The notes beneath the pieces are model-generated. The model had not been told where the DNA came from. It worked only from the letters and a program-made list of their open reading frames with translations, and ran no database searches. Position numbers and translations under genes: made by a program. From a candidate division Zixibacteria bacterium CG_4_9_14_3_um_filter_46_8 (GTDB lineage: Bacteria > Zixibacteria > MSB-5A5 > UM-FILTER-46-8): a stretch of DNA of 41,456 nucleotides. This document shows, piece after piece, positions 1-41,456 of the stretch (the stretch's first letter is position 1; the number at the start of each line of letters is the position of its first letter). Where the stretch lies: NCBI GenBank assembly GCA_002791595.1, contig PFXJ01000128.1, forward strand, positions 26,365-67,820, written 5' to 3'.

Positions 1-173
1 TCGACTAAGGCGTGGTCAAAAAATGGATTCTTCGCAGGATTGAAAAATTGTTTCCGCTCAATCAACAGGGGGGGCACCCAGTTTGGATTTCCTTTATACA
101 CACTCCATGGGAATTTGAGAAACCTGTTGAGCTGTTTCCCCCCGATGACTTTTTCAATCCTGATATCGGGCAT
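1..173 (-). CDS. Bacterial ceramide synthase-like GNAT-family protein, 5' part only (runs off the window)
   Basis: Not in the ORF track. Hand translation from ATG at 173: MPDIRIEKVIGGKQLNRFLKFPWSVYKGNPNWVPPLLIERKQFFNPAKNPFFDHALV. The FPW..Y...P.WVPPL...NPFF.HA pattern matches my recollection of the bCerS family N-terminus. Starts 4 nt after the spt stop. Confidence 0.8.
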   Translation of the reverse strand, partial: MPDIRIEKVIGGKQLNRFLKFPWSVYKGNPNWVPPLLIERKQFFNPAKNPFFDHALV

Positions 174-177
174 AAGT

Positions 178-1359
178 TCAAATTATCCCGAACTTCTTGC
201 CTACTTTTCGGAAGGTCTCCAAGACTCTATCTATTTGCCCATCAGTATGAGTTGCGGTATAGCTGGTGCGAATGAGGCCCTGACCCGGTGGAACCGCCGG
301 CGGGATTATTGGGTTGGTGAAAAGGCCGGCATCCGAGAGTGCTCTGCAGATTTGAAATGTCTGCATCTCATCACCAACGTAAATCGGCACAATCGGCGTC
401 TGAGTAAGGCCAATATTAAAACCCATCCCCTTGAATTCTGTATGCACCCTTTCCGTAATATCCCAGAGCCTCTTGCGCCGTTGCGGTTCTTTCTGGATTA
501 TTTCCAATGCTTTCAGACATGCCGCCACCGATGCCGGTGGTATGGAGGCCGAAAAAATCAGGGCCCGTGAAAAATGCCTGATATAATCTATGACTTCCGT
601 TGAGGAAGCTATCACCCCGCCCAGCGAAGCAAATGATTTCGAGAATGTCCCCATTACCATATCGGTTTCGTCACCGAGGCCAAAATGCTCGGTCGTCCCG
701 CGCCCGTTCTCACCCAGAACCCCAAGGGAATGGGCATCATCTACCAAAATCCTGGCGCCATATTTCCGGGCGAGGCGAACAATTTGGGGCAAATCACAAA
801 TATCGCCTTCCATCGAGAAAACGCCATCAGTAACAATCAGTTTGCCGCAATCATTGTCATTAACCTTTAATAGCCGTTCCAGATCCTCCATATCATTATG
901 CTTAAATTTTATGGTCCTGCCAAATGATAATCGACAACCATCCACTATTGAAGCGTGGTCTGATCTATCGGCAAAAATCAGATCATTCTTCCCTACCAAA
1001 CAGGAAATCGCTCCCAAATTCGTCTGAAAACCAGTGGAAAATACTTGTGCCTTCTCTTTCTTGAGGAATTTGGCAAGCTCATATTCCAACTCCTCGTGAA
1101 GATCCAGGGTGCCATTTAGGAACCTCGATCCTGTGCAACCTGACCCATACTTCAATGCGGCATTGGCGGCGGCCTCTTTTACACGAGGATCTGAAACCAA
1201 TCCAAGGTAATTATTCGAGCCAATCATCAGCATTTTTTGGCCATTAATAACTACCTCTGTCCCCAACGATGAACTTATCGGCCTGAAATAAGGATAAAAC
1301 CCTGCATCCTGAATTTCCTTATGTCGAACGAACTGTTTACACTTTGCTAAAAGATCCAT
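178..1359 (-). CDS. spt: Serine palmitoyltransferase (alpha-oxoamine synthase family, PLP)
   Basis: N-terminal [38 protein letters not shown] and GTFSKS (PLP Lys) motifs, as in Bacteroidota-type SPT. Adjacent to a bCerS-like gene. Confidence 0.85.
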
Positions 1360-1501
1360 TTAATATTTCTCTGCAAGCCTAATTCCTTGCGCTTGAGTAA
1401 CTCAACATATATTTTGGGCTTTATCTCAAATCCATCCGAATAAGCATTTTCGGAGCAAAACTACTATTAATTGAATTTCAATCACATTGTCAAGAAATAA
1501 A

Positions 1502-2509
1502 ATGCATACCGATATTGAGCCTGCCGGAGCCAGATGCCTTGTAACTGGAGCCAATGGTTTCATCGGGAGCCACCTTTGTGACCGCCTAATCGATATGGGT
1601 TGCAAGGTATTTGCTTTGGTAAGAAGATCCTCAAATCTTAAATACATTAGCTCCCCGAAAATTGAATTTCGTTTCGGAGAACTTCGAGATTACCAATCTC
1701 TTCAAAAGGCAGTAGGCGACATTGATTTCATCTTTCATTCTGCCGGCTTGACAAAAGCAAGAAACAAATCTGAATTTTTCCAGGTTAATCATCTTGGTAC
1801 CCAGACATTATTGAAGGCAATTCCTGAAAACAGAAAGGATTTGAATAGATTAATCTATATTTCTTCGCAGGCGGCAACAGGGCCAGGCGTATCGGATGAG
1901 CCCTCTAACGAAAATCAAACTCCCGATCCCGTATCTGCTTATGGTCGATCCAAATTGCTGGGAGAGGAGGAAGTGAAGCAGTTTGCAGAAAAAGTCCCTT
2001 ACGTAATCATCAGGCCAACTTCAGTCTATGGTCCCCGCGATACTGAAATCCTTTCATTTTTCCGGGCCGCCTCTTGGGGAATAAAACCTCACTTCGGAAA
2101 TCGAAAATCAATCCTATCTTTGGTCTTTGTGGACGATTTGGTGGACGGCATCATAATGGGCGCTTTCAGCAACAAATCCAGAAACCAAACATATTTTATT
2201 TCTGATGGCATGGTTTATGAGTGGAGTGAAATTGTGGATTGTCTTCTGGCGGCATTTGGCAAAAAAGGAGTGAAAATCACTATTCCCGTCAGGCTTTTTC
2301 ACCTTATTGGATGGCTGACCGAGAACGCTTTTAATTTGGTGGGCAAGACACCAATGTTGACTAAGGAAAAAGCATTTGAGATAACCTGTGACAATTGGGG
2401 TTGCAGCGCTGAAAAGGCAATGCGCGATTTCGGTTATTCACCAAGGATATTATTCAAAGAAGGAGCAGTGATGACTGCAAAATGGTATAAGGATAACAGA
2501 TGGCTTTAG
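1502..2509 (+). CDS. NAD(P)-dependent epimerase/dehydratase (extended SDR); candidate ceramide reductase CerR
   Basis: TGANGFIG Rossmann motif, YGRSK (YxxxK), RPTSVYGP. ATG 1502 preferred over TTG 1487. The CerR role is inferred only from its position next to spt. Confidence 0.8.
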   Translation: MHTDIEPAGARCLVTGANGFIGSHLCDRLIDMGCKVFALVRRSSNLKYISSPKIEFRFGELRDYQSLQKAVGDIDFIFHSAGLTKARNKSEFFQVNHLGTQTLLKAIPENRKDLNRLIYISSQAATGPGVSDEPSNENQTPDPVSAYGRSKLLGEEEVKQFAEKVPYVIIRPTSVYGPRDTEILSFFRAASWGIKPHFGNRKSILSLVFVDDLVDGIIMGAFSNKSRNQTYFISDGMVYEWSEIVDCLLAAFGKKGVKITIPVRLFHLIGWLTENAFNLVGKTPMLTKEKAFEITCDNWGCSAEKAMRDFGYSPRILFKEGAVMTAKWYKDNRWL

Positions 2510-3678
2510 ACGATAAGCAGATCGAATCGAAATTGAAAGATGCCAGAGGATTATTCCCGCTTCTTTCTGAATATACATTTCTAAATTGCGCTTCACGTCC
2601 GCCATTGGGGATTCCCATCCGGAAACGGCTGGATGAATTCTATGACAATATGATGCATATAGCTGTTGATGACATAGAAGCATTATTCGCACCGATAGAA
2701 TCTTCACGGCAGAAGCTGGCCCTGCTATTCGGCTGCCAACCGGCAGAGATTGCCATCACGACCAACACTTCCTACGGCATCAACCTTGCGGCCTGGGGAT
2801 TAGGATTGAAGCCGGGAGATACGGTTTTACTGATAGATATCGAATTCCCTGCTAACATATATCCATTTCTTAAACTAAAAGAAACAGGGGTCAATATAAA
2901 ATTTGTCAAAAGCCACAATGGCCAATTCGATGTATCCGATATCGAATTGGCATTGACACCCGATGTAAAATTGTTTTCCACATCTTGGGTGCAATTTTTT
3001 AATGGCGCCCGAAATGACCTTGAGGCATTAGGTCAACTTTGTTCTGAAAGAGAGGTATTCTTTTCGGTCGATGGAATCCAGGGGGCCGGAGCAATCGCGC
3101 TGAATCTATCCCAGACAGGGGTCGATCTCTTTTCGGCAGGCGCTGAGAAATGGCTTCTTGCTCCCTGCGGAGTTGGCTTTACTTACCTCGCCAACCGTTC
3201 CGATCATTTAATAAAAAACCATTATGCCGGGTGGCTGGGGGTCGATTGGGGGGGTGTATTCACTTCGCTCCTCGATTATACCAGGAAATTCAAAAATGGC
3301 GCGGCACGTTTTGAGATTGGCACTTATCCATATCAGGAAATTTGGGGATTCGAAGCCGCTCTGGATATTATTCTTGAAATTGGAATTGATAATATTTCCC
3401 ACCATAATATAAAGCTCCTGGATTTATTAATAGGATATCTGAAAGATTCCGGTTCTTATCGAATCGTCTCACCATTGGAGATGGCAAGAAGATCCTCGAT
3501 ATTGAGTTTTACTTGCGATAATCCTGAGCATGTTTATAAACAGTTGAATGACAATCGAATAGTAACTTCTTATCGCGAGGGTGCCATCAGAGTTTCGCCT
3601 CATTTTTATAACAACCTGGATGACATAGAATTGTTGATTGAAGTGCTAAGAAAGATTGAGAATGAAGGCTTTCGCTAA
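2500..3678 (+). CDS. PLP-dependent aminotransferase class V fold enzyme (lyase/epimerase-like)
   Basis: FLNCAS, VDGIQGAG, AEKWLLAP (PLP Lys), RFEIGT, IRVSPHFYN. Overlaps both neighbours. Confidence 0.85.
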   Translation: MALDDKQIESKLKDARGLFPLLSEYTFLNCASRPPLGIPIRKRLDEFYDNMMHIAVDDIEALFAPIESSRQKLALLFGCQPAEIAITTNTSYGINLAAWGLGLKPGDTVLLIDIEFPANIYPFLKLKETGVNIKFVKSHNGQFDVSDIELALTPDVKLFSTSWVQFFNGARNDLEALGQLCSEREVFFSVDGIQGAGAIALNLSQTGVDLFSAGAEKWLLAPCGVGFTYLANRSDHLIKNHYAGWLGVDWGGVFTSLLDYTRKFKNGAARFEIGTYPYQEIWGFEAALDIILEIGIDNISHHNIKLLDLLIGYLKDSGSYRIVSPLEMARRSSILSFTCDNPEHVYKQLNDNRIVTSYREGAIRVSPHFYNNLDDIELLIEVLRKIENEGFR

Positions 3679-4441
3679 GAGTTGGAAGGCTATCTGCATC
3701 ATACCGGCGCGCTATGGTTCCACCCGATTCCCAGGAAAACCACTATGTGAAATTGCCGGCCAGACCCTTATCGAGCGGGTTTATCGCCAGGTTATGAAAG
3801 CCAAGCGCGTATCAAGCATTTATGTGGCCACAGATGACCAGAGGATAGCCGACGAAGTGGATCGCTTTGGGGGTCAAGCCATTATGACTTCTCCTCATCA
3901 CCAATCCGGGACTGACCGTATTGCAGAGGCGTCAGAGAATCTCGATTTTGACATCGTGGTCAATATTCAAGGCGATGAACCCCTAATTCCACCTTCTCTG
4001 GTAGATAGCCTGATAGGGCTATTCGATCATGCTTATGATTTCAAAGTTGCTACCGCCGCTTATGTCACCAATAATCTGAACCTTGTTTCAACCCCAGATT
4101 CAGTTAAAGTCGTTGTTGATAATAACCTCAATGCCCTGTATTTCTCAAGGGCAATGATACCGGCTCTGCCAACAAATTTTGATTTAGTGGTCAGCCGGAA
4201 ATCCTTCGGATGGAAAGGATATTTTAAGCATATCGGGATTTATGTCTTCACTCGTGAAGCTCTTGATGAATTTGTAGGATTAAAACAAAGTATGCTGGAA
4301 CAAATAGAGAGACTGGAACAGCTGAGAATGATTGAAAATGGAATGAAGATAAGGGTGATGCTCACCGACTACGCCCCGGTCTCTGTGGATGTGCCTGCAG
4401 ATATTGAACGGGTGATAAAGGCTTTGAAGGTTAAAATTTGA
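3662..4441 (+). CDS. kdsB: 3-deoxy-manno-octulosonate cytidylyltransferase (CMP-Kdo synthetase)
   Basis: IIPARYGSTRFPGKPL, HQSGTDR, NIQGDEP, ALYFSR, KHIGIY, ERLEQLR. ATG 3662 preferred. Confidence 0.95.
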   Translation: MKAFAKSWKAICIIPARYGSTRFPGKPLCEIAGQTLIERVYRQVMKAKRVSSIYVATDDQRIADEVDRFGGQAIMTSPHHQSGTDRIAEASENLDFDIVVNIQGDEPLIPPSLVDSLIGLFDHAYDFKVATAAYVTNNLNLVSTPDSVKVVVDNNLNALYFSRAMIPALPTNFDLVVSRKSFGWKGYFKHIGIYVFTREALDEFVGLKQSMLEQIERLEQLRMIENGMKIRVMLTDYAPVSVDVPADIERVIKALKVKI

Positions 4442-4564
4442 CTGTTAATTCTCTTTGGAAGAATCAATTCTGAACATAGTATTTACAAAAATTACAGTTG
4501 AATAGGACAAGAATTAATTACGAGGAAACCTACTGGATTTTATCGCAAAATGAGAGGGTTTTGC

Positions 4565-4592
4565 TTGACTAATTGCAAAAAAATATTATATT
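4565..4592 (+). promoter_or_regulatory. Putative sigma70 promoter
   Basis: TTGACT(4565-4570)-N16-TATATT(4587-4592) in AT-rich intergenic DNA. An alternative extended -10, TGcTATTAT, lies at 4594-4602. Confidence 0.5.
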
Positions 4593-4744
4593 ATGCTATT
4601 ATATTTTTTAATCTTGATGGCGATACCAGAGGTTTGATTTTCAGCAGAATGCCCATAAATTAATAGGATTGAGATTGCCGGGGAATATAATATACTGCTG
4701 GAAACTAAGTTAGCTAATACATAGGTTTTTTGGAAGGAGTTTGG

Positions 4745-6592
4745 ATGAAAGGGAAGAGCATATTCTTACTGATAGTTATTTTCTTGATTTCCACCCATGC
4801 CATGGGGCAAAATCTGCTTTGGCAGAACTCGTATGGGGGTAGCTTCATTGACCAATCATTTGGGCTATGCGAGACGTATGATGGCGGTTATGTGATGACC
4901 GGATTCACTCTTTCATTTAGTAATAATCCTGGAGTGGAGTCAGATTTATGGTTAGTCAAAACCGATTCCAATGGCAATGTTGTTTGGAGTCGCACTTACG
5001 GTGGGTCAAATCATGATTTGGGGTATTATGTTGAGGAAACCTCTGACCGTGGCCTTATAGTGACGGGAAGGACATTATCATTTGGTTCTGGAACTCAGCT
5101 TTATGTAATCAAGACCGATTCTCTCGGGAATATAGTTTGGGAACGCACCTATGGCGGACCGCTTAATGAGCAGGGGCGGCACATAAAACAAATTTCCGAT
5201 GGCGGTTATATTATTTCGGGCTTCACGACTTCATTCGGGCCGGGCGATTTTGACGCTTATTTCATCAGGATCGATCGCTATGGGAATATTATGTGGGAGA
5301 GGGCTTATGATAGAAGCCAGCTACCATATCCTTATGGTGATTTCGGCCAATGTGCGGTGGAAACTCCGGATGGCGGTTTCATGATGGCGGCGGTAACCTC
5401 AGGCGCCACATCAGATCGAGATTATTGGCTGATTCGAACCGATGGCAATGGTGATACTCTTTGGACAAAGGTCTATGGGGGAATCGGTGAGGAAGAATGC
5501 AAAACGGTGGAAATGACTTCAGATGGCAATTATATAATAGCCGGAAGGTCACAGAGTTTTGGATTCGGAAGGGAGGATTTCTGGTTATTGAAAACCGACC
5601 CCAATGGCGACACCCTATGGTCAGCTTCATACGGCGGTTTTCACAATGATTTCGGCTATTGGGGCGAACAGACTTCCGATGACGGCTACATATTAGGCGG
5701 TCGTTCCCTGTCTTTTGGCAACGGGGATAATGACTATTGGGTGGTTAAGGCCGATGATCAGGGCGCTCTTAAGTGGAGCCAGCGATATGGCGGGCCGGGA
5801 GAAGACTTTGCTTTCAAGGTGCGGGAAACAACAGATGGAGGTTACATAATCGGTGGTTATTCAAATTCTTTCGGCGCCGGAGAAGATGATTTTTATCTAG
5901 TCAAGATAGGCCATCAGATAATCCGCATTGGTGTCATCCCCCAGAATCCGCCGGTCGTTGTGCCGCGCGGATGCAGTGTTGTGTATAGTGGCACCTTGCT
6001 TAATAATACCCAGAATAATCAGCAATATTATGTTTGGGCAAAGATGCGCAGGCCTAATGGCACTTACTTCAATTTCGGTAATAAATCCAGGATCACTAAT
6101 GGCCCGAATCAGCTCCTGCAATATTCTCCTTTAACATTTCAGATTCCTGGCGATGCCCCATTGGGCACCTATACATTCATTGCCTATTGTGGATTCACCT
6201 ACCCAAATATAATTGATTCCGCCACTTTCGATTTCAGTATCGTGGATATGCTATGCAGTCCCACTGGAGCCGAGGACTGGCGTTTTCAGGCTTGGGATGA
6301 ATGTCCGGCATCTGACGAGCAAATCCCTGGCGCTACGGCTATGGCAGAGAATTATCCAAATCCTTTCAATGTTTCTACGGAAATCAGATATCTGGTGCCT
6401 GCGGCCGCTCAGGCGACAATCGATATCTACAACATCCTCGGTCAGCGAGTTGAGACTTTAATTAATAGCTTCCAGGAAGCAGGCTGGCATTCTACACAAT
6501 GGGATGCATCAGCAAGATCCTCAGGCTTATATTATTTCGTTCTAAAAACTCAGGATCAATCCGTTGTCAGGAAAATGGTAGTTTTAAAATGA
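4745..6592 (+). CDS. Secreted beta-propeller repeat protein with Ig-like domain and T9SS type-A-like C-terminal sorting domain
   Basis: Signal peptide; about 7 repeats of W..TYGG...D.G.....T.DGGYI..G...SFG; C-terminal NYPNPFN...IYNILGQ...SGLYY...KMVVLK. ATG 4745 follows a GGAG Shine-Dalgarno. Confidence 0.85.
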   Translation: MKGKSIFLLIVIFLISTHAMGQNLLWQNSYGGSFIDQSFGLCETYDGGYVMTGFTLSFSNNPGVESDLWLVKTDSNGNVVWSRTYGGSNHDLGYYVEETSDRGLIVTGRTLSFGSGTQLYVIKTDSLGNIVWERTYGGPLNEQGRHIKQISDGGYIISGFTTSFGPGDFDAYFIRIDRYGNIMWERAYDRSQLPYPYGDFGQCAVETPDGGFMMAAVTSGATSDRDYWLIRTDGNGDTLWTKVYGGIGEEECKTVEMTSDGNYIIAGRSQSFGFGREDFWLLKTDPNGDTLWSASYGGFHNDFGYWGEQTSDDGYILGGRSLSFGNGDNDYWVVKADDQGALKWSQRYGGPGEDFAFKVRETTDGGYIIGGYSNSFGAGEDDFYLVKIGHQIIRIGVIPQNPPVVVPRGCSVVYSGTLLNNTQNNQQYYVWAKMRRPNGTYFNFGNKSRITNGPNQLLQYSPLTFQIPGDAPLGTYTFIAYCGFTYPNIIDSATFDFSIVDMLCSPTGAEDWRFQAWDECPASDEQIPGATAMAENYPNPFNVSTEIRYLVPAAAQATIDIYNILGQRVETLINSFQEAGWHSTQWDASARSSGLYYFVLKTQDQSVVRKMVVLK

Positions 6593-6711
6593 TAATGGAT
6601 AGGTCCTTATCAACAGCATAGCCAATCAATTTCGGCTCCGAAGTTAAATATTATTTATCCCGACAATCAATTCAATCAGCCTCAAATGTTGATCGCTATT
6701 GGTCATTGGGT

Positions 6712-6740
6712 TTGACTTCTTATCTGCCTTAAGCTATTTT
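6712..6740 (+). promoter_or_regulatory. Putative sigma70 promoter
   Basis: TTGACT-N17-TATTTT, about 85 nt upstream of the MBL gene. Confidence 0.35.
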
Positions 6741-6823
6741 GTCCCCGAATGAATCAATGGTCCCCTTTGCCGTAGGATATCAGAAACTTTGGTTCATCTT
6801 AATCCTTATAACCAAGAGTAATT

Positions 6824-8215
6824 ATGGTTACCATCACATTTTATGGCGCAACCAAAACCGTTACCGGTTCAAGATCTCTTCTCAAATTTCATAATACCAA
6901 TATACTGGTTGATTGCGGTTTATTTCAAGGCGCAAAGGAAAACCGATTGAGGAATTGGGAGCCATTCCCGGTTCCGCCCGCGGATATTGACCGGGTTCTT
7001 CTGACTCATGCTCATATTGATCATTCGGGATACTTGCCGCGTCTTTTCCGAGATGGGTTCGCAGGCCCTATTCACTGCACCCATTCCACATCGGACCTCT
7101 GCGAGATTATGCTTAAAGACAGCGCTCATCTACAGGAAGAAGATGCCTACTGGGCCAATAAGAAAGGATTTTCAAAACATACTCCTGCTCTGCCATTATA
7201 TACGCTTGCCGATGCAGAAGCGGTGTTGAGGTTCTTTTCTCCACTGTATTATGGAGAGGATTATAATTTAGGCGGTATCAGAATAAAATTCAAAGATGCC
7301 GGACATATCCTTGGCTCATCCTTCATAGATATCAAAGCCTCCAAAGGCAACCGAGCCAAGAAAATCCTTTTCAGCGGAGATATGGGGAGGCCGTCAAAAC
7401 CAATCCTAAGAGAACCGGCTCAGGTATATGACGTCGATTACTTAATCCTCGAATCGACCTACGGGGATCGTTTGCACGATGATGCCCCTCCTGAAGAACA
7501 ATTCGCCCGGGTGATCTCTGAGAGCATAAGAAGAGGCGGAGTATTGGTCATCCCTTCCTTTGCAGTAGGACGAACACAGACCCTGCTTTATATTATTCGG
7601 GAATTAGAAGAGCAGGGCAGGATTCCATCATTGCCGGTTTATGTCGATTCTCCGATGGCAATTGATGCCACCGATATATTTCAGAGACGAATATCCGACC
7701 AGAATCTGACCAGCAGGGTCCTAACTATCAAAGGCATAAGGATCTTCTGCCCGAAGCAACTTCATCTCTGCAGGACCAGAGAGCAGTCAAAAACCATAAA
7801 TAGAGTTAAAAGCCATGCTATCATCATTGCTTCAAGCGGAATGGCCACCGGCGGCAGAATCCTTCACCATCTTGAGCTACGTTTGCCTCACCCCGAAAAT
7901 ACAATCCTATTCAGTGGTTATCAAGCCCCGGGAACAAGGGGTAGAACTATTCTGGATGGTAATCCTTCGGTCAGGTTACATGGCTTTGATATTGCGATTA
8001 AAGCAAAAATCGAAGATATCTCTGGGTTTTCGGGCCATGCTGATTATAATGAGATATTGGCATGGCTTATGGGTTTCAACAAAGCGCCAGAGAGAATATT
8101 CATCATCCACGGAGAACCGGAAGCATCAGCCTCTCTGGCAGATAAAATCAGAGATAGATTCAGATGGGATGTTGTAATTCCGGAATTTGGGGAGACTTTC
8201 GAATTGGGCATTTAA
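6824..8215 (+). CDS. Metallo-beta-lactamase/beta-CASP ribonuclease (RNA-specificity domain family)
   Basis: VTGS, DCGLFQG, THAHIDHSG (HxHxDH), AGHILGS, FSGD, ESTYG, FAVGR, SGHAD, IHGE motifs. Confidence 0.92.
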   Translation: MVTITFYGATKTVTGSRSLLKFHNTNILVDCGLFQGAKENRLRNWEPFPVPPADIDRVLLTHAHIDHSGYLPRLFRDGFAGPIHCTHSTSDLCEIMLKDSAHLQEEDAYWANKKGFSKHTPALPLYTLADAEAVLRFFSPLYYGEDYNLGGIRIKFKDAGHILGSSFIDIKASKGNRAKKILFSGDMGRPSKPILREPAQVYDVDYLILESTYGDRLHDDAPPEEQFARVISESIRRGGVLVIPSFAVGRTQTLLYIIRELEEQGRIPSLPVYVDSPMAIDATDIFQRRISDQNLTSRVLTIKGIRIFCPKQLHLCRTREQSKTINRVKSHAIIIASSGMATGGRILHHLELRLPHPENTILFSGYQAPGTRGRTILDGNPSVRLHGFDIAIKAKIEDISGFSGHADYNEILAWLMGFNKAPERIFIIHGEPEASASLADKIRDRFRWDVVIPEFGETFELGI

Positions 8216-8360
8216 TCAGGGCCAGCCTTTCATTAGAGGGCGACAAACTTGCTCTTTGAGTTTTTGATAGTATTAATGGCGTAAAAGGCATATAATTGGT
8301 CGAATAGACTTCTATCGATATCTATTCACTTCGGATTCTTGAATTGAGAGAGTTAGACCT

Positions 8361-11300
8361 ATGACTAAGCGGTCGCTTGATTTGATCCTTCATAAATATT
8401 TCCAATTTGGGTTTCATCTCTCCCGTAGTACCTGGGATTGGCTTGAAATTAGCACATTGATAAGCTCGCCAGATAAGGCTGGTGCATCCTCTGAAGCTTA
8501 TTCTATCCGGCAATTGGCTGACCGGTTTAATGAGAGGTGTTCCGGCAATTCGCGCTGGATGGAACATATTAAGGCCGGACAGTTTATTTCGGTGGGCGTG
8601 ATCATTGATGTCCTCCGCTATCTAATCATTTTATATAGCCGCGATGAGAATCCCGGAGTCATTCCGAGAGGACTGGATTGGGTTATCTCACAGCGAGGCC
8701 AGACGATTGCTAAACAACCACCGATCTCGTTTGTTAATCTCTTTCCCCCCCTGCCAGTTATGAGGGGTGAATTGACTGAGAAGGAATTTCTGCAAAATTT
8801 TTCGGGAACACCCGATAATCAGGAAACCGTCGTTGATGAGATTATCTTGCTTTATATCTCGATGCTGAACCCGGCCTTCAAACCATTCCAGATTCTTTTT
8901 GATGACAATGACCTGAAAAGACAATCGCCTTACATACCTCTCGTTATCAATCTTGAAAGCTTTTTCAGCGGGCAACCCGCTTTCAGACCATTAGGAATGA
9001 CTTTATTCCAATGCCTGCGAGCACCCATTCTGGCATCTCCGGATTCCCTCGAAGGACAGTTGAATTACATAAAAAAACACTGGAGCAAATTCCTTCCCGA
9101 CGACTTACTTGACCGGCTATTATTGGCGGCGGACATAATCAAAGAGGAACAGCGGCAACGCGGTTTAGGCCCCGGACCGAATTTGGCCCTGCAATTTGCC
9201 ACGCATTCTCTTCCCGATGATTACAATTATTCCGAATCTGCCCGCTTCAGCCGAGATGCAGACTGGATGTCAAATGTAGTTCTGATTGCAAAATCAGTTT
9301 ATGTCTGGCTGGATCAGTTATCAAAAAAATACCGGCGCCATATCAAATTCTTAAGCGAGATACCGGACGAGGAACTCGACTTGCTGGCACGATGGGGTTT
9401 CACCGGCTTATGGCTGATCGGCATTTGGGAGCGCTCCCCAGCATCACAAAAGATTAAGCAGATTATGGGGAATCCTGAGGCGGCGCCTTCCGCTTATTCT
9501 CTCTATGATTATGTTATCGCCGAAGACCTTGGCGGCGAGACCGGATTTCAAAATCTTCGAGAAAGGGCATGGCATCGAGGCATCAGGCTGGCCAGCGATA
9601 TGGTTCCTAACCACATGGGCATTTATTCCAAATGGGTTATTGAACATCCAAATTGGTTTATCCAGTTGAATTATCCTCCATATCCAAGCTACCAATTCAA
9701 CGGGGTTGACCTCTCGTGGGACTCGCGCATCACTCTTCAAATCGAAGATGGTTACTGGGACAGACGTGATGCGGCAGTGGTCTTCAAGCGCATCGACAAA
9801 TGGACAGGCGACGTGAGATATATATATCATGGAAATGATGGCACGAGTATGCCTTGGAATGATACCGCCCAGCTTAATTTCACCATGCCGGAGGTTCGAG
9901 AGGCAGTGATTCAAACCATCCTCCATGTGGCGCGCCAGACGCCGATAATCCGATTCGATGCCGCTATGACTCTGGCAAAAAAGCATTATCAGCGTTTATG
10001 GTTCCCTCCGCATGGGCATGGAGGGGCGATTCCTTCGCGTGCCGAACACGGCTTGAGCCGCACTGATTTTGATGCGATTTTCCCCGTTGAATTCTGGCGG
10101 GAGGTTGTTGATCGTGTCGCCGCGGAAGCGCCGGACACCTTACTTTTGGCGGAAGCCTTCTGGTTGATGGAAGGTTATTTCGTCCGGACCCTGGGGATGC
10201 ATAGGGTCTATAATAGCGCTTTTATGAATATGCTTAAAATGGAGGACAATGGCAAATATCGCACAACCGTAAGGAATGTCCTTGAATTCAGCCCGGAGGT
10301 CCTCAAAAGATTTGTTAATTTTATGAACAATCCTGATGAATTGACTGCCCTTGAGCAATTTGGCAAGGGCGACAAGTATTTCGGGGCTGCTATAATGATG
10401 GTGACGATGCCCGGATTGCCTATGTTTGGTCACGGGCAGATCGAAGGCTTTGCGGAGAAATATGGGATGGAATACCGCAAAGCATATTGGGATGAGCCGG
10501 TGGATCAGGATTTGGTGCGGCGCCATGAATCGGAAATTTTCCCGCTGATGCGACGACGCCGTCTATTCAGCGGCGCCCAAAATTTCGCCTTTTATGATTT
10601 TATCACCCCGGAAGGCTGGGTGGATGAGAATGTCTTTGCCTACTCCAACCGTGCCGATGACGAACGCGCCATCATTATCTACAACAACGCTTACAACACT
10701 ACTCGCGGACGGATTCATACTTCCACTCCGATCAATATCGGAAGCGATGCCAATGACTTTCTGGTTCGTAGAACCCTTGCCGATGCTTTAGGACTTAACA
10801 CCGAAGAGCGTTATTTCTACACATTTCGGGATTACAGGACCCGCCTTGAGTACGTCAGAGCCGGCAAACAAATCGCTGATGAAGGCCTCTATGCCGTGAT
10901 GAATGCTTATCAATATCATGCCTTCCTCGACTTCAGAGAGATTTTCGACTCGGATGGATCCTGGGGAAAATTATCCGGGATGCTGAATGGCCGCGGGGTC
11001 GAAAACCTCGAGGAAACCTATCAAAAGATGCAACTTGACCCCATTCTCATTCCATTCCGCGAAGTGTTGAATGCCGATTTGCTCCGTTCCTTGACAGCAA
11101 ATAAACAGGAGGCACAAGCAAGCTTCAATGAAAAGACACTGCGCTTTTTTGTCGCAGTCAGAGGATTTGCAGGAAAAGGTGCAGATCCTGAGATGGCTCT
11201 TAGGAATATTATCGATGAAATGGATGCTCTTCCGATTGAAATTAAGACCAATAAATATCATGCTAATGAGAGGCTGACTGCCGAATTCCTTTCACAGATC

Positions 11301-11846
11301 AGCCGGGGACAATATTCATCTCTGATTCCCGTAGCATACTCCTGGATTATTGTTCACCAATTGGGTCAATTTCTGTCAACGGTGGATACTGCCAGCCCTG
11401 AAGTCCTATGTGGTTTTCATCTCGAAAATTGGATGTTAAGAAAAACTATCTCCGAATTTCTCGCGGGCTATTATGGCGATAATGGTTTAGCACATTTCGA
11501 TGCACTTCTTGTCTCAATTTTGGCTTCGCATCGCAATTTACTCCTGCCTTCTCCCGATTCAACTCTGTCTAAAGACTTCAAGGCACTTTCCGAGAACTCC
11601 TACGCTATAGAATTTCTCCAAATAAACCGACACCAAGAAACTCTGTGGCTGAATAGGGAACAGCTTGAGAAGCTAATCAATGCTCTTCTTCTTGTCACTT
11701 ATATACAACTCCGAGTACGGGGAAATCTCAATGATGCCGCTTTGAAAGCTCCGGTGCAGGCGGCCCGGAAGATAATCGCCGCCGCCAAAGATGCTTCATA
11801 CCAAGTCGGGAGAACTATCGAGTTGCTGTCGCTATCAAGGAAATGA
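8361..11846 (+). CDS. Large GH13 alpha-amylase-family glycoside hydrolase
   Basis: SDMVPNH, WNDTAQLN, IRFDAAM (nucleophile Asp), LAEAF (acid/base Glu), FMNNPDE. Long N- and C-terminal extensions; no signal peptide. Confidence 0.85.
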   Translation: MTKRSLDLILHKYFQFGFHLSRSTWDWLEISTLISSPDKAGASSEAYSIRQLADRFNERCSGNSRWMEHIKAGQFISVGVIIDVLRYLIILYSRDENPGVIPRGLDWVISQRGQTIAKQPPISFVNLFPPLPVMRGELTEKEFLQNFSGTPDNQETVVDEIILLYISMLNPAFKPFQILFDDNDLKRQSPYIPLVINLESFFSGQPAFRPLGMTLFQCLRAPILASPDSLEGQLNYIKKHWSKFLPDDLLDRLLLAADIIKEEQRQRGLGPGPNLALQFATHSLPDDYNYSESARFSRDADWMSNVVLIAKSVYVWLDQLSKKYRRHIKFLSEIPDEELDLLARWGFTGLWLIGIWERSPASQKIKQIMGNPEAAPSAYSLYDYVIAEDLGGETGFQNLRERAWHRGIRLASDMVPNHMGIYSKWVIEHPNWFIQLNYPPYPSYQFNGVDLSWDSRITLQIEDGYWDRRDAAVVFKRIDKWTGDVRYIYHGNDGTSMPWNDTAQLNFTMPEVREAVIQTILHVARQTPIIRFDAAMTLAKKHYQRLWFPPHGHGGAIPSRAEHGLSRTDFDAIFPVEFWREVVDRVAAEAPDTLLLAEAFWLMEGYFVRTLGMHRVYNSAFMNMLKMEDNGKYRTTVRNVLEFSPEVLKRFVNFMNNPDELTALEQFGKGDKYFGAAIMMVTMPGLPMFGHGQIEGFAEKYGMEYRKAYWDEPVDQDLVRRHESEIFPLMRRRRLFSGAQNFAFYDFITPEGWVDENVFAYSNRADDERAIIIYNNAYNTTRGRIHTSTPINIGSDANDFLVRRTLADALGLNTEERYFYTFRDYRTRLEYVRAGKQIADEGLYAVMNAYQYHAFLDFREIFDSDGSWGKLSGMLNGRGVENLEETYQKMQLDPILIPFREVLNADLLRSLTANKQEAQASFNEKTLRFFVAVRGFAGKGADPEMALRNIIDEMDALPIEIKTNKYHANERLTAEFLSQISRGQYSSLIPVAYSWIIVHQLGQFLSTVDTASPEVLCGFHLENWMLRKTISEFLAGYYGDNGLAHFDALLVSILASHRNLLLPSPDSTLSKDFKALSENSYAIEFLQINRHQETLWLNREQLEKLINALLLVTYIQLRVRGNLNDAALKAPVQAARKIIAAAKDASYQVGRTIELLSLSRK

Positions 11847-11884
11847 CTGTTGCATTTTCACTGCAATTCAACGTATCCGATAAT

Positions 11885-13663
11885 TTACTTAAGTATTATC
11901 ATTCGATGGCAGGCGATGCTTCTTTTGGTTTCCATGCGAAGGAAATAAAATCCCGAGGAAACCTCATTCCCTCCATCATCGGCGCCATTCCATATAATCT
12001 GATGTCTGCCTGATTCCAATCTACCCTCGAAGAGATTAGCAATCCTTGCGCCAAGGATGTTATAAATTGAGACGCCTATCCAGCAATCCCTTTCAAGCTG
12101 GAAATTTATGGACGTGAAGGCATTAAACGGGTTAGGAGAGTTGTTAAGAATTGCAATATCTTCCGGATAGTTACCTCTATCTCCCATGTCCTCTGATACC
12201 TCAGAGGTGGTGAGCAAATAATCTAAGGCGGCGGGAATATCGATTATCCCATATCCATAGTCATAATCGGGCCCGGTCAAGCCTAAATCTTGTGAGGAAG
12301 CCATCAAGGCAGTTTTTATCTCGTCAACAGTTGCTTTCGGCTTCGCCTGACGCAATATGGCAACCGCCCCGGCCACGTGCGGTGCCGCCATGGAAGTGCC
12401 GCTCATATAGACATATTCTCCATCTTTGAATGATGACCTAACGCCAACCCCGGGAGCAACCACCTGCGGCTTCAATGAAACGCCATCGCATCCTGATGGT
12501 CCCCTGCTGGAAAAATTTGCAATACAGAAGCTCTCATCACTTCCATCAATCGCTCCCACGGCAAAACTATTGGTTGGAGAATTTGCCCGATCCGCAGGAC
12601 TTCTCAACGATTGAGAAGATGGCCCCTCATTCCCTGCGGCAAATATACATACTATGCCCAGCGCCTCGCAATTGTCAATCACCTCCCAGAATGATCCATC
12701 ACATTCCGGACGGTAGCCGCGAGGAATTCCCCAAGAATTGTTGATGACATCGGGAAGGTCGCTGACCGTTTCCGGATTATCGTCAGGGTCAGCCGCCCAT
12801 TGGAACGACGATATTATATCGGACATAGTCCTGTCGATTAATCCACCGCGATCGATTGCTGCCGCCGCAATCCACTGAGCGCCCGGAGCCACTCCGACGG
12901 TATCAGAGTCGTCCGATCCCAGCATAATGCCCATAGTATGAGTACCATGCCCGGCGATGTCAGTCGGAGATGCGGTATGCGTATAAGGGTCGTACCAGCA
13001 TTGCTCCAGAGGATAGCCTTGATTCCCCCTGAATTTTGATGATAGTGCCGGATGAAAGCCATCCACGCCAGTATCAATATTGCACACAATTCTGCCAGTG
13101 CCATCAAATCCCATCGCCCAGGCATCCCTTGCACCAATTGCTTCCAGCCCCGGCTCTAAGCCATCCTCGTCGGCAGGTGCCGCTTGAATCATCTCCGGCT
13201 CTATCAGTTGGATCGGGGAATCCAAAATGACTGACTTGACCGCAGGTTGCAAGCTCAAGGCGATAATTGCATCTTTTCGAGCTTCTGCCGAAGCCATTCC
13301 CGCAATCCAAAATACCTTGTAATTGCGGAGCAAGCCCTGACCTTGCAAATGGCGAATAGTGGAGTTTATTTTTAAGTCATTGTTTATTGCCTCTTGCTGT
13401 AATTTGGATATCAGAAATCGATGTTCTTCTGTAGGTTGCATTCTCCCTAAATATGTTAATTTGGACTTCCTCAAATCTGTCTCATGGTTATTGAACTGGA
13501 GTATGACCTTTATGAAGTCATCCTCACTAACATTAGCCAATCTTTCTGTCAAGGCGGATGGGATGACAGCGCTCGATTGCCCATTGCTTGCCGCCAACAT
13601 AGCAACCAGAATGAGAACGACACGGAGGCACGAATCCTGCGATATTTTTAATATTCGATGCAT
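11885..13663 (-). CDS. Secreted S8 subtilase (bacillopeptidase F-like) with propeptide and T9SS type-A-like CTD
   Basis: Triad motifs IDTGV, HGTHTMG and SGTSMAAP; AAGNEG; C-terminal NSPNPFN...SSGFYF...RMIILK. Confidence 0.92.
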   Translation of the reverse strand: MHRILKISQDSCLRVVLILVAMLAASNGQSSAVIPSALTERLANVSEDDFIKVILQFNNHETDLRKSKLTYLGRMQPTEEHRFLISKLQQEAINNDLKINSTIRHLQGQGLLRNYKVFWIAGMASAEARKDAIIALSLQPAVKSVILDSPIQLIEPEMIQAAPADEDGLEPGLEAIGARDAWAMGFDGTGRIVCNIDTGVDGFHPALSSKFRGNQGYPLEQCWYDPYTHTASPTDIAGHGTHTMGIMLGSDDSDTVGVAPGAQWIAAAAIDRGGLIDRTMSDIISSFQWAADPDDNPETVSDLPDVINNSWGIPRGYRPECDGSFWEVIDNCEALGIVCIFAAGNEGPSSQSLRSPADRANSPTNSFAVGAIDGSDESFCIANFSSRGPSGCDGVSLKPQVVAPGVGVRSSFKDGEYVYMSGTSMAAPHVAGAVAILRQAKPKATVDEIKTALMASSQDLGLTGPDYDYGYGIIDIPAALDYLLTTSEVSEDMGDRGNYPEDIAILNNSPNPFNAFTSINFQLERDCWIGVSIYNILGARIANLFEGRLESGRHQIIWNGADDGGNEVSSGFYFLRMETKRSIACHRMIILK

Positions 13664-13675
13664 ATTTAGATATAA

Positions 13676-13691
13676 AGCAAGGGCAATGCCA
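13676..13691 (-). promoter_or_regulatory. Putative sigma54 (-24/-12) promoter of the S8 protease
   Basis: Minus strand reads TGGCATTGCCCTTGCT, which is GG-N10-GC and close to the TGGCAC-N5-TTGCW consensus. Confidence 0.65.
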
Positions 13692-13851
13692 TATCACTCC
13701 GAATAATACTAACCGTATCATATTAATACATCATTAGTTACTGCAACCGGCAATTCCAATTCACCCCGATTTCCGACTATTAGGCAGTCGCTTGCACAAC
13801 TAACTTCTTTCTTTGCATATCAATAGTTATATGTTTGAAATCTATAGTTCC

Positions 13852-14136
13852 GTCAGGTTTTGTCTCCATATCAAATAGGGAGATGTTACCTGACCATTTA
13901 GTGAATGATGCCGTCAGGTCAGCCTCGGACCCATATTGAATGGTCAAGCCCAATTAGACATGATCTACGAAAACTTCCGGGTTGGTTTGGCAGGTCGTTC
14001 TCCCGATTTTATCGGGACGTCCGGATTGTCCCGCATGTCGACCCGCAGACAGGAATGTCTGCGCTACCAATAGTGGGGATATCCCGCTCTTGACGGGATG
14101 CACCCAATCTGGGAAGACACGCAGCTCCGCCCCTAC
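13852..14136. repeat. Cluster of REP-like palindromes
   Basis: Minus-strand GTAG-CGCAGACA-TTCC-TGTCTGCG (14044-14067) and GTAG-GGGCGGAGCTGCGTGTCTTCCC (14111-14136). Also TCCCGAT-ttt-ATCGGGA (14001-14017), ATCCCG-N7-CGGGAT (14081-14099) and GTCAGGT...ACCTGAC (13852-13894). Confidence 0.7.
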
Positions 14137-14141
14137 GATTT

Positions 14142-16415
14142 CTATTTCAGCAATGTCATTCGCTTCGTGAAAACTCTACCTCCCGATTCCAGTCGATAGA
14201 AATAAATCCCGCTTGAATATCGCGGAGCATTCCAACTCACCTGATGCTTGCCCGCAGGAATATTTCCATCCACTAATGTAGCTACTTTTTCTCCTCTGAG
14301 ATTAAATACCTGTAATCTCACATTTGTCCGAATTGGGAGTTCGTATTTAATAATCGTTGTGGCATTGAAAGGATTGGGATAATTGGCGCGAAGAGCAAAT
14401 GCTCGTGGGATTTCGCTATCTGAATCATCAATACCGGTCAGCCTTACATTGGCAACCTCCAAATTCGAGTAAGAGCCCCATTGATTCTGGGCGTCTTTGG
14501 CGCGCACTTGATAATAATAATCACCGGTGCTTCGGCCATCTATCAAATAGGATGTTTGTGTGATATCGGATGCCAGGGAGATACTGTTTTCGAAGGCATC
14601 GACTGGGTAGAGCTGGTCGATATACATGCCGGCTTCCAGCGACCAGTTATCGGTTGCGTATAAGAATCTCAAAATGATGTCTTCCCCCACGAAATCGGCG
14701 AGGGGAAATTTAGCCACGACCCAGGCATTATTGGAACTGCCGGTTATGCCATTCCCCATATTACCGCCATTGGGATTATCATTGGTCGTGATATTTCCCT
14801 CCAGGTTGGTGAAAGCGATGCCGCCATCGGTGCTGGCTTGGACATAAGCATAATCGTAATCCGATTCAATATTGTACCAGGTATAGAATGAAATGGTATC
14901 GCCAATAATGACATGAATGGGAGTATTGAGGATGGCGGTGTAATGGGCGCTGTTTTCATATCCCGAATATAAACTATAGGAACCTTCATATTTGCGCTGG
15001 GTGGACCGGGACCAGCCATTCAAAGTCCAGTCGGCTTGGCTGGATTCAAATCCTTCAACAACCCGTTGATAACCAGTCTTTTCCACGATTTCATAAGCGG
15101 TGGCGGGGTTATCCGGATCGCTGTGACTCCAGGAAATAGTAAAGCTATCGGTAAGGATTTCACCGATTGGATTGAGGGTGGGCGGATTTGGCGGCATAAT
15201 TTGATAGGGATTATCTGAAATCTCCGCCAATATGAGAGCCAAATCCAGATTTTCCTGGTTTATTTCCTGAATGCGGCTGAGTTGAGGCCAAAAACCATCA
15301 TCTCCCCAGCCAACTTCAATGACGAAAGCAAAGATTTTGGGCTTATAAGTCCGATCGCCATATTGCCAATCGGTAGATTCACCGTTAGTTAAATACAGCA
15401 GTTCCGGGCCGCTTCCATAAGCATACCCATTCACCGATGTCATAGTATCTCCCATAGCCCGAAACAGAGGAAGATCCTCCGCAACTATCGACATATCATA
15501 CCCATAAGGATATAGGCAATCACCGGAGTAAGAATGAAAATTCAAGGCAGTGATAAAATGGCGGCTATTGATGAAATCTCTTAATGTTTGGGTTTCCGGC
15601 TCGGAAAACGCCTCGGTCCCCCGATATGTTTCATCATCTGGGTCTGGCGATGAGCCAATATCGTCATAGCCCCACATATAACCCCAATTCCGATTCAAAT
15701 CCACGCCGTATGAACCGCCTCCATTATTCCTCCTATTCTTGCGCCACATACCGCCGCCGTTGGGATCATTGATTCGATTATATTCATAGCCATCAGGGTT
15801 AATGAGCGGTATGAAATAGAATTCACGATTATCAATCAGGTCCGTTGCCAGCGGATCAGAGCCATAATTGTCGCACAAATATCTGATGAAATAGAGATTA
15901 AACAGCAACCCACCGGGTTCGCGTGCATGTATCAAGCCATTGACCATGATTTCGGGCTCATCTTCATCATCCCAGACATTGTCGGAGAGTTTGACCATAT
16001 ATATAGGGCGTCCCTCAATTGATGCCCCAATTGAATCGCGCATGCTGACTATGTTGGGGAAGAGGGAATTATATAAATCCAGCGAATCGTAGGCCTCATC
16101 CATCGTGGGATAGCCGCCCATCGAAAGCGCTTCGCCGTACCTGCTTTGGTAAAAAGCCGTCAAATCCTCATGGATGACAGAGTACTTCAAGCCTGCGAGA
16201 TCCAGCTTCTTCAAGTCCGAGTCATTGGCGACAATGTCGATATATTTCATCTCTGGATTCGCATAGGCCACATCGAGATTAAGCTCAATGACCTTGCCAA
16301 TATCGGCTTTTTGAGAAAGCTCAATCCTAATCTGCATTACTGCGCCAACCTGTGGAGTAGAAAGGATTGCCCCATTTAACATCATAACGAATGTTATCAG
16401 AATAGCTCTTTTCAT
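14142..16415 (-). CDS. Secreted M14 zinc carboxypeptidase (carboxypeptidase T-like) with FN3/jelly-roll domains and T9SS type-A-like CTD
   Basis: IHAREP, NPDG, WRKNR, GVDLNRN, FSEPET, FHSY, IEVG; C-terminal NYPNPFN...SSGIYFY...KRMTLLK. ATG 16415 follows AGAGG. Confidence 0.92.
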   Translation of the reverse strand: MKRAILITFVMMLNGAILSTPQVGAVMQIRIELSQKADIGKVIELNLDVAYANPEMKYIDIVANDSDLKKLDLAGLKYSVIHEDLTAFYQSRYGEALSMGGYPTMDEAYDSLDLYNSLFPNIVSMRDSIGASIEGRPIYMVKLSDNVWDDEDEPEIMVNGLIHAREPGGLLFNLYFIRYLCDNYGSDPLATDLIDNREFYFIPLINPDGYEYNRINDPNGGGMWRKNRRNNGGGSYGVDLNRNWGYMWGYDDIGSSPDPDDETYRGTEAFSEPETQTLRDFINSRHFITALNFHSYSGDCLYPYGYDMSIVAEDLPLFRAMGDTMTSVNGYAYGSGPELLYLTNGESTDWQYGDRTYKPKIFAFVIEVGWGDDGFWPQLSRIQEINQENLDLALILAEISDNPYQIMPPNPPTLNPIGEILTDSFTISWSHSDPDNPATAYEIVEKTGYQRVVEGFESSQADWTLNGWSRSTQRKYEGSYSLYSGYENSAHYTAILNTPIHVIIGDTISFYTWYNIESDYDYAYVQASTDGGIAFTNLEGNITTNDNPNGGNMGNGITGSSNNAWVVAKFPLADFVGEDIILRFLYATDNWSLEAGMYIDQLYPVDAFENSISLASDITQTSYLIDGRSTGDYYYQVRAKDAQNQWGSYSNLEVANVRLTGIDDSDSEIPRAFALRANYPNPFNATTIIKYELPIRTNVRLQVFNLRGEKVATLVDGNIPAGKHQVSWNAPRYSSGIYFYRLESGGRVFTKRMTLLK

Positions 16416-16454
16416 AGTGAACCTCTTTATTATCGTGATAGCTACCAAAGAGCA

Positions 16455-16482
16455 AATATAAATATAAATTTGATGTTGTCAA
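16455..16482 (-). promoter_or_regulatory. Putative sigma70 promoter of the M14 gene
   Basis: Minus strand TTGACA-N16-TATATT, about 40 nt upstream of ATG 16415. Confidence 0.6.
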
Positions 16483-16506
16483 ACATTATAAGGATTGGCT
16501 GGTAAT

Positions 16507-16533
16507 AAAAAAAGCGGGGCAGGTATGCCCCGT
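16507..16533 (-). terminator. Rho-independent terminator of the RNase H-fold gene
   Basis: Minus-strand stem CGGGGCA-TACC-TGCCCCG followed by C and T7, about 30 nt after the stop at 16564. Confidence 0.85.
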
Positions 16534-16563
16534 TGCATTAGCGGATCTTTCTATAATCCTCCA

Positions 16564-16947
16564 TCAGTTGACTGTAATGTTGCCCAGCGCAGGATTATCT
16601 CCTTTGGAAATCCAATTCAATGTATAAGGAATTTTCTTTTTGTAGCTCAAAGCCATATTTCGGAACGGCTCCAATTCCCTGTCAGCAGAAAGCTTCATAT
16701 TAACCTGATGCACCATGGCAAAGCTGTCCGAGAATATTTCTAAATTCTTGTTTTGAAAAAGCTGAGGATTCAGATCGACAAACTCCAGCAATGCCAATAA
16801 GCTGGTATATTCGCATTCCTCAGGTTTGCCACTGAATGCGGCTTTGAAGGCAATGCCGATATCGGGTATTGTGAAGCATACATAACCGGCGCCATTCTGG
16901 TTATCTTTCTGAATCTCCCCTGGGTTACCGTAGCAAAAGCACCGCAT
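16564..16947 (-). CDS. RNase HI-fold (RVT_3-like) small protein with degenerate active site
   Basis: GNPG...GAG, EYTSLLALLE, LEIFSDSFAMVHQVN and WISKGDN align with RNase HI motifs. ATG 16947 has AGGAG 7 nt upstream; 127 aa. Confidence 0.75.
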   Translation of the reverse strand: MRCFCYGNPGEIQKDNQNGAGYVCFTIPDIGIAFKAAFSGKPEECEYTSLLALLEFVDLNPQLFQNKNLEIFSDSFAMVHQVNMKLSADRELEPFRNMALSYKKKIPYTLNWISKGDNPALGNITVN

Positions 16948-17006
16948 ATTTTGCTCCTTTATCTTTAGTTTAGATTTATTCCGAATTTGTTCCACTCTGC
17001 TAATTG

Positions 17007-17022
17007 AGCAATGCCTGTGCCT
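17007..17022 (-). promoter_or_regulatory. Putative sigma54 promoter of the RNase H-fold gene
   Basis: Minus strand AGGCACAGGCATTGCT (GG-N10-GC, one mismatch to TGGCAC-N5-TTGCW). Confidence 0.7.
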
Positions 17023-17079
17023 TTGAATGAAAAATCCTCAGAAGAAATTGCAGAAAAATCTCCCGATTTTGTTTTGCCC

Positions 17080-17092
17080 TAATTTTTTGATT
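17080..17092 (-). promoter_or_regulatory. Putative IHF-binding site
   Basis: Minus strand AATCAAAAAATTA matches WATCAANNNNTTR, upstream of the sigma54 element. Confidence 0.4.
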
Positions 17093-17444
17093 GATAAGGG
17101 GTAATGATCCGATGATATGGGGATGTGCCAATATATATGATGAAGGGCCAATTATTCCGAGGATAACCATGATTGAGTTGATGCGCAGATTTGTGCAGGA
17201 ATATTCACACTCACCAATACCATTGGGGTAAAATGAAAATTACTTAGTCTTAGGAAATAAGTTCGGGAAATTTCGCAGAGAGCTTTTTTAAAAAACAGGG
17301 AACGCCCGCCGATCGGCCAAAGTTACTTAATGATATTACCGAAATAAATCAGCGAACAAACCATTTACTGAACCATATAATTACTAAATGCGCATATACA
17401 GGACTCTCCAGAAATCAGCCAAAAGACCGATCCGGAAATTTGAC

Positions 17445-17472
17445 TTGACAAAAATATTTTGATGTCTATATT
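17445..17472 (+). promoter_or_regulatory. Putative sigma70 promoter of the porU operon
   Basis: TTGACA(17445-17450)-N16-TATATT(17467-17472), about 180 nt upstream of ATG 17655. Confidence 0.6.
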
Positions 17473-17654
17473 TAAGCATTGCCTTAAAAGAGCAAAAAAT
17501 ATATAAAAGAGGAAACATTTATAGTCGAACAGTTAAAGGGTCTTAAGAATATTCAATAAACTACCGGAGAAGGAAGAACCGGCAAATTATGCCCTTTAAG
17601 TTTCGTCATATTTTGTTTCTTGCATTTGCCAAGCATTTGCGTAGGTGAATAACT

Positions 17655-20600
17655 ATGGTTAAGAATTTTCGTCTTTATTGCGTGGTGTTATATGTTTTCA
17701 TTGCGGCATTTCAATTCCATCCTGCGTGGGCCTATTCATCCAGAACTCCAGACACTGATGGAGTTACGATTCAAAGCAATGATTCCCGCGGAATAGCATT
17801 TACTTTCCGACCTGGAAAGATGAATTTGGATAGGATTGAAACTGCAAGGGGTGATTTCGATATTATAGGTCTTGAAGATGGTTTTTCGCTGAACAAGCCC
17901 GGTTATCCATCACTACCCGCCCGTAAATTCTATATTGCCTTGCCGCCGGGTTCGTCTCCTCAGACATCGGTCTCGGCGGTCATTGGCACAACGATTTTCG
18001 AATCTCTGAAGCCGGCGCCGTTCGAAGATGGCCAGCCAGTCATCCAGCCGCAGTCAATCTCGAAGGCTCTTTATTCCCAGAATGTGGGGAAGATTCGTGA
18101 TATGGACGTGCTGACGCTGACCGTATTAGCGGCGAACTATAACCCCGCGATTAAAACCGCGGCGGCTTATCGGGCAATAAATATAGATATTCGGTTTAAT
18201 GATAATGATGCCAAGCGGTATGAAACAGTTGGGGAGGATAGATTTGCGCGCAAGATAATGAAGAGTCTCTTGTTGAATTACGAAAACTCCAAAGGATGGC
18301 ATTATCGCTTGGATTCAGCGGCAAGTATGGCTTCAGGCTCCCCATTCGATTCCGCTTTTACCTGGCTCAAATTTAGGACGACCCAAGAAGGGATTCACAA
18401 GATAGATTACTACACTCTCTCCGCATCGGGAGTGCCGCTGGCGGAAATAGATCCCCGAACCATAAGAGTATTCGGGTCGGAGGCCAATGAGTTGCCTCCG
18501 GACAATGATGATCCTTACCCGATGCTCAGAGAATTGCCGATTTATGTTTATGGTTCAGAGGACGGCAGCTTTGACAAGACTGATTATATATTTATGTATG
18601 CGCCGGCAGTAAATAGATTCGAATATGACAGTACTTCCGGGCGCGACTTTTATCATTATAATCACTACACAGCCGAAAATTCCTTTTTCTTTACTTATGG
18701 AACCAGCCAATTTAATGAGCCGCCCCGAAGATGGAGCGAGGTGAATATTGATGTGACGGATTCCCAATTGCCCACGGCCAGCACTTTCTATGATTTTATT
18801 CGTGTCGAGCAGAACAAGATGCTCTGGAGGGATAGCGAGGGAAGCATTCAGGATTTTTACGAGTGGTACTGGGAAAGCGGAACATCATTTGATCGATTCA
18901 CTAACGAACAGCTCTTTGATGTGGTTGCCGGTGACACGGGCTGGGTTTACAGTCAGAGCCGCGCTTCTCAGGCAACCGTCAAGGTCAATGGTCAGCCGGC
19001 GACATTCATCTCTTATTCTTCATCCAGTTGGATTACCACCTCACAGACGTTTAATTTTCAGAATGGGCTGAACGAATTGGAATTCGGCTACTCTGGCAAC
19101 GTAACCTTCAATTATTTCGACTTACAATATAATCGTGGCTTATCGGTGGTCAATGATCATTTGCGCTTCCGGGCGCCCAGACAGGCGGGCACATACATAT
19201 TCAGCCTCAATAATGCCGATCCCCAGTATTTATTGTTAGACATCACCGACCCGCTGTCGCCGAGGAAGCTGGTGGGAGGCAACCTCCAGAGCAACAGTTG
19301 GAGATTTCAGTATGCATCAGAGGGACTAAAATCCAATTTCTTTTATGCGGGGCCTTCCTCCCATAAGACCGTCTCCTCTATGGAATCATATTCTCCTGCG
19401 GGTTTGAGAAGCATCTCCAATTCGGCTGATGGAATCATTATTGTATATGATAGTTTCCGAAAACAAGCGGAGCGGCTGGCATCGCATCGTTCATCATTTA
19501 GCGGATTAAATTATTATATTGCTGACTTATCGGATGTATATAACGAATTCGGATGGGGCCGGTCGGACCCTCTTGCCATCCGTTATTTCTTGAGGTATGC
19601 TTTTGAGAATTGGAACGGCACAAAACCGGTCTCATGCACGCTGATAGGCGATGGTCATTATGATTACCTTGATAACTGCAATTTGAATATCCCCAGTTAT
19701 CTGCCTCCTTTCGAGTATCCCCTGGGTTCACTAAAAGCTTGGGCTTCAGATGACAACTATGTCTTTTTCGGCGCTCACGGGGATTACGATAGCGACAATT
19801 CCGGTTTTCCAGATATGATCATCGGCAGATTGCCGGTGAAATCCGCCGATCAACTCTCGGTGGTCATAGACAAGATTATTGACTACGATGCAGGATCCGA
19901 TCTTGGTGAATGGAAGAATACCATAACGATCGTGGCTGACGACCAGTTTAGCTCTGATAGCGACACCGAATGGTTTCATACTAGTCAGGCAGAAACTCTC
20001 AGTAAATATCATACTCCGCCGTCTTATAAACTCAATAAAATATATGCCATTGATTACCCGATGGAAGAAGGCAGAACTAAACCTTTGGTAAGAAAATCAA
20101 TCATCGATTCATTTAATAATGGGTCTTTGATAATTAATTACATCGGCCATGGTAACAAAAACGTTTGGATGCACGAGCATACATTCAGGAAGACCGAAGA
20201 TCTGCCCCACCTGACCAATCGCAAAAGGCTGCCTTTGGTTTTCGCCGCATCCTGCAGTATTGGCGATTTCGATGATCCCACCGATGAAGGAATGGCTGAG
20301 GATTTGCTCCGGGCCAGCAACGGCGGCGCAATTTCGGTAGCATCGGCAACCAGGGGAGTTTATGCCGGTGAAAATGCAGCCCTTAATAACGCATTCTTCG
20401 ATTATATGCTCAGCCCGGATTCCCTCTCGATTTCAGAGGCCTTCTATGTGGCCAAACTGAGCCGGGGTTCCAAACCCAATGATTGGCGCTATACATTATT
20501 TGGAGATCCTGAACAAACTCTTGGCAAGCCCGATTTTCATGTCGCCATTAATTCAGTGGTCTCCGGAACAACGGCTGATACGCTCAGTGCGTTGGCGCTG

Positions 20601-21578
20601 GTAACCGTGACCGGCCAAGTTCAATATCAAGATGGAACGCCGGCCGGCGATTTCAACGGCGTCGTTTATCTTAATGCCTATGATGCCTTGCGAGTCATTC
20701 CTTATGGCACAGTTTATACTTACAAGCTACCTGGAAATATCTTGTTCCGCGGCCCATCTGATGTCCAGAACAGCATCTTTACTTCAAGATTTCTGATGCC
20801 CAAAGATATCGATTATGGCCAGAGTACGGCCAAAATAATCGCCTATACGATTGACGAGAACCAAAATATTGATGGCGCCGGATATCGGGATTCCTTGTAT
20901 CTGGGCAGAGCGACTGAAGCCTTGAATGATTCATTGGGACCGACTATGACCGCCTACATCGATAACAAAATCGTTAGCGGGAGTTTTATGACTGTTGGGC
21001 CCAGCTTCAACTTTATGGCGGTCCTTACTGATTCCAGCGGGATTAATATGACCGGCCAAGCTGGCCACTATATCTCATTGGTAATCGACCATGGCGAGTC
21101 CTTGAACGCCAATGTAACCGATTATTTCGAATATGATATGAATAATTACCAGACCGGGACGCTGGATTATCGAATTGAGGATTTAGCCACCGGAGATCAT
21201 CATATCGAGCTGAAAGCCTGGGATAATTTTAATAACTCTGCTCTGAAATCCTTCACGATCAATGTTGTTTCTCAAGAGCAGACCGAATTGTTGGATGTGA
21301 TGAATTATCCTAATCCGTTCAAAAACAATACGGTTATTCAATACCGTTTGAATCGCGCCGATATATCCAAAGTCGAAGTAAAAATCTACACGCTTTCTGG
21401 TCTCTGGATCAGAACTCTTAAAAACTGCCCATCAGATAATTCTTATAATTTCGTGGAATGGGATGGACGGGATGCCGACGGTGACGAAATCGCTAATGGA
21501 GTGTACATATATAGTGTCATCGCCGCAGGTCCCGGCGGGAGATCGGAGAACATTCAAAAAGCATTGAAACTTAGATAG
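17655..21578 (+). CDS. porU: Type IX secretion system sortase PorU-like protein (C25 gingipain family)
   Basis: Signal peptide; C25 propeptide; YIFMYA/YNHYT N-terminal motifs; VYNEFGWG..DP.AIR.FL; IGRLPV; catalytic NYIGHG and ASC; LFGDP; KAWDNFNN; CTD NYPNPF...NGVYIY. Confidence 0.88.
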   Translation: MVKNFRLYCVVLYVFIAAFQFHPAWAYSSRTPDTDGVTIQSNDSRGIAFTFRPGKMNLDRIETARGDFDIIGLEDGFSLNKPGYPSLPARKFYIALPPGSSPQTSVSAVIGTTIFESLKPAPFEDGQPVIQPQSISKALYSQNVGKIRDMDVLTLTVLAANYNPAIKTAAAYRAINIDIRFNDNDAKRYETVGEDRFARKIMKSLLLNYENSKGWHYRLDSAASMASGSPFDSAFTWLKFRTTQEGIHKIDYYTLSASGVPLAEIDPRTIRVFGSEANELPPDNDDPYPMLRELPIYVYGSEDGSFDKTDYIFMYAPAVNRFEYDSTSGRDFYHYNHYTAENSFFFTYGTSQFNEPPRRWSEVNIDVTDSQLPTASTFYDFIRVEQNKMLWRDSEGSIQDFYEWYWESGTSFDRFTNEQLFDVVAGDTGWVYSQSRASQATVKVNGQPATFISYSSSSWITTSQTFNFQNGLNELEFGYSGNVTFNYFDLQYNRGLSVVNDHLRFRAPRQAGTYIFSLNNADPQYLLLDITDPLSPRKLVGGNLQSNSWRFQYASEGLKSNFFYAGPSSHKTVSSMESYSPAGLRSISNSADGIIIVYDSFRKQAERLASHRSSFSGLNYYIADLSDVYNEFGWGRSDPLAIRYFLRYAFENWNGTKPVSCTLIGDGHYDYLDNCNLNIPSYLPPFEYPLGSLKAWASDDNYVFFGAHGDYDSDNSGFPDMIIGRLPVKSADQLSVVIDKIIDYDAGSDLGEWKNTITIVADDQFSSDSDTEWFHTSQAETLSKYHTPPSYKLNKIYAIDYPMEEGRTKPLVRKSIIDSFNNGSLIINYIGHGNKNVWMHEHTFRKTEDLPHLTNRKRLPLVFAASCSIGDFDDPTDEGMAEDLLRASNGGAISVASATRGVYAGENAALNNAFFDYMLSPDSLSISEAFYVAKLSRGSKPNDWRYTLFGDPEQTLGKPDFHVAINSVVSGTTADTLSALALVTVTGQVQYQDGTPAGDFNGVVYLNAYDALRVIPYGTVYTYKLPGNILFRGPSDVQNSIFTSRFLMPKDIDYGQSTAKIIAYTIDENQNIDGAGYRDSLYLGRATEALNDSLGPTMTAYIDNKIVSGSFMTVGPSFNFMAVLTDSSGINMTGQAGHYISLVIDHGESLNANVTDYFEYDMNNYQTGTLDYRIEDLATGDHHIELKAWDNFNNSALKSFTINVVSQEQTELLDVMNYPNPFKNNTVIQYRLNRADISKVEVKIYTLSGLWIRTLKNCPSDNSYNFVEWDGRDADGDEIANGVYIYSVIAAGPGGRSENIQKALKLR

Positions 21579-21666
21579 ATATTTATATAATATGAGATTA
21601 TTCGCAAGTCCGGAATTGTCCGATGAGAATTGAAAATAATGCGATGATATTGAGGAGAAAAAAAGA

Positions 21667-24276
21667 ATGAAAACCCTATTGACCGCCATATTGGCGATAT
21701 TATTGATCTGCGGGATAGTGGCCGACGCAAATGCTCAGGTCAGCCGTGCCGGAGTAATCTTTCTGCTCCTTCCCCCAGGAGCACGAGCATCGGGAATGGG
21801 TGACGCTTTTACATCAATCGCCGATGATGCCACCGCAACTTATTGGAATCCTGCCGGGTTAGGGCGGTATCCATTATCTCCTACCTGGTTTGATTTCCCC
21901 AATAATTCCGGACATAAGATCCGCCAGATTGCAGTTCTTAAAAATGGATTGCCCGATAACAATTATCGAAAATATGACACCTGGGCAATTCTCGACAATC
22001 AATTGGCCCGGTTTGATGGCGAAAAATGGATATTCGGAGATAAATATTATCCGGTGGCTGGAGAAAATGCTGATGATATTGCCAGAAGGTTTTCCGGGGT
22101 GGAAAATACCGATAGCCTTGCGGTTCTAAAACAGAAACTGGCTTCAGTAAATAATGTAATAGGCAAAGCCGAGTTGGTGGCCCTGATTAACAAGATTCAG
22201 GAGAATATTCCGGCCGATTATGCATATATCGAAGATGTGAAATATTCATTGGAATCGTTGCTCAATTCTTGGGCGGAACTTACCATCGATAAGGTGAAAT
22301 ATCAGAAGCTACAGACTTTGGTTAACGAATCGTTGCAGGACGGCGCCTTCAGCGCACTGGAATTTGATAAGGTTACCTTCTCAATCAATAATGCGATTGC
22401 GATACGATTACCGGAGGAACTGGATATCCCCTTTAATTTCGTGCTTCCCGATACCCTGACCATACTGGCTTCCGATGGTGAAGAGCTTTGGCTGGGGACG
22501 CCTTATGGCCTGCATAAATACAATGGCAAACGTTGGACCTCATACACAACTGAGGATTCCTTGATTTCCAATGATATTACCGCTATTGCCTTCGGGAAAA
22601 TGCAATCGGTTTGGATAGGGACCGCGGACGGCCTTTCCAGATTCGCGGGCAGAAAGTTGAGCTCTTTTACAGTCGATAATGGACTTCCCGCGAATCGAAT
22701 CGAGCAAATAGCTATAGGCAAAGGAAATGATATCTGGGTCTCGACCGATAAGGGGCTTGCCAAGTTCGATGGCAGCCAATTCAAATCTGCGCAAGACCAT
22801 CCCGTTAATGTCGGTGAAGACCTTACCAGGATTGCCGCCAAATTCGTCCATCTCAGGCCTGGGCCGGCGCTTGATGCTGTTGCGAAGGCAATAAGGGAAT
22901 ACAATGCTTTGGGCGATTCAACGCTTCAAACTGGAACAAGTATCAAACTCCCGTTCTCAGCGGCCATCAAAGGCAATATTAATGCCATCTATACAGATCC
23001 GGAGGGCATTCTGTGGGTTGGAACCACTGAAGGATTGGTTGGTTACGATGGCGATTCCTGGGATTATCAAGGATTCAAGCAATTTACTGGCAAACAGGGT
23101 GATACCGCAGAAAAAATTGCCATGGGCATTTTGGGAGCCAAGGCGGGTGGAGATAATATCTCCCATCTTGCAGGGAGAATTACCCATTTCAACAGTCTTG
23201 ACGAACAGCCGATCGACGCGGGAGATATGATTTATGTCCCATCTGCGCCGGTTGCCTCGGAAATTATTTCTCTGGGCGGTCTGGATGGCGGTGATGTTTT
23301 GGCAGGTACCAAGTATGGGCCCTTCACGAAATCCGGCGATACCTGGAAAAGGTATATGCACGCTGATCTTGACAAGGCGGAAGTGCTTAGCGTTATCCAG
23401 AAAGAAGGCGAAGTCTGGCTGGCCAGCAAGGACAAGTTGGTTATTAATGCCCATTCCAAACGTGAAATGTCATTTATGCACAGCAACTGGCTTCCTTCCT
23501 TAGCAACTGACATATATTTTGAATACCTCTCGTATGTTCAACATTACCAGGGGATAGGCACTTTGGGCGGGGCAATCACCTTCCTCTCTTATGGCGAGCA
23601 ACAGAGAACAGGAGAACAGGGCGAGGACCTGGGCACATTTTTCTCCTATGAGATGGCCTTGGCAGTGAGTTATGGCGCGAAAATCAACGAGAAATTGGCG
23701 TTGGGGTTAAGCGCGAAATATATAAATTCGCATTTATCGGATCTTGGGGCAGGGCAGGAGAAAGGATCCGGAACCGCATCTTCATTCGCAGTTGATGGCG
23801 GCATGCTATGGAGAACGCCTGTCAGAAGGCTGACCATGGGCTTGACCATAACCAATATCGGACCCGATATTTCTTACATAGATGCCGCCCAGGCTGACCC
23901 GTTGCCAAGAAATTTGACTCTTGGTCTGGCTTACGAGCTCTTCAAGAATCCCTATAATAGACTCACCATCGTAGGCGAGGCTTCAAAACAGCTCATCGAT
24001 CTAACTAAGTTCAATCGTGATTCATTCACGGGCAAGATCGGCGAGAAAATGGAGGAAGTCATCGCTCATATCGGAGCGGAATATTGGTATGGAACATTCC
24101 TGGCTCTGCGCAGCGGGTTTGTGAACGATAAAGCCGGACATCAAAGATACTATACGCTTGGAGCGGGTTTGCAATATTCCAATTATCGGTTTGATTTTTC
24201 TTACATACCATCGACCTCAGAGGAATTCAACCGGTTGGGCAATACGATGAGATTTTCAATGACCGCGAGATTCTAA
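21667..24276 (+). CDS. porV: PorV/PorQ-family outer-membrane protein with a large beta-propeller + LysM insertion
   Basis: N-terminal FLLLPPGARASGMGDAFTSIADDATATYWNPAGLG; barrel resumes at aa ~599 (SFMHSNWLP..., NIGP.ISY...DPLP.NL, LALRSG, YYTLGAG); terminal Phe. Confidence 0.85.
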   Translation: MKTLLTAILAILLICGIVADANAQVSRAGVIFLLLPPGARASGMGDAFTSIADDATATYWNPAGLGRYPLSPTWFDFPNNSGHKIRQIAVLKNGLPDNNYRKYDTWAILDNQLARFDGEKWIFGDKYYPVAGENADDIARRFSGVENTDSLAVLKQKLASVNNVIGKAELVALINKIQENIPADYAYIEDVKYSLESLLNSWAELTIDKVKYQKLQTLVNESLQDGAFSALEFDKVTFSINNAIAIRLPEELDIPFNFVLPDTLTILASDGEELWLGTPYGLHKYNGKRWTSYTTEDSLISNDITAIAFGKMQSVWIGTADGLSRFAGRKLSSFTVDNGLPANRIEQIAIGKGNDIWVSTDKGLAKFDGSQFKSAQDHPVNVGEDLTRIAAKFVHLRPGPALDAVAKAIREYNALGDSTLQTGTSIKLPFSAAIKGNINAIYTDPEGILWVGTTEGLVGYDGDSWDYQGFKQFTGKQGDTAEKIAMGILGAKAGGDNISHLAGRITHFNSLDEQPIDAGDMIYVPSAPVASEIISLGGLDGGDVLAGTKYGPFTKSGDTWKRYMHADLDKAEVLSVIQKEGEVWLASKDKLVINAHSKREMSFMHSNWLPSLATDIYFEYLSYVQHYQGIGTLGGAITFLSYGEQQRTGEQGEDLGTFFSYEMALAVSYGAKINEKLALGLSAKYINSHLSDLGAGQEKGSGTASSFAVDGGMLWRTPVRRLTMGLTITNIGPDISYIDAAQADPLPRNLTLGLAYELFKNPYNRLTIVGEASKQLIDLTKFNRDSFTGKIGEKMEEVIAHIGAEYWYGTFLALRSGFVNDKAGHQRYYTLGAGLQYSNYRFDFSYIPSTSEEFNRLGNTMRFSMTARF

Positions 24277-24284
24277 TTTGAGGA

Positions 24285-27200
24285 GTGGGAATTTTGGTTA
24301 GTTGGTTATCTTTTAAGCGATTCATAATCTCCGCCATTATTGCATTATTGACGATGTCTGCTGCTTCGGCATCGAAGGAAATCCTGAATATCGAGAAAAT
24401 CGTGAAGCCGGGCTCCAGCCCATACTCTAAGATTATGCCCGGCAACCGCCCGGAATTTGTTTCGGATGTCTCTCGAAGCAATATCCTAAAGCTTGATCGT
24501 GAGCGTCCCGGAGCTCTTCCTTTTGCTCGAAAAGGTTTGCCGCTTGACGTCTTCCAGGTCGATACCCTCACGGTGCTTGGTTTGCGGGTGCAGTTCAAAG
24601 AAGAAACCCCGAACGATCCGCTGACTACCGGCAATGGGCTGTTTGATATGAGGGACACCCTGCAGTTCAAAGAGGAAGAGGGCCATTACTTCGATACCTC
24701 TCCCCACAATAAAAACTATTTTGCCGCCCATTTGCAGGCGATGTCGCACTATTGGTGGGAGATGTCCGGGCATACTTTGGTCATTCAGTATGAAATCTGG
24801 CCTCCCGGAGTCGATTCCGTTTATCAACTCGATAAGACGAATGGGTATTATCACGAGGAATATGGTGATGACCCGCGCAATGTGCTTGGCGGATATTTCA
24901 AAGATGCCATCGAGTTGGCGGATTCGATTTCGCCGGATTTGGATTTTGCTCAAGCTGATGGCCGTATCAAGCCCATAATAATATTCCACCCCGGATCGGA
25001 TCGACAGAATGATTACAATGGCGACTCACCGCGCGACTTCTACACCGGTTTTCTGTTTCTTTTTGAGCCGGTCGTGGTCGATTCTGGCGCCAATCAGGTT
25101 TCTGAAGGCATTATTATGCCGGAGACCACGACTCAGGATAGGCCCTCGATTGAATGGCCAGTCGGTGTTCTGAACGGAGTGATGGCGCACGAATTTGGCC
25201 ATGTATTGGGGACGCGAGATTTTTATAGTACCTGCAACTTTGGGACCCGCATCGGAGATTTCTCTCTGATGGATAATAACTTCTCCACCACGGGTGCAGA
25301 CTTTGGAGCGAATATCCCTTTCGTCTATGGAGTTCTGCCGGCATCTCTTGATATCTGGACCAAAGCGTATCTCGGTTTTATCAATCCAATCACTGTCACG
25401 GATTCGACCGGAATCGGGATTGTTGCGGCAGGAATGAACAAAGAAGGAACCAAGTGCGTGAAAGTCCCCATCGATAATTATGAATATTTCGTCATCGGGA
25501 ATCATCAGAAGGAGATCGATTATGATGTTTCCAATCCAAACATAGACTATCCTAATGTTATTCTATTGGATAAGGTGACCAGCGTGGTTATGGGGCCGGG
25601 ATATGCTATAACTGATGCGGACACCTTGATCAAAGTAGTGACCGGAGAATACGACCGACTTCTCGATACACCTCCAGAGAATACCAAAGGCGGGATTCTG
25701 GTATTTCATATCGATGAGGTGGTGGCTTATAGCGATTTCTTCGGGGCGGGAATAGGCAACTGGGATCTTAATACTCTACAATGTGATACATCCCGTTGGT
25801 TCATTCGGGTCGTTGAAGCGGATGAGGAAGTTACTTTCGGAAATATCTACCATGCCGGCACCGGCTCCACCGAAGACCTATATCCGTTCGGGAGCAGAAA
25901 TATGCTCAACCCGGACACCAGGCCGTTTTCGTCGGGATCGAATTCCGGAGCCAATACCGGAATTTCCATCAGCAATATTACCGCGCCTGATTCCATTATG
26001 TATATCGATGTGAAGGTGGATAGGCATTTACCCGGATGGCCCAAGAATTCGGTTCCGGGGAATGTAGCCTCACATCCGGTTCCGGTGGATGTCAATGTCG
26101 ATGGCAAAATGGAAATTTTCCAAGCCAATCAATATATACTGACGGGATTCAATTCCGATGGCTCAGGGATTATCAATAATGACTACTCGCTGCAATTATT
26201 AGGATTTGATAATAAGCCGATATCGATTCCGCTCAAGGTTTTCGCCCTTCTGCCAGATTCCATCAGCTATGTCGGAACTCCTTCTGTAGGAGATTTGGAT
26301 GGAGATGGGACCAAAGAGGTGGTTATTGGGGCAAATGATGGCAATCTATATGTGTATAAGGCAAGTGATGGTGATGCCGATGGCTTGGCTGACTTGGCAA
26401 GCGGCTTTCCGGTAGAGCTTGGCGCCGCCGCGGCTGTCACGCCTATTTTGGGCAATTTCGATTCTACCGTTACCCTTGAAATCTGCATGGCCAATATCAA
26501 TGGGAAAGTTACTGTTCACGACCATTCCGGGAATTTGATTTCAGAGGCCGACTCCATTCCCGGCGTACCGAGGGGATTGGCGGTGGGCGGCGACCCAAAT
26601 GCAATTGCTTTCACCTGCAACCCAGCCGATTCGCTCTCCGACAGTTCTTATGTCGGAATGATTCGCCTCGGCGAACATCAGGTCTCCTGGAAGCGGGGAT
26701 ATTTCGATACTTATCTTTATGAACCGGTTATAGGAGATATTGAAGGGGATGAAGTGGAGCAGGTGGTAATAGCTTCCAAGAGCGGCTTAATAGCGGTTTA
26801 CACGGTGCAGGGTGGTGAATTGGCAAATGGCTGGCCTGCGGACGCACAAGATTCGCTTGGCGCCGGCCCGGTCATCGCGGATATCGATAGAAATGGTTTT
26901 GCGGAAATTATTGTGCCAGGTACCAACCAGATTCATTGCTATAGCTTCACCGGCTCGCCGGTGGAGAATTTTCCGGCTGAATTGAATCGGACGCATCCAA
27001 ACGGATTGGTGAATTCACCAGTTATTGTGACCGATGTGGATGCGGATGGATTTCCGGACATACTCGTGGGCGGTCCCCAAAGGGATGTATTCGGATTTAA
27101 TCACAATGGCGGATCACTTGCAATCTTCCCCCTGGCAGTAGGACTGCCGGTTAACTCGTCACCATTCGCCGGAGATATCGACGGCGATGGCGATATCGAT

Positions 27201-27638
27201 TTGGGGGCAAGAGGAGATGACGGGTTTATCAATGCCTGGGATATGGCTCAAACTTTCGTTGACTCACTTAACATTTGGCCTTCTTATGGCGGCGGACCAG
27301 AACATAAGTTCTATCACTCCAAGAACCTCCTCGGGCCGGTGCCGCCATCGGGTCAGCTCTTGTCATCGGTTTATGCCTGGCCGAACCCTTCGCATACCAG
27401 CGCTTCCAACATACATTTCAAGCTTGGTAAGGCCGGCGACGCCCAAATAAATATCAAGATATTCGATGTCGCCGGCAATTTGATGGGTGACTATAACATT
27501 ATCAAAGCAGGACCCGCTGATAACGAATATATTTGGGATAGTTCCGAATTTGCCTCGGGAGTGTATCTGGCAAGGGTCGAAGCCAGATTCGGCGGCGAAA
27601 GCGATTACAAATTCACCAAAATAGCAGTTGTTCGTTGA
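24285..27638 (+). CDS. Secreted M6 (immune inhibitor A)-like metalloprotease with FG-GAP repeats and T9SS type-A-like CTD
   Basis: AHEFGHVLG..DFY, FSLMD, W.K..LG; several D.DGDG..E/D repeats with GWP/GFP motifs; C-terminal YAWPNP...ASGVYL...KIAVVR. GTG start after GAGG. Confidence 0.85.
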   Translation: MGILVSWLSFKRFIISAIIALLTMSAASASKEILNIEKIVKPGSSPYSKIMPGNRPEFVSDVSRSNILKLDRERPGALPFARKGLPLDVFQVDTLTVLGLRVQFKEETPNDPLTTGNGLFDMRDTLQFKEEEGHYFDTSPHNKNYFAAHLQAMSHYWWEMSGHTLVIQYEIWPPGVDSVYQLDKTNGYYHEEYGDDPRNVLGGYFKDAIELADSISPDLDFAQADGRIKPIIIFHPGSDRQNDYNGDSPRDFYTGFLFLFEPVVVDSGANQVSEGIIMPETTTQDRPSIEWPVGVLNGVMAHEFGHVLGTRDFYSTCNFGTRIGDFSLMDNNFSTTGADFGANIPFVYGVLPASLDIWTKAYLGFINPITVTDSTGIGIVAAGMNKEGTKCVKVPIDNYEYFVIGNHQKEIDYDVSNPNIDYPNVILLDKVTSVVMGPGYAITDADTLIKVVTGEYDRLLDTPPENTKGGILVFHIDEVVAYSDFFGAGIGNWDLNTLQCDTSRWFIRVVEADEEVTFGNIYHAGTGSTEDLYPFGSRNMLNPDTRPFSSGSNSGANTGISISNITAPDSIMYIDVKVDRHLPGWPKNSVPGNVASHPVPVDVNVDGKMEIFQANQYILTGFNSDGSGIINNDYSLQLLGFDNKPISIPLKVFALLPDSISYVGTPSVGDLDGDGTKEVVIGANDGNLYVYKASDGDADGLADLASGFPVELGAAAAVTPILGNFDSTVTLEICMANINGKVTVHDHSGNLISEADSIPGVPRGLAVGGDPNAIAFTCNPADSLSDSSYVGMIRLGEHQVSWKRGYFDTYLYEPVIGDIEGDEVEQVVIASKSGLIAVYTVQGGELANGWPADAQDSLGAGPVIADIDRNGFAEIIVPGTNQIHCYSFTGSPVENFPAELNRTHPNGLVNSPVIVTDVDADGFPDILVGGPQRDVFGFNHNGGSLAIFPLAVGLPVNSSPFAGDIDGDGDIDLGARGDDGFINAWDMAQTFVDSLNIWPSYGGGPEHKFYHSKNLLGPVPPSGQLLSSVYAWPNPSHTSASNIHFKLGKAGDAQINIKIFDVAGNLMGDYNIIKAGPADNEYIWDSSEFASGVYLARVEARFGGESDYKFTKIAVVR

Positions 27639-27690
27639 TCTTTGGAATGAAAAAAATGTCGTTATTTTATACATTGATGAGGAGGTTTCT

Positions 27691-28515
27691 ATGAAAAGCA
27701 TCCCCGCTTTGATTTTAGTGGGAGTTGCCATTATATGGATCGCAGTCTGGCCATCGATAGGCAACGCTTCGGCAGATATGGGTCCAAATGGAATTCATAA
27801 TTATTTCAATGGGCTATCATATTCGTCGGAGGGAATCGCATTCAGCAATGCGGGGGCAAACAGCTATTTTCCTCAAAATGACAAGGGAGAAAGATCAAAA
27901 TCAGGCGATAAAAAATCTCCTGTTAATGCATTTCTTTATTCGCTGGCAATTCCGGGATTGGGGGAACTCTATGCCGGGTCAAGGCATAAGCCATATATTT
28001 TCCTTTACATTGATATGGTCCTCATTACCAGTGAGATGATTTATTTCCAGGAGGGGCTGAATGGTGAAGCTGCTTATCGACGTTATGCCGACCTGCACTG
28101 GTTCCGGGATCCATTTAACATCTGGTGGAATACGCTTGATTCGGCGACACAGGCGGGCTATTCACATCGCTTGCCTCCCACCAATGATTATGAATATTAC
28201 GAAAACATCGGGAAATATGATCAATTTGTATGGGGCTGGGATGACTTCGTCGTGGACGGCCCGGTCTTGACCCCGCACCGGGAACATTACCTCGAATTGC
28301 GCAAGAAAGCGAACGATAAGTTCGACACCGCCCGAACCTTTATGGTGGTGGCGATGGTGAATCATGTGGTATCGGCATTCGATGCGGCATTTACTGCAAA
28401 ATCGTATAACAAGCGGGGCCAGTCCGATTTCTTCGGCAATGTGAAAATAAGGATGTTGCCGGTAATAGCGGATAATCAGGTTTACCCCCAATTAACATTC
28501 ATCAAAGGTTTCTAA
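27691..28515 (+). CDS. Exported protein of unknown function (DUF5683-like), paralog A
   Basis: Signal peptide; SP..AFLYSLAIPGLGELYAG motif; hydrophobic helices; terminal Phe. ATG 27691 follows GGAGG. Confidence 0.7.
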   Translation: MKSIPALILVGVAIIWIAVWPSIGNASADMGPNGIHNYFNGLSYSSEGIAFSNAGANSYFPQNDKGERSKSGDKKSPVNAFLYSLAIPGLGELYAGSRHKPYIFLYIDMVLITSEMIYFQEGLNGEAAYRRYADLHWFRDPFNIWWNTLDSATQAGYSHRLPPTNDYEYYENIGKYDQFVWGWDDFVVDGPVLTPHREHYLELRKKANDKFDTARTFMVVAMVNHVVSAFDAAFTAKSYNKRGQSDFFGNVKIRMLPVIADNQVYPQLTFIKGF

Positions 28516-28516
28516 A

Positions 28517-29284
28517 ATGGCAGGCAAAACAGTTCAGATTCTAATGACCATAATTCTGTTCCTCTCCTTCTCGAAGATTGTTTATGCCGAGCAACCGCCG
28601 AAAGTTCGCCAACTGATGATTTCCGAAATCAGTTCGGGGGAAGCAGATGCAAATGGCGATAAAGATTTAAATTGGACTGAACCTGAGAAACAACACAAAG
28701 GGAAATCCGGATTCAAGGCCGGTTTGTTATCAGTAATGCTTCCAGGGGCCGGTGAGTTCTACCTCGGCAACAAATCTCGAGCGGCAGTATTTGTCGGCAC
28801 CGAGGCCGCCATTTGGGGCGGCTACCTCGCATTTCATACCTGGGGCGATTGGCTCAAGAACGATTACAAAAGCTACGCCGCCGAACATGCCGATGCGAAA
28901 GTCTATGGAAAAGATGATAAATTTTTCGACCGAATGCAATTTTACGATAGCCGGGATTGGTTTAATGAAATCGAGGGAGAGAGATACGGTTACCCTTATC
29001 CATATACCGATTATTATTACTGGCACTGGGACAGCCCGGATTCGCGCAAGGAGTTTCGTAAAATCCGCTATAACTCCAAAGCCGCTTTCAGAAATGCAAC
29101 CTTTATGATTGGGGTGGCAGTGGTCAATAGGTTGGCCAGTGTGGTCGATGCGGTATGGTTATCAAGACAGATCAAGAAGGGCGAGGGTTTGGAATTTTAT
29201 GGTGGATGGAGGTTGGATTACAACGCCAATCCGTTTGCTAATAACCCCGATGCCTCGCTGAAACTGAGCAAATCATTTAATTGA
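28517..29284 (+). CDS. Exported protein of unknown function (DUF5683-like), paralog B
   Basis: Signal peptide; KSGFKAGLLSVMLPGAGEFYLG; YA..HA and NR..S.VDA motifs shared with paralog A. Confidence 0.7.
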   Translation: MAGKTVQILMTIILFLSFSKIVYAEQPPKVRQLMISEISSGEADANGDKDLNWTEPEKQHKGKSGFKAGLLSVMLPGAGEFYLGNKSRAAVFVGTEAAIWGGYLAFHTWGDWLKNDYKSYAAEHADAKVYGKDDKFFDRMQFYDSRDWFNEIEGERYGYPYPYTDYYYWHWDSPDSRKEFRKIRYNSKAAFRNATFMIGVAVVNRLASVVDAVWLSRQIKKGEGLEFYGGWRLDYNANPFANNPDASLKLSKSFN

Positions 29285-30252
29285 GCCTTGATTGTGTGAG
29301 CAGAGGTCCCAAATACTGTCTTATCCTCTTACTTGCATTCAGCCTGCCATATATTTCCTGCAGTGGCGCTGGCAGATATGAACCTGGAGTTATCACCCAA
29401 CAAAATCCCCCCAGGGGTTTCGAATTAGTTAGATATATTGGTCCGACAATCGAAGGCGGCGCTGACCTCTATTCGCCTTGCGATATCGCTTTTGATGTGG
29501 ACGGGCAGATGTTCATCTGCGACAATGGCAATCATCGAATATTGAAACTGGGCCGCCAGCTCGCTTTCATCAAGGAAATCGGAGGTTTCGGAAATGGCAA
29601 TGAACAGCTTGCAAACCCAATAGCGATAGTTTTTGATAATGGGCTGACGCTTATGGTTGCTGACACCCAAAAACGACGTATCTCGCGCTTCGATCGGAAT
29701 TTGAATTTCATCGATTTTTTCCTCGAGTATAAATCGGCGGAAGCCTTCGCCAATATCGGAAAACCCTCCGGAATTCATATTGGCCGCAATGGGGATATTT
29801 ATCTCAGCGACGACGATAACAATAGGGTGTTGGTCTTGGACAGCTTCTATAACCTCCAATCCGAAATCGGGGGATTTGGATATGGAAATGGCGAACTTTC
29901 TTCCCCTGCCGGCTTGGTCACAGATCAATCGGATAACCTCCTGGTTGCTGATTCCCGGAATGGCAGAATTGCCGTTTATAACAGCGTCGGAGGGTATTCT
30001 GGCGATTTTGGAAGAGACCGCCTTCGATACCCAATCGATATTGCCATTGACCCCGCCGGCTACATCTACGTTTCGGATCGCAATCTGAAGTCAGTGCTGG
30101 TATTCTCGCGCTCCGGAAAATATACTATTGAAAGCTCATCTTATGGAAGCTTCCTCGATGAACCAGCCGGAATTCATATTCATTCTGATGGCTACATCTA
30201 TGTTGCAGATCGGGCTTCGAACCGAATTGCGGTATTAAACATTATCAGATAA
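29281..30252 (+). CDS. NHL-repeat six-bladed beta-propeller lipoprotein
   Basis: Six P..I..D..G.IYV.D..N.RI repeats; lipobox-like YISC. Start is TTG 29281 or GTG 29296. Confidence 0.85.
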   Translation: MSLDCVSRGPKYCLILLLAFSLPYISCSGAGRYEPGVITQQNPPRGFELVRYIGPTIEGGADLYSPCDIAFDVDGQMFICDNGNHRILKLGRQLAFIKEIGGFGNGNEQLANPIAIVFDNGLTLMVADTQKRRISRFDRNLNFIDFFLEYKSAEAFANIGKPSGIHIGRNGDIYLSDDDNNRVLVLDSFYNLQSEIGGFGYGNGELSSPAGLVTDQSDNLLVADSRNGRIAVYNSVGGYSGDFGRDRLRYPIDIAIDPAGYIYVSDRNLKSVLVFSRSGKYTIESSSYGSFLDEPAGIHIHSDGYIYVADRASNRIAVLNIIR

Positions 30253-30263
30253 CCGATGGTGGT

Positions 30264-33200
30264 TTGCTGTTGTCGGCCTCGAAAATCCCCGTTTTTCTTT
30301 TCTTACTGACTATTCTCTTAGCAAAATCCTCATCTTCAAACGCCACTCAGAGGACAGAAGTTGCCCTGAATGGAGATAATTCGACCGGGCCTTATCTCAT
30401 CTCCCATGACCCGATTGCCATGGGAAGCGATTCGATATGGGTGGATGAAGTGCTTTTCCAGAAAAGCGAAAATTATAGCATCGATTACGATAGAGGTTTC
30501 ATCATCACTTCACAACCGGTGCCAAGCTCATCGACGATCAGGGCCAGTTATATCGCCATCTATTCGCGTTTGAATAATCCCCATTATTTGTACAAACCGC
30601 TATCGATTGACCTAAAAAGCGCATTTCCACCGGATTCTTCAAGGCCCGCATTGCAATCAGAAAAACCGCCCAGCTTCTACAGTCCAGGTCTTAATATCGG
30701 CGGCAGCAAATCACTTTCAATCGAGTTTGGCAGTAGCTTGAATCCCGATATAAACCAGGCGCTCGATTTATCAATAAGGGGTCCTGTCGTTAGGGGAGTG
30801 AATGCAACCGCTTTTGTTTCCGACCGGGGTATTCCGGTTGCTTCCGGCGGCACCAGCACTATTGAAGAGCTGGACAAATTCTTTATCAATATCACTGCCA
30901 AAAATTTCAGCGCCACCCTGGGCGACTTTTATGTCGATTTCAATAGCCTGGAGTTAGCGCGATACAATAAAAAATTGAAAGGGCTGGCTCTCAATTATGA
31001 TGATCAGATTAATCAGGGTTCTATCTCAGCATCTTCATCTTCTGGGCGTTTCACCGTGAATCGTTTTAATGGCCGTGAGGGCGACCAGGGACCTTATCTT
31101 CTCTTCGATCCATCCGGTTCCCGCAGTTTAACCGTGCTGCCCGGCACCGAGACCGTTTTCATCAATGGTGAAAAATTGACTCGTGGATCCGACAACGATT
31201 ATGTCATCGATTATCAGAACGCTCATATCACCTTTACGCCAAAAAGATTAGTAACTTCCGATTCGCGCATCGAGGTTGAATTTGAATATTCGAATCGAGA
31301 ATTTTCACGAGGATTTTATGCTTCGCGATTTCACCGCAGCAACCGTGAGGGTCGATTCGCATTCGGGGCCACAGTCATTGCCGAAATCGATGATAAAAAT
31401 GGGCCACTGAGCGCGGCCTTATCCGATGAGGATCGCCAAGCTATCAAGGATTCCGGGATCGGAGAATATGCGCTCAAATCGGGTGTGGAGTATAAGGGAC
31501 CTGGCCAGGGAGAGTATAATCAGGCCGTCGATTCGACCGGATATATCTACTATCTCTATGTGGGGCCAGATTCCGGGGAGTATCATATCCAATTCTCCAA
31601 TCTTGGTTATGGCAAAGGCGATTATACATATATTGGCCGAGGCATCTATTCATTTGTCGGAGTATTGAAGGGCGATTATGCTCCAGTTGTTAAACTTCCA
31701 GTCCCCAGATCGCAATATCTTTATGGATTCGATGGTTCATTCAATCCAAATGATAATGTCAACTTTCAAATCGAAAGCGCTTATACGCGCAACAATAGAA
31801 ATCTTTTTCTGGGAGATAATGGCGTTATTGATGATCCTGCCTTAATACTGCGAGGAAAGGCCGTCACAAAACCTTCATCTTCCTTATTGCCCGATGAAGT
31901 TGTTTTGTCGGGCAACTATCGCCATACCGCCCGGAATTTTGCCCCTTTTGCGGAATTCCGCGCGGCAGATTATTATAACAAATGGAATCTTCTTCCCAAT
32001 TACAGTTCCGTTACCGAAGATGCGGGCGAGGGTGCCTTATCTACGTCATACGGCAGCCGATGCAGCTTTGACTTCGAGGGCGGGCGGTTGTCGAGGGCAT
32101 CGGAAGGTTACTCTGACCGTTGGTCGGCTGGCGCCGCAGTTGAACTTCCGCTTCAGTCTAAGCTACACGGCAATTTCCGTCAATCGGATCATCGGTCCAA
32201 GGCGGACTCTTTATCCAGCTATTTCAATTTAAAGGGAACGCTTCAGGAATTCGATTCACAGTATGAGTTCCGTCAATGGCTATTCAAACCTTCATTGGGT
32301 TATAAATTCCGCAATAATGAGAATTATGAAAACGAGATTCTTCGCGATGGCGTCAGATATAACATCTATGAAACGGGATTAGCGTTCTATGCGCACAAGA
32401 GGATCACCAATACCGTCACCTACTCCCTGCAAAGAGATGATGAATATGCTGGAAAGTGGTTAAGAAAAGATGAAGCAATTACTCTAACTGAGCAAATCGC
32501 GCTGGCGGATATCCCCGCCGGGCTTACCCTGAATTACGAATACACTTTTCGTAACAAAAGATTCAAGGAAATTGCCGGAACCAACAGTCGCCAGAACCTG
32601 TCCTACTTGACCAGCGGTTTTAATTCCGGGCCATTCTCAATCGAATATAATCATAAATATAATCGGATGCGCGCCGCCTTGAAAATACGTCGCTATATAT
32701 TGGTGGACGAAGGCACAGGCGATTATAGCTACGAAAACGGCGAATATGTGCTTGACCCGTTCGGAAATTACATCTCGGTGTTGGAGGAAGCCGGCGATTT
32801 CCGCCCGATATCGGAAGTGGAGAATGCATTTTTCTTCAAATTTGACGGCAGAAGAGCCAAAGATGATTCGTCATATCTCCGGCAATTCAAATCGGAAACC
32901 TCGTTGGATTTCAATCAGAGGTCGGAAGAGACCGGCATCAAGTTCGTCGATATGATTAATCCGTGGCGCAATATGAACCCTGCGCTTCTTGTCAGCGAGC
33001 AACTACGCTTTATCCAGGACGTTTACCTGCTCCCCGTGAACACAAAGATCAAAAGAGAGATTCGTCTAAGGTATGCTCAAACGCTCATTGTCGCCTCTGG
33101 AGGCAGTTTCGAAAGCGACTTTGACGACAAGCGGTCGGCGGCGGCCAGGCTCCGCCAATCGCTTGGGAAAGGATTTTCTCTGGAAGCCGAATATACTCGC

Positions 33201-33629
33201 GAACATCGGCTGGTGGCGGGCATTGCCGAACTACGGATGGATTCGGATCTGTTGGTGCCGGATATCACTTTCACACCAAATGCCGGCCTTGAAATAGGGA
33301 GCGGCCTCAAGTACCGTAGAGATCGCGAAGTCATCGATGAATTTACGGTCATCCTGTACTCATTGCTTCCCCACATCAGATGGAATTTTTCTCAAAAAGG
33401 CCGTTTTGATTTTAATGCTGAAATTATCAGGGTGCTATCGCCGGATGCACAATTCTTCAACTATCGAATCGCGGAAGGCAATCGGGCTGGCGAAAATTTT
33501 AGATTGACGGTCCGCGGCCTCCTGCGCTTGGGGGAAAATAGCGTGGGAGAGCTAACGTACAATTTTCGAAAACGACCCGATGAAAAGGCGATGCATCTGG
33601 CGAGAGTCGAAGTAAAATATAACTTCTGA
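30264..33629 (+). CDS. Large predicted outer-membrane beta-barrel protein of unknown function
   Basis: Signal peptide; many amphipathic beta-strands; C-terminal VEVKYNF; two copies of a GPY.L...GS/TE.V...DY.IDY..G/A.I module. Confidence 0.75.
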   Translation: MLLSASKIPVFLFLLTILLAKSSSSNATQRTEVALNGDNSTGPYLISHDPIAMGSDSIWVDEVLFQKSENYSIDYDRGFIITSQPVPSSSTIRASYIAIYSRLNNPHYLYKPLSIDLKSAFPPDSSRPALQSEKPPSFYSPGLNIGGSKSLSIEFGSSLNPDINQALDLSIRGPVVRGVNATAFVSDRGIPVASGGTSTIEELDKFFINITAKNFSATLGDFYVDFNSLELARYNKKLKGLALNYDDQINQGSISASSSSGRFTVNRFNGREGDQGPYLLFDPSGSRSLTVLPGTETVFINGEKLTRGSDNDYVIDYQNAHITFTPKRLVTSDSRIEVEFEYSNREFSRGFYASRFHRSNREGRFAFGATVIAEIDDKNGPLSAALSDEDRQAIKDSGIGEYALKSGVEYKGPGQGEYNQAVDSTGYIYYLYVGPDSGEYHIQFSNLGYGKGDYTYIGRGIYSFVGVLKGDYAPVVKLPVPRSQYLYGFDGSFNPNDNVNFQIESAYTRNNRNLFLGDNGVIDDPALILRGKAVTKPSSSLLPDEVVLSGNYRHTARNFAPFAEFRAADYYNKWNLLPNYSSVTEDAGEGALSTSYGSRCSFDFEGGRLSRASEGYSDRWSAGAAVELPLQSKLHGNFRQSDHRSKADSLSSYFNLKGTLQEFDSQYEFRQWLFKPSLGYKFRNNENYENEILRDGVRYNIYETGLAFYAHKRITNTVTYSLQRDDEYAGKWLRKDEAITLTEQIALADIPAGLTLNYEYTFRNKRFKEIAGTNSRQNLSYLTSGFNSGPFSIEYNHKYNRMRAALKIRRYILVDEGTGDYSYENGEYVLDPFGNYISVLEEAGDFRPISEVENAFFFKFDGRRAKDDSSYLRQFKSETSLDFNQRSEETGIKFVDMINPWRNMNPALLVSEQLRFIQDVYLLPVNTKIKREIRLRYAQTLIVASGGSFESDFDDKRSAAARLRQSLGKGFSLEAEYTREHRLVAGIAELRMDSDLLVPDITFTPNAGLEIGSGLKYRRDREVIDEFTVILYSLLPHIRWNFSQKGRFDFNAEIIRVLSPDAQFFNYRIAEGNRAGENFRLTVRGLLRLGENSVGELTYNFRKRPDEKAMHLARVEVKYNF

Positions 33630-35368
33630 TGATAAAATCAATTTTTAGAATAAGCTTCTCATTGCTTATAGTATTAGTATCGACAGTTGCTTTTGGCCAC
33701 GCCGGAACTGGTGAAATAATATTCGCAGGCAACAAGGCCATTTCATCATCAGAATTAAGGCAGTCTCTAAAGCTGGATGACAGCCTCGATTCGTTATCAA
33801 TAATAACTAACTTATCAAGCGAAATTGCGGGAGTCTATCAGTCCCTCGGTTATTGGAATTGCTTATCCAAAATAAAGTTATCGACCGATAGCATTGGGGA
33901 GCGGGTAATCTCAATTGCCATCAGAGAGGGCGAGACTTTTACATATAATAAGATCAAATTCGATGGTTTGCGATATGTCCCGGCCGCACTTTTGTTTTCG
34001 CAGACCGGCAGCATTGACGGGAGAACCGCATCCCTGATAACATTAAACAGCTATATCGACAATCTATTGGAATTCTTTGCCGAATATGGTTACCCCTTTG
34101 CCACCATAACTGCCCGTGAGTTCAATATCGATTCCGAGAATCAGGAAGTAGCGCTTACCTTATTTGTGAATGAAGGACCAATAGTTGAAATTGATACGGT
34201 AATTGTATTGGGCAATCGAGTGACATCGGATAATGTCATCCGAAGGGAAATCCAACTGCCCCCCGGCTCCACTTTCAAACAGCATCGCTTGAATTCTTCG
34301 GTAGCGCGCATAAATCGGCTTGGATATATTACCGTTAGTGACCCTCCCCAGCTTTACTTCCGAGGCGAACCTCGCCAAGGAGTTCTGGTTTTTCAGATTG
34401 CAGAAAATAAGACGTCCCATATTGATGGAATTCTTGGCTATGTTCCTTCAACGGGATCGGGCAAAGAATATCTTACGGGTATGATGGAAATTGTTCTTGA
34501 TAATATAATGGGCACTGGGCGAAAAGCACAGATTTACTATGAGTCCACAAACCCAAAATCCAAGGAATTAAAATTCGCTTATACCGAACCTTATCTTCTA
34601 GGAACGCCGCTTGACTGGACCCTGCGATTCGATCAGGTCGATCGGGACAGCACCTTTATCAGGGTTTCCGCGCAAATGGATTTTCGCTATCGCCTGGGAC
34701 CGGGAACCGACTTAAATCTCTCGCTGATTGCCGAGAGAATTACTCCAGGTCAGTCTGGTTTTGCGCCCGAAGAACGTTACACTGGGTACTCCACTTCTGT
34801 TGGCGTGGTCGGAGAGTATTTCGATTACCCGGATAATCCGCGAAAAGGCTATGCTTTCGATGTCTCTGCCAGGTATATCAAGAGAATTTATCCAACGACC
34901 TTTAATTACGTTCCCCTCGATCCGGAAATTAACCGGACCGCCGGGGAAGTAAGAAGCTTCATTGCGCTTGGCCTTTCTCGAAATTCCATCCTATTTTTCC
35001 TGGGAGGAGTTGCTGGCATCACCGGCGGGAATCAATATCTGCCGGTCTCGGAAAGATACAATATTGGAGGCCGAAGGAGTGTCAGAGGATACCTTGAAGG
35101 TCGCCATTATGGTGCCATAGTCAGTTTCATCCGTAGCGAATACCGGATTCTGTCAGGACGTGATGGACGGATTTTCTTGTTTTCAGATAATGGTTACTAT
35201 TATTTTAGGGATCGGGATGGGCGCCAGGCAGATGACGTTCTCTCTGGCTTCGGATTTGGCGCCGCATCCAAGACACGATTAGGCATTGTTTCGGCTGAAT
35301 TCGCCTGGGGCCGCGGCGATTCCTTTGGAGAAGGTAAGTTCCATTTCGGGATTGAAAATAGATTTTGA
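33629..35368 (+). CDS. Omp85 (BamA/TamA) family protein with POTRA domains
   Basis: POTRA motifs (F.GN..IS..EL, GYPFA, GN..T...VIRRE); NIMGTG; YTEPY; IGG..SVRGY; terminal RF. TGATG overlap with the upstream gene. Confidence 0.9.
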   Translation: MIKSIFRISFSLLIVLVSTVAFGHAGTGEIIFAGNKAISSSELRQSLKLDDSLDSLSIITNLSSEIAGVYQSLGYWNCLSKIKLSTDSIGERVISIAIREGETFTYNKIKFDGLRYVPAALLFSQTGSIDGRTASLITLNSYIDNLLEFFAEYGYPFATITAREFNIDSENQEVALTLFVNEGPIVEIDTVIVLGNRVTSDNVIRREIQLPPGSTFKQHRLNSSVARINRLGYITVSDPPQLYFRGEPRQGVLVFQIAENKTSHIDGILGYVPSTGSGKEYLTGMMEIVLDNIMGTGRKAQIYYESTNPKSKELKFAYTEPYLLGTPLDWTLRFDQVDRDSTFIRVSAQMDFRYRLGPGTDLNLSLIAERITPGQSGFAPEERYTGYSTSVGVVGEYFDYPDNPRKGYAFDVSARYIKRIYPTTFNYVPLDPEINRTAGEVRSFIALGLSRNSILFFLGGVAGITGGNQYLPVSERYNIGGRRSVRGYLEGRHYGAIVSFIRSEYRILSGRDGRIFLFSDNGYYYFRDRDGRQADDVLSGFGFGAASKTRLGIVSAEFAWGRGDSFGEGKFHFGIENRF

Positions 35369-36198
35369 ACCTTACGGGAGTAATTAGGATAGTTCGCCCT
35401 CTCAATGGGCTGATTTCATCTTCGACCGTATGGATTTCATTCTTAATTGCCGGCGGCGATTACAGGAGTGGTGACGGAATTTTGGCGGCAATCGCCGCTT
35501 TCCTATTCACCGGTTTTGCCAATACTGTCAATGATATTGCCGATATAAAGATCGATAAGATAAATCGACCCTCAAGACCTTTACCCTCCAATTCAATTTC
35601 AATCGGGGCGGCTTATTATGAATCTTTCTTTCTGGGTATGATGGCCATAATGATAAGCGCTTTGCTTAGCCCTATGAACTTCTTGATTGGCGCTGTCGCT
35701 TTGGCATTTATGTTAATCTATAGCCTACGTTTGAAGCTTACGACGCTTTGGGGCAATCTAACGGTAAGCATAATTGCCGCATCAGCTTTCCTTTATGGGG
35801 GAGCTGCTCAGGACAGCCTTAACCCCACTCTTCTACCGGCTTTAATGGCGTTTTTGCTCCACCTTGGACGAGAGATAACTAAAGATATCGAGGATAAAAG
35901 AGGTGATCAGGAGCTTGGAGCGCGAACACTGCCGATCAGATGCGGCGACAGGTTTTCAAGATTGTTAACTGCATTTATCCTTTCCATATTTATCATCGCC
36001 ACTATATTCCCCTATATTCTGGGATATTATCATTTTGGTTATCTTGCCTTAGTTCTGATTGTTGACTTGATTTCATTCTATATCATAATCAAGTTGCTTT
36101 TCGCAGAGACCTTGGATGCAAGATTGCTGTCCCAACTACTGAAGATTTCTATGCCGATAGGAATTGGATCCGTATATCTGGGATCCCTGGGAATTTGA
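35365..36198 (+). CDS. UbiA-superfamily prenyltransferase, DGGGP synthase-like
   Basis: RP.N, NDIADIKIDKINRPSRPLPS, YS.RLK...WGN, GREITKDIEDKRGD...GARTLP; multiple TM helices. TTG start overlaps the Omp85 stop. Confidence 0.85.
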   Translation: MNLTGVIRIVRPLNGLISSSTVWISFLIAGGDYRSGDGILAAIAAFLFTGFANTVNDIADIKIDKINRPSRPLPSNSISIGAAYYESFFLGMMAIMISALLSPMNFLIGAVALAFMLIYSLRLKLTTLWGNLTVSIIAASAFLYGGAAQDSLNPTLLPALMAFLLHLGREITKDIEDKRGDQELGARTLPIRCGDRFSRLLTAFILSIFIIATIFPYILGYYHFGYLALVLIVDLISFYIIIKLLFAETLDARLLSQLLKISMPIGIGSVYLGSLGI

Positions 36199-36268
36199 GC
36201 GAATCATCACCTGCGCATCTTCCTTCAGGACGAATGGCTGACCGGCAGGGGTAATTGCGCCAATTTTC

Positions 36269-36297
36269 TTGACATTAGCGCTATCTGATAATAAATT
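36269..36297 (+). promoter_or_regulatory. Putative sigma70 promoter of the manC gene cluster
   Basis: TTGACA-N17-TAAATT upstream of a GAAGGAGG Shine-Dalgarno. Confidence 0.55.
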
Positions 36298-36333
36298 CGA
36301 CGAAGGACAATCGTACAATAGAAGGAGGTGAAG

Positions 36334-37422
36334 ATGAAAGGTGTTTATGCTGTAGTTCTTGCAGGCGGAAAGGGGGAACGATTTTGGCCGCTCTCAAGAA
36401 GTAATAATCCGAAGCAATTCCTTAAATTGACTTCTGATAAGTCGATGATACGGGAGACTGTTGATAGGGTAACACCTATGATACCTCTGGAAAATATTTA
36501 CATTGTGACCAGCGAAAACCTCGAAGATAAAATGACCTATCATTTACCAGGCGTCCCGGCAAAAAATATTTTGGTGGAACCGAAAGGCAAAAACACCTGT
36601 ATGGCGATCGGCTATGCCGCCGCTCATATTCATCTGGTTGATCCTGAAGGAGTAATGATTGTTTTATCATGCGATCATCTAATTCGCCCCGTCAATAAAC
36701 TCCTTCAAGTCTTCGAGGCGGCGGTCAAAGTGGCTTCCACCAGCGACTTTTTGATCACTATTGGAGTAGTCCCTACCCGCGCTGAAACCGGCTATGGATA
36801 TATTCAAGTCGCTGATTTATTCAATACGGTTGATGGGATTGATATATATCGGATCAATACTTTCAAGGAAAAACCATCGCGGGTCATAGCTCAGGAATAT
36901 TATTATGACCGCAAGTATTTATGGAATTCAGGGATGTTTATCTGGAGCGTTGGTTCCATAATGAAGGCTTTAGACACATACGCACCCGGGATTAATAACT
37001 GTTTGCAAGGATTTCGTCAATATATGGGAACCGTTCAAGAGGAGTCCCGCAGAAAAGAGATGTACGATAATGTTGAGGACATCTCAATCGACTGCGCTAT
37101 TTTAGAGCGGGCTCATAATGTCCTCACCATAAAATCGGATTTTATATGGGATGACATCGGTTCGTGGCTGGCGCTCGAACGTTTTAAGGGTCGCGATAAG
37201 CACAATAATGTTACAGTTGGCGAATCCTATCTAATTGATACTTATGAAACTACCGTGGTCAATGATGATCAAGAAGGTTTTATTACGACCCTTGGCGTTT
37301 CCGATTTGATCATCGTGAAAACCAATGGCATTGTGATGGTCGCTCATAAGGCTCGTGCCGCTGACATCAAGGATCTTGTTACCCAACTCAGCGAAGAGGA
37401 AGGTCTAAGAAAATACCTTTAG
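36334..37422 (+). CDS. manC: Mannose-1-phosphate guanylyltransferase
   Basis: LAGGKGERFWPLSR..PKQFL, EP.GKNT, ETGYGYI, FKEKP, WNSGMF, ISID.AI.E, WDDIGSW. ATG 36334 fits the SD spacing. Confidence 0.93.
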   Translation: MKGVYAVVLAGGKGERFWPLSRSNNPKQFLKLTSDKSMIRETVDRVTPMIPLENIYIVTSENLEDKMTYHLPGVPAKNILVEPKGKNTCMAIGYAAAHIHLVDPEGVMIVLSCDHLIRPVNKLLQVFEAAVKVASTSDFLITIGVVPTRAETGYGYIQVADLFNTVDGIDIYRINTFKEKPSRVIAQEYYYDRKYLWNSGMFIWSVGSIMKALDTYAPGINNCLQGFRQYMGTVQEESRRKEMYDNVEDISIDCAILERAHNVLTIKSDFIWDDIGSWLALERFKGRDKHNNVTVGESYLIDTYETTVVNDDQEGFITTLGVSDLIIVKTNGIVMVAHKARAADIKDLVTQLSEEEGLRKYL

Positions 37423-37431
37423 GACCGGATC

Positions 37432-37938
37432 ATGATGCCTCAAAGATATCGTCTATCCATATTGAATGCCTTGATTTCAATCCTTATCCTGCTTTTCATC
37501 TCCTGTTCGGGCATTTCCCCTTATTATGATGATAACAAAAAGGATCCTCGGACCGGAGCAGAAAGTAATTTCAAACCACTCGGCTTTAAAGGAGATGCTG
37601 ATGTGGTCCCGCCGCGGGCGGAACCTATCCGCAAGAATGCCAATTTCATCTTTGATCGGTATCAATTGGTGGGCAATTCATCCGACACTGCCAGGGCATC
37701 GAAGGACCATATTTATCGGGTGCAAATTTTCACGTCACGATTTTTGCAGGAGGCTCAGCAATTCAGAAATGAGCTTTTCGGAAAATTCGAACAGGCGATT
37801 TATATGGATTTTGAGGAACCATACTACAAGGTTCGAATCGGTGATTTCGAAACTGCCCCTGCGGGTGAGGCCTTCCTAAATGAGGTCCGCGAAATGGGAT
37901 ACACGGAAGCCTGGTTGGTAAAAATCAAGAAACAATAG
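37432..37938 (+). CDS. SPOR-domain lipoprotein
   Basis: Lipobox-like FISC; C-terminal YRVQI...PYYKVRIGDF...GY.EAWLV. Confidence 0.85.
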   Translation: MMPQRYRLSILNALISILILLFISCSGISPYYDDNKKDPRTGAESNFKPLGFKGDADVVPPRAEPIRKNANFIFDRYQLVGNSSDTARASKDHIYRVQIFTSRFLQEAQQFRNELFGKFEQAIYMDFEEPYYKVRIGDFETAPAGEAFLNEVREMGYTEAWLVKIKKQ

Positions 37939-37950
37939 AGTTTTTGGACA

Positions 37951-38634
37951 ATGCACTCGGAGGCTGGTTTTCAAATAATGGAAGACTCCATTGGGTTAAG
38001 CGGCGAGCTTCTGCAAATCGCCCGATACATTCTGGCGGGAGGTGTCGCCGCAGTCCCCACCGAGACTGTATATGGGTTGCTGGCAGATGCTTCATCGCTA
38101 AATGCGCTTGACCAACTAAGAGCCCTCAAGGGGAAACCGTCCTCAAGCCCAGTTCCTATTTTTGTGCCTCCGAATTTGCCTTTAAGATCTCTGACATCAG
38201 ATCCGAACGATATCTTAATGCTGCTCGAAAAAGCATATTGGCCCGGACCATTGCTGATAGTATGCGAGCCTTCCGGGGTAGTTGCCAATTTGCCGGTCTG
38301 TCGGCAGGGCTTGGTGGGCCTAAGAAAAAGCAGTTCAAGGATAGTAAATAACTTGATTGAACTTACGGGTAAATTTATCACTGCGACCAGCGCCAATCGT
38401 TTTGGTAATAGGCCGGCATTAAATGAAGATGATGTCAAGCGGGAATTCGATGCTTCCGATTTATTCATTATGGATAAGCCTGCTGACAGTATTACCGCCG
38501 ATAGACCGTCAACAGTGATTACATCTGAAAAGGGCCAGTTATTCATCCTGCGCGAGGGCGCCATATCGGCGGATGAGATTGCCCGAAAATTGGCTGAAAG
38601 CGGTTTTACTCTTGGAATCAAAAAAGTTGGCTGA
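37951..38634 (+). CDS. tsaC: L-threonylcarbamoyladenylate synthase (YrdC/Sua5 domain)
   Basis: VPTETVYGL, WPGPL, VGLR, TATSAN, PSTV, LREGAI. The usual KxR motif reads KGK here. Confidence 0.88.
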   Translation: MHSEAGFQIMEDSIGLSGELLQIARYILAGGVAAVPTETVYGLLADASSLNALDQLRALKGKPSSSPVPIFVPPNLPLRSLTSDPNDILMLLEKAYWPGPLLIVCEPSGVVANLPVCRQGLVGLRKSSSRIVNNLIELTGKFITATSANRFGNRPALNEDDVKREFDASDLFIMDKPADSITADRPSTVITSEKGQLFILREGAISADEIARKLAESGFTLGIKKVG

Positions 38635-39124
38635 TAAATTCAAAGTCTTATTTGTCTGCACCGGCAATACTTGCCGATCCCCCATGGCGGAAGGGATATT
38701 GAGACATTTTCTGACACAGCAGGGCATTGACCATATCGAAGTCTCCTCCGCAGGAACCTTCGGCCTTGACAATCACCCCGCTTCCGAGTATGCGATTGTA
38801 GTCTGCCGGGACTGGGGGATTGATATCAGCGGGCACCGTTCCAGAAAACTTGACCGGCAAATGCTTGCCTCCAGCGACTTGATTCTGGCGATGGCCTATG
38901 AGCATTATCAGATTCTCAAGCAGCTCTATCCCTCGGGAAATGAAGTCCATCTAATTAAAAACTTTCCCAAGAAGGGTGCCGATAGTCACAGCGAAGGGAT
39001 TGAGGATCCGATCGGCGGTCCCCTAGAGCTTTATAGCCGCACTTTCCTTGAACTGGATGAAGTGATAAGAAAAATCTTGCCTGACATAATAAGATTTGCG
39101 CAAAGTGGATCAAATGAGAATTAA
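38627..39124 (+). CDS. Low-molecular-weight protein phosphatase, YwlE (arginine phosphatase)-like
   Basis: LFVCTGNTCRSPMAE, SAGT, DLILAM, IEDPIGG. TTG 38627 is the likely start. Confidence 0.85.
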   Translation: MADKFKVLFVCTGNTCRSPMAEGILRHFLTQQGIDHIEVSSAGTFGLDNHPASEYAIVVCRDWGIDISGHRSRKLDRQMLASSDLILAMAYEHYQILKQLYPSGNEVHLIKNFPKKGADSHSEGIEDPIGGPLELYSRTFLELDEVIRKILPDIIRFAQSGSNEN

Positions 39125-40013
39125 CATCGGAAGAATCTCGGAATTTCTCTGCGGTTTGTGCGCAGGCCTGGCTATCATCATCGGGTTTGCCACCAATTTG
39201 CGGTCCGATGATGGTGCCGCTACCCCTGAAGATGATGATCTATTCCCTCAAGACTCCGTGGCGACTTACATCGACAGCTCCGGCATTAACCTCGACAGCT
39301 TAAGCGCGCTTTACAATGCTCCCGAATGGTGGCGGCGGTCACTGCAAAATGAAGCCTGGGGAGCGGGGGAGAGGTTCGAATTCATCATCCGCTATGGCCC
39401 TATCAAAGCGGGAAGTGCGGTGATGGAAGTCAAAAATACTGTGGATTGTGCAGGCCATAATGCGTACCATGTGACTTCGACAGCTCAATCAAGCGGTTTC
39501 TTTTCGATGTTTTTTAAGGTCGATGACCGCGTCGAAACCTTCATAGACACAGAAGGCATCTTTCCTCATCGATTTGAAAAACACTTGAACGAAGGCAAAT
39601 TCAAAGCAGATAAAGTTACCAATTTCGACCAGAAGAATCATCTGGCGATAACAGGTAAAGATACCATCAGAACATATCCATTTGTCCAGGATATACTTTC
39701 GGCTTTTTATTACGCCCGAACGCTGGCTTTGGAAGTTGGTAAGCCGGTCCTTATTGACAATCATACCGACCGGAAAAATTACCCCCTTGAAATAAAAGTG
39801 CATCGTCGGGAGCGCGTCAGTACCCGAGCGGGGACATTCAATTGCCTGCTTCTTGAACCAGTGCTGCGCACTTCCGCCATCTTCGAAAACAAAGGTCGTC
39901 TATTGGTGTGGATTACCGATGACAATTTTAAGATGCCGGTAATGATGAAAAGCAAGGTCTTAATTGGATCAATAACCACCGAGCTTGTCTGGTACCGTCT
40001 CGCGAAATCTTAG
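39114..40013 (+). CDS. DUF3108-like exported protein
   Basis: N-terminal hydrophobic segment; GE...Y/F...YG.I.AG, FFKV.D, D.LSAFYYAR, AG.F.C, WITDD...PV. Confidence 0.75.
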   Translation: MRINIGRISEFLCGLCAGLAIIIGFATNLRSDDGAATPEDDDLFPQDSVATYIDSSGINLDSLSALYNAPEWWRRSLQNEAWGAGERFEFIIRYGPIKAGSAVMEVKNTVDCAGHNAYHVTSTAQSSGFFSMFFKVDDRVETFIDTEGIFPHRFEKHLNEGKFKADKVTNFDQKNHLAITGKDTIRTYPFVQDILSAFYYARTLALEVGKPVLIDNHTDRKNYPLEIKVHRRERVSTRAGTFNCLLLEPVLRTSAIFENKGRLLVWITDDNFKMPVMMKSKVLIGSITTELVWYRLAKS

Positions 40014-40014
40014 C

Positions 40015-40956
40015 ATGCCCAGTCACAAAAAAATAGACTTAAGCAAAATCCGCACCTATTCTTTCAACGAAAGGGCCACCAAATCCGGCGTGGAATCATT
40101 TGCTAAGGTGCCTTCATCGGATTGGCATATCGATGATTATCTAAATGGCCTTCCCAAGTCCTTGAAGGCTATCGAACTTCTTGGCCTAATTGAAGATATC
40201 AGGAAAGCGCAGGCAAACAATAAGGCCATAATTCTGATGATGGGCGCCCATTCGATAAAAGTAGGCCTTTCCCCGATAATTATTGACCTGCTAAATTGTG
40301 GATTTATTTCTCATCTGGCATTGAATGGCGCGGGCATCATTCACGATTACGAATTCGCTTTTCACGGACGAAGCTCGGAGGAAGTAGCTGAAACCATTGA
40401 ATCAGGGATGTTCGGCATGGTGAAGGAAACACCGGAATTCCTGAATTCCGCTATTGCCAAAGCTCCTCCCGAAGCAGGTCTGGGAGAGAGCGCCGGTAAT
40501 GCATTTCTAAACGGGCAGGCAATTCATATTGATTATTCAATCGCCGCCGCCGCGGTTCGAAATCAGATCCCGCTCACGGTCCATATCTCCATCGGCGCCG
40601 ATACTGTCATTCAACATCCCTCCTTCGATGCGGCTAAATGGGGTAAATTAAGCGGAAATGACTTTCTCATTCTTGCGGAATCCTGCAAAAACCTCAATGA
40701 TGGCGGCGTGGTGATAAACGTAGGCTCGGCAGTTGTCTTGCCGGAGGTTTTCCTGAAAGCATTGAATGTGGCGCGCAATATCTATGGCAATATCGCCAAT
40801 TTCTCCGCCGCAAACCTTGATATGATACAGCATTATCGCCCCCTCACCAATGTGGTGTCCCGTCCTACGCTTGCGGGGGGGAAACGCTATACCATCACCG
40901 GTCACTTCGAGATAATCATACCCTTAATCGCCTGGGCGCTTAAAGAGAAAGTATAA
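40015..40956 (+). CDS. Conserved protein with deoxyhypusine-synthase-like fold
   Basis: MGAH.IKVGL, NGAG.IHD.E, G.FGM..ET, TVH..IG.D, NVGSAVVLPEVFLKAL, GHFEI..PL. ATG 40015 is 1 nt after the upstream stop. Confidence 0.7.
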   Translation: MPSHKKIDLSKIRTYSFNERATKSGVESFAKVPSSDWHIDDYLNGLPKSLKAIELLGLIEDIRKAQANNKAIILMMGAHSIKVGLSPIIIDLLNCGFISHLALNGAGIIHDYEFAFHGRSSEEVAETIESGMFGMVKETPEFLNSAIAKAPPEAGLGESAGNAFLNGQAIHIDYSIAAAAVRNQIPLTVHISIGADTVIQHPSFDAAKWGKLSGNDFLILAESCKNLNDGGVVINVGSAVVLPEVFLKALNVARNIYGNIANFSAANLDMIQHYRPLTNVVSRPTLAGGKRYTITGHFEIIIPLIAWALKEKV

Positions 40957-41043
40957 ATCATAGAAAAATTATTTGCCGAATCGCTCAAGTTATCATAAAC
41001 TGTTATGTTTAAAATCGAGAATCTCTCAAGGTAAACCATTTAT

Positions 41044-41456
41044 ATGGCTCAAATAGTTGAATGTGTTCCGAATTTTAGCGAAGGGCGCCGGCCCGAAATC
41101 CTGGACAAAATCATCGAGGCCGCGTTGACAATTGACGGTGTCACTCTCCTCGACCGCGAGATGGATGCCGATCACAATCGTGCGGTGGTTACATTCATCG
41201 GCGAACCGCAATCAGTAAAGAAAGCCGCATATCTGGCGATAGAAAAAGCGGCAAATCTCATCGATATGGAAAAACATAGCGGCGAACACCCTCGTATGGG
41301 CGCCACCGATGTCTGTCCCTTTGTGCCGGTTTCAGGTGTCAGCATGGCCGATTGCGTCCTGCTGGCCGAGGAGCTTGGCGCCGAGGTCGGCAGCAAATTG
41401 CAAATTCCGGTTTTCCTTTATGAGAAAGCGGCACGCCGTCCCGACCGGGAAAACCT
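41044..41456 (+). CDS. ftcD: Glutamate formimidoyltransferase (FTCD), 5' part only
   Basis: Not in the ORF track. MAQIVECVPNFSEGRR...DADHNRAVVT...IDMEKHSGEHPRMGATDVCPFVP; open to the window end. Confidence 0.93.
   Translation, partial: MAQIVECVPNFSEGRRPEILDKIIEAALTIDGVTLLDREMDADHNRAVVTFIGEPQSVKKAAYLAIEKAANLIDMEKHSGEHPRMGATDVCPFVPVSGVSMADCVLLAEELGAEVGSKLQIPVFLYEKAARRPDREN

Follow-up and report, generated by a model that had tools for sequence, protein, structure and literature searches.

A conserved nine-gene cluster in Zixibacteria that probably combines a T9SS attachment module with an outer-membrane module

Results

Nine open reading frames (ORFs), all on the plus strand, occupy positions 17655..36198 of the window (the whole 41,456-nt stretch of DNA analysed here) and are referred to below, in order, as g1 to g9. 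Their coordinates give successive intergenic gaps of 88, 8, 52, 1, -4, 11, -1 and -4 nt, where the 52-nt gap between g3 and g4 is counted from the g4 ATG at 27691 (the ORF is open from a TTG at 27628). The co-orientation, positions and gaps agree with those given in an earlier note on this DNA, and the gene annotations in that note are correct as judged by Pfam and NCBIfam profile matches. The single promoter that it described can also be found, as a sigma-70-like site upstream of g1 (TTGACA-N16-TATATT; 17445..17472, plus strand, 11/12 matches), but it is not unique, since an equally good site lies in the porU-porV gap (TTGAAA-N16-TATAAT; 21564..21591, plus strand, 11/12 matches). In all, 43 promoter-like sites were counted versus 35.0 ± 5.8 after shuffling, which is no clear enrichment. 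Judging from the sequence, the cluster probably comprises one or two transcription units. The arrangement of the genes is far beyond chance: the identical order recurs in 18 of the 25 loci examined in relatives.

The first gene, g1 (17655..21578, plus strand), encodes the T9SS sortase PorU, a C25 peptidase with a CTD-like C-terminus (NF033707, 720.6 bits, cutoff 420; PF01364, 279 bits), and PorU exceeds its cutoff in 28 of 31 genomes (this MAG and 30 relatives). It is followed by g2 (21667..24276, plus strand), which encodes a long PorV of the PorV/PorQ family (255.5 bits to NF033709, whose cutoff is 90). With the equivalog model for PorV, NF033710, g2 scores 192.1 bits (cutoff 250). An insert interrupts the barrel: residues 1-70 and about 595-869 make up the PorV barrel, and the ~520-aa insert, which comes after the first strand, contains a Reg_prop-type propeller as well as helical and LysM-like segments. 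The best Foldseek match of the predicted model of g2 (pLDDT 82.3) is the PorV of Flavobacterium johnsoniae (8gl6_F; E 3.4e-19, TM 0.62 on the target, 28% identity), followed by the BT4673/BT4663 sensor propellers, with PorZ (5m11) at rank 21. Homologs of g2 are 857-1052 aa long in all 25 of the relatives' loci. The insert was considered as a stand-in for PorZ and rejected as such, since separate PorZ-like genes exist and PorZ is no closer to the insert than HTCS sensor propellers are. PorZ-like matches (E<=1e-5) occur in 30 of the 31 genomes, none of them over the 260-bit cutoff, and many stand as genes of their own, about 730-770 aa long, with one such gene in this MAG.

The product of g3 (24285..27638, plus strand) is a T9SS cargo protein, an M6-like metalloprotease that also contains FG-GAP repeats and carries a type-A CTD (TIGR04183, 29.1 bits, cutoff 23). 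Its M6 domain is a borderline match (PF05547, 22.1 bits versus a cutoff of 22) in which the HExxH motif is intact as HEFGH, and the protein falls below the cutoffs of TIGR03296 (72 versus 111) and NF052323 (283.9 versus 600 bits). The next two genes, g4 (27691..28515, plus strand) and g5 (28517..29284, plus strand), encode paralogous DUF5683-like membrane proteins (21% identity, E 1e-7). By itself, g4 reaches 16.4 bits against PF18935 (E 0.0097; cutoff 26.7) and g5 has no match; at the family level, PF18935 is matched by 36 of the 44 members (E<=0.01; best 1.3e-8), and the S-x3-P-G-x-G motif of the DUF5683 pair is invariant. An acidic residue of this motif was rejected as a proton relay: 25 of the 44 members have E at this position, 15 have Q and 4 have H. 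A PDB profile search with the g4/g5 family returned just three chance matches to antibody chains (E 0.38 or worse). In relatives, g4 is kept in 23/23 loci that are not truncated by contig ends.

The product of g6 (29281..30252, plus strand) is an NHL-repeat beta-propeller and probable lipoprotein (PF01436, 99.4 bits; lipobox-like ...ISC at the N-terminus), whose gene, Ignavibacteria-type genomes aside, lies immediately 5' of g7 at most loci. Downstream of g7, g8 (33629..35368, plus strand) encodes a short Omp85 protein with POTRA domains (PF01103, PF07244), a signal peptide and a C-terminal F. It scores 146.4 bits against the BamA model TIGR03303 (cutoff 297), with only profile positions 154-628 matched, and it is a paralog rather than the housekeeping BamA, a genuine copy of which is encoded on contig C126 (513 bits). 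The closing gene, g9 (35365..36198, plus strand), belongs to the UbiA family of prenyltransferases (PF01040, 136 bits, cutoff 34.2) and is closest to archaeal-type GGGP/DGGGP transferase models (NF009523, 197.7 bits, cutoff 269; NF009521, 189.7, cutoff 296), without reaching the NCBIfam equivalog cutoffs. It follows g8 in 18 of the relatives' loci.

The giant outer-membrane beta-barrel of 1121 aa encoded by g7 (30264..33629, plus strand; AlphaFold model pLDDT 87.6) belongs to an unnamed family. Pfam yields no match for it, not even to TamB, and a PDB profile search with the family found no match. The barrel would have roughly 38-40 strands and an overall fold class in common with SprA. In Foldseek, SprA chains rank top and align over the greatest length (706-711 residues), at a level of likeness that is not distinct from that of generic barrels. 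At the sequence level, SprA-type small modules can be found at residues 34-111 and about 289-342, with g7 scoring about 20-21 bits against the SprA model TIGR04189 (cutoff 200); hhalign of the g7 family with SprA aligned 78 of 1137 columns (95.4% probability), and no barrel-wide sequence homology between the two was detected. The ESM Atlas returned only unnamed clusters at 0.99, with SprA_N and Porin_4 at 0.87-0.88 as leads only. The family comprises ~3000 clusters at 50% identity and is without a Pfam or NCBIfam model; 'hypothetical protein' and generic labels are the only names among those listed, and one unnamed member, a 1143-aa 'hypothetical protein', is encoded by F. johnsoniae.

Known outer-membrane proteins were considered as identities for g7. 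PorF/PG0534 is unlikely by size, with about 128 kDa for g7 against 92.3 kDa for PorF, which a table of PMC5445135 lists as TonB-receptor-like. LptD is also unlikely, being low in the Foldseek ranking, with g7 missing from all seven SprA-less genomes of the Bacteroidota sample described below.

For synteny we compared 25 loci from relatives, two of them truncated at the end of a contig. The full g1-g9 order occurs in 18 of the 23 untruncated loci, and the same order with tight coupling extends across at least 10 Zixibacteria families, and the downstream genes are indeed syntenic across the class. While g1-g5 are kept in all 23 untruncated loci, g6-g8 are no longer part of the cluster in three, having been lost or relocated. 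In two relatives g9 directly follows g1-g5 and g7 is found nowhere in the genome; both genomes are near-complete and retain SprA, PorU and PorV. Of 80 loci, 25 have the g6-g7-g8 trio in this order with no PorU/PorV, in KSB1, Calditrichota, LCP-89 and further lineages; in two Calditrichota loci the trio stands directly after rpsB-tsf-pyrH-frr, and the neighbours of g7 in Flavobacterium and other Bacteroidia are uninformative. Because g6-g8 occur without porUV and g1-g5 occur without g6-g8, the cluster is a composite of two modules, and the suggestion that it forms one dedicated machine is not borne out.

The distribution of g7 was compared with that of SprA in 41 Bacteroidota genomes (34 SprA-positive, 7 SprA-negative). 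Members of the g7 family are present in 32/34 SprA-positive and 0/7 SprA-negative genomes (Fisher p = 1.6e-6, with kin among the genomes not independent), and the family accompanies SprA throughout the FCB superphylum. Since two SprA-positive genomes of this sample and at least two near-complete Zixibacteria lack g7, it is not essential to a T9SS. We also rejected the idea that g7 stands in for the motor, as eight of the ten GldM-positive genomes carry it.

Further T9SS components are encoded elsewhere in the MAG. A full-size SprA is split across two contig ends, on C60 (TIGR04189, 614.8 bits summed) and, for its C-terminal piece, on C4, and SprA exceeds its cutoff in 31/31 genomes (this MAG and the 30 relatives), which means that the 1121-aa barrel is no replacement for it. 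A PorZ-like CTD protein is encoded on C126, and there are many PorV/PorQ-family paralogs, some of 300-400 aa. Type-A CTD matches number 128, g3 included, or about 128 per 2.7 Mb. A self-contained system or one that dispenses with the SprA translocon is thus contradicted by SprA and the PorZ-like gene. The idea of g7 as a SprA substitute was likewise dropped: it co-exists with SprA everywhere, is missing from two otherwise complete relatives and is also found in GldLM-positive Flavobacterium.

The window contains no PorK/L/M/N and no full-size SprA, as the same note had stated, the sole SprA-model signal being the 21-bit motif within g7. Across the whole MAG, which is 94% complete in 133 contigs, none of GldK/L/M/N was detected, whereas SprA is present. 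The best GldK score in the MAG is 76.4 bits against TIGR03525 (cutoff 350), and the two genes that match have no gldLMN adjoining. Both were rejected as PorK: the FGE-sulfatase gene on C97 has a CsgG/LpoB-like N-terminus and DUF559, DinB and CTD cargo genes as neighbours, and that on C17 is followed by a cysteine-synthase-like ORF. GldK exceeds its cutoff in 0/31 genomes, 24 of which are without any FGE-sulfatase-type match at E<=1e-15. Nothing in the MAG matches the GldL/GldM models TIGR03513, TIGR03517 and PF12081 or the PorN/GldN models TIGR03523 and PF19841, and GldM was found in 0/31 genomes. Searches with the GldL_N and GldM_3rd models (PF22827 and PF21602) in five genomes, including two that are closed or almost so, returned noise alone (E>=0.15). 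As positive controls, the GldL/GldM models match 10 of the 41 Bacteroidota genomes, and all four genes were recovered in order in two control operons, both of which are recognised by PF19841. No PorK/L/M/N-type ring or motor is therefore detectable in the lineage with these models, and it may be truly absent. Negative results for GldL_N and GldM were also obtained in 24 of the 34 SprA-positive Bacteroidota genomes, some with very Bacteroidia-like SprA scores above 2600 bits, so the models or the first-pass filter could miss divergent motors.

Discussion

We consider it probable, at about 60%, that the locus is a class-conserved Zixibacteria cluster joining a T9SS attachment module to an outer-membrane module, with g7 accessory to an SprA-based T9SS that has no detectable motor. 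Module A (g1-g5) would represent the surface-attachment end of the T9SS, with PorU, the PorV shuttle, an M6-like cargo protein and the DUF5683 pair. Module B (g6-g8) would be an outer-membrane module of NHL lipoprotein, giant barrel and dedicated short Omp85, after which the UbiA-family gene g9 closes the cluster. Cargo with a type-A CTD would cross the inner membrane via Sec and the outer membrane via the full-size SprA encoded elsewhere, and would then be collected by PorV before PorU cleaves off the CTD and joins the protein to an anchor at the surface. Within module B, g8 may be an assembly factor or partner of g7, and g6 its lipoprotein partner; we infer that g7 itself is an accessory outer-membrane component that works with the T9SS and is not a replacement translocon. 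Beyond what the gene identities, synteny, phyletic patterns and folds show, the products may be physical partners and the insert of PorV may be exposed at the surface, with putative roles for g4/g5 and g9.

Module A most closely recalls the PorU-PorV-PorZ-PorQ attachment complex of Porphyromonas gingivalis and F. johnsoniae, in that g1 passes the PorU cutoff, the g2 barrel matches a solved PorV, and type-A CTD cargo, a PorZ-like protein and PorV/PorQ paralogs are present in the MAG. In model organisms, too, porU and porV are adjacent. The locus differs in the ~520-aa propeller/LysM-like insert of its PorV, a feature of 25/25 relatives' loci, and in the continuation of the operon with the DUF5683, NHL lipoprotein, barrel, Omp85 and UbiA genes. 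Measured against the canonical T9SS of Bacteroidia, SprA, PorU, PorV and CTD cargo are found here, whereas PorK, PorL/PorM and PorN were not detected. The NCBIfam models PorU2 (NF052324), PorV2 (NF052325) and M6i (NF052323) describe the same theme of three genes, and g1, g2 and g3 match them well below cutoff (156 versus 450, 42 versus 325 and 284 versus 600, respectively). These models were compared by name: PorU2 and PorV2 are labelled 'putative type IX sorting system', whereas g1 is a genuine PorU, and M6i is a 'T9SS-dependent M6-like inactivated metalloprotease', whereas g3 keeps its HExxH and is not of the inactivated form.

SprA/Sov forms a 36-strand barrel of about 2000-2500 aa (PDB 6H3I, 8GL6). 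The g7 protein resembles SprA/Sov in being a very large barrel formed by one chain, and the two are linked by the common ~78-residue module and by phyletic co-occurrence, but g7 is half as long and co-exists with SprA. There is also some likeness between module B and the BAM/TAM systems, as g8 is an Omp85 with POTRA domains of about TamA length that adjoins the gene of a propeller lipoprotein (compare BamB) and that of a very large partner. On the other hand, g8 is below the BamA cutoff, the NHL propeller of g6 is not of the BamB type, and g7 is a barrel.

The earlier note suggested a simplified or ancestral CTD-dependent system; taken further, this would be self-contained, with the 1121-aa barrel as translocon and the unknown genes replacing the missing core. 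The conserved cluster, the non-detection of GldKLMN in the MAG and its relatives and a giant barrel with SprA as its best structural coverage would all suit such a system, but it is largely refuted by the universal presence of SprA. As g7 is also absent from two near-complete relatives with SprA, PorU and PorV, accompanies a complete GldLM-bearing T9SS in Flavobacterium and, with g6 and g8, occurs without porUV in other phyla, we regard this reading as highly improbable. A rather unlikely reading is that modules A and B are unrelated, and that g6-g8, perhaps with g9, form a general unit of outer-membrane biogenesis or transport made up of a TAM/BAM-like Omp85, a client barrel and a propeller lipoprotein. 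The trio stands without porUV in nearly a third of the 80 loci, its position after rpsB-tsf-pyrH-frr fits a general envelope role equally, it has left the cluster in three untruncated loci, and the uninformative neighbours of g7 in Bacteroidia point the same way. However, the lack of g7 from every SprA-less genome is unexpected for a general envelope factor, and gaps of -4 to 11 nt with the same order across so many families, together with the sequence module common to g7 and SprA, also speak against this reading.

It is also somewhat unlikely that PorK/L/M/N are present and were missed, being too divergent, lost in the first-pass filter or, for this MAG only, located in the unassembled 6%. 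This is where the negative results in SprA-positive Bacteroidota and the fragmentation of the MAG weigh most. Against this, 24 of the 31 genomes have no FGE-sulfatase-type match at E<=1e-15, although PorK folds are usually detected readily; none of the 31 genomes, of which several are 99-100% complete and one is a single contig, gave a match; and the same models recovered complete control operons.

The PorLM motor and the PorKN ring are regarded as core parts of the T9SS that supply its energy. Disruption of the motor in F. johnsoniae is reported to trap substrate within the translocon (PMC10994853). A whole class of bacteria with SprA, PorU, PorV and ~128 CTD matches per 2.7 Mb and with no detectable motor or ring would have either a very divergent energising module or SprA-dependent export without one. 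None of the papers that our literature search reached deals with the T9SS machinery of Zixibacteria, with a T9SS lacking the motor in bacteria other than Bacteroidia, or with a family of short SprA-like proteins, though supplementary files may hold component tables. A bolder proposal, which we offer tentatively and consider unlikely as a whole, is that Zixibacteria and apparently most non-Bacteroidia FCB lineages operate a high-traffic T9SS (SprA, PorU, PorV, PorZ-like protein and >100 CTD cargo proteins) without PorLM and PorKN, in which g6-g8 and the DUF5683 pair are undescribed components and g7 is conserved into F. johnsoniae. The g7 family tracks SprA and is operon-linked to porUV in Zixibacteria, and because F. 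johnsoniae, which is genetically tractable, has a member of the family, the role of g7 is directly testable.

Results and discussion

The metagenome-assembled genome (MAG) under study, G000, comprises 2.73 Mb in 133 contigs at 94% completeness and carries the window on contig C84 (C84:26365-67820), where the nearest homologs of the window genes are candidate division Zixibacteria proteins. An ORF listing confirmed the nine-gene cluster described by the earlier note, with nine plus-strand ORFs (g1 to g9, 17655..36198) at the claimed positions and with the intergenic gaps as listed, and the gene names were upheld by profile family scans. g1 encodes PorU (720.6 bits; cutoff 420), g2 (21667-24276) a PorV/PorQ-family barrel (255.5 bits; cutoff 90), and g3 a protein of M6-like type that carries FG-GAP repeats, a type-A C-terminal domain (CTD) and an intact HEFGH motif. 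g4 and g5 are distant paralogs of each other, from a family in which 36 of 44 members match DUF5683. They share an invariant S-x3-P-G-x-G motif and a hydrophobic N-terminal segment, accompanied by one or two more hydrophobic stretches. These are followed by g6, an NHL propeller whose N-terminus is lipobox-like; g7 (30264..33629, plus strand), a giant outer-membrane beta-barrel of 1121 aa without a Pfam match; g8, with Omp85 and POTRA domains; and g9 (35365-36198), a UbiA-family enzyme. The promoter-like site claimed upstream of the operon is present, although it is not unique and does not stand out statistically, and we found no convincing internal terminator within g1-g9.

Synteny was scored over the 20 kb that follow PorU in each of 25 relatives. 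All nine genes occur in order in 18 of these loci; two loci have g1-g5 with g7 and g8, two have g1-g5 followed directly by g9, one has g1-g5 only, and two reach the contig end after g3. In the genomes of two relatives whose cluster is without g6-g8, g7 was found nowhere. Outside the class, the g7 family occurs at no fewer than 594 loci in named genomes, 80 of which were fetched for a gene-content tally. The full, Zixibacteria-like cluster was seen in four, g6-g7-g8 without PorU/PorV in 25 (KSB1, Calditrichota, LCP-89 and other lineages), g6-g7 only in seven, g7-g8 only in five, and g7 alone in 39, mostly of Ignavibacteria type and many on short contigs. The NHL-barrel-Omp85 trio directly follows rpsB-tsf-pyrH-frr, which we take to be the classic bamA neighbourhood, in two loci (L025, 5416-15218; L035, 6195-15960) from a Calditrichaeota MAG and a complete chromosome. 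Because g6-g8 occur without PorU/PorV, and g1-g5 occur without g6-g8, the cluster is a composite of two parts: a type IX secretion system (T9SS) attachment module made up of g1-g5, to which g9 is usually joined, and an outer-membrane module, g6-g8, that is separable from it. Synteny past g9 is confined to the same family (d1 in 3 of 25 loci). A GSU2086-family protein unrelated to the cluster is encoded at 39985-40956; it scores 360.7 bits (cutoff 250), and its gene lies downstream of genes resembling TsaC and LMW phosphatase.

The earlier note saw no motor or ring genes in the window and suggested that the cluster could be a simplified secretion system. A self-contained system of this kind is not sustained, as SprA, the translocon, occurs in G000 and throughout the class, and the barrel module has proved both separable and dispensable; the lack of motor and ring stands at genome and class level, as a non-detection with working controls. 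A full-size SprA is encoded in G000 outside the window, split by an assembly break: its N-terminal 1361 aa run off the start of contig C60 and its C-terminal 571 aa enter from the end of contig C4, together approximating the SprA of same-family relatives (roughly 1980-1990 aa). SprA scored above cutoff in all 31 genomes (G000 and 30 relatives) and PorU in 28, with fragments in the remaining three. PorZ-like matches, below cutoff (E<=1e-5), occur in 30/31 genomes, many as separate genes of 730-770 aa, that of G000 lying on contig C126. Together with 128 type-A CTD matches in G000, these results show that the system is not translocon-less. Directly upstream of SprA are MurB and two SurA-like PPIase genes (C60:4147-8648, minus strand); the solved F. 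johnsoniae translocon complex includes a PPIase, according to its title (PDB 8GL8). Three more CTD proteins flank the cluster (4730-6592, plus strand; 11885-13663 and 14142-16448, minus strand), namely an SBBP-type propeller, a subtilisin-like protease and one of no assigned family, so that the porUV neighbourhood is cargo-rich.

The GldL, GldM and GldN models (TIGRFAM and Pfam) gave zero matches in G000, and the GldK model retrieved no more than a pair of generic FGE-sulfatase genes, at 76 and 63 bits (cutoff 350), both rejected as GldK since their neighbours are not gldLMN. Across the 31 genomes, GldM was detected in none and GldK in none above cutoff, 24 of them having no GldK match at E<=1e-15; GldL_N and GldM_3rd gave only noise in five genomes, one of a single contig and one of two contigs. 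As positive controls, GldM and GldL_N each picked the identical 10 genomes from a sample of 41 Bacteroidota, and Pfam models recognised each of the four genes in both control operons. SprA was found in 34 of the 41, and 24 SprA-positive genomes had no detectable GldM or GldL_N, including two (G043 and G038) in which SprA scores more than 2600 bits. No GldM match was obtained either in a MAG of Melioribacter roseus or in four further FCB genomes, and five SprA-positive, GldLM-negative genomes had no GldK above cutoff. Missing motor and ring detection turns out to be a pattern wider than the g1-g9 operon. Either the rule outside the classical Bacteroidia is SprA without PorKLMN, and SprA systems devoid of a motor are widespread, or the profiles miss the motors of those lineages, some of which the models or the first-pass filter may overlook.

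The main yield of the analysis is an unnamed giant-barrel family, that of g7, whose occurrence goes with that of SprA throughout the superphylum and which is testable in F. johnsoniae. The family has no Pfam match on record and no NCBIfam model, and the homologs listed are named only 'hypothetical' or 'uncharacterized' or bear generic, probably mistaken labels (outer membrane beta-barrel, TonB-dependent receptor, one DUF2460). It comprises 2958 clusters at E<=1e-30, uniform in length (about 1120-1190 aa), and is single-copy in G000. In the Bacteroidota sample, g7 was present in 32/41 genomes, all SprA-positive, and in 0/7 SprA-negative genomes (Fisher p = 1.6e-6, with related genomes not independent). 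Of the 10 GldM-positive genomes, 8 also carry g7, one a Flavobacterium, which rules out a role as motor substitute. The F. johnsoniae member (1143 aa) shares 28% identity with g7 over 531 residues (E 3e-49). An AlphaFold model of g7, with an 88-sequence alignment as input, is confident (pLDDT 87.6, pTM 0.77) and consists of a small N-terminal beta module and then ~38-40 long strands to the C-terminus, as counted from the DSSP list. Profile-profile comparison with Zixibacteria SprA revealed one common module of ~78 residues (95.4% probability) and no similarity beyond it; this module accounts for the weak SprA-model matches in nearly all family members.

Housekeeping BamA is encoded on contig C126 (513 bits), which excludes g8 from that role; g8 is an additional Omp85 of TamA size, and most lineages other than Ignavibacteria encode it together with g7. 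The best-scoring models for g9, none of which reached its cutoff, were those for archaeal-type GGGP/DGGGP transferases, and PMC7852524 reports genes of this type in FCB bacteria. The retention of g9 in the porU cluster directly after g5, even where g6-g8 are missing (relatives' loci L127 and L130), hints that it may be tied to the attachment module, perhaps in anchor-lipid synthesis, rather than to the barrel.

PorV is matched by the first 70 and last 275 residues of g2, with ~520 residues inserted between them, and the barrel aligns at 28% identity (E 3.4e-19) with the PorV structure solved from F. johnsoniae. The insert is conserved and propeller/LysM-like; it resembles the Reg_prop propellers found in ectodomains of Bacteroides hybrid sensors, and PorZ stands further down the match list. 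Since it directly follows the first barrel strand, we infer that it would form the first extracellular loop and hence lie at the cell surface. The long PorV was found in all 25 relatives' loci (L110-L134) at 857-1052 aa, so the insert itself varies in size.

Elsewhere in the window (178-1359, minus strand; 1487-2509; 3656-4441), an SDR/epimerase gene and KdsB lie beside a serine palmitoyltransferase-like gene that scores 568.9 bits to NF047600 (cutoff 640). This arrangement points to the possibility that a Zixibacterium makes sphingolipids and LPS core. A beta-CASP/MBL nuclease is encoded at 6824-8215, matching the type VII CRISPR Cas14 model at 395 bits (cutoff 800) and aCPSF1 at 296 bits.

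Follow-up and report, generated by a model that had tools for sequence, protein, structure and literature searches.

Current models of type IX secretion (T9SS) are built on the Bacteroidota and give PorV a central part: a small barrel and shuttle, it collects cargo at the SprA pore and delivers it to the PorU sortase. This shuttle role was reportedly described by Glew in 2017. PorZ, another component of the system, consists of two propellers and a C-terminal CTD, and PorE (PG1058 of the P. gingivalis T9SS) is a separate lipoprotein that combines TPR, a propeller, and an OmpA_C-like wall binder. Outside type IX secretion, TsaP ties a secretin pore to peptidoglycan, and the Reg_prop sensor domains of Bacteroides bind glycans.

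The protein described here, from a member of the Zixibacteria, shares with Bacteroidota PorV (Flavobacterium johnsoniae, 6h3i and 8gl6; P. gingivalis) the NPA plug, the 14-strand FadL-type barrel, and the adjoining porU gene, but it carries a module of ∼530 amino acids where those proteins have ∼7 residues. The closest relatives of its propeller, in both sequence and fold, are hybrid two-component sensors of Bacteroides (BT4663 and BT4673; 4a2l, 3va6, and 3ott), whose sensor domain is called periplasmic in the title of entry 4a2l; these, however, are inner-membrane kinases with two propellers and without LysM inserts or a barrel. PorZ (5m11), which belongs to the T9SS itself, likewise has Reg_prop-like propellers, but it is secreted to the cell surface and has a CTD, whereas the insert-bearing protein has no CTD match. 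With its propeller and wall binder, PorE would follow the same functional logic beneath the outer membrane, as a functional analogy only; PorE is not part of PorV, and its wall binder is OmpA_C-like and not LysM. Inverse autotransporters such as intimin and YeeJ also join an outer-membrane β-barrel to LysM on the periplasmic side, and the YeeJ work (PMC5595812) states that the periplasmic LysM binds peptidoglycan. In these proteins, LysM lies N-terminal to the barrel, whereas in the Zixibacteria PorV it lies inside a propeller between plug and barrel, and neither the family of the barrel nor the type of secretion is the same. TsaP, a LysM protein associated with the PilQ secretin of the type IV pilus (10.1101/2020.05.29.123786), likewise brings LysM to an outer-membrane secretion pore, but as a separate protein of an unrelated machine.

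PorV plug, barrel, and gene neighborhood

The window analyzed is a stretch of 41,456 nucleotides from contig PFXJ01000128.1 of the candidate division Zixibacteria bacterium CG_4_9_14_3_um_filter_46_8 (GCA_002791595.1), and all coordinates are window positions. According to the ORF list and its translation, positions 21667..24276 (+) are a single uninterrupted open frame of 869 amino acids. It starts with a predicted Sec signal peptide (aa 1 to 23; 21667..21735, +), recognized by eye from the sequence and probably cleaved between ANA and Q; in the AF2 model, this region contains a hydrophobic helix at residues 2 to 16, and pLDDT is low at residues 16 to 27. The PorV/FadL-type plug, or hatch, follows (aa 24 to 66; 21736..21864, +) and ends at YWNPAGLG, and the C-terminal end of the protein is the Phe-terminated barrel (aa 599 to 869; 23461..24273, +).

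The first-pass annotation had proposed a PorV that is split at aa 66, resumes near aa 599, and forms a PorV barrel from its flanking parts, and both profile searches and alignments bear this out. The NCBIfam subfamily model PorV_fam (NF033709) matches with 255.5 bits (cut-off, 90) in two stretches, one being the plug, to which the genome scan assigned profile positions 3 to 40 (C84:48115-48228), and the other being residues 595 to 868, which correspond to profile positions 42 to 325. The PorV equivalog model NF033710 gives 192.1 bits, under its cut-off of 250, its match being broken into three pieces where the insert intervenes, and Pfam PorV matches the barrel with an E value of 5e-24. When compared to PDB sequences with phmmer, query residues 10 to 64 aligned with residues 5 to 64 of F. 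johnsoniae PorV, and query residues 599 to 777 and 788 to 869 aligned with residues 72 to 258 and 312 to 395; the insert thus takes the place of a short linker in that protein. The NPA motif of the plug (WNPAG) is aligned with WNPAK of F. johnsoniae PorV, the plug helices span residues 31 to 66 in the AF2 model, and the plug holds 9 of the 30 invariant columns of a 79-row alignment (L33, R40, D54, N61, P62, A63, G64, G66, and P69).

The AF2 model of the whole chain is continuous and of high confidence (pLDDT 89.9, pTM 0.84), and DSSP assigns 14 barrel strands between residues 600 and 868. The first-pass annotation had also suggested superposing a predicted structure on PorV and FadL. With VIA, the model aligned with F. 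johnsoniae PorV (8gl6_F) at a Z score of 36.7 (312 residues, rmsd 3.5, 31% identity, model 25..869) and with FadL at a Z score of about 30, so that the FadL-type 14-strand barrel and the NPA plug of a PorV are both present.

The genomic partner of PorV is present as well. Directly upstream lies the gene for PorU, the T9SS sortase/C-terminal signal peptidase (17655..21578, +; 1,307 aa), whose match to NF033707 (720.6 bits; cut-off, 420) is the sole one over the cut-off in the genome, where ∼45 frames match only the CTD part of this model. Of 80 related loci, 75 have PorU upstream; among the 69 whose upstream flank spans 1,500 nt or more, the count is 67. Two Fibrobacterota loci have PorU elsewhere in the genome. 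Directly downstream, at 24285..27638 (+), an M6-like metalloprotease of 1,117 aa is encoded, with FG-GAP repeats, a T9SS CTD, and HEFGH in its translation; it scores 283.9 bits on T9SSA_dep_M6i, below the cut-off of 600, and is found at this place in 71 of the 80 related loci. Small conserved neighbors lie at 27628-28515 and 28517-29284. The genome also encodes SprA, a 751-aa PorZ-like CTD protein (182 bits), and a PorQ-like barrel.

On the PorV equivalog model, none of the seven paralogues encoded by this genome exceeds 82 bits, versus 192 for the insert-bearing protein. A tree calculated after excision of the insert (a quick IQ-TREE run with 33 rows, using 14 of 77 insert-bearing loci and leaving out three control loci for lack of a usable ORF) places the 15 insert-bearing rows in one group (SH-aLRT 93), which is sister to three proteins over the PorV equivalog cut-off (joint branch, SH-aLRT 99). 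The insert-bearing proteins therefore group with PorV and not with PorQ or PorV2; another paralogue clusters with the PorQ equivalogs. It is very probable that ORF 21667-24276 is both a PorV orthologue and a carrier of the propeller-LysM architecture.

The inserted propeller and its LysM-type units

Residues 67 to 598 (21865..23460, +) form a seven-bladed Reg_prop β-propeller with three decorations. Reg_prop-like blades had been noticed in the first pass, and Pfam Reg_prop (PF07494) matches the insert with an E value of 1.7e-12 (46.4 bits; cut-off, 20.4), as it does at an E value of ≤0.01 in 47 of 55 homologues scanned. The closest propeller relatives in sequence are the Bacteroides Reg_prop sensor domains (phmmer, E value of 5e-21), and the same sensor propellers (3va6, 3ott, and 4a2l) are found with Foldseek at E values of 1e-11 to 1e-12. 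The model closes as a propeller: over residues 70..599, VIA aligned 256 to 281 residues with single propellers at Z scores of 22 to 24, the PDB entries concerned being seven-bladed. LysM domains interrupt this propeller behind blades 1, 4, and 5.

We refer to these domains as unit 1 (aa 121 to 258; 22027..22440, +), unit 2 (aa 373 to 432; 22783..22962, +), and unit 3 (aa 469 to 528; 23071..23250, +). LysM-like units had been read from the sequence at 22792-22953 and 23080-23241, with a divergent one at 22042-22431, and the elements of the AF2 model agree with these positions within a few residues. Units 2 and 3 have the β-α-α-β fold, with β375-379, α386-394, α400-413, and β425-429 in unit 2 and β470-474, α481-489, α495-509, and β521-525 in unit 3 (DSSP of the model), and family matches agree with the fold. 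Solved LysM domains are the top matches in the PDB for the profiles of both units: the unit 2 profile (aa 371 to 433, 46 sequences) matched the LysM of LytE (E value of 2.3e-10) and 4uz2 (6.8e-7), and the unit 3 profile (aa 467 to 529, 73 sequences) matched 4uz2 (4.8e-8), LytE (9.9e-7), and the autolysin 2mkx (7.6e-4). The two units are also homologous to each other (hhalign, 98.5%, E value of 1.8e-15).

Unit 1 is the divergent unit of the first pass. Its profile (aa 119 to 260) aligned with that of unit 2 over the first 46 columns (96.7%, E value of 3.5e-10), and a short natural form of unit 1 did so over 62 columns (97.1%), and it is through this link to unit 2 that unit 1 is counted as LysM. 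In the AF2 model, it consists of a β-strand, six helices, and a β-strand at residues 124 to 255, and modeled in isolation it reaches a pLDDT of 93.9. The core resembles LysM-type baseplate proteins at modest VIA Z scores of 4.6 to 4.9 (model 7..140, with the bundle skipped); for 6u5b_6, 53 residues of a 55-residue chain were aligned (Z 4.6, rmsd 2.2). Taken as a whole, unit 1 had no Foldseek match in the PDB at an E value of <0.4, and a wide VIA search with its four-helix bundle returned only generic four-helix hits (Z ≤ 7.1) and no informative relative. Unit 1 is a LysM domain with a four-helix bundle in its α2-β2 loop.

All three units have ∼9 residues more between the helices than solved LysM domains, as judged from the profile alignments, a feature that speaks against glycan binding. 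Positions N162 and P255 of unit 1 and N43 and G53 of unit 3 are nearly invariant. The Pfam LysM model (PF01476) scores 19.7 bits at aa 380 to 429, just under its cut-off of 20.9, which is an observation against wall binding; among the 55 homologues scanned, 14 have a hit at an E value of ≤0.01 and 8 are over the cut-off. Applied to the whole genome at an E value of ≤0.01, the same model missed the insert gene, its sole match being a protein with three LysM domains on contig C10, a sign of how strongly the units have diverged.

Distribution of the architecture

Searches returned 434 proteins at an E value of ≤0.001, with ∼100 full-length relatives among the best 120 of these. The order of parts is the same in all 80 of the best loci, which come from independent assemblies and include complete chromosomes, and a unit 1 marker was found in 120 of 121 Zixibacteria genomes and in at least 25 of 81 Fibrobacterota genomes. 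By this sequence survey, the propeller-LysM architecture is the phylum-wide norm of the Zixibacteria and no oddity of one genome. The genome is a draft of 133 contigs, and the first-pass annotation had named an assembly chimera as a possible source of error. That a Reg_prop/LysM gene was misassembled into porV, or that the gene is decaying, is practically negligible and was rejected in view of the unbroken frame, the continuous model, and the uniform architecture of the related loci.

None of the 79 aligned homologues lacks unit 1. The loop of this unit contains the four-helix bundle in 70 of them, and a plain unit 1 of 65 to 92 aa is found in the other 9. Units 2 and 3 are missing in 19 rows, including those named Fibrobacter sp. 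and Chitinivibrionales by their source. In several relatives, the α2-β2 loop of unit 2 contains a stretch that is acidic and of low complexity. In one locus (L076), the unit 3 segment is 132 residues long, and both of its halves have like endings in sequence. Two tandem unit 1 matches occur in one frame in 18 of the 121 Zixibacteria genomes.

The first-pass annotation knew of no description of this architecture. This holds for the literature searched (titles and starts of abstracts on PorV together with Zixibacteria, LysM, Fibrobacter, or FCB phyla), whereas the proteins themselves are already in public databases as "PorV/PorQ family protein" or "ligand-binding sensor domain-containing protein." In the main text of a paper on F. 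succinogenes (Raut 2019, PMC6851124), T9SS is mentioned 16 times and PorV, PorU, and SprA never.

Placement of the insert and its possible role

The insert likely lies on the periplasmic side, hanging from the periplasmic mouth of the barrel, as deduced from topology and not from the coordinates of the model. FadL-type barrels have both termini in the periplasm. The 14 strands, the C-terminal Phe, and the short linker into strand 1 lead to this placement, as FadL topology had in the first pass: in the AF2 model, 4 residues separate the last propeller strand (590 to 595) from barrel strand 1 (600 to 607), and short turns of 3 to 5 residues alternate with longer loops. The whole-chain pTM suggests that propeller and barrel may have a fixed arrangement.

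The first-pass annotation had offered a second reading, in which the insert is surface exposed and the protein is a PorV-PorZ-like fusion. Such a protein would act like PorZ and offer PorU the glycolipid used for anchoring. PorZ does have Reg_prop-like propellers, 5m11 is among the Foldseek matches (E value of 1.6e-7), and the PorZ model (NF052228) hits aa 302 to 376, yet with a weak 27.7 bits against a cut-off of 260, and the periplasmic sensor propellers of Bacteroides match better than PorZ in Foldseek. With 14 strands and so short a link to strand 1, surface exposure would require two passages of the chain through the lumen; moreover, Por_Secre_tail has no match in the insert-bearing protein, and the PorZ-like CTD protein and the PorQ-like barrel are encoded separately. 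We therefore rejected the fusion, which is very improbable.

As the best explanation overall, we lean slightly toward a wall-anchored PorV, whose periplasmic module holds peptidoglycan. In the Zixibacteria T9SS, the short linker between plug and strand 1 has been replaced by a large, probably periplasmic module, the LysM units of which would grip the glycan strands of peptidoglycan. Partners in the periplasm, or cargo, could dock on the propeller together with the four-helix bundle that unit 1 contains. Such a grip would keep PorV at the cell wall, along with PorU and probably the SprA translocon, and PorV would not diffuse freely. Judged from the sequences, binding of peptidoglycan by the insert is plausible. 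It is somewhat unlikely, in our estimate, that the insert is periplasmic for the docking of proteins (T9SS partners or the CTD of cargo) and that its LysM units are nonbinding decorations. Such a role would fit with the propeller being the element common to every homologue, with a LysM signal that is weak in most of them (41 of 55 without a hit at an E value of ≤0.01), and with the bundle that fills the groove-lining loop of unit 1 and has homologues standing alone as small membrane-anchored proteins in 6 of the 121 Zixibacteria genomes. The α2-β2 loop lines the sugar groove of canonical LysM. Because this loop is altered, unit 1, with its bundle, and some of the units 2, with their acidic stretch, may not bind glycan, and multivalent wall binding is not universal because units 2 and 3 are not found in every row. 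Against mere decoration stand the hallmark LysM positions kept in units 1 and 3, the homologues with a plain unit 1, and the apparent history of units 2 and 3, which were gained, with one unit 3 segment apparently duplicated, and not lost. Copy number variation of units is usual among multivalent wall binders, and in diderm bacteria peptidoglycan is the general ligand of LysM domains located in the periplasm. YeeJ and TsaP are precedents for outer-membrane machinery tied to peptidoglycan by LysM.

A docking role is also favored by the search for GldL (TIGR03513), which gave no match in any of 61 Zixibacteria genomes; in the genome studied here, which is 94% complete, neither GldL nor GldM (TIGR03517 and PF12081) was matched. 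These models match three of four Bacteroidota-type controls (Marinoscillum, Mucilaginibacter, and a Bacteroidales MAG, but not Gracilimonas of the Balneolales), and GldL and GldM would thus be either absent from these genomes or too diverged for the models. Periplasmic T9SS parts may therefore differ and require another scaffold. One bold reading, which we consider unlikely, is that PorV of the Zixibacteria and, in reduced form, of the Fibrobacterota is a wall-tethered station whose module replaces PorK/N/E and perhaps receives CTD cargo; if so, the T9SS of these phyla would run without a recognizable PorL/PorM motor. The GldL and GldM result leads one to ask what powers type IX secretion beyond the Bacteroidota.

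The whole of a sister phylum, the Zixibacteria, and no fewer than roughly one-third of the sampled Fibrobacterota genomes build PorV with a large conserved propeller-LysM module; if this module holds the cell wall, the shuttle role would be hindered, and the shuttle model cannot be general. Residues 67 to 598 are a concrete expressible domain with which to address how an outer-membrane secretion station is positioned. A simpler form of the module is found in named Fibrobacter sp. assemblies, and Fibrobacter is cultivable, as stated in the main text of Raut 2019 (PMC6851124).

A PorV gene interrupted by a propeller and LysM-type units

The PorV-family open reading frame (ORF) at 21667-24276 (+) is a single uninterrupted frame of 869 amino acids; an assembly chimera was excluded. 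The protein matched the NCBIfam PorV/PorQ subfamily model with 255.5 bits (cut-off, 90) in a split manner, with residues 595-868 corresponding to profile positions 42-325 and the profile start lying at the N terminus. A phmmer search against the sequences of solved structures paired residues 10-64 with Flavobacterium johnsoniae PorV residues 5-64 (WNPAG over WNPAK) and residues 599-777 and 788-869 with PorV residues 72-258 and 312-395, so that about 534 residues stand in place of some seven in PorV, and the borders of the insert match those proposed in the first-pass annotation.

The AlphaFold2 model, for which 79 homologues were used (mean pLDDT, 89.9; pTM, 0.84), had PorV in the SprA complex as its top Foldseek matches in the PDB (8gl6_F, E 1.8e-18; 6h3i_F), followed by Reg_prop propellers from the sensors of hybrid two-component systems in Bacteroides (E 1e-11 to 1e-12) and, after these, PorZ (E 1.6e-7). 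VIA-align gave Z 36.7 to PorV (312 residues aligned, rmsd 3.5) over model range 25..869, meaning that plug and barrel were matched together; FadL and TodX gave Z of about 30, and single propellers 22-24 (model 70..599). DSSP assigned 14 strands within 600-868 and, in 73-595, seven sets, each with three or four strands. Three extra elements lie between the blades, one beta-six helices-beta (unit 1, 124-255) and two beta-alpha-alpha-beta (units 2 and 3, 375-429 and 470-525).

These three elements are LysM-derived. Pfam LysM scored 19.7 bits at residues 380-429, slightly below its cut-off of 20.9; among the 55 of the 79 aligned homologues that were scanned, 14 had a match at E≤0.01 and 8 one above the cut-off, the highest reaching 53.7 bits in two stretches. 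For profile comparison, the units were excised from related loci by coordinates and then aligned. The unit-2 profile (46 sequences) matched the LytE LysM (E 2.3e-10) and the Thermus LysM pair 4uz2 (6.8e-7), the unit-3 profile (73 sequences) matched 4uz2 (4.8e-8), LytE (9.9e-7), and an autolysin LysM (7.6e-4), and units 2 and 3 aligned to each other with 98.5% probability. The initial 46 columns of unit 1 aligned to unit 2 with 96.7%, and naturally short versions of unit 1 (about 71 amino acids, 7 loci) did so over 62 columns with 97.1%. Modelled alone, unit 1 reached a pLDDT of 93.9, and Foldseek returned no match to it at E<0.4. In a wide VIA search, its four middle helices matched only generic four-helix bundles (Z≤7.1), and small LysM-type baseplate proteins aligned over unit-1 residues 7..140 with the bundle skipped; for 6u5b_6, 53 residues of the 55-residue chain were aligned (Z 4.6, rmsd 2.2). 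Given the alignments to unit 2 and the bundle-skipping matches, unit 1 is a LysM whose alpha2-beta2 loop holds an inserted four-helix bundle. Model, phmmer, and LysM profile comparisons thus uphold the earlier description of a split PorV carrying a propeller and three LysM-type units.

Five loci in other Zixibacteria genomes (L109-L113) encode proteins of 122-167 amino acids with an N-terminal membrane helix; these match the unit-1 profile over its four-helix bundle (positions about 50-128; E values from 6e-9 to 6e-6). In all five loci inspected, the small gene has the same flanking frames, which we take, judging from their sequence starts, to be rplQ and plsY/gpsA homologues.

PorV identity and the type IX gene set

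The gene directly follows the only above-cut-off PorU of its genome (720.6 bits). Eight frames of the PorV family exceed the subfamily cut-off in this genome, a 94% complete assembly of 2.73 Mb in 133 contigs. Against the PorV equivalog model, the insert-bearing protein scored 192 bits, below the cut-off of 250, and its seven paralogues at most 82 bits; two of the paralogues are PorQ-like (177.5 bits) and PorV2-like (139 bits), respectively. When the insert was cut out and 33 rows were placed in a tree by a quick IQ-TREE run (14 of 77 insert-bearing loci sampled; three control loci with no usable ORF omitted), the 15 insert-bearing rows formed a single group (SH-aLRT 93), sister to three above-cut-off PorV equivalogs from Mucilaginibacter, a Bacteroidales MAG, and Gracilimonas (joint branch support, 99). 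The PorQ-like paralogue clustered with the PorQ equivalogs, and its PorV2-like counterpart with a PorV2 equivalog.

The outer-membrane part of a type IX secretion system (T9SS) is present in this genome, since it encodes SprA, a 751-amino-acid PorZ-like CTD protein (182 bits, below the cut-off of 260), and some 45 frames whose only match is to the PorU model's CTD end. The GldM and GldL models had no match in this 94% complete genome, and GldL had none in 61 Zixibacteria genomes (this one and 60 others), yet both models matched in three of four controls (Marinoscillum, Mucilaginibacter, and the Bacteroidales MAG; Gracilimonas was unmatched); the motor is therefore either missing or too diverged for these models. 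Outside Bacteroidota, the motor of type IX systems may be lacking or may have diverged strongly.

Other PorV-family genes were also observed. On contig C78 of the same genome, L005:1375-3243 encodes a PorV-family barrel (127.8 bits at residues 43-309) with a C-terminal extension of ∼300 residues that has TPR-like matches, making it a second protein of the PorV family to bear an extra domain, presumably a periplasmic one. Contig C132 (L004, L008, and L090) carries tandem paralogues of 339 and 311 amino acids near a weak PorU2/PorU-like frame truncated by the end of the contig, which may constitute a second sorting module of PorU2/PorV2 type. Many PorV-family paralogues are found both here and in Gracilimonas tropica (Balneolales; G204, via L135), which has 11 matches at E≤1e-15, against 1 to 3 in each of the three Bacteroidota-type controls.

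Neighbours were counted in the best 80 loci and in subsets with enough flank. PorU lies upstream in 75/80 (67/69 with ≥1500 nt of upstream flank) and an M6-like CTD protein downstream in 71/80 (66/67 with ≥1500 nt downstream). After the PorU-PorV-M6 genes come two paralogous small ORFs of 295 (27628-28515, +) and 255 amino acids (28517-29284, +), found in 47/80 and 44/80 loci (41/44 and 40/44 with ≥6000 nt downstream). They share a 'PG.GE.Y.G' motif, matched no Pfam or NCBIfam family, and may be further parts of the secretion module. An NHL-repeat protein (29281-30252, +) follows in 31/80 loci (31/44 with enough downstream flank). Directly downstream of the secretion genes, 30264-35368 (+) holds a 1121-amino-acid ORF, with no family match and just a 20-bit SprA-like stretch, and then a 579-amino-acid Omp85/BamA-like protein with POTRA domains. 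Near porU-porV, T9SS CTD matches were obtained for an SBBP-like propeller protein (4730-6592, +) and for a carboxypeptidase of the M14 family that has a MAM-like domain (14142-16448, −), both of which look like secreted cargo; between them lies an S8 subtilase (11885-13663, −), part of which, at about 11924-12154 (−), is matched by the PorU model's CTD end.

Location and possible role of the insert

With an even strand count, the barrel ends at the C-terminal Phe, and its turns alternate between short (3-5 residues) and long. In the model, four residues link the final propeller strand (590-595) to barrel strand 1 (600-607), and six link the initial propeller strand (73-78) to the NPAGLG helix. 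In FadL-type barrels, both termini are periplasmic and the hatch exits the lumen at the periplasmic mouth. Barrel topology, the short links, and the FadL-type termini together predict that the propeller-LysM module very probably hangs under the barrel, in the periplasm, which fits the usual location of Reg_prop sensor and LysM domains in diderm bacteria. The first-pass annotation had favoured this side, and strand count, turn pattern, and the four-residue link to strand 1 support it. Its alternative, a surface-exposed PorV-PorZ-like fusion with a PorZ-like role, is at odds with the barrel topology and with the presence of a separate PorZ-like gene, and we regard it as highly improbable.

Beyond the architecture, homologies, conservation, and synteny established here, peptidoglycan binding by the LysM units is judged slightly more likely than not. 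The module would then tie PorV to the cell wall and, via PorV, also PorU and probably SprA, and would offer a docking face. Porphyromonas PorE would be a functional counterpart (PMC7192894), and YeeJ (PMC5595812) and TsaP (10.1101/2020.05.29.123786) are LysM anchors of outer-membrane machines that such a module would resemble. Against a wall tether stand the weak LysM scores of most members, an insert of roughly 9 residues between the helices of all units, and the occupied groove loop of unit 1. The main rival, a platform for protein docking only, is a less likely though serious candidate.

Distribution and modular variation

A word-indexed protein search returned 434 proteins at E≤0.001; among the best 120 of these were about 100 full-length relatives (780-990 amino acids), named 'PorV/PorQ family protein' (Zixibacteria, FCB-group bacterium, Chitinivibrionales, Fibrobacter sp.) or 'ligand-binding sensor domain-containing protein'. 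Such proteins are thus already in databases, under generic names. In line with the first-pass annotation, no description of a PorV carrying an inserted propeller or LysM was found in the literature searched, supplements and subscription journals aside, nor in passages of PMC11285876 and PMC6851124. A PorV with this insert is real, conserved, and testable.

All of the best 80 genome loci have the full architecture. The unit-1 profile matched 120 of 121 sampled Zixibacteria genomes (79/80 genera), usually with a single match per genome and in frames about 860-1070 amino acids long, and at least 25/81 Fibrobacterota genomes, a lower bound because only two rows of the profile are from Fibrobacterota. 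Among 1.84 billion cluster representatives, it matched just 99 at E≤0.001 (74 at E≤1e-10). Almost all of these matches fall at residues about 120-263, in proteins the length of PorV or in fragments, so the module is confined to this family.

Propeller and unit 1 are kept in 79/79 aligned homologues, 9 of which have a plain unit 1 of 65-92 amino acids with no bundle. Units 2 and 3 are missing in 19/79, including Fibrobacter sp. and Chitinivibrionales rows, where 9-12 and 3 residues stand instead; one homologue lacks unit 2 alone, and in about 25/79 it is enlarged to 72-152 amino acids by an acidic low-complexity stretch in the alpha2-beta2 loop. From this variation, a PorV with a propeller and one LysM was the ancestral form, with later gains. 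In one locus (L076), the unit-3 segment of 132 residues has halves with like ends and is read as a putative duplication. Two tandem unit-1 matches in one frame occur in 18/121 Zixibacteria genomes, and some lineages have the module in duplicate within the PorV gene; examples are the PorV frames of 1050-1070 amino acids in genomes G003, G009, G016, and G018.
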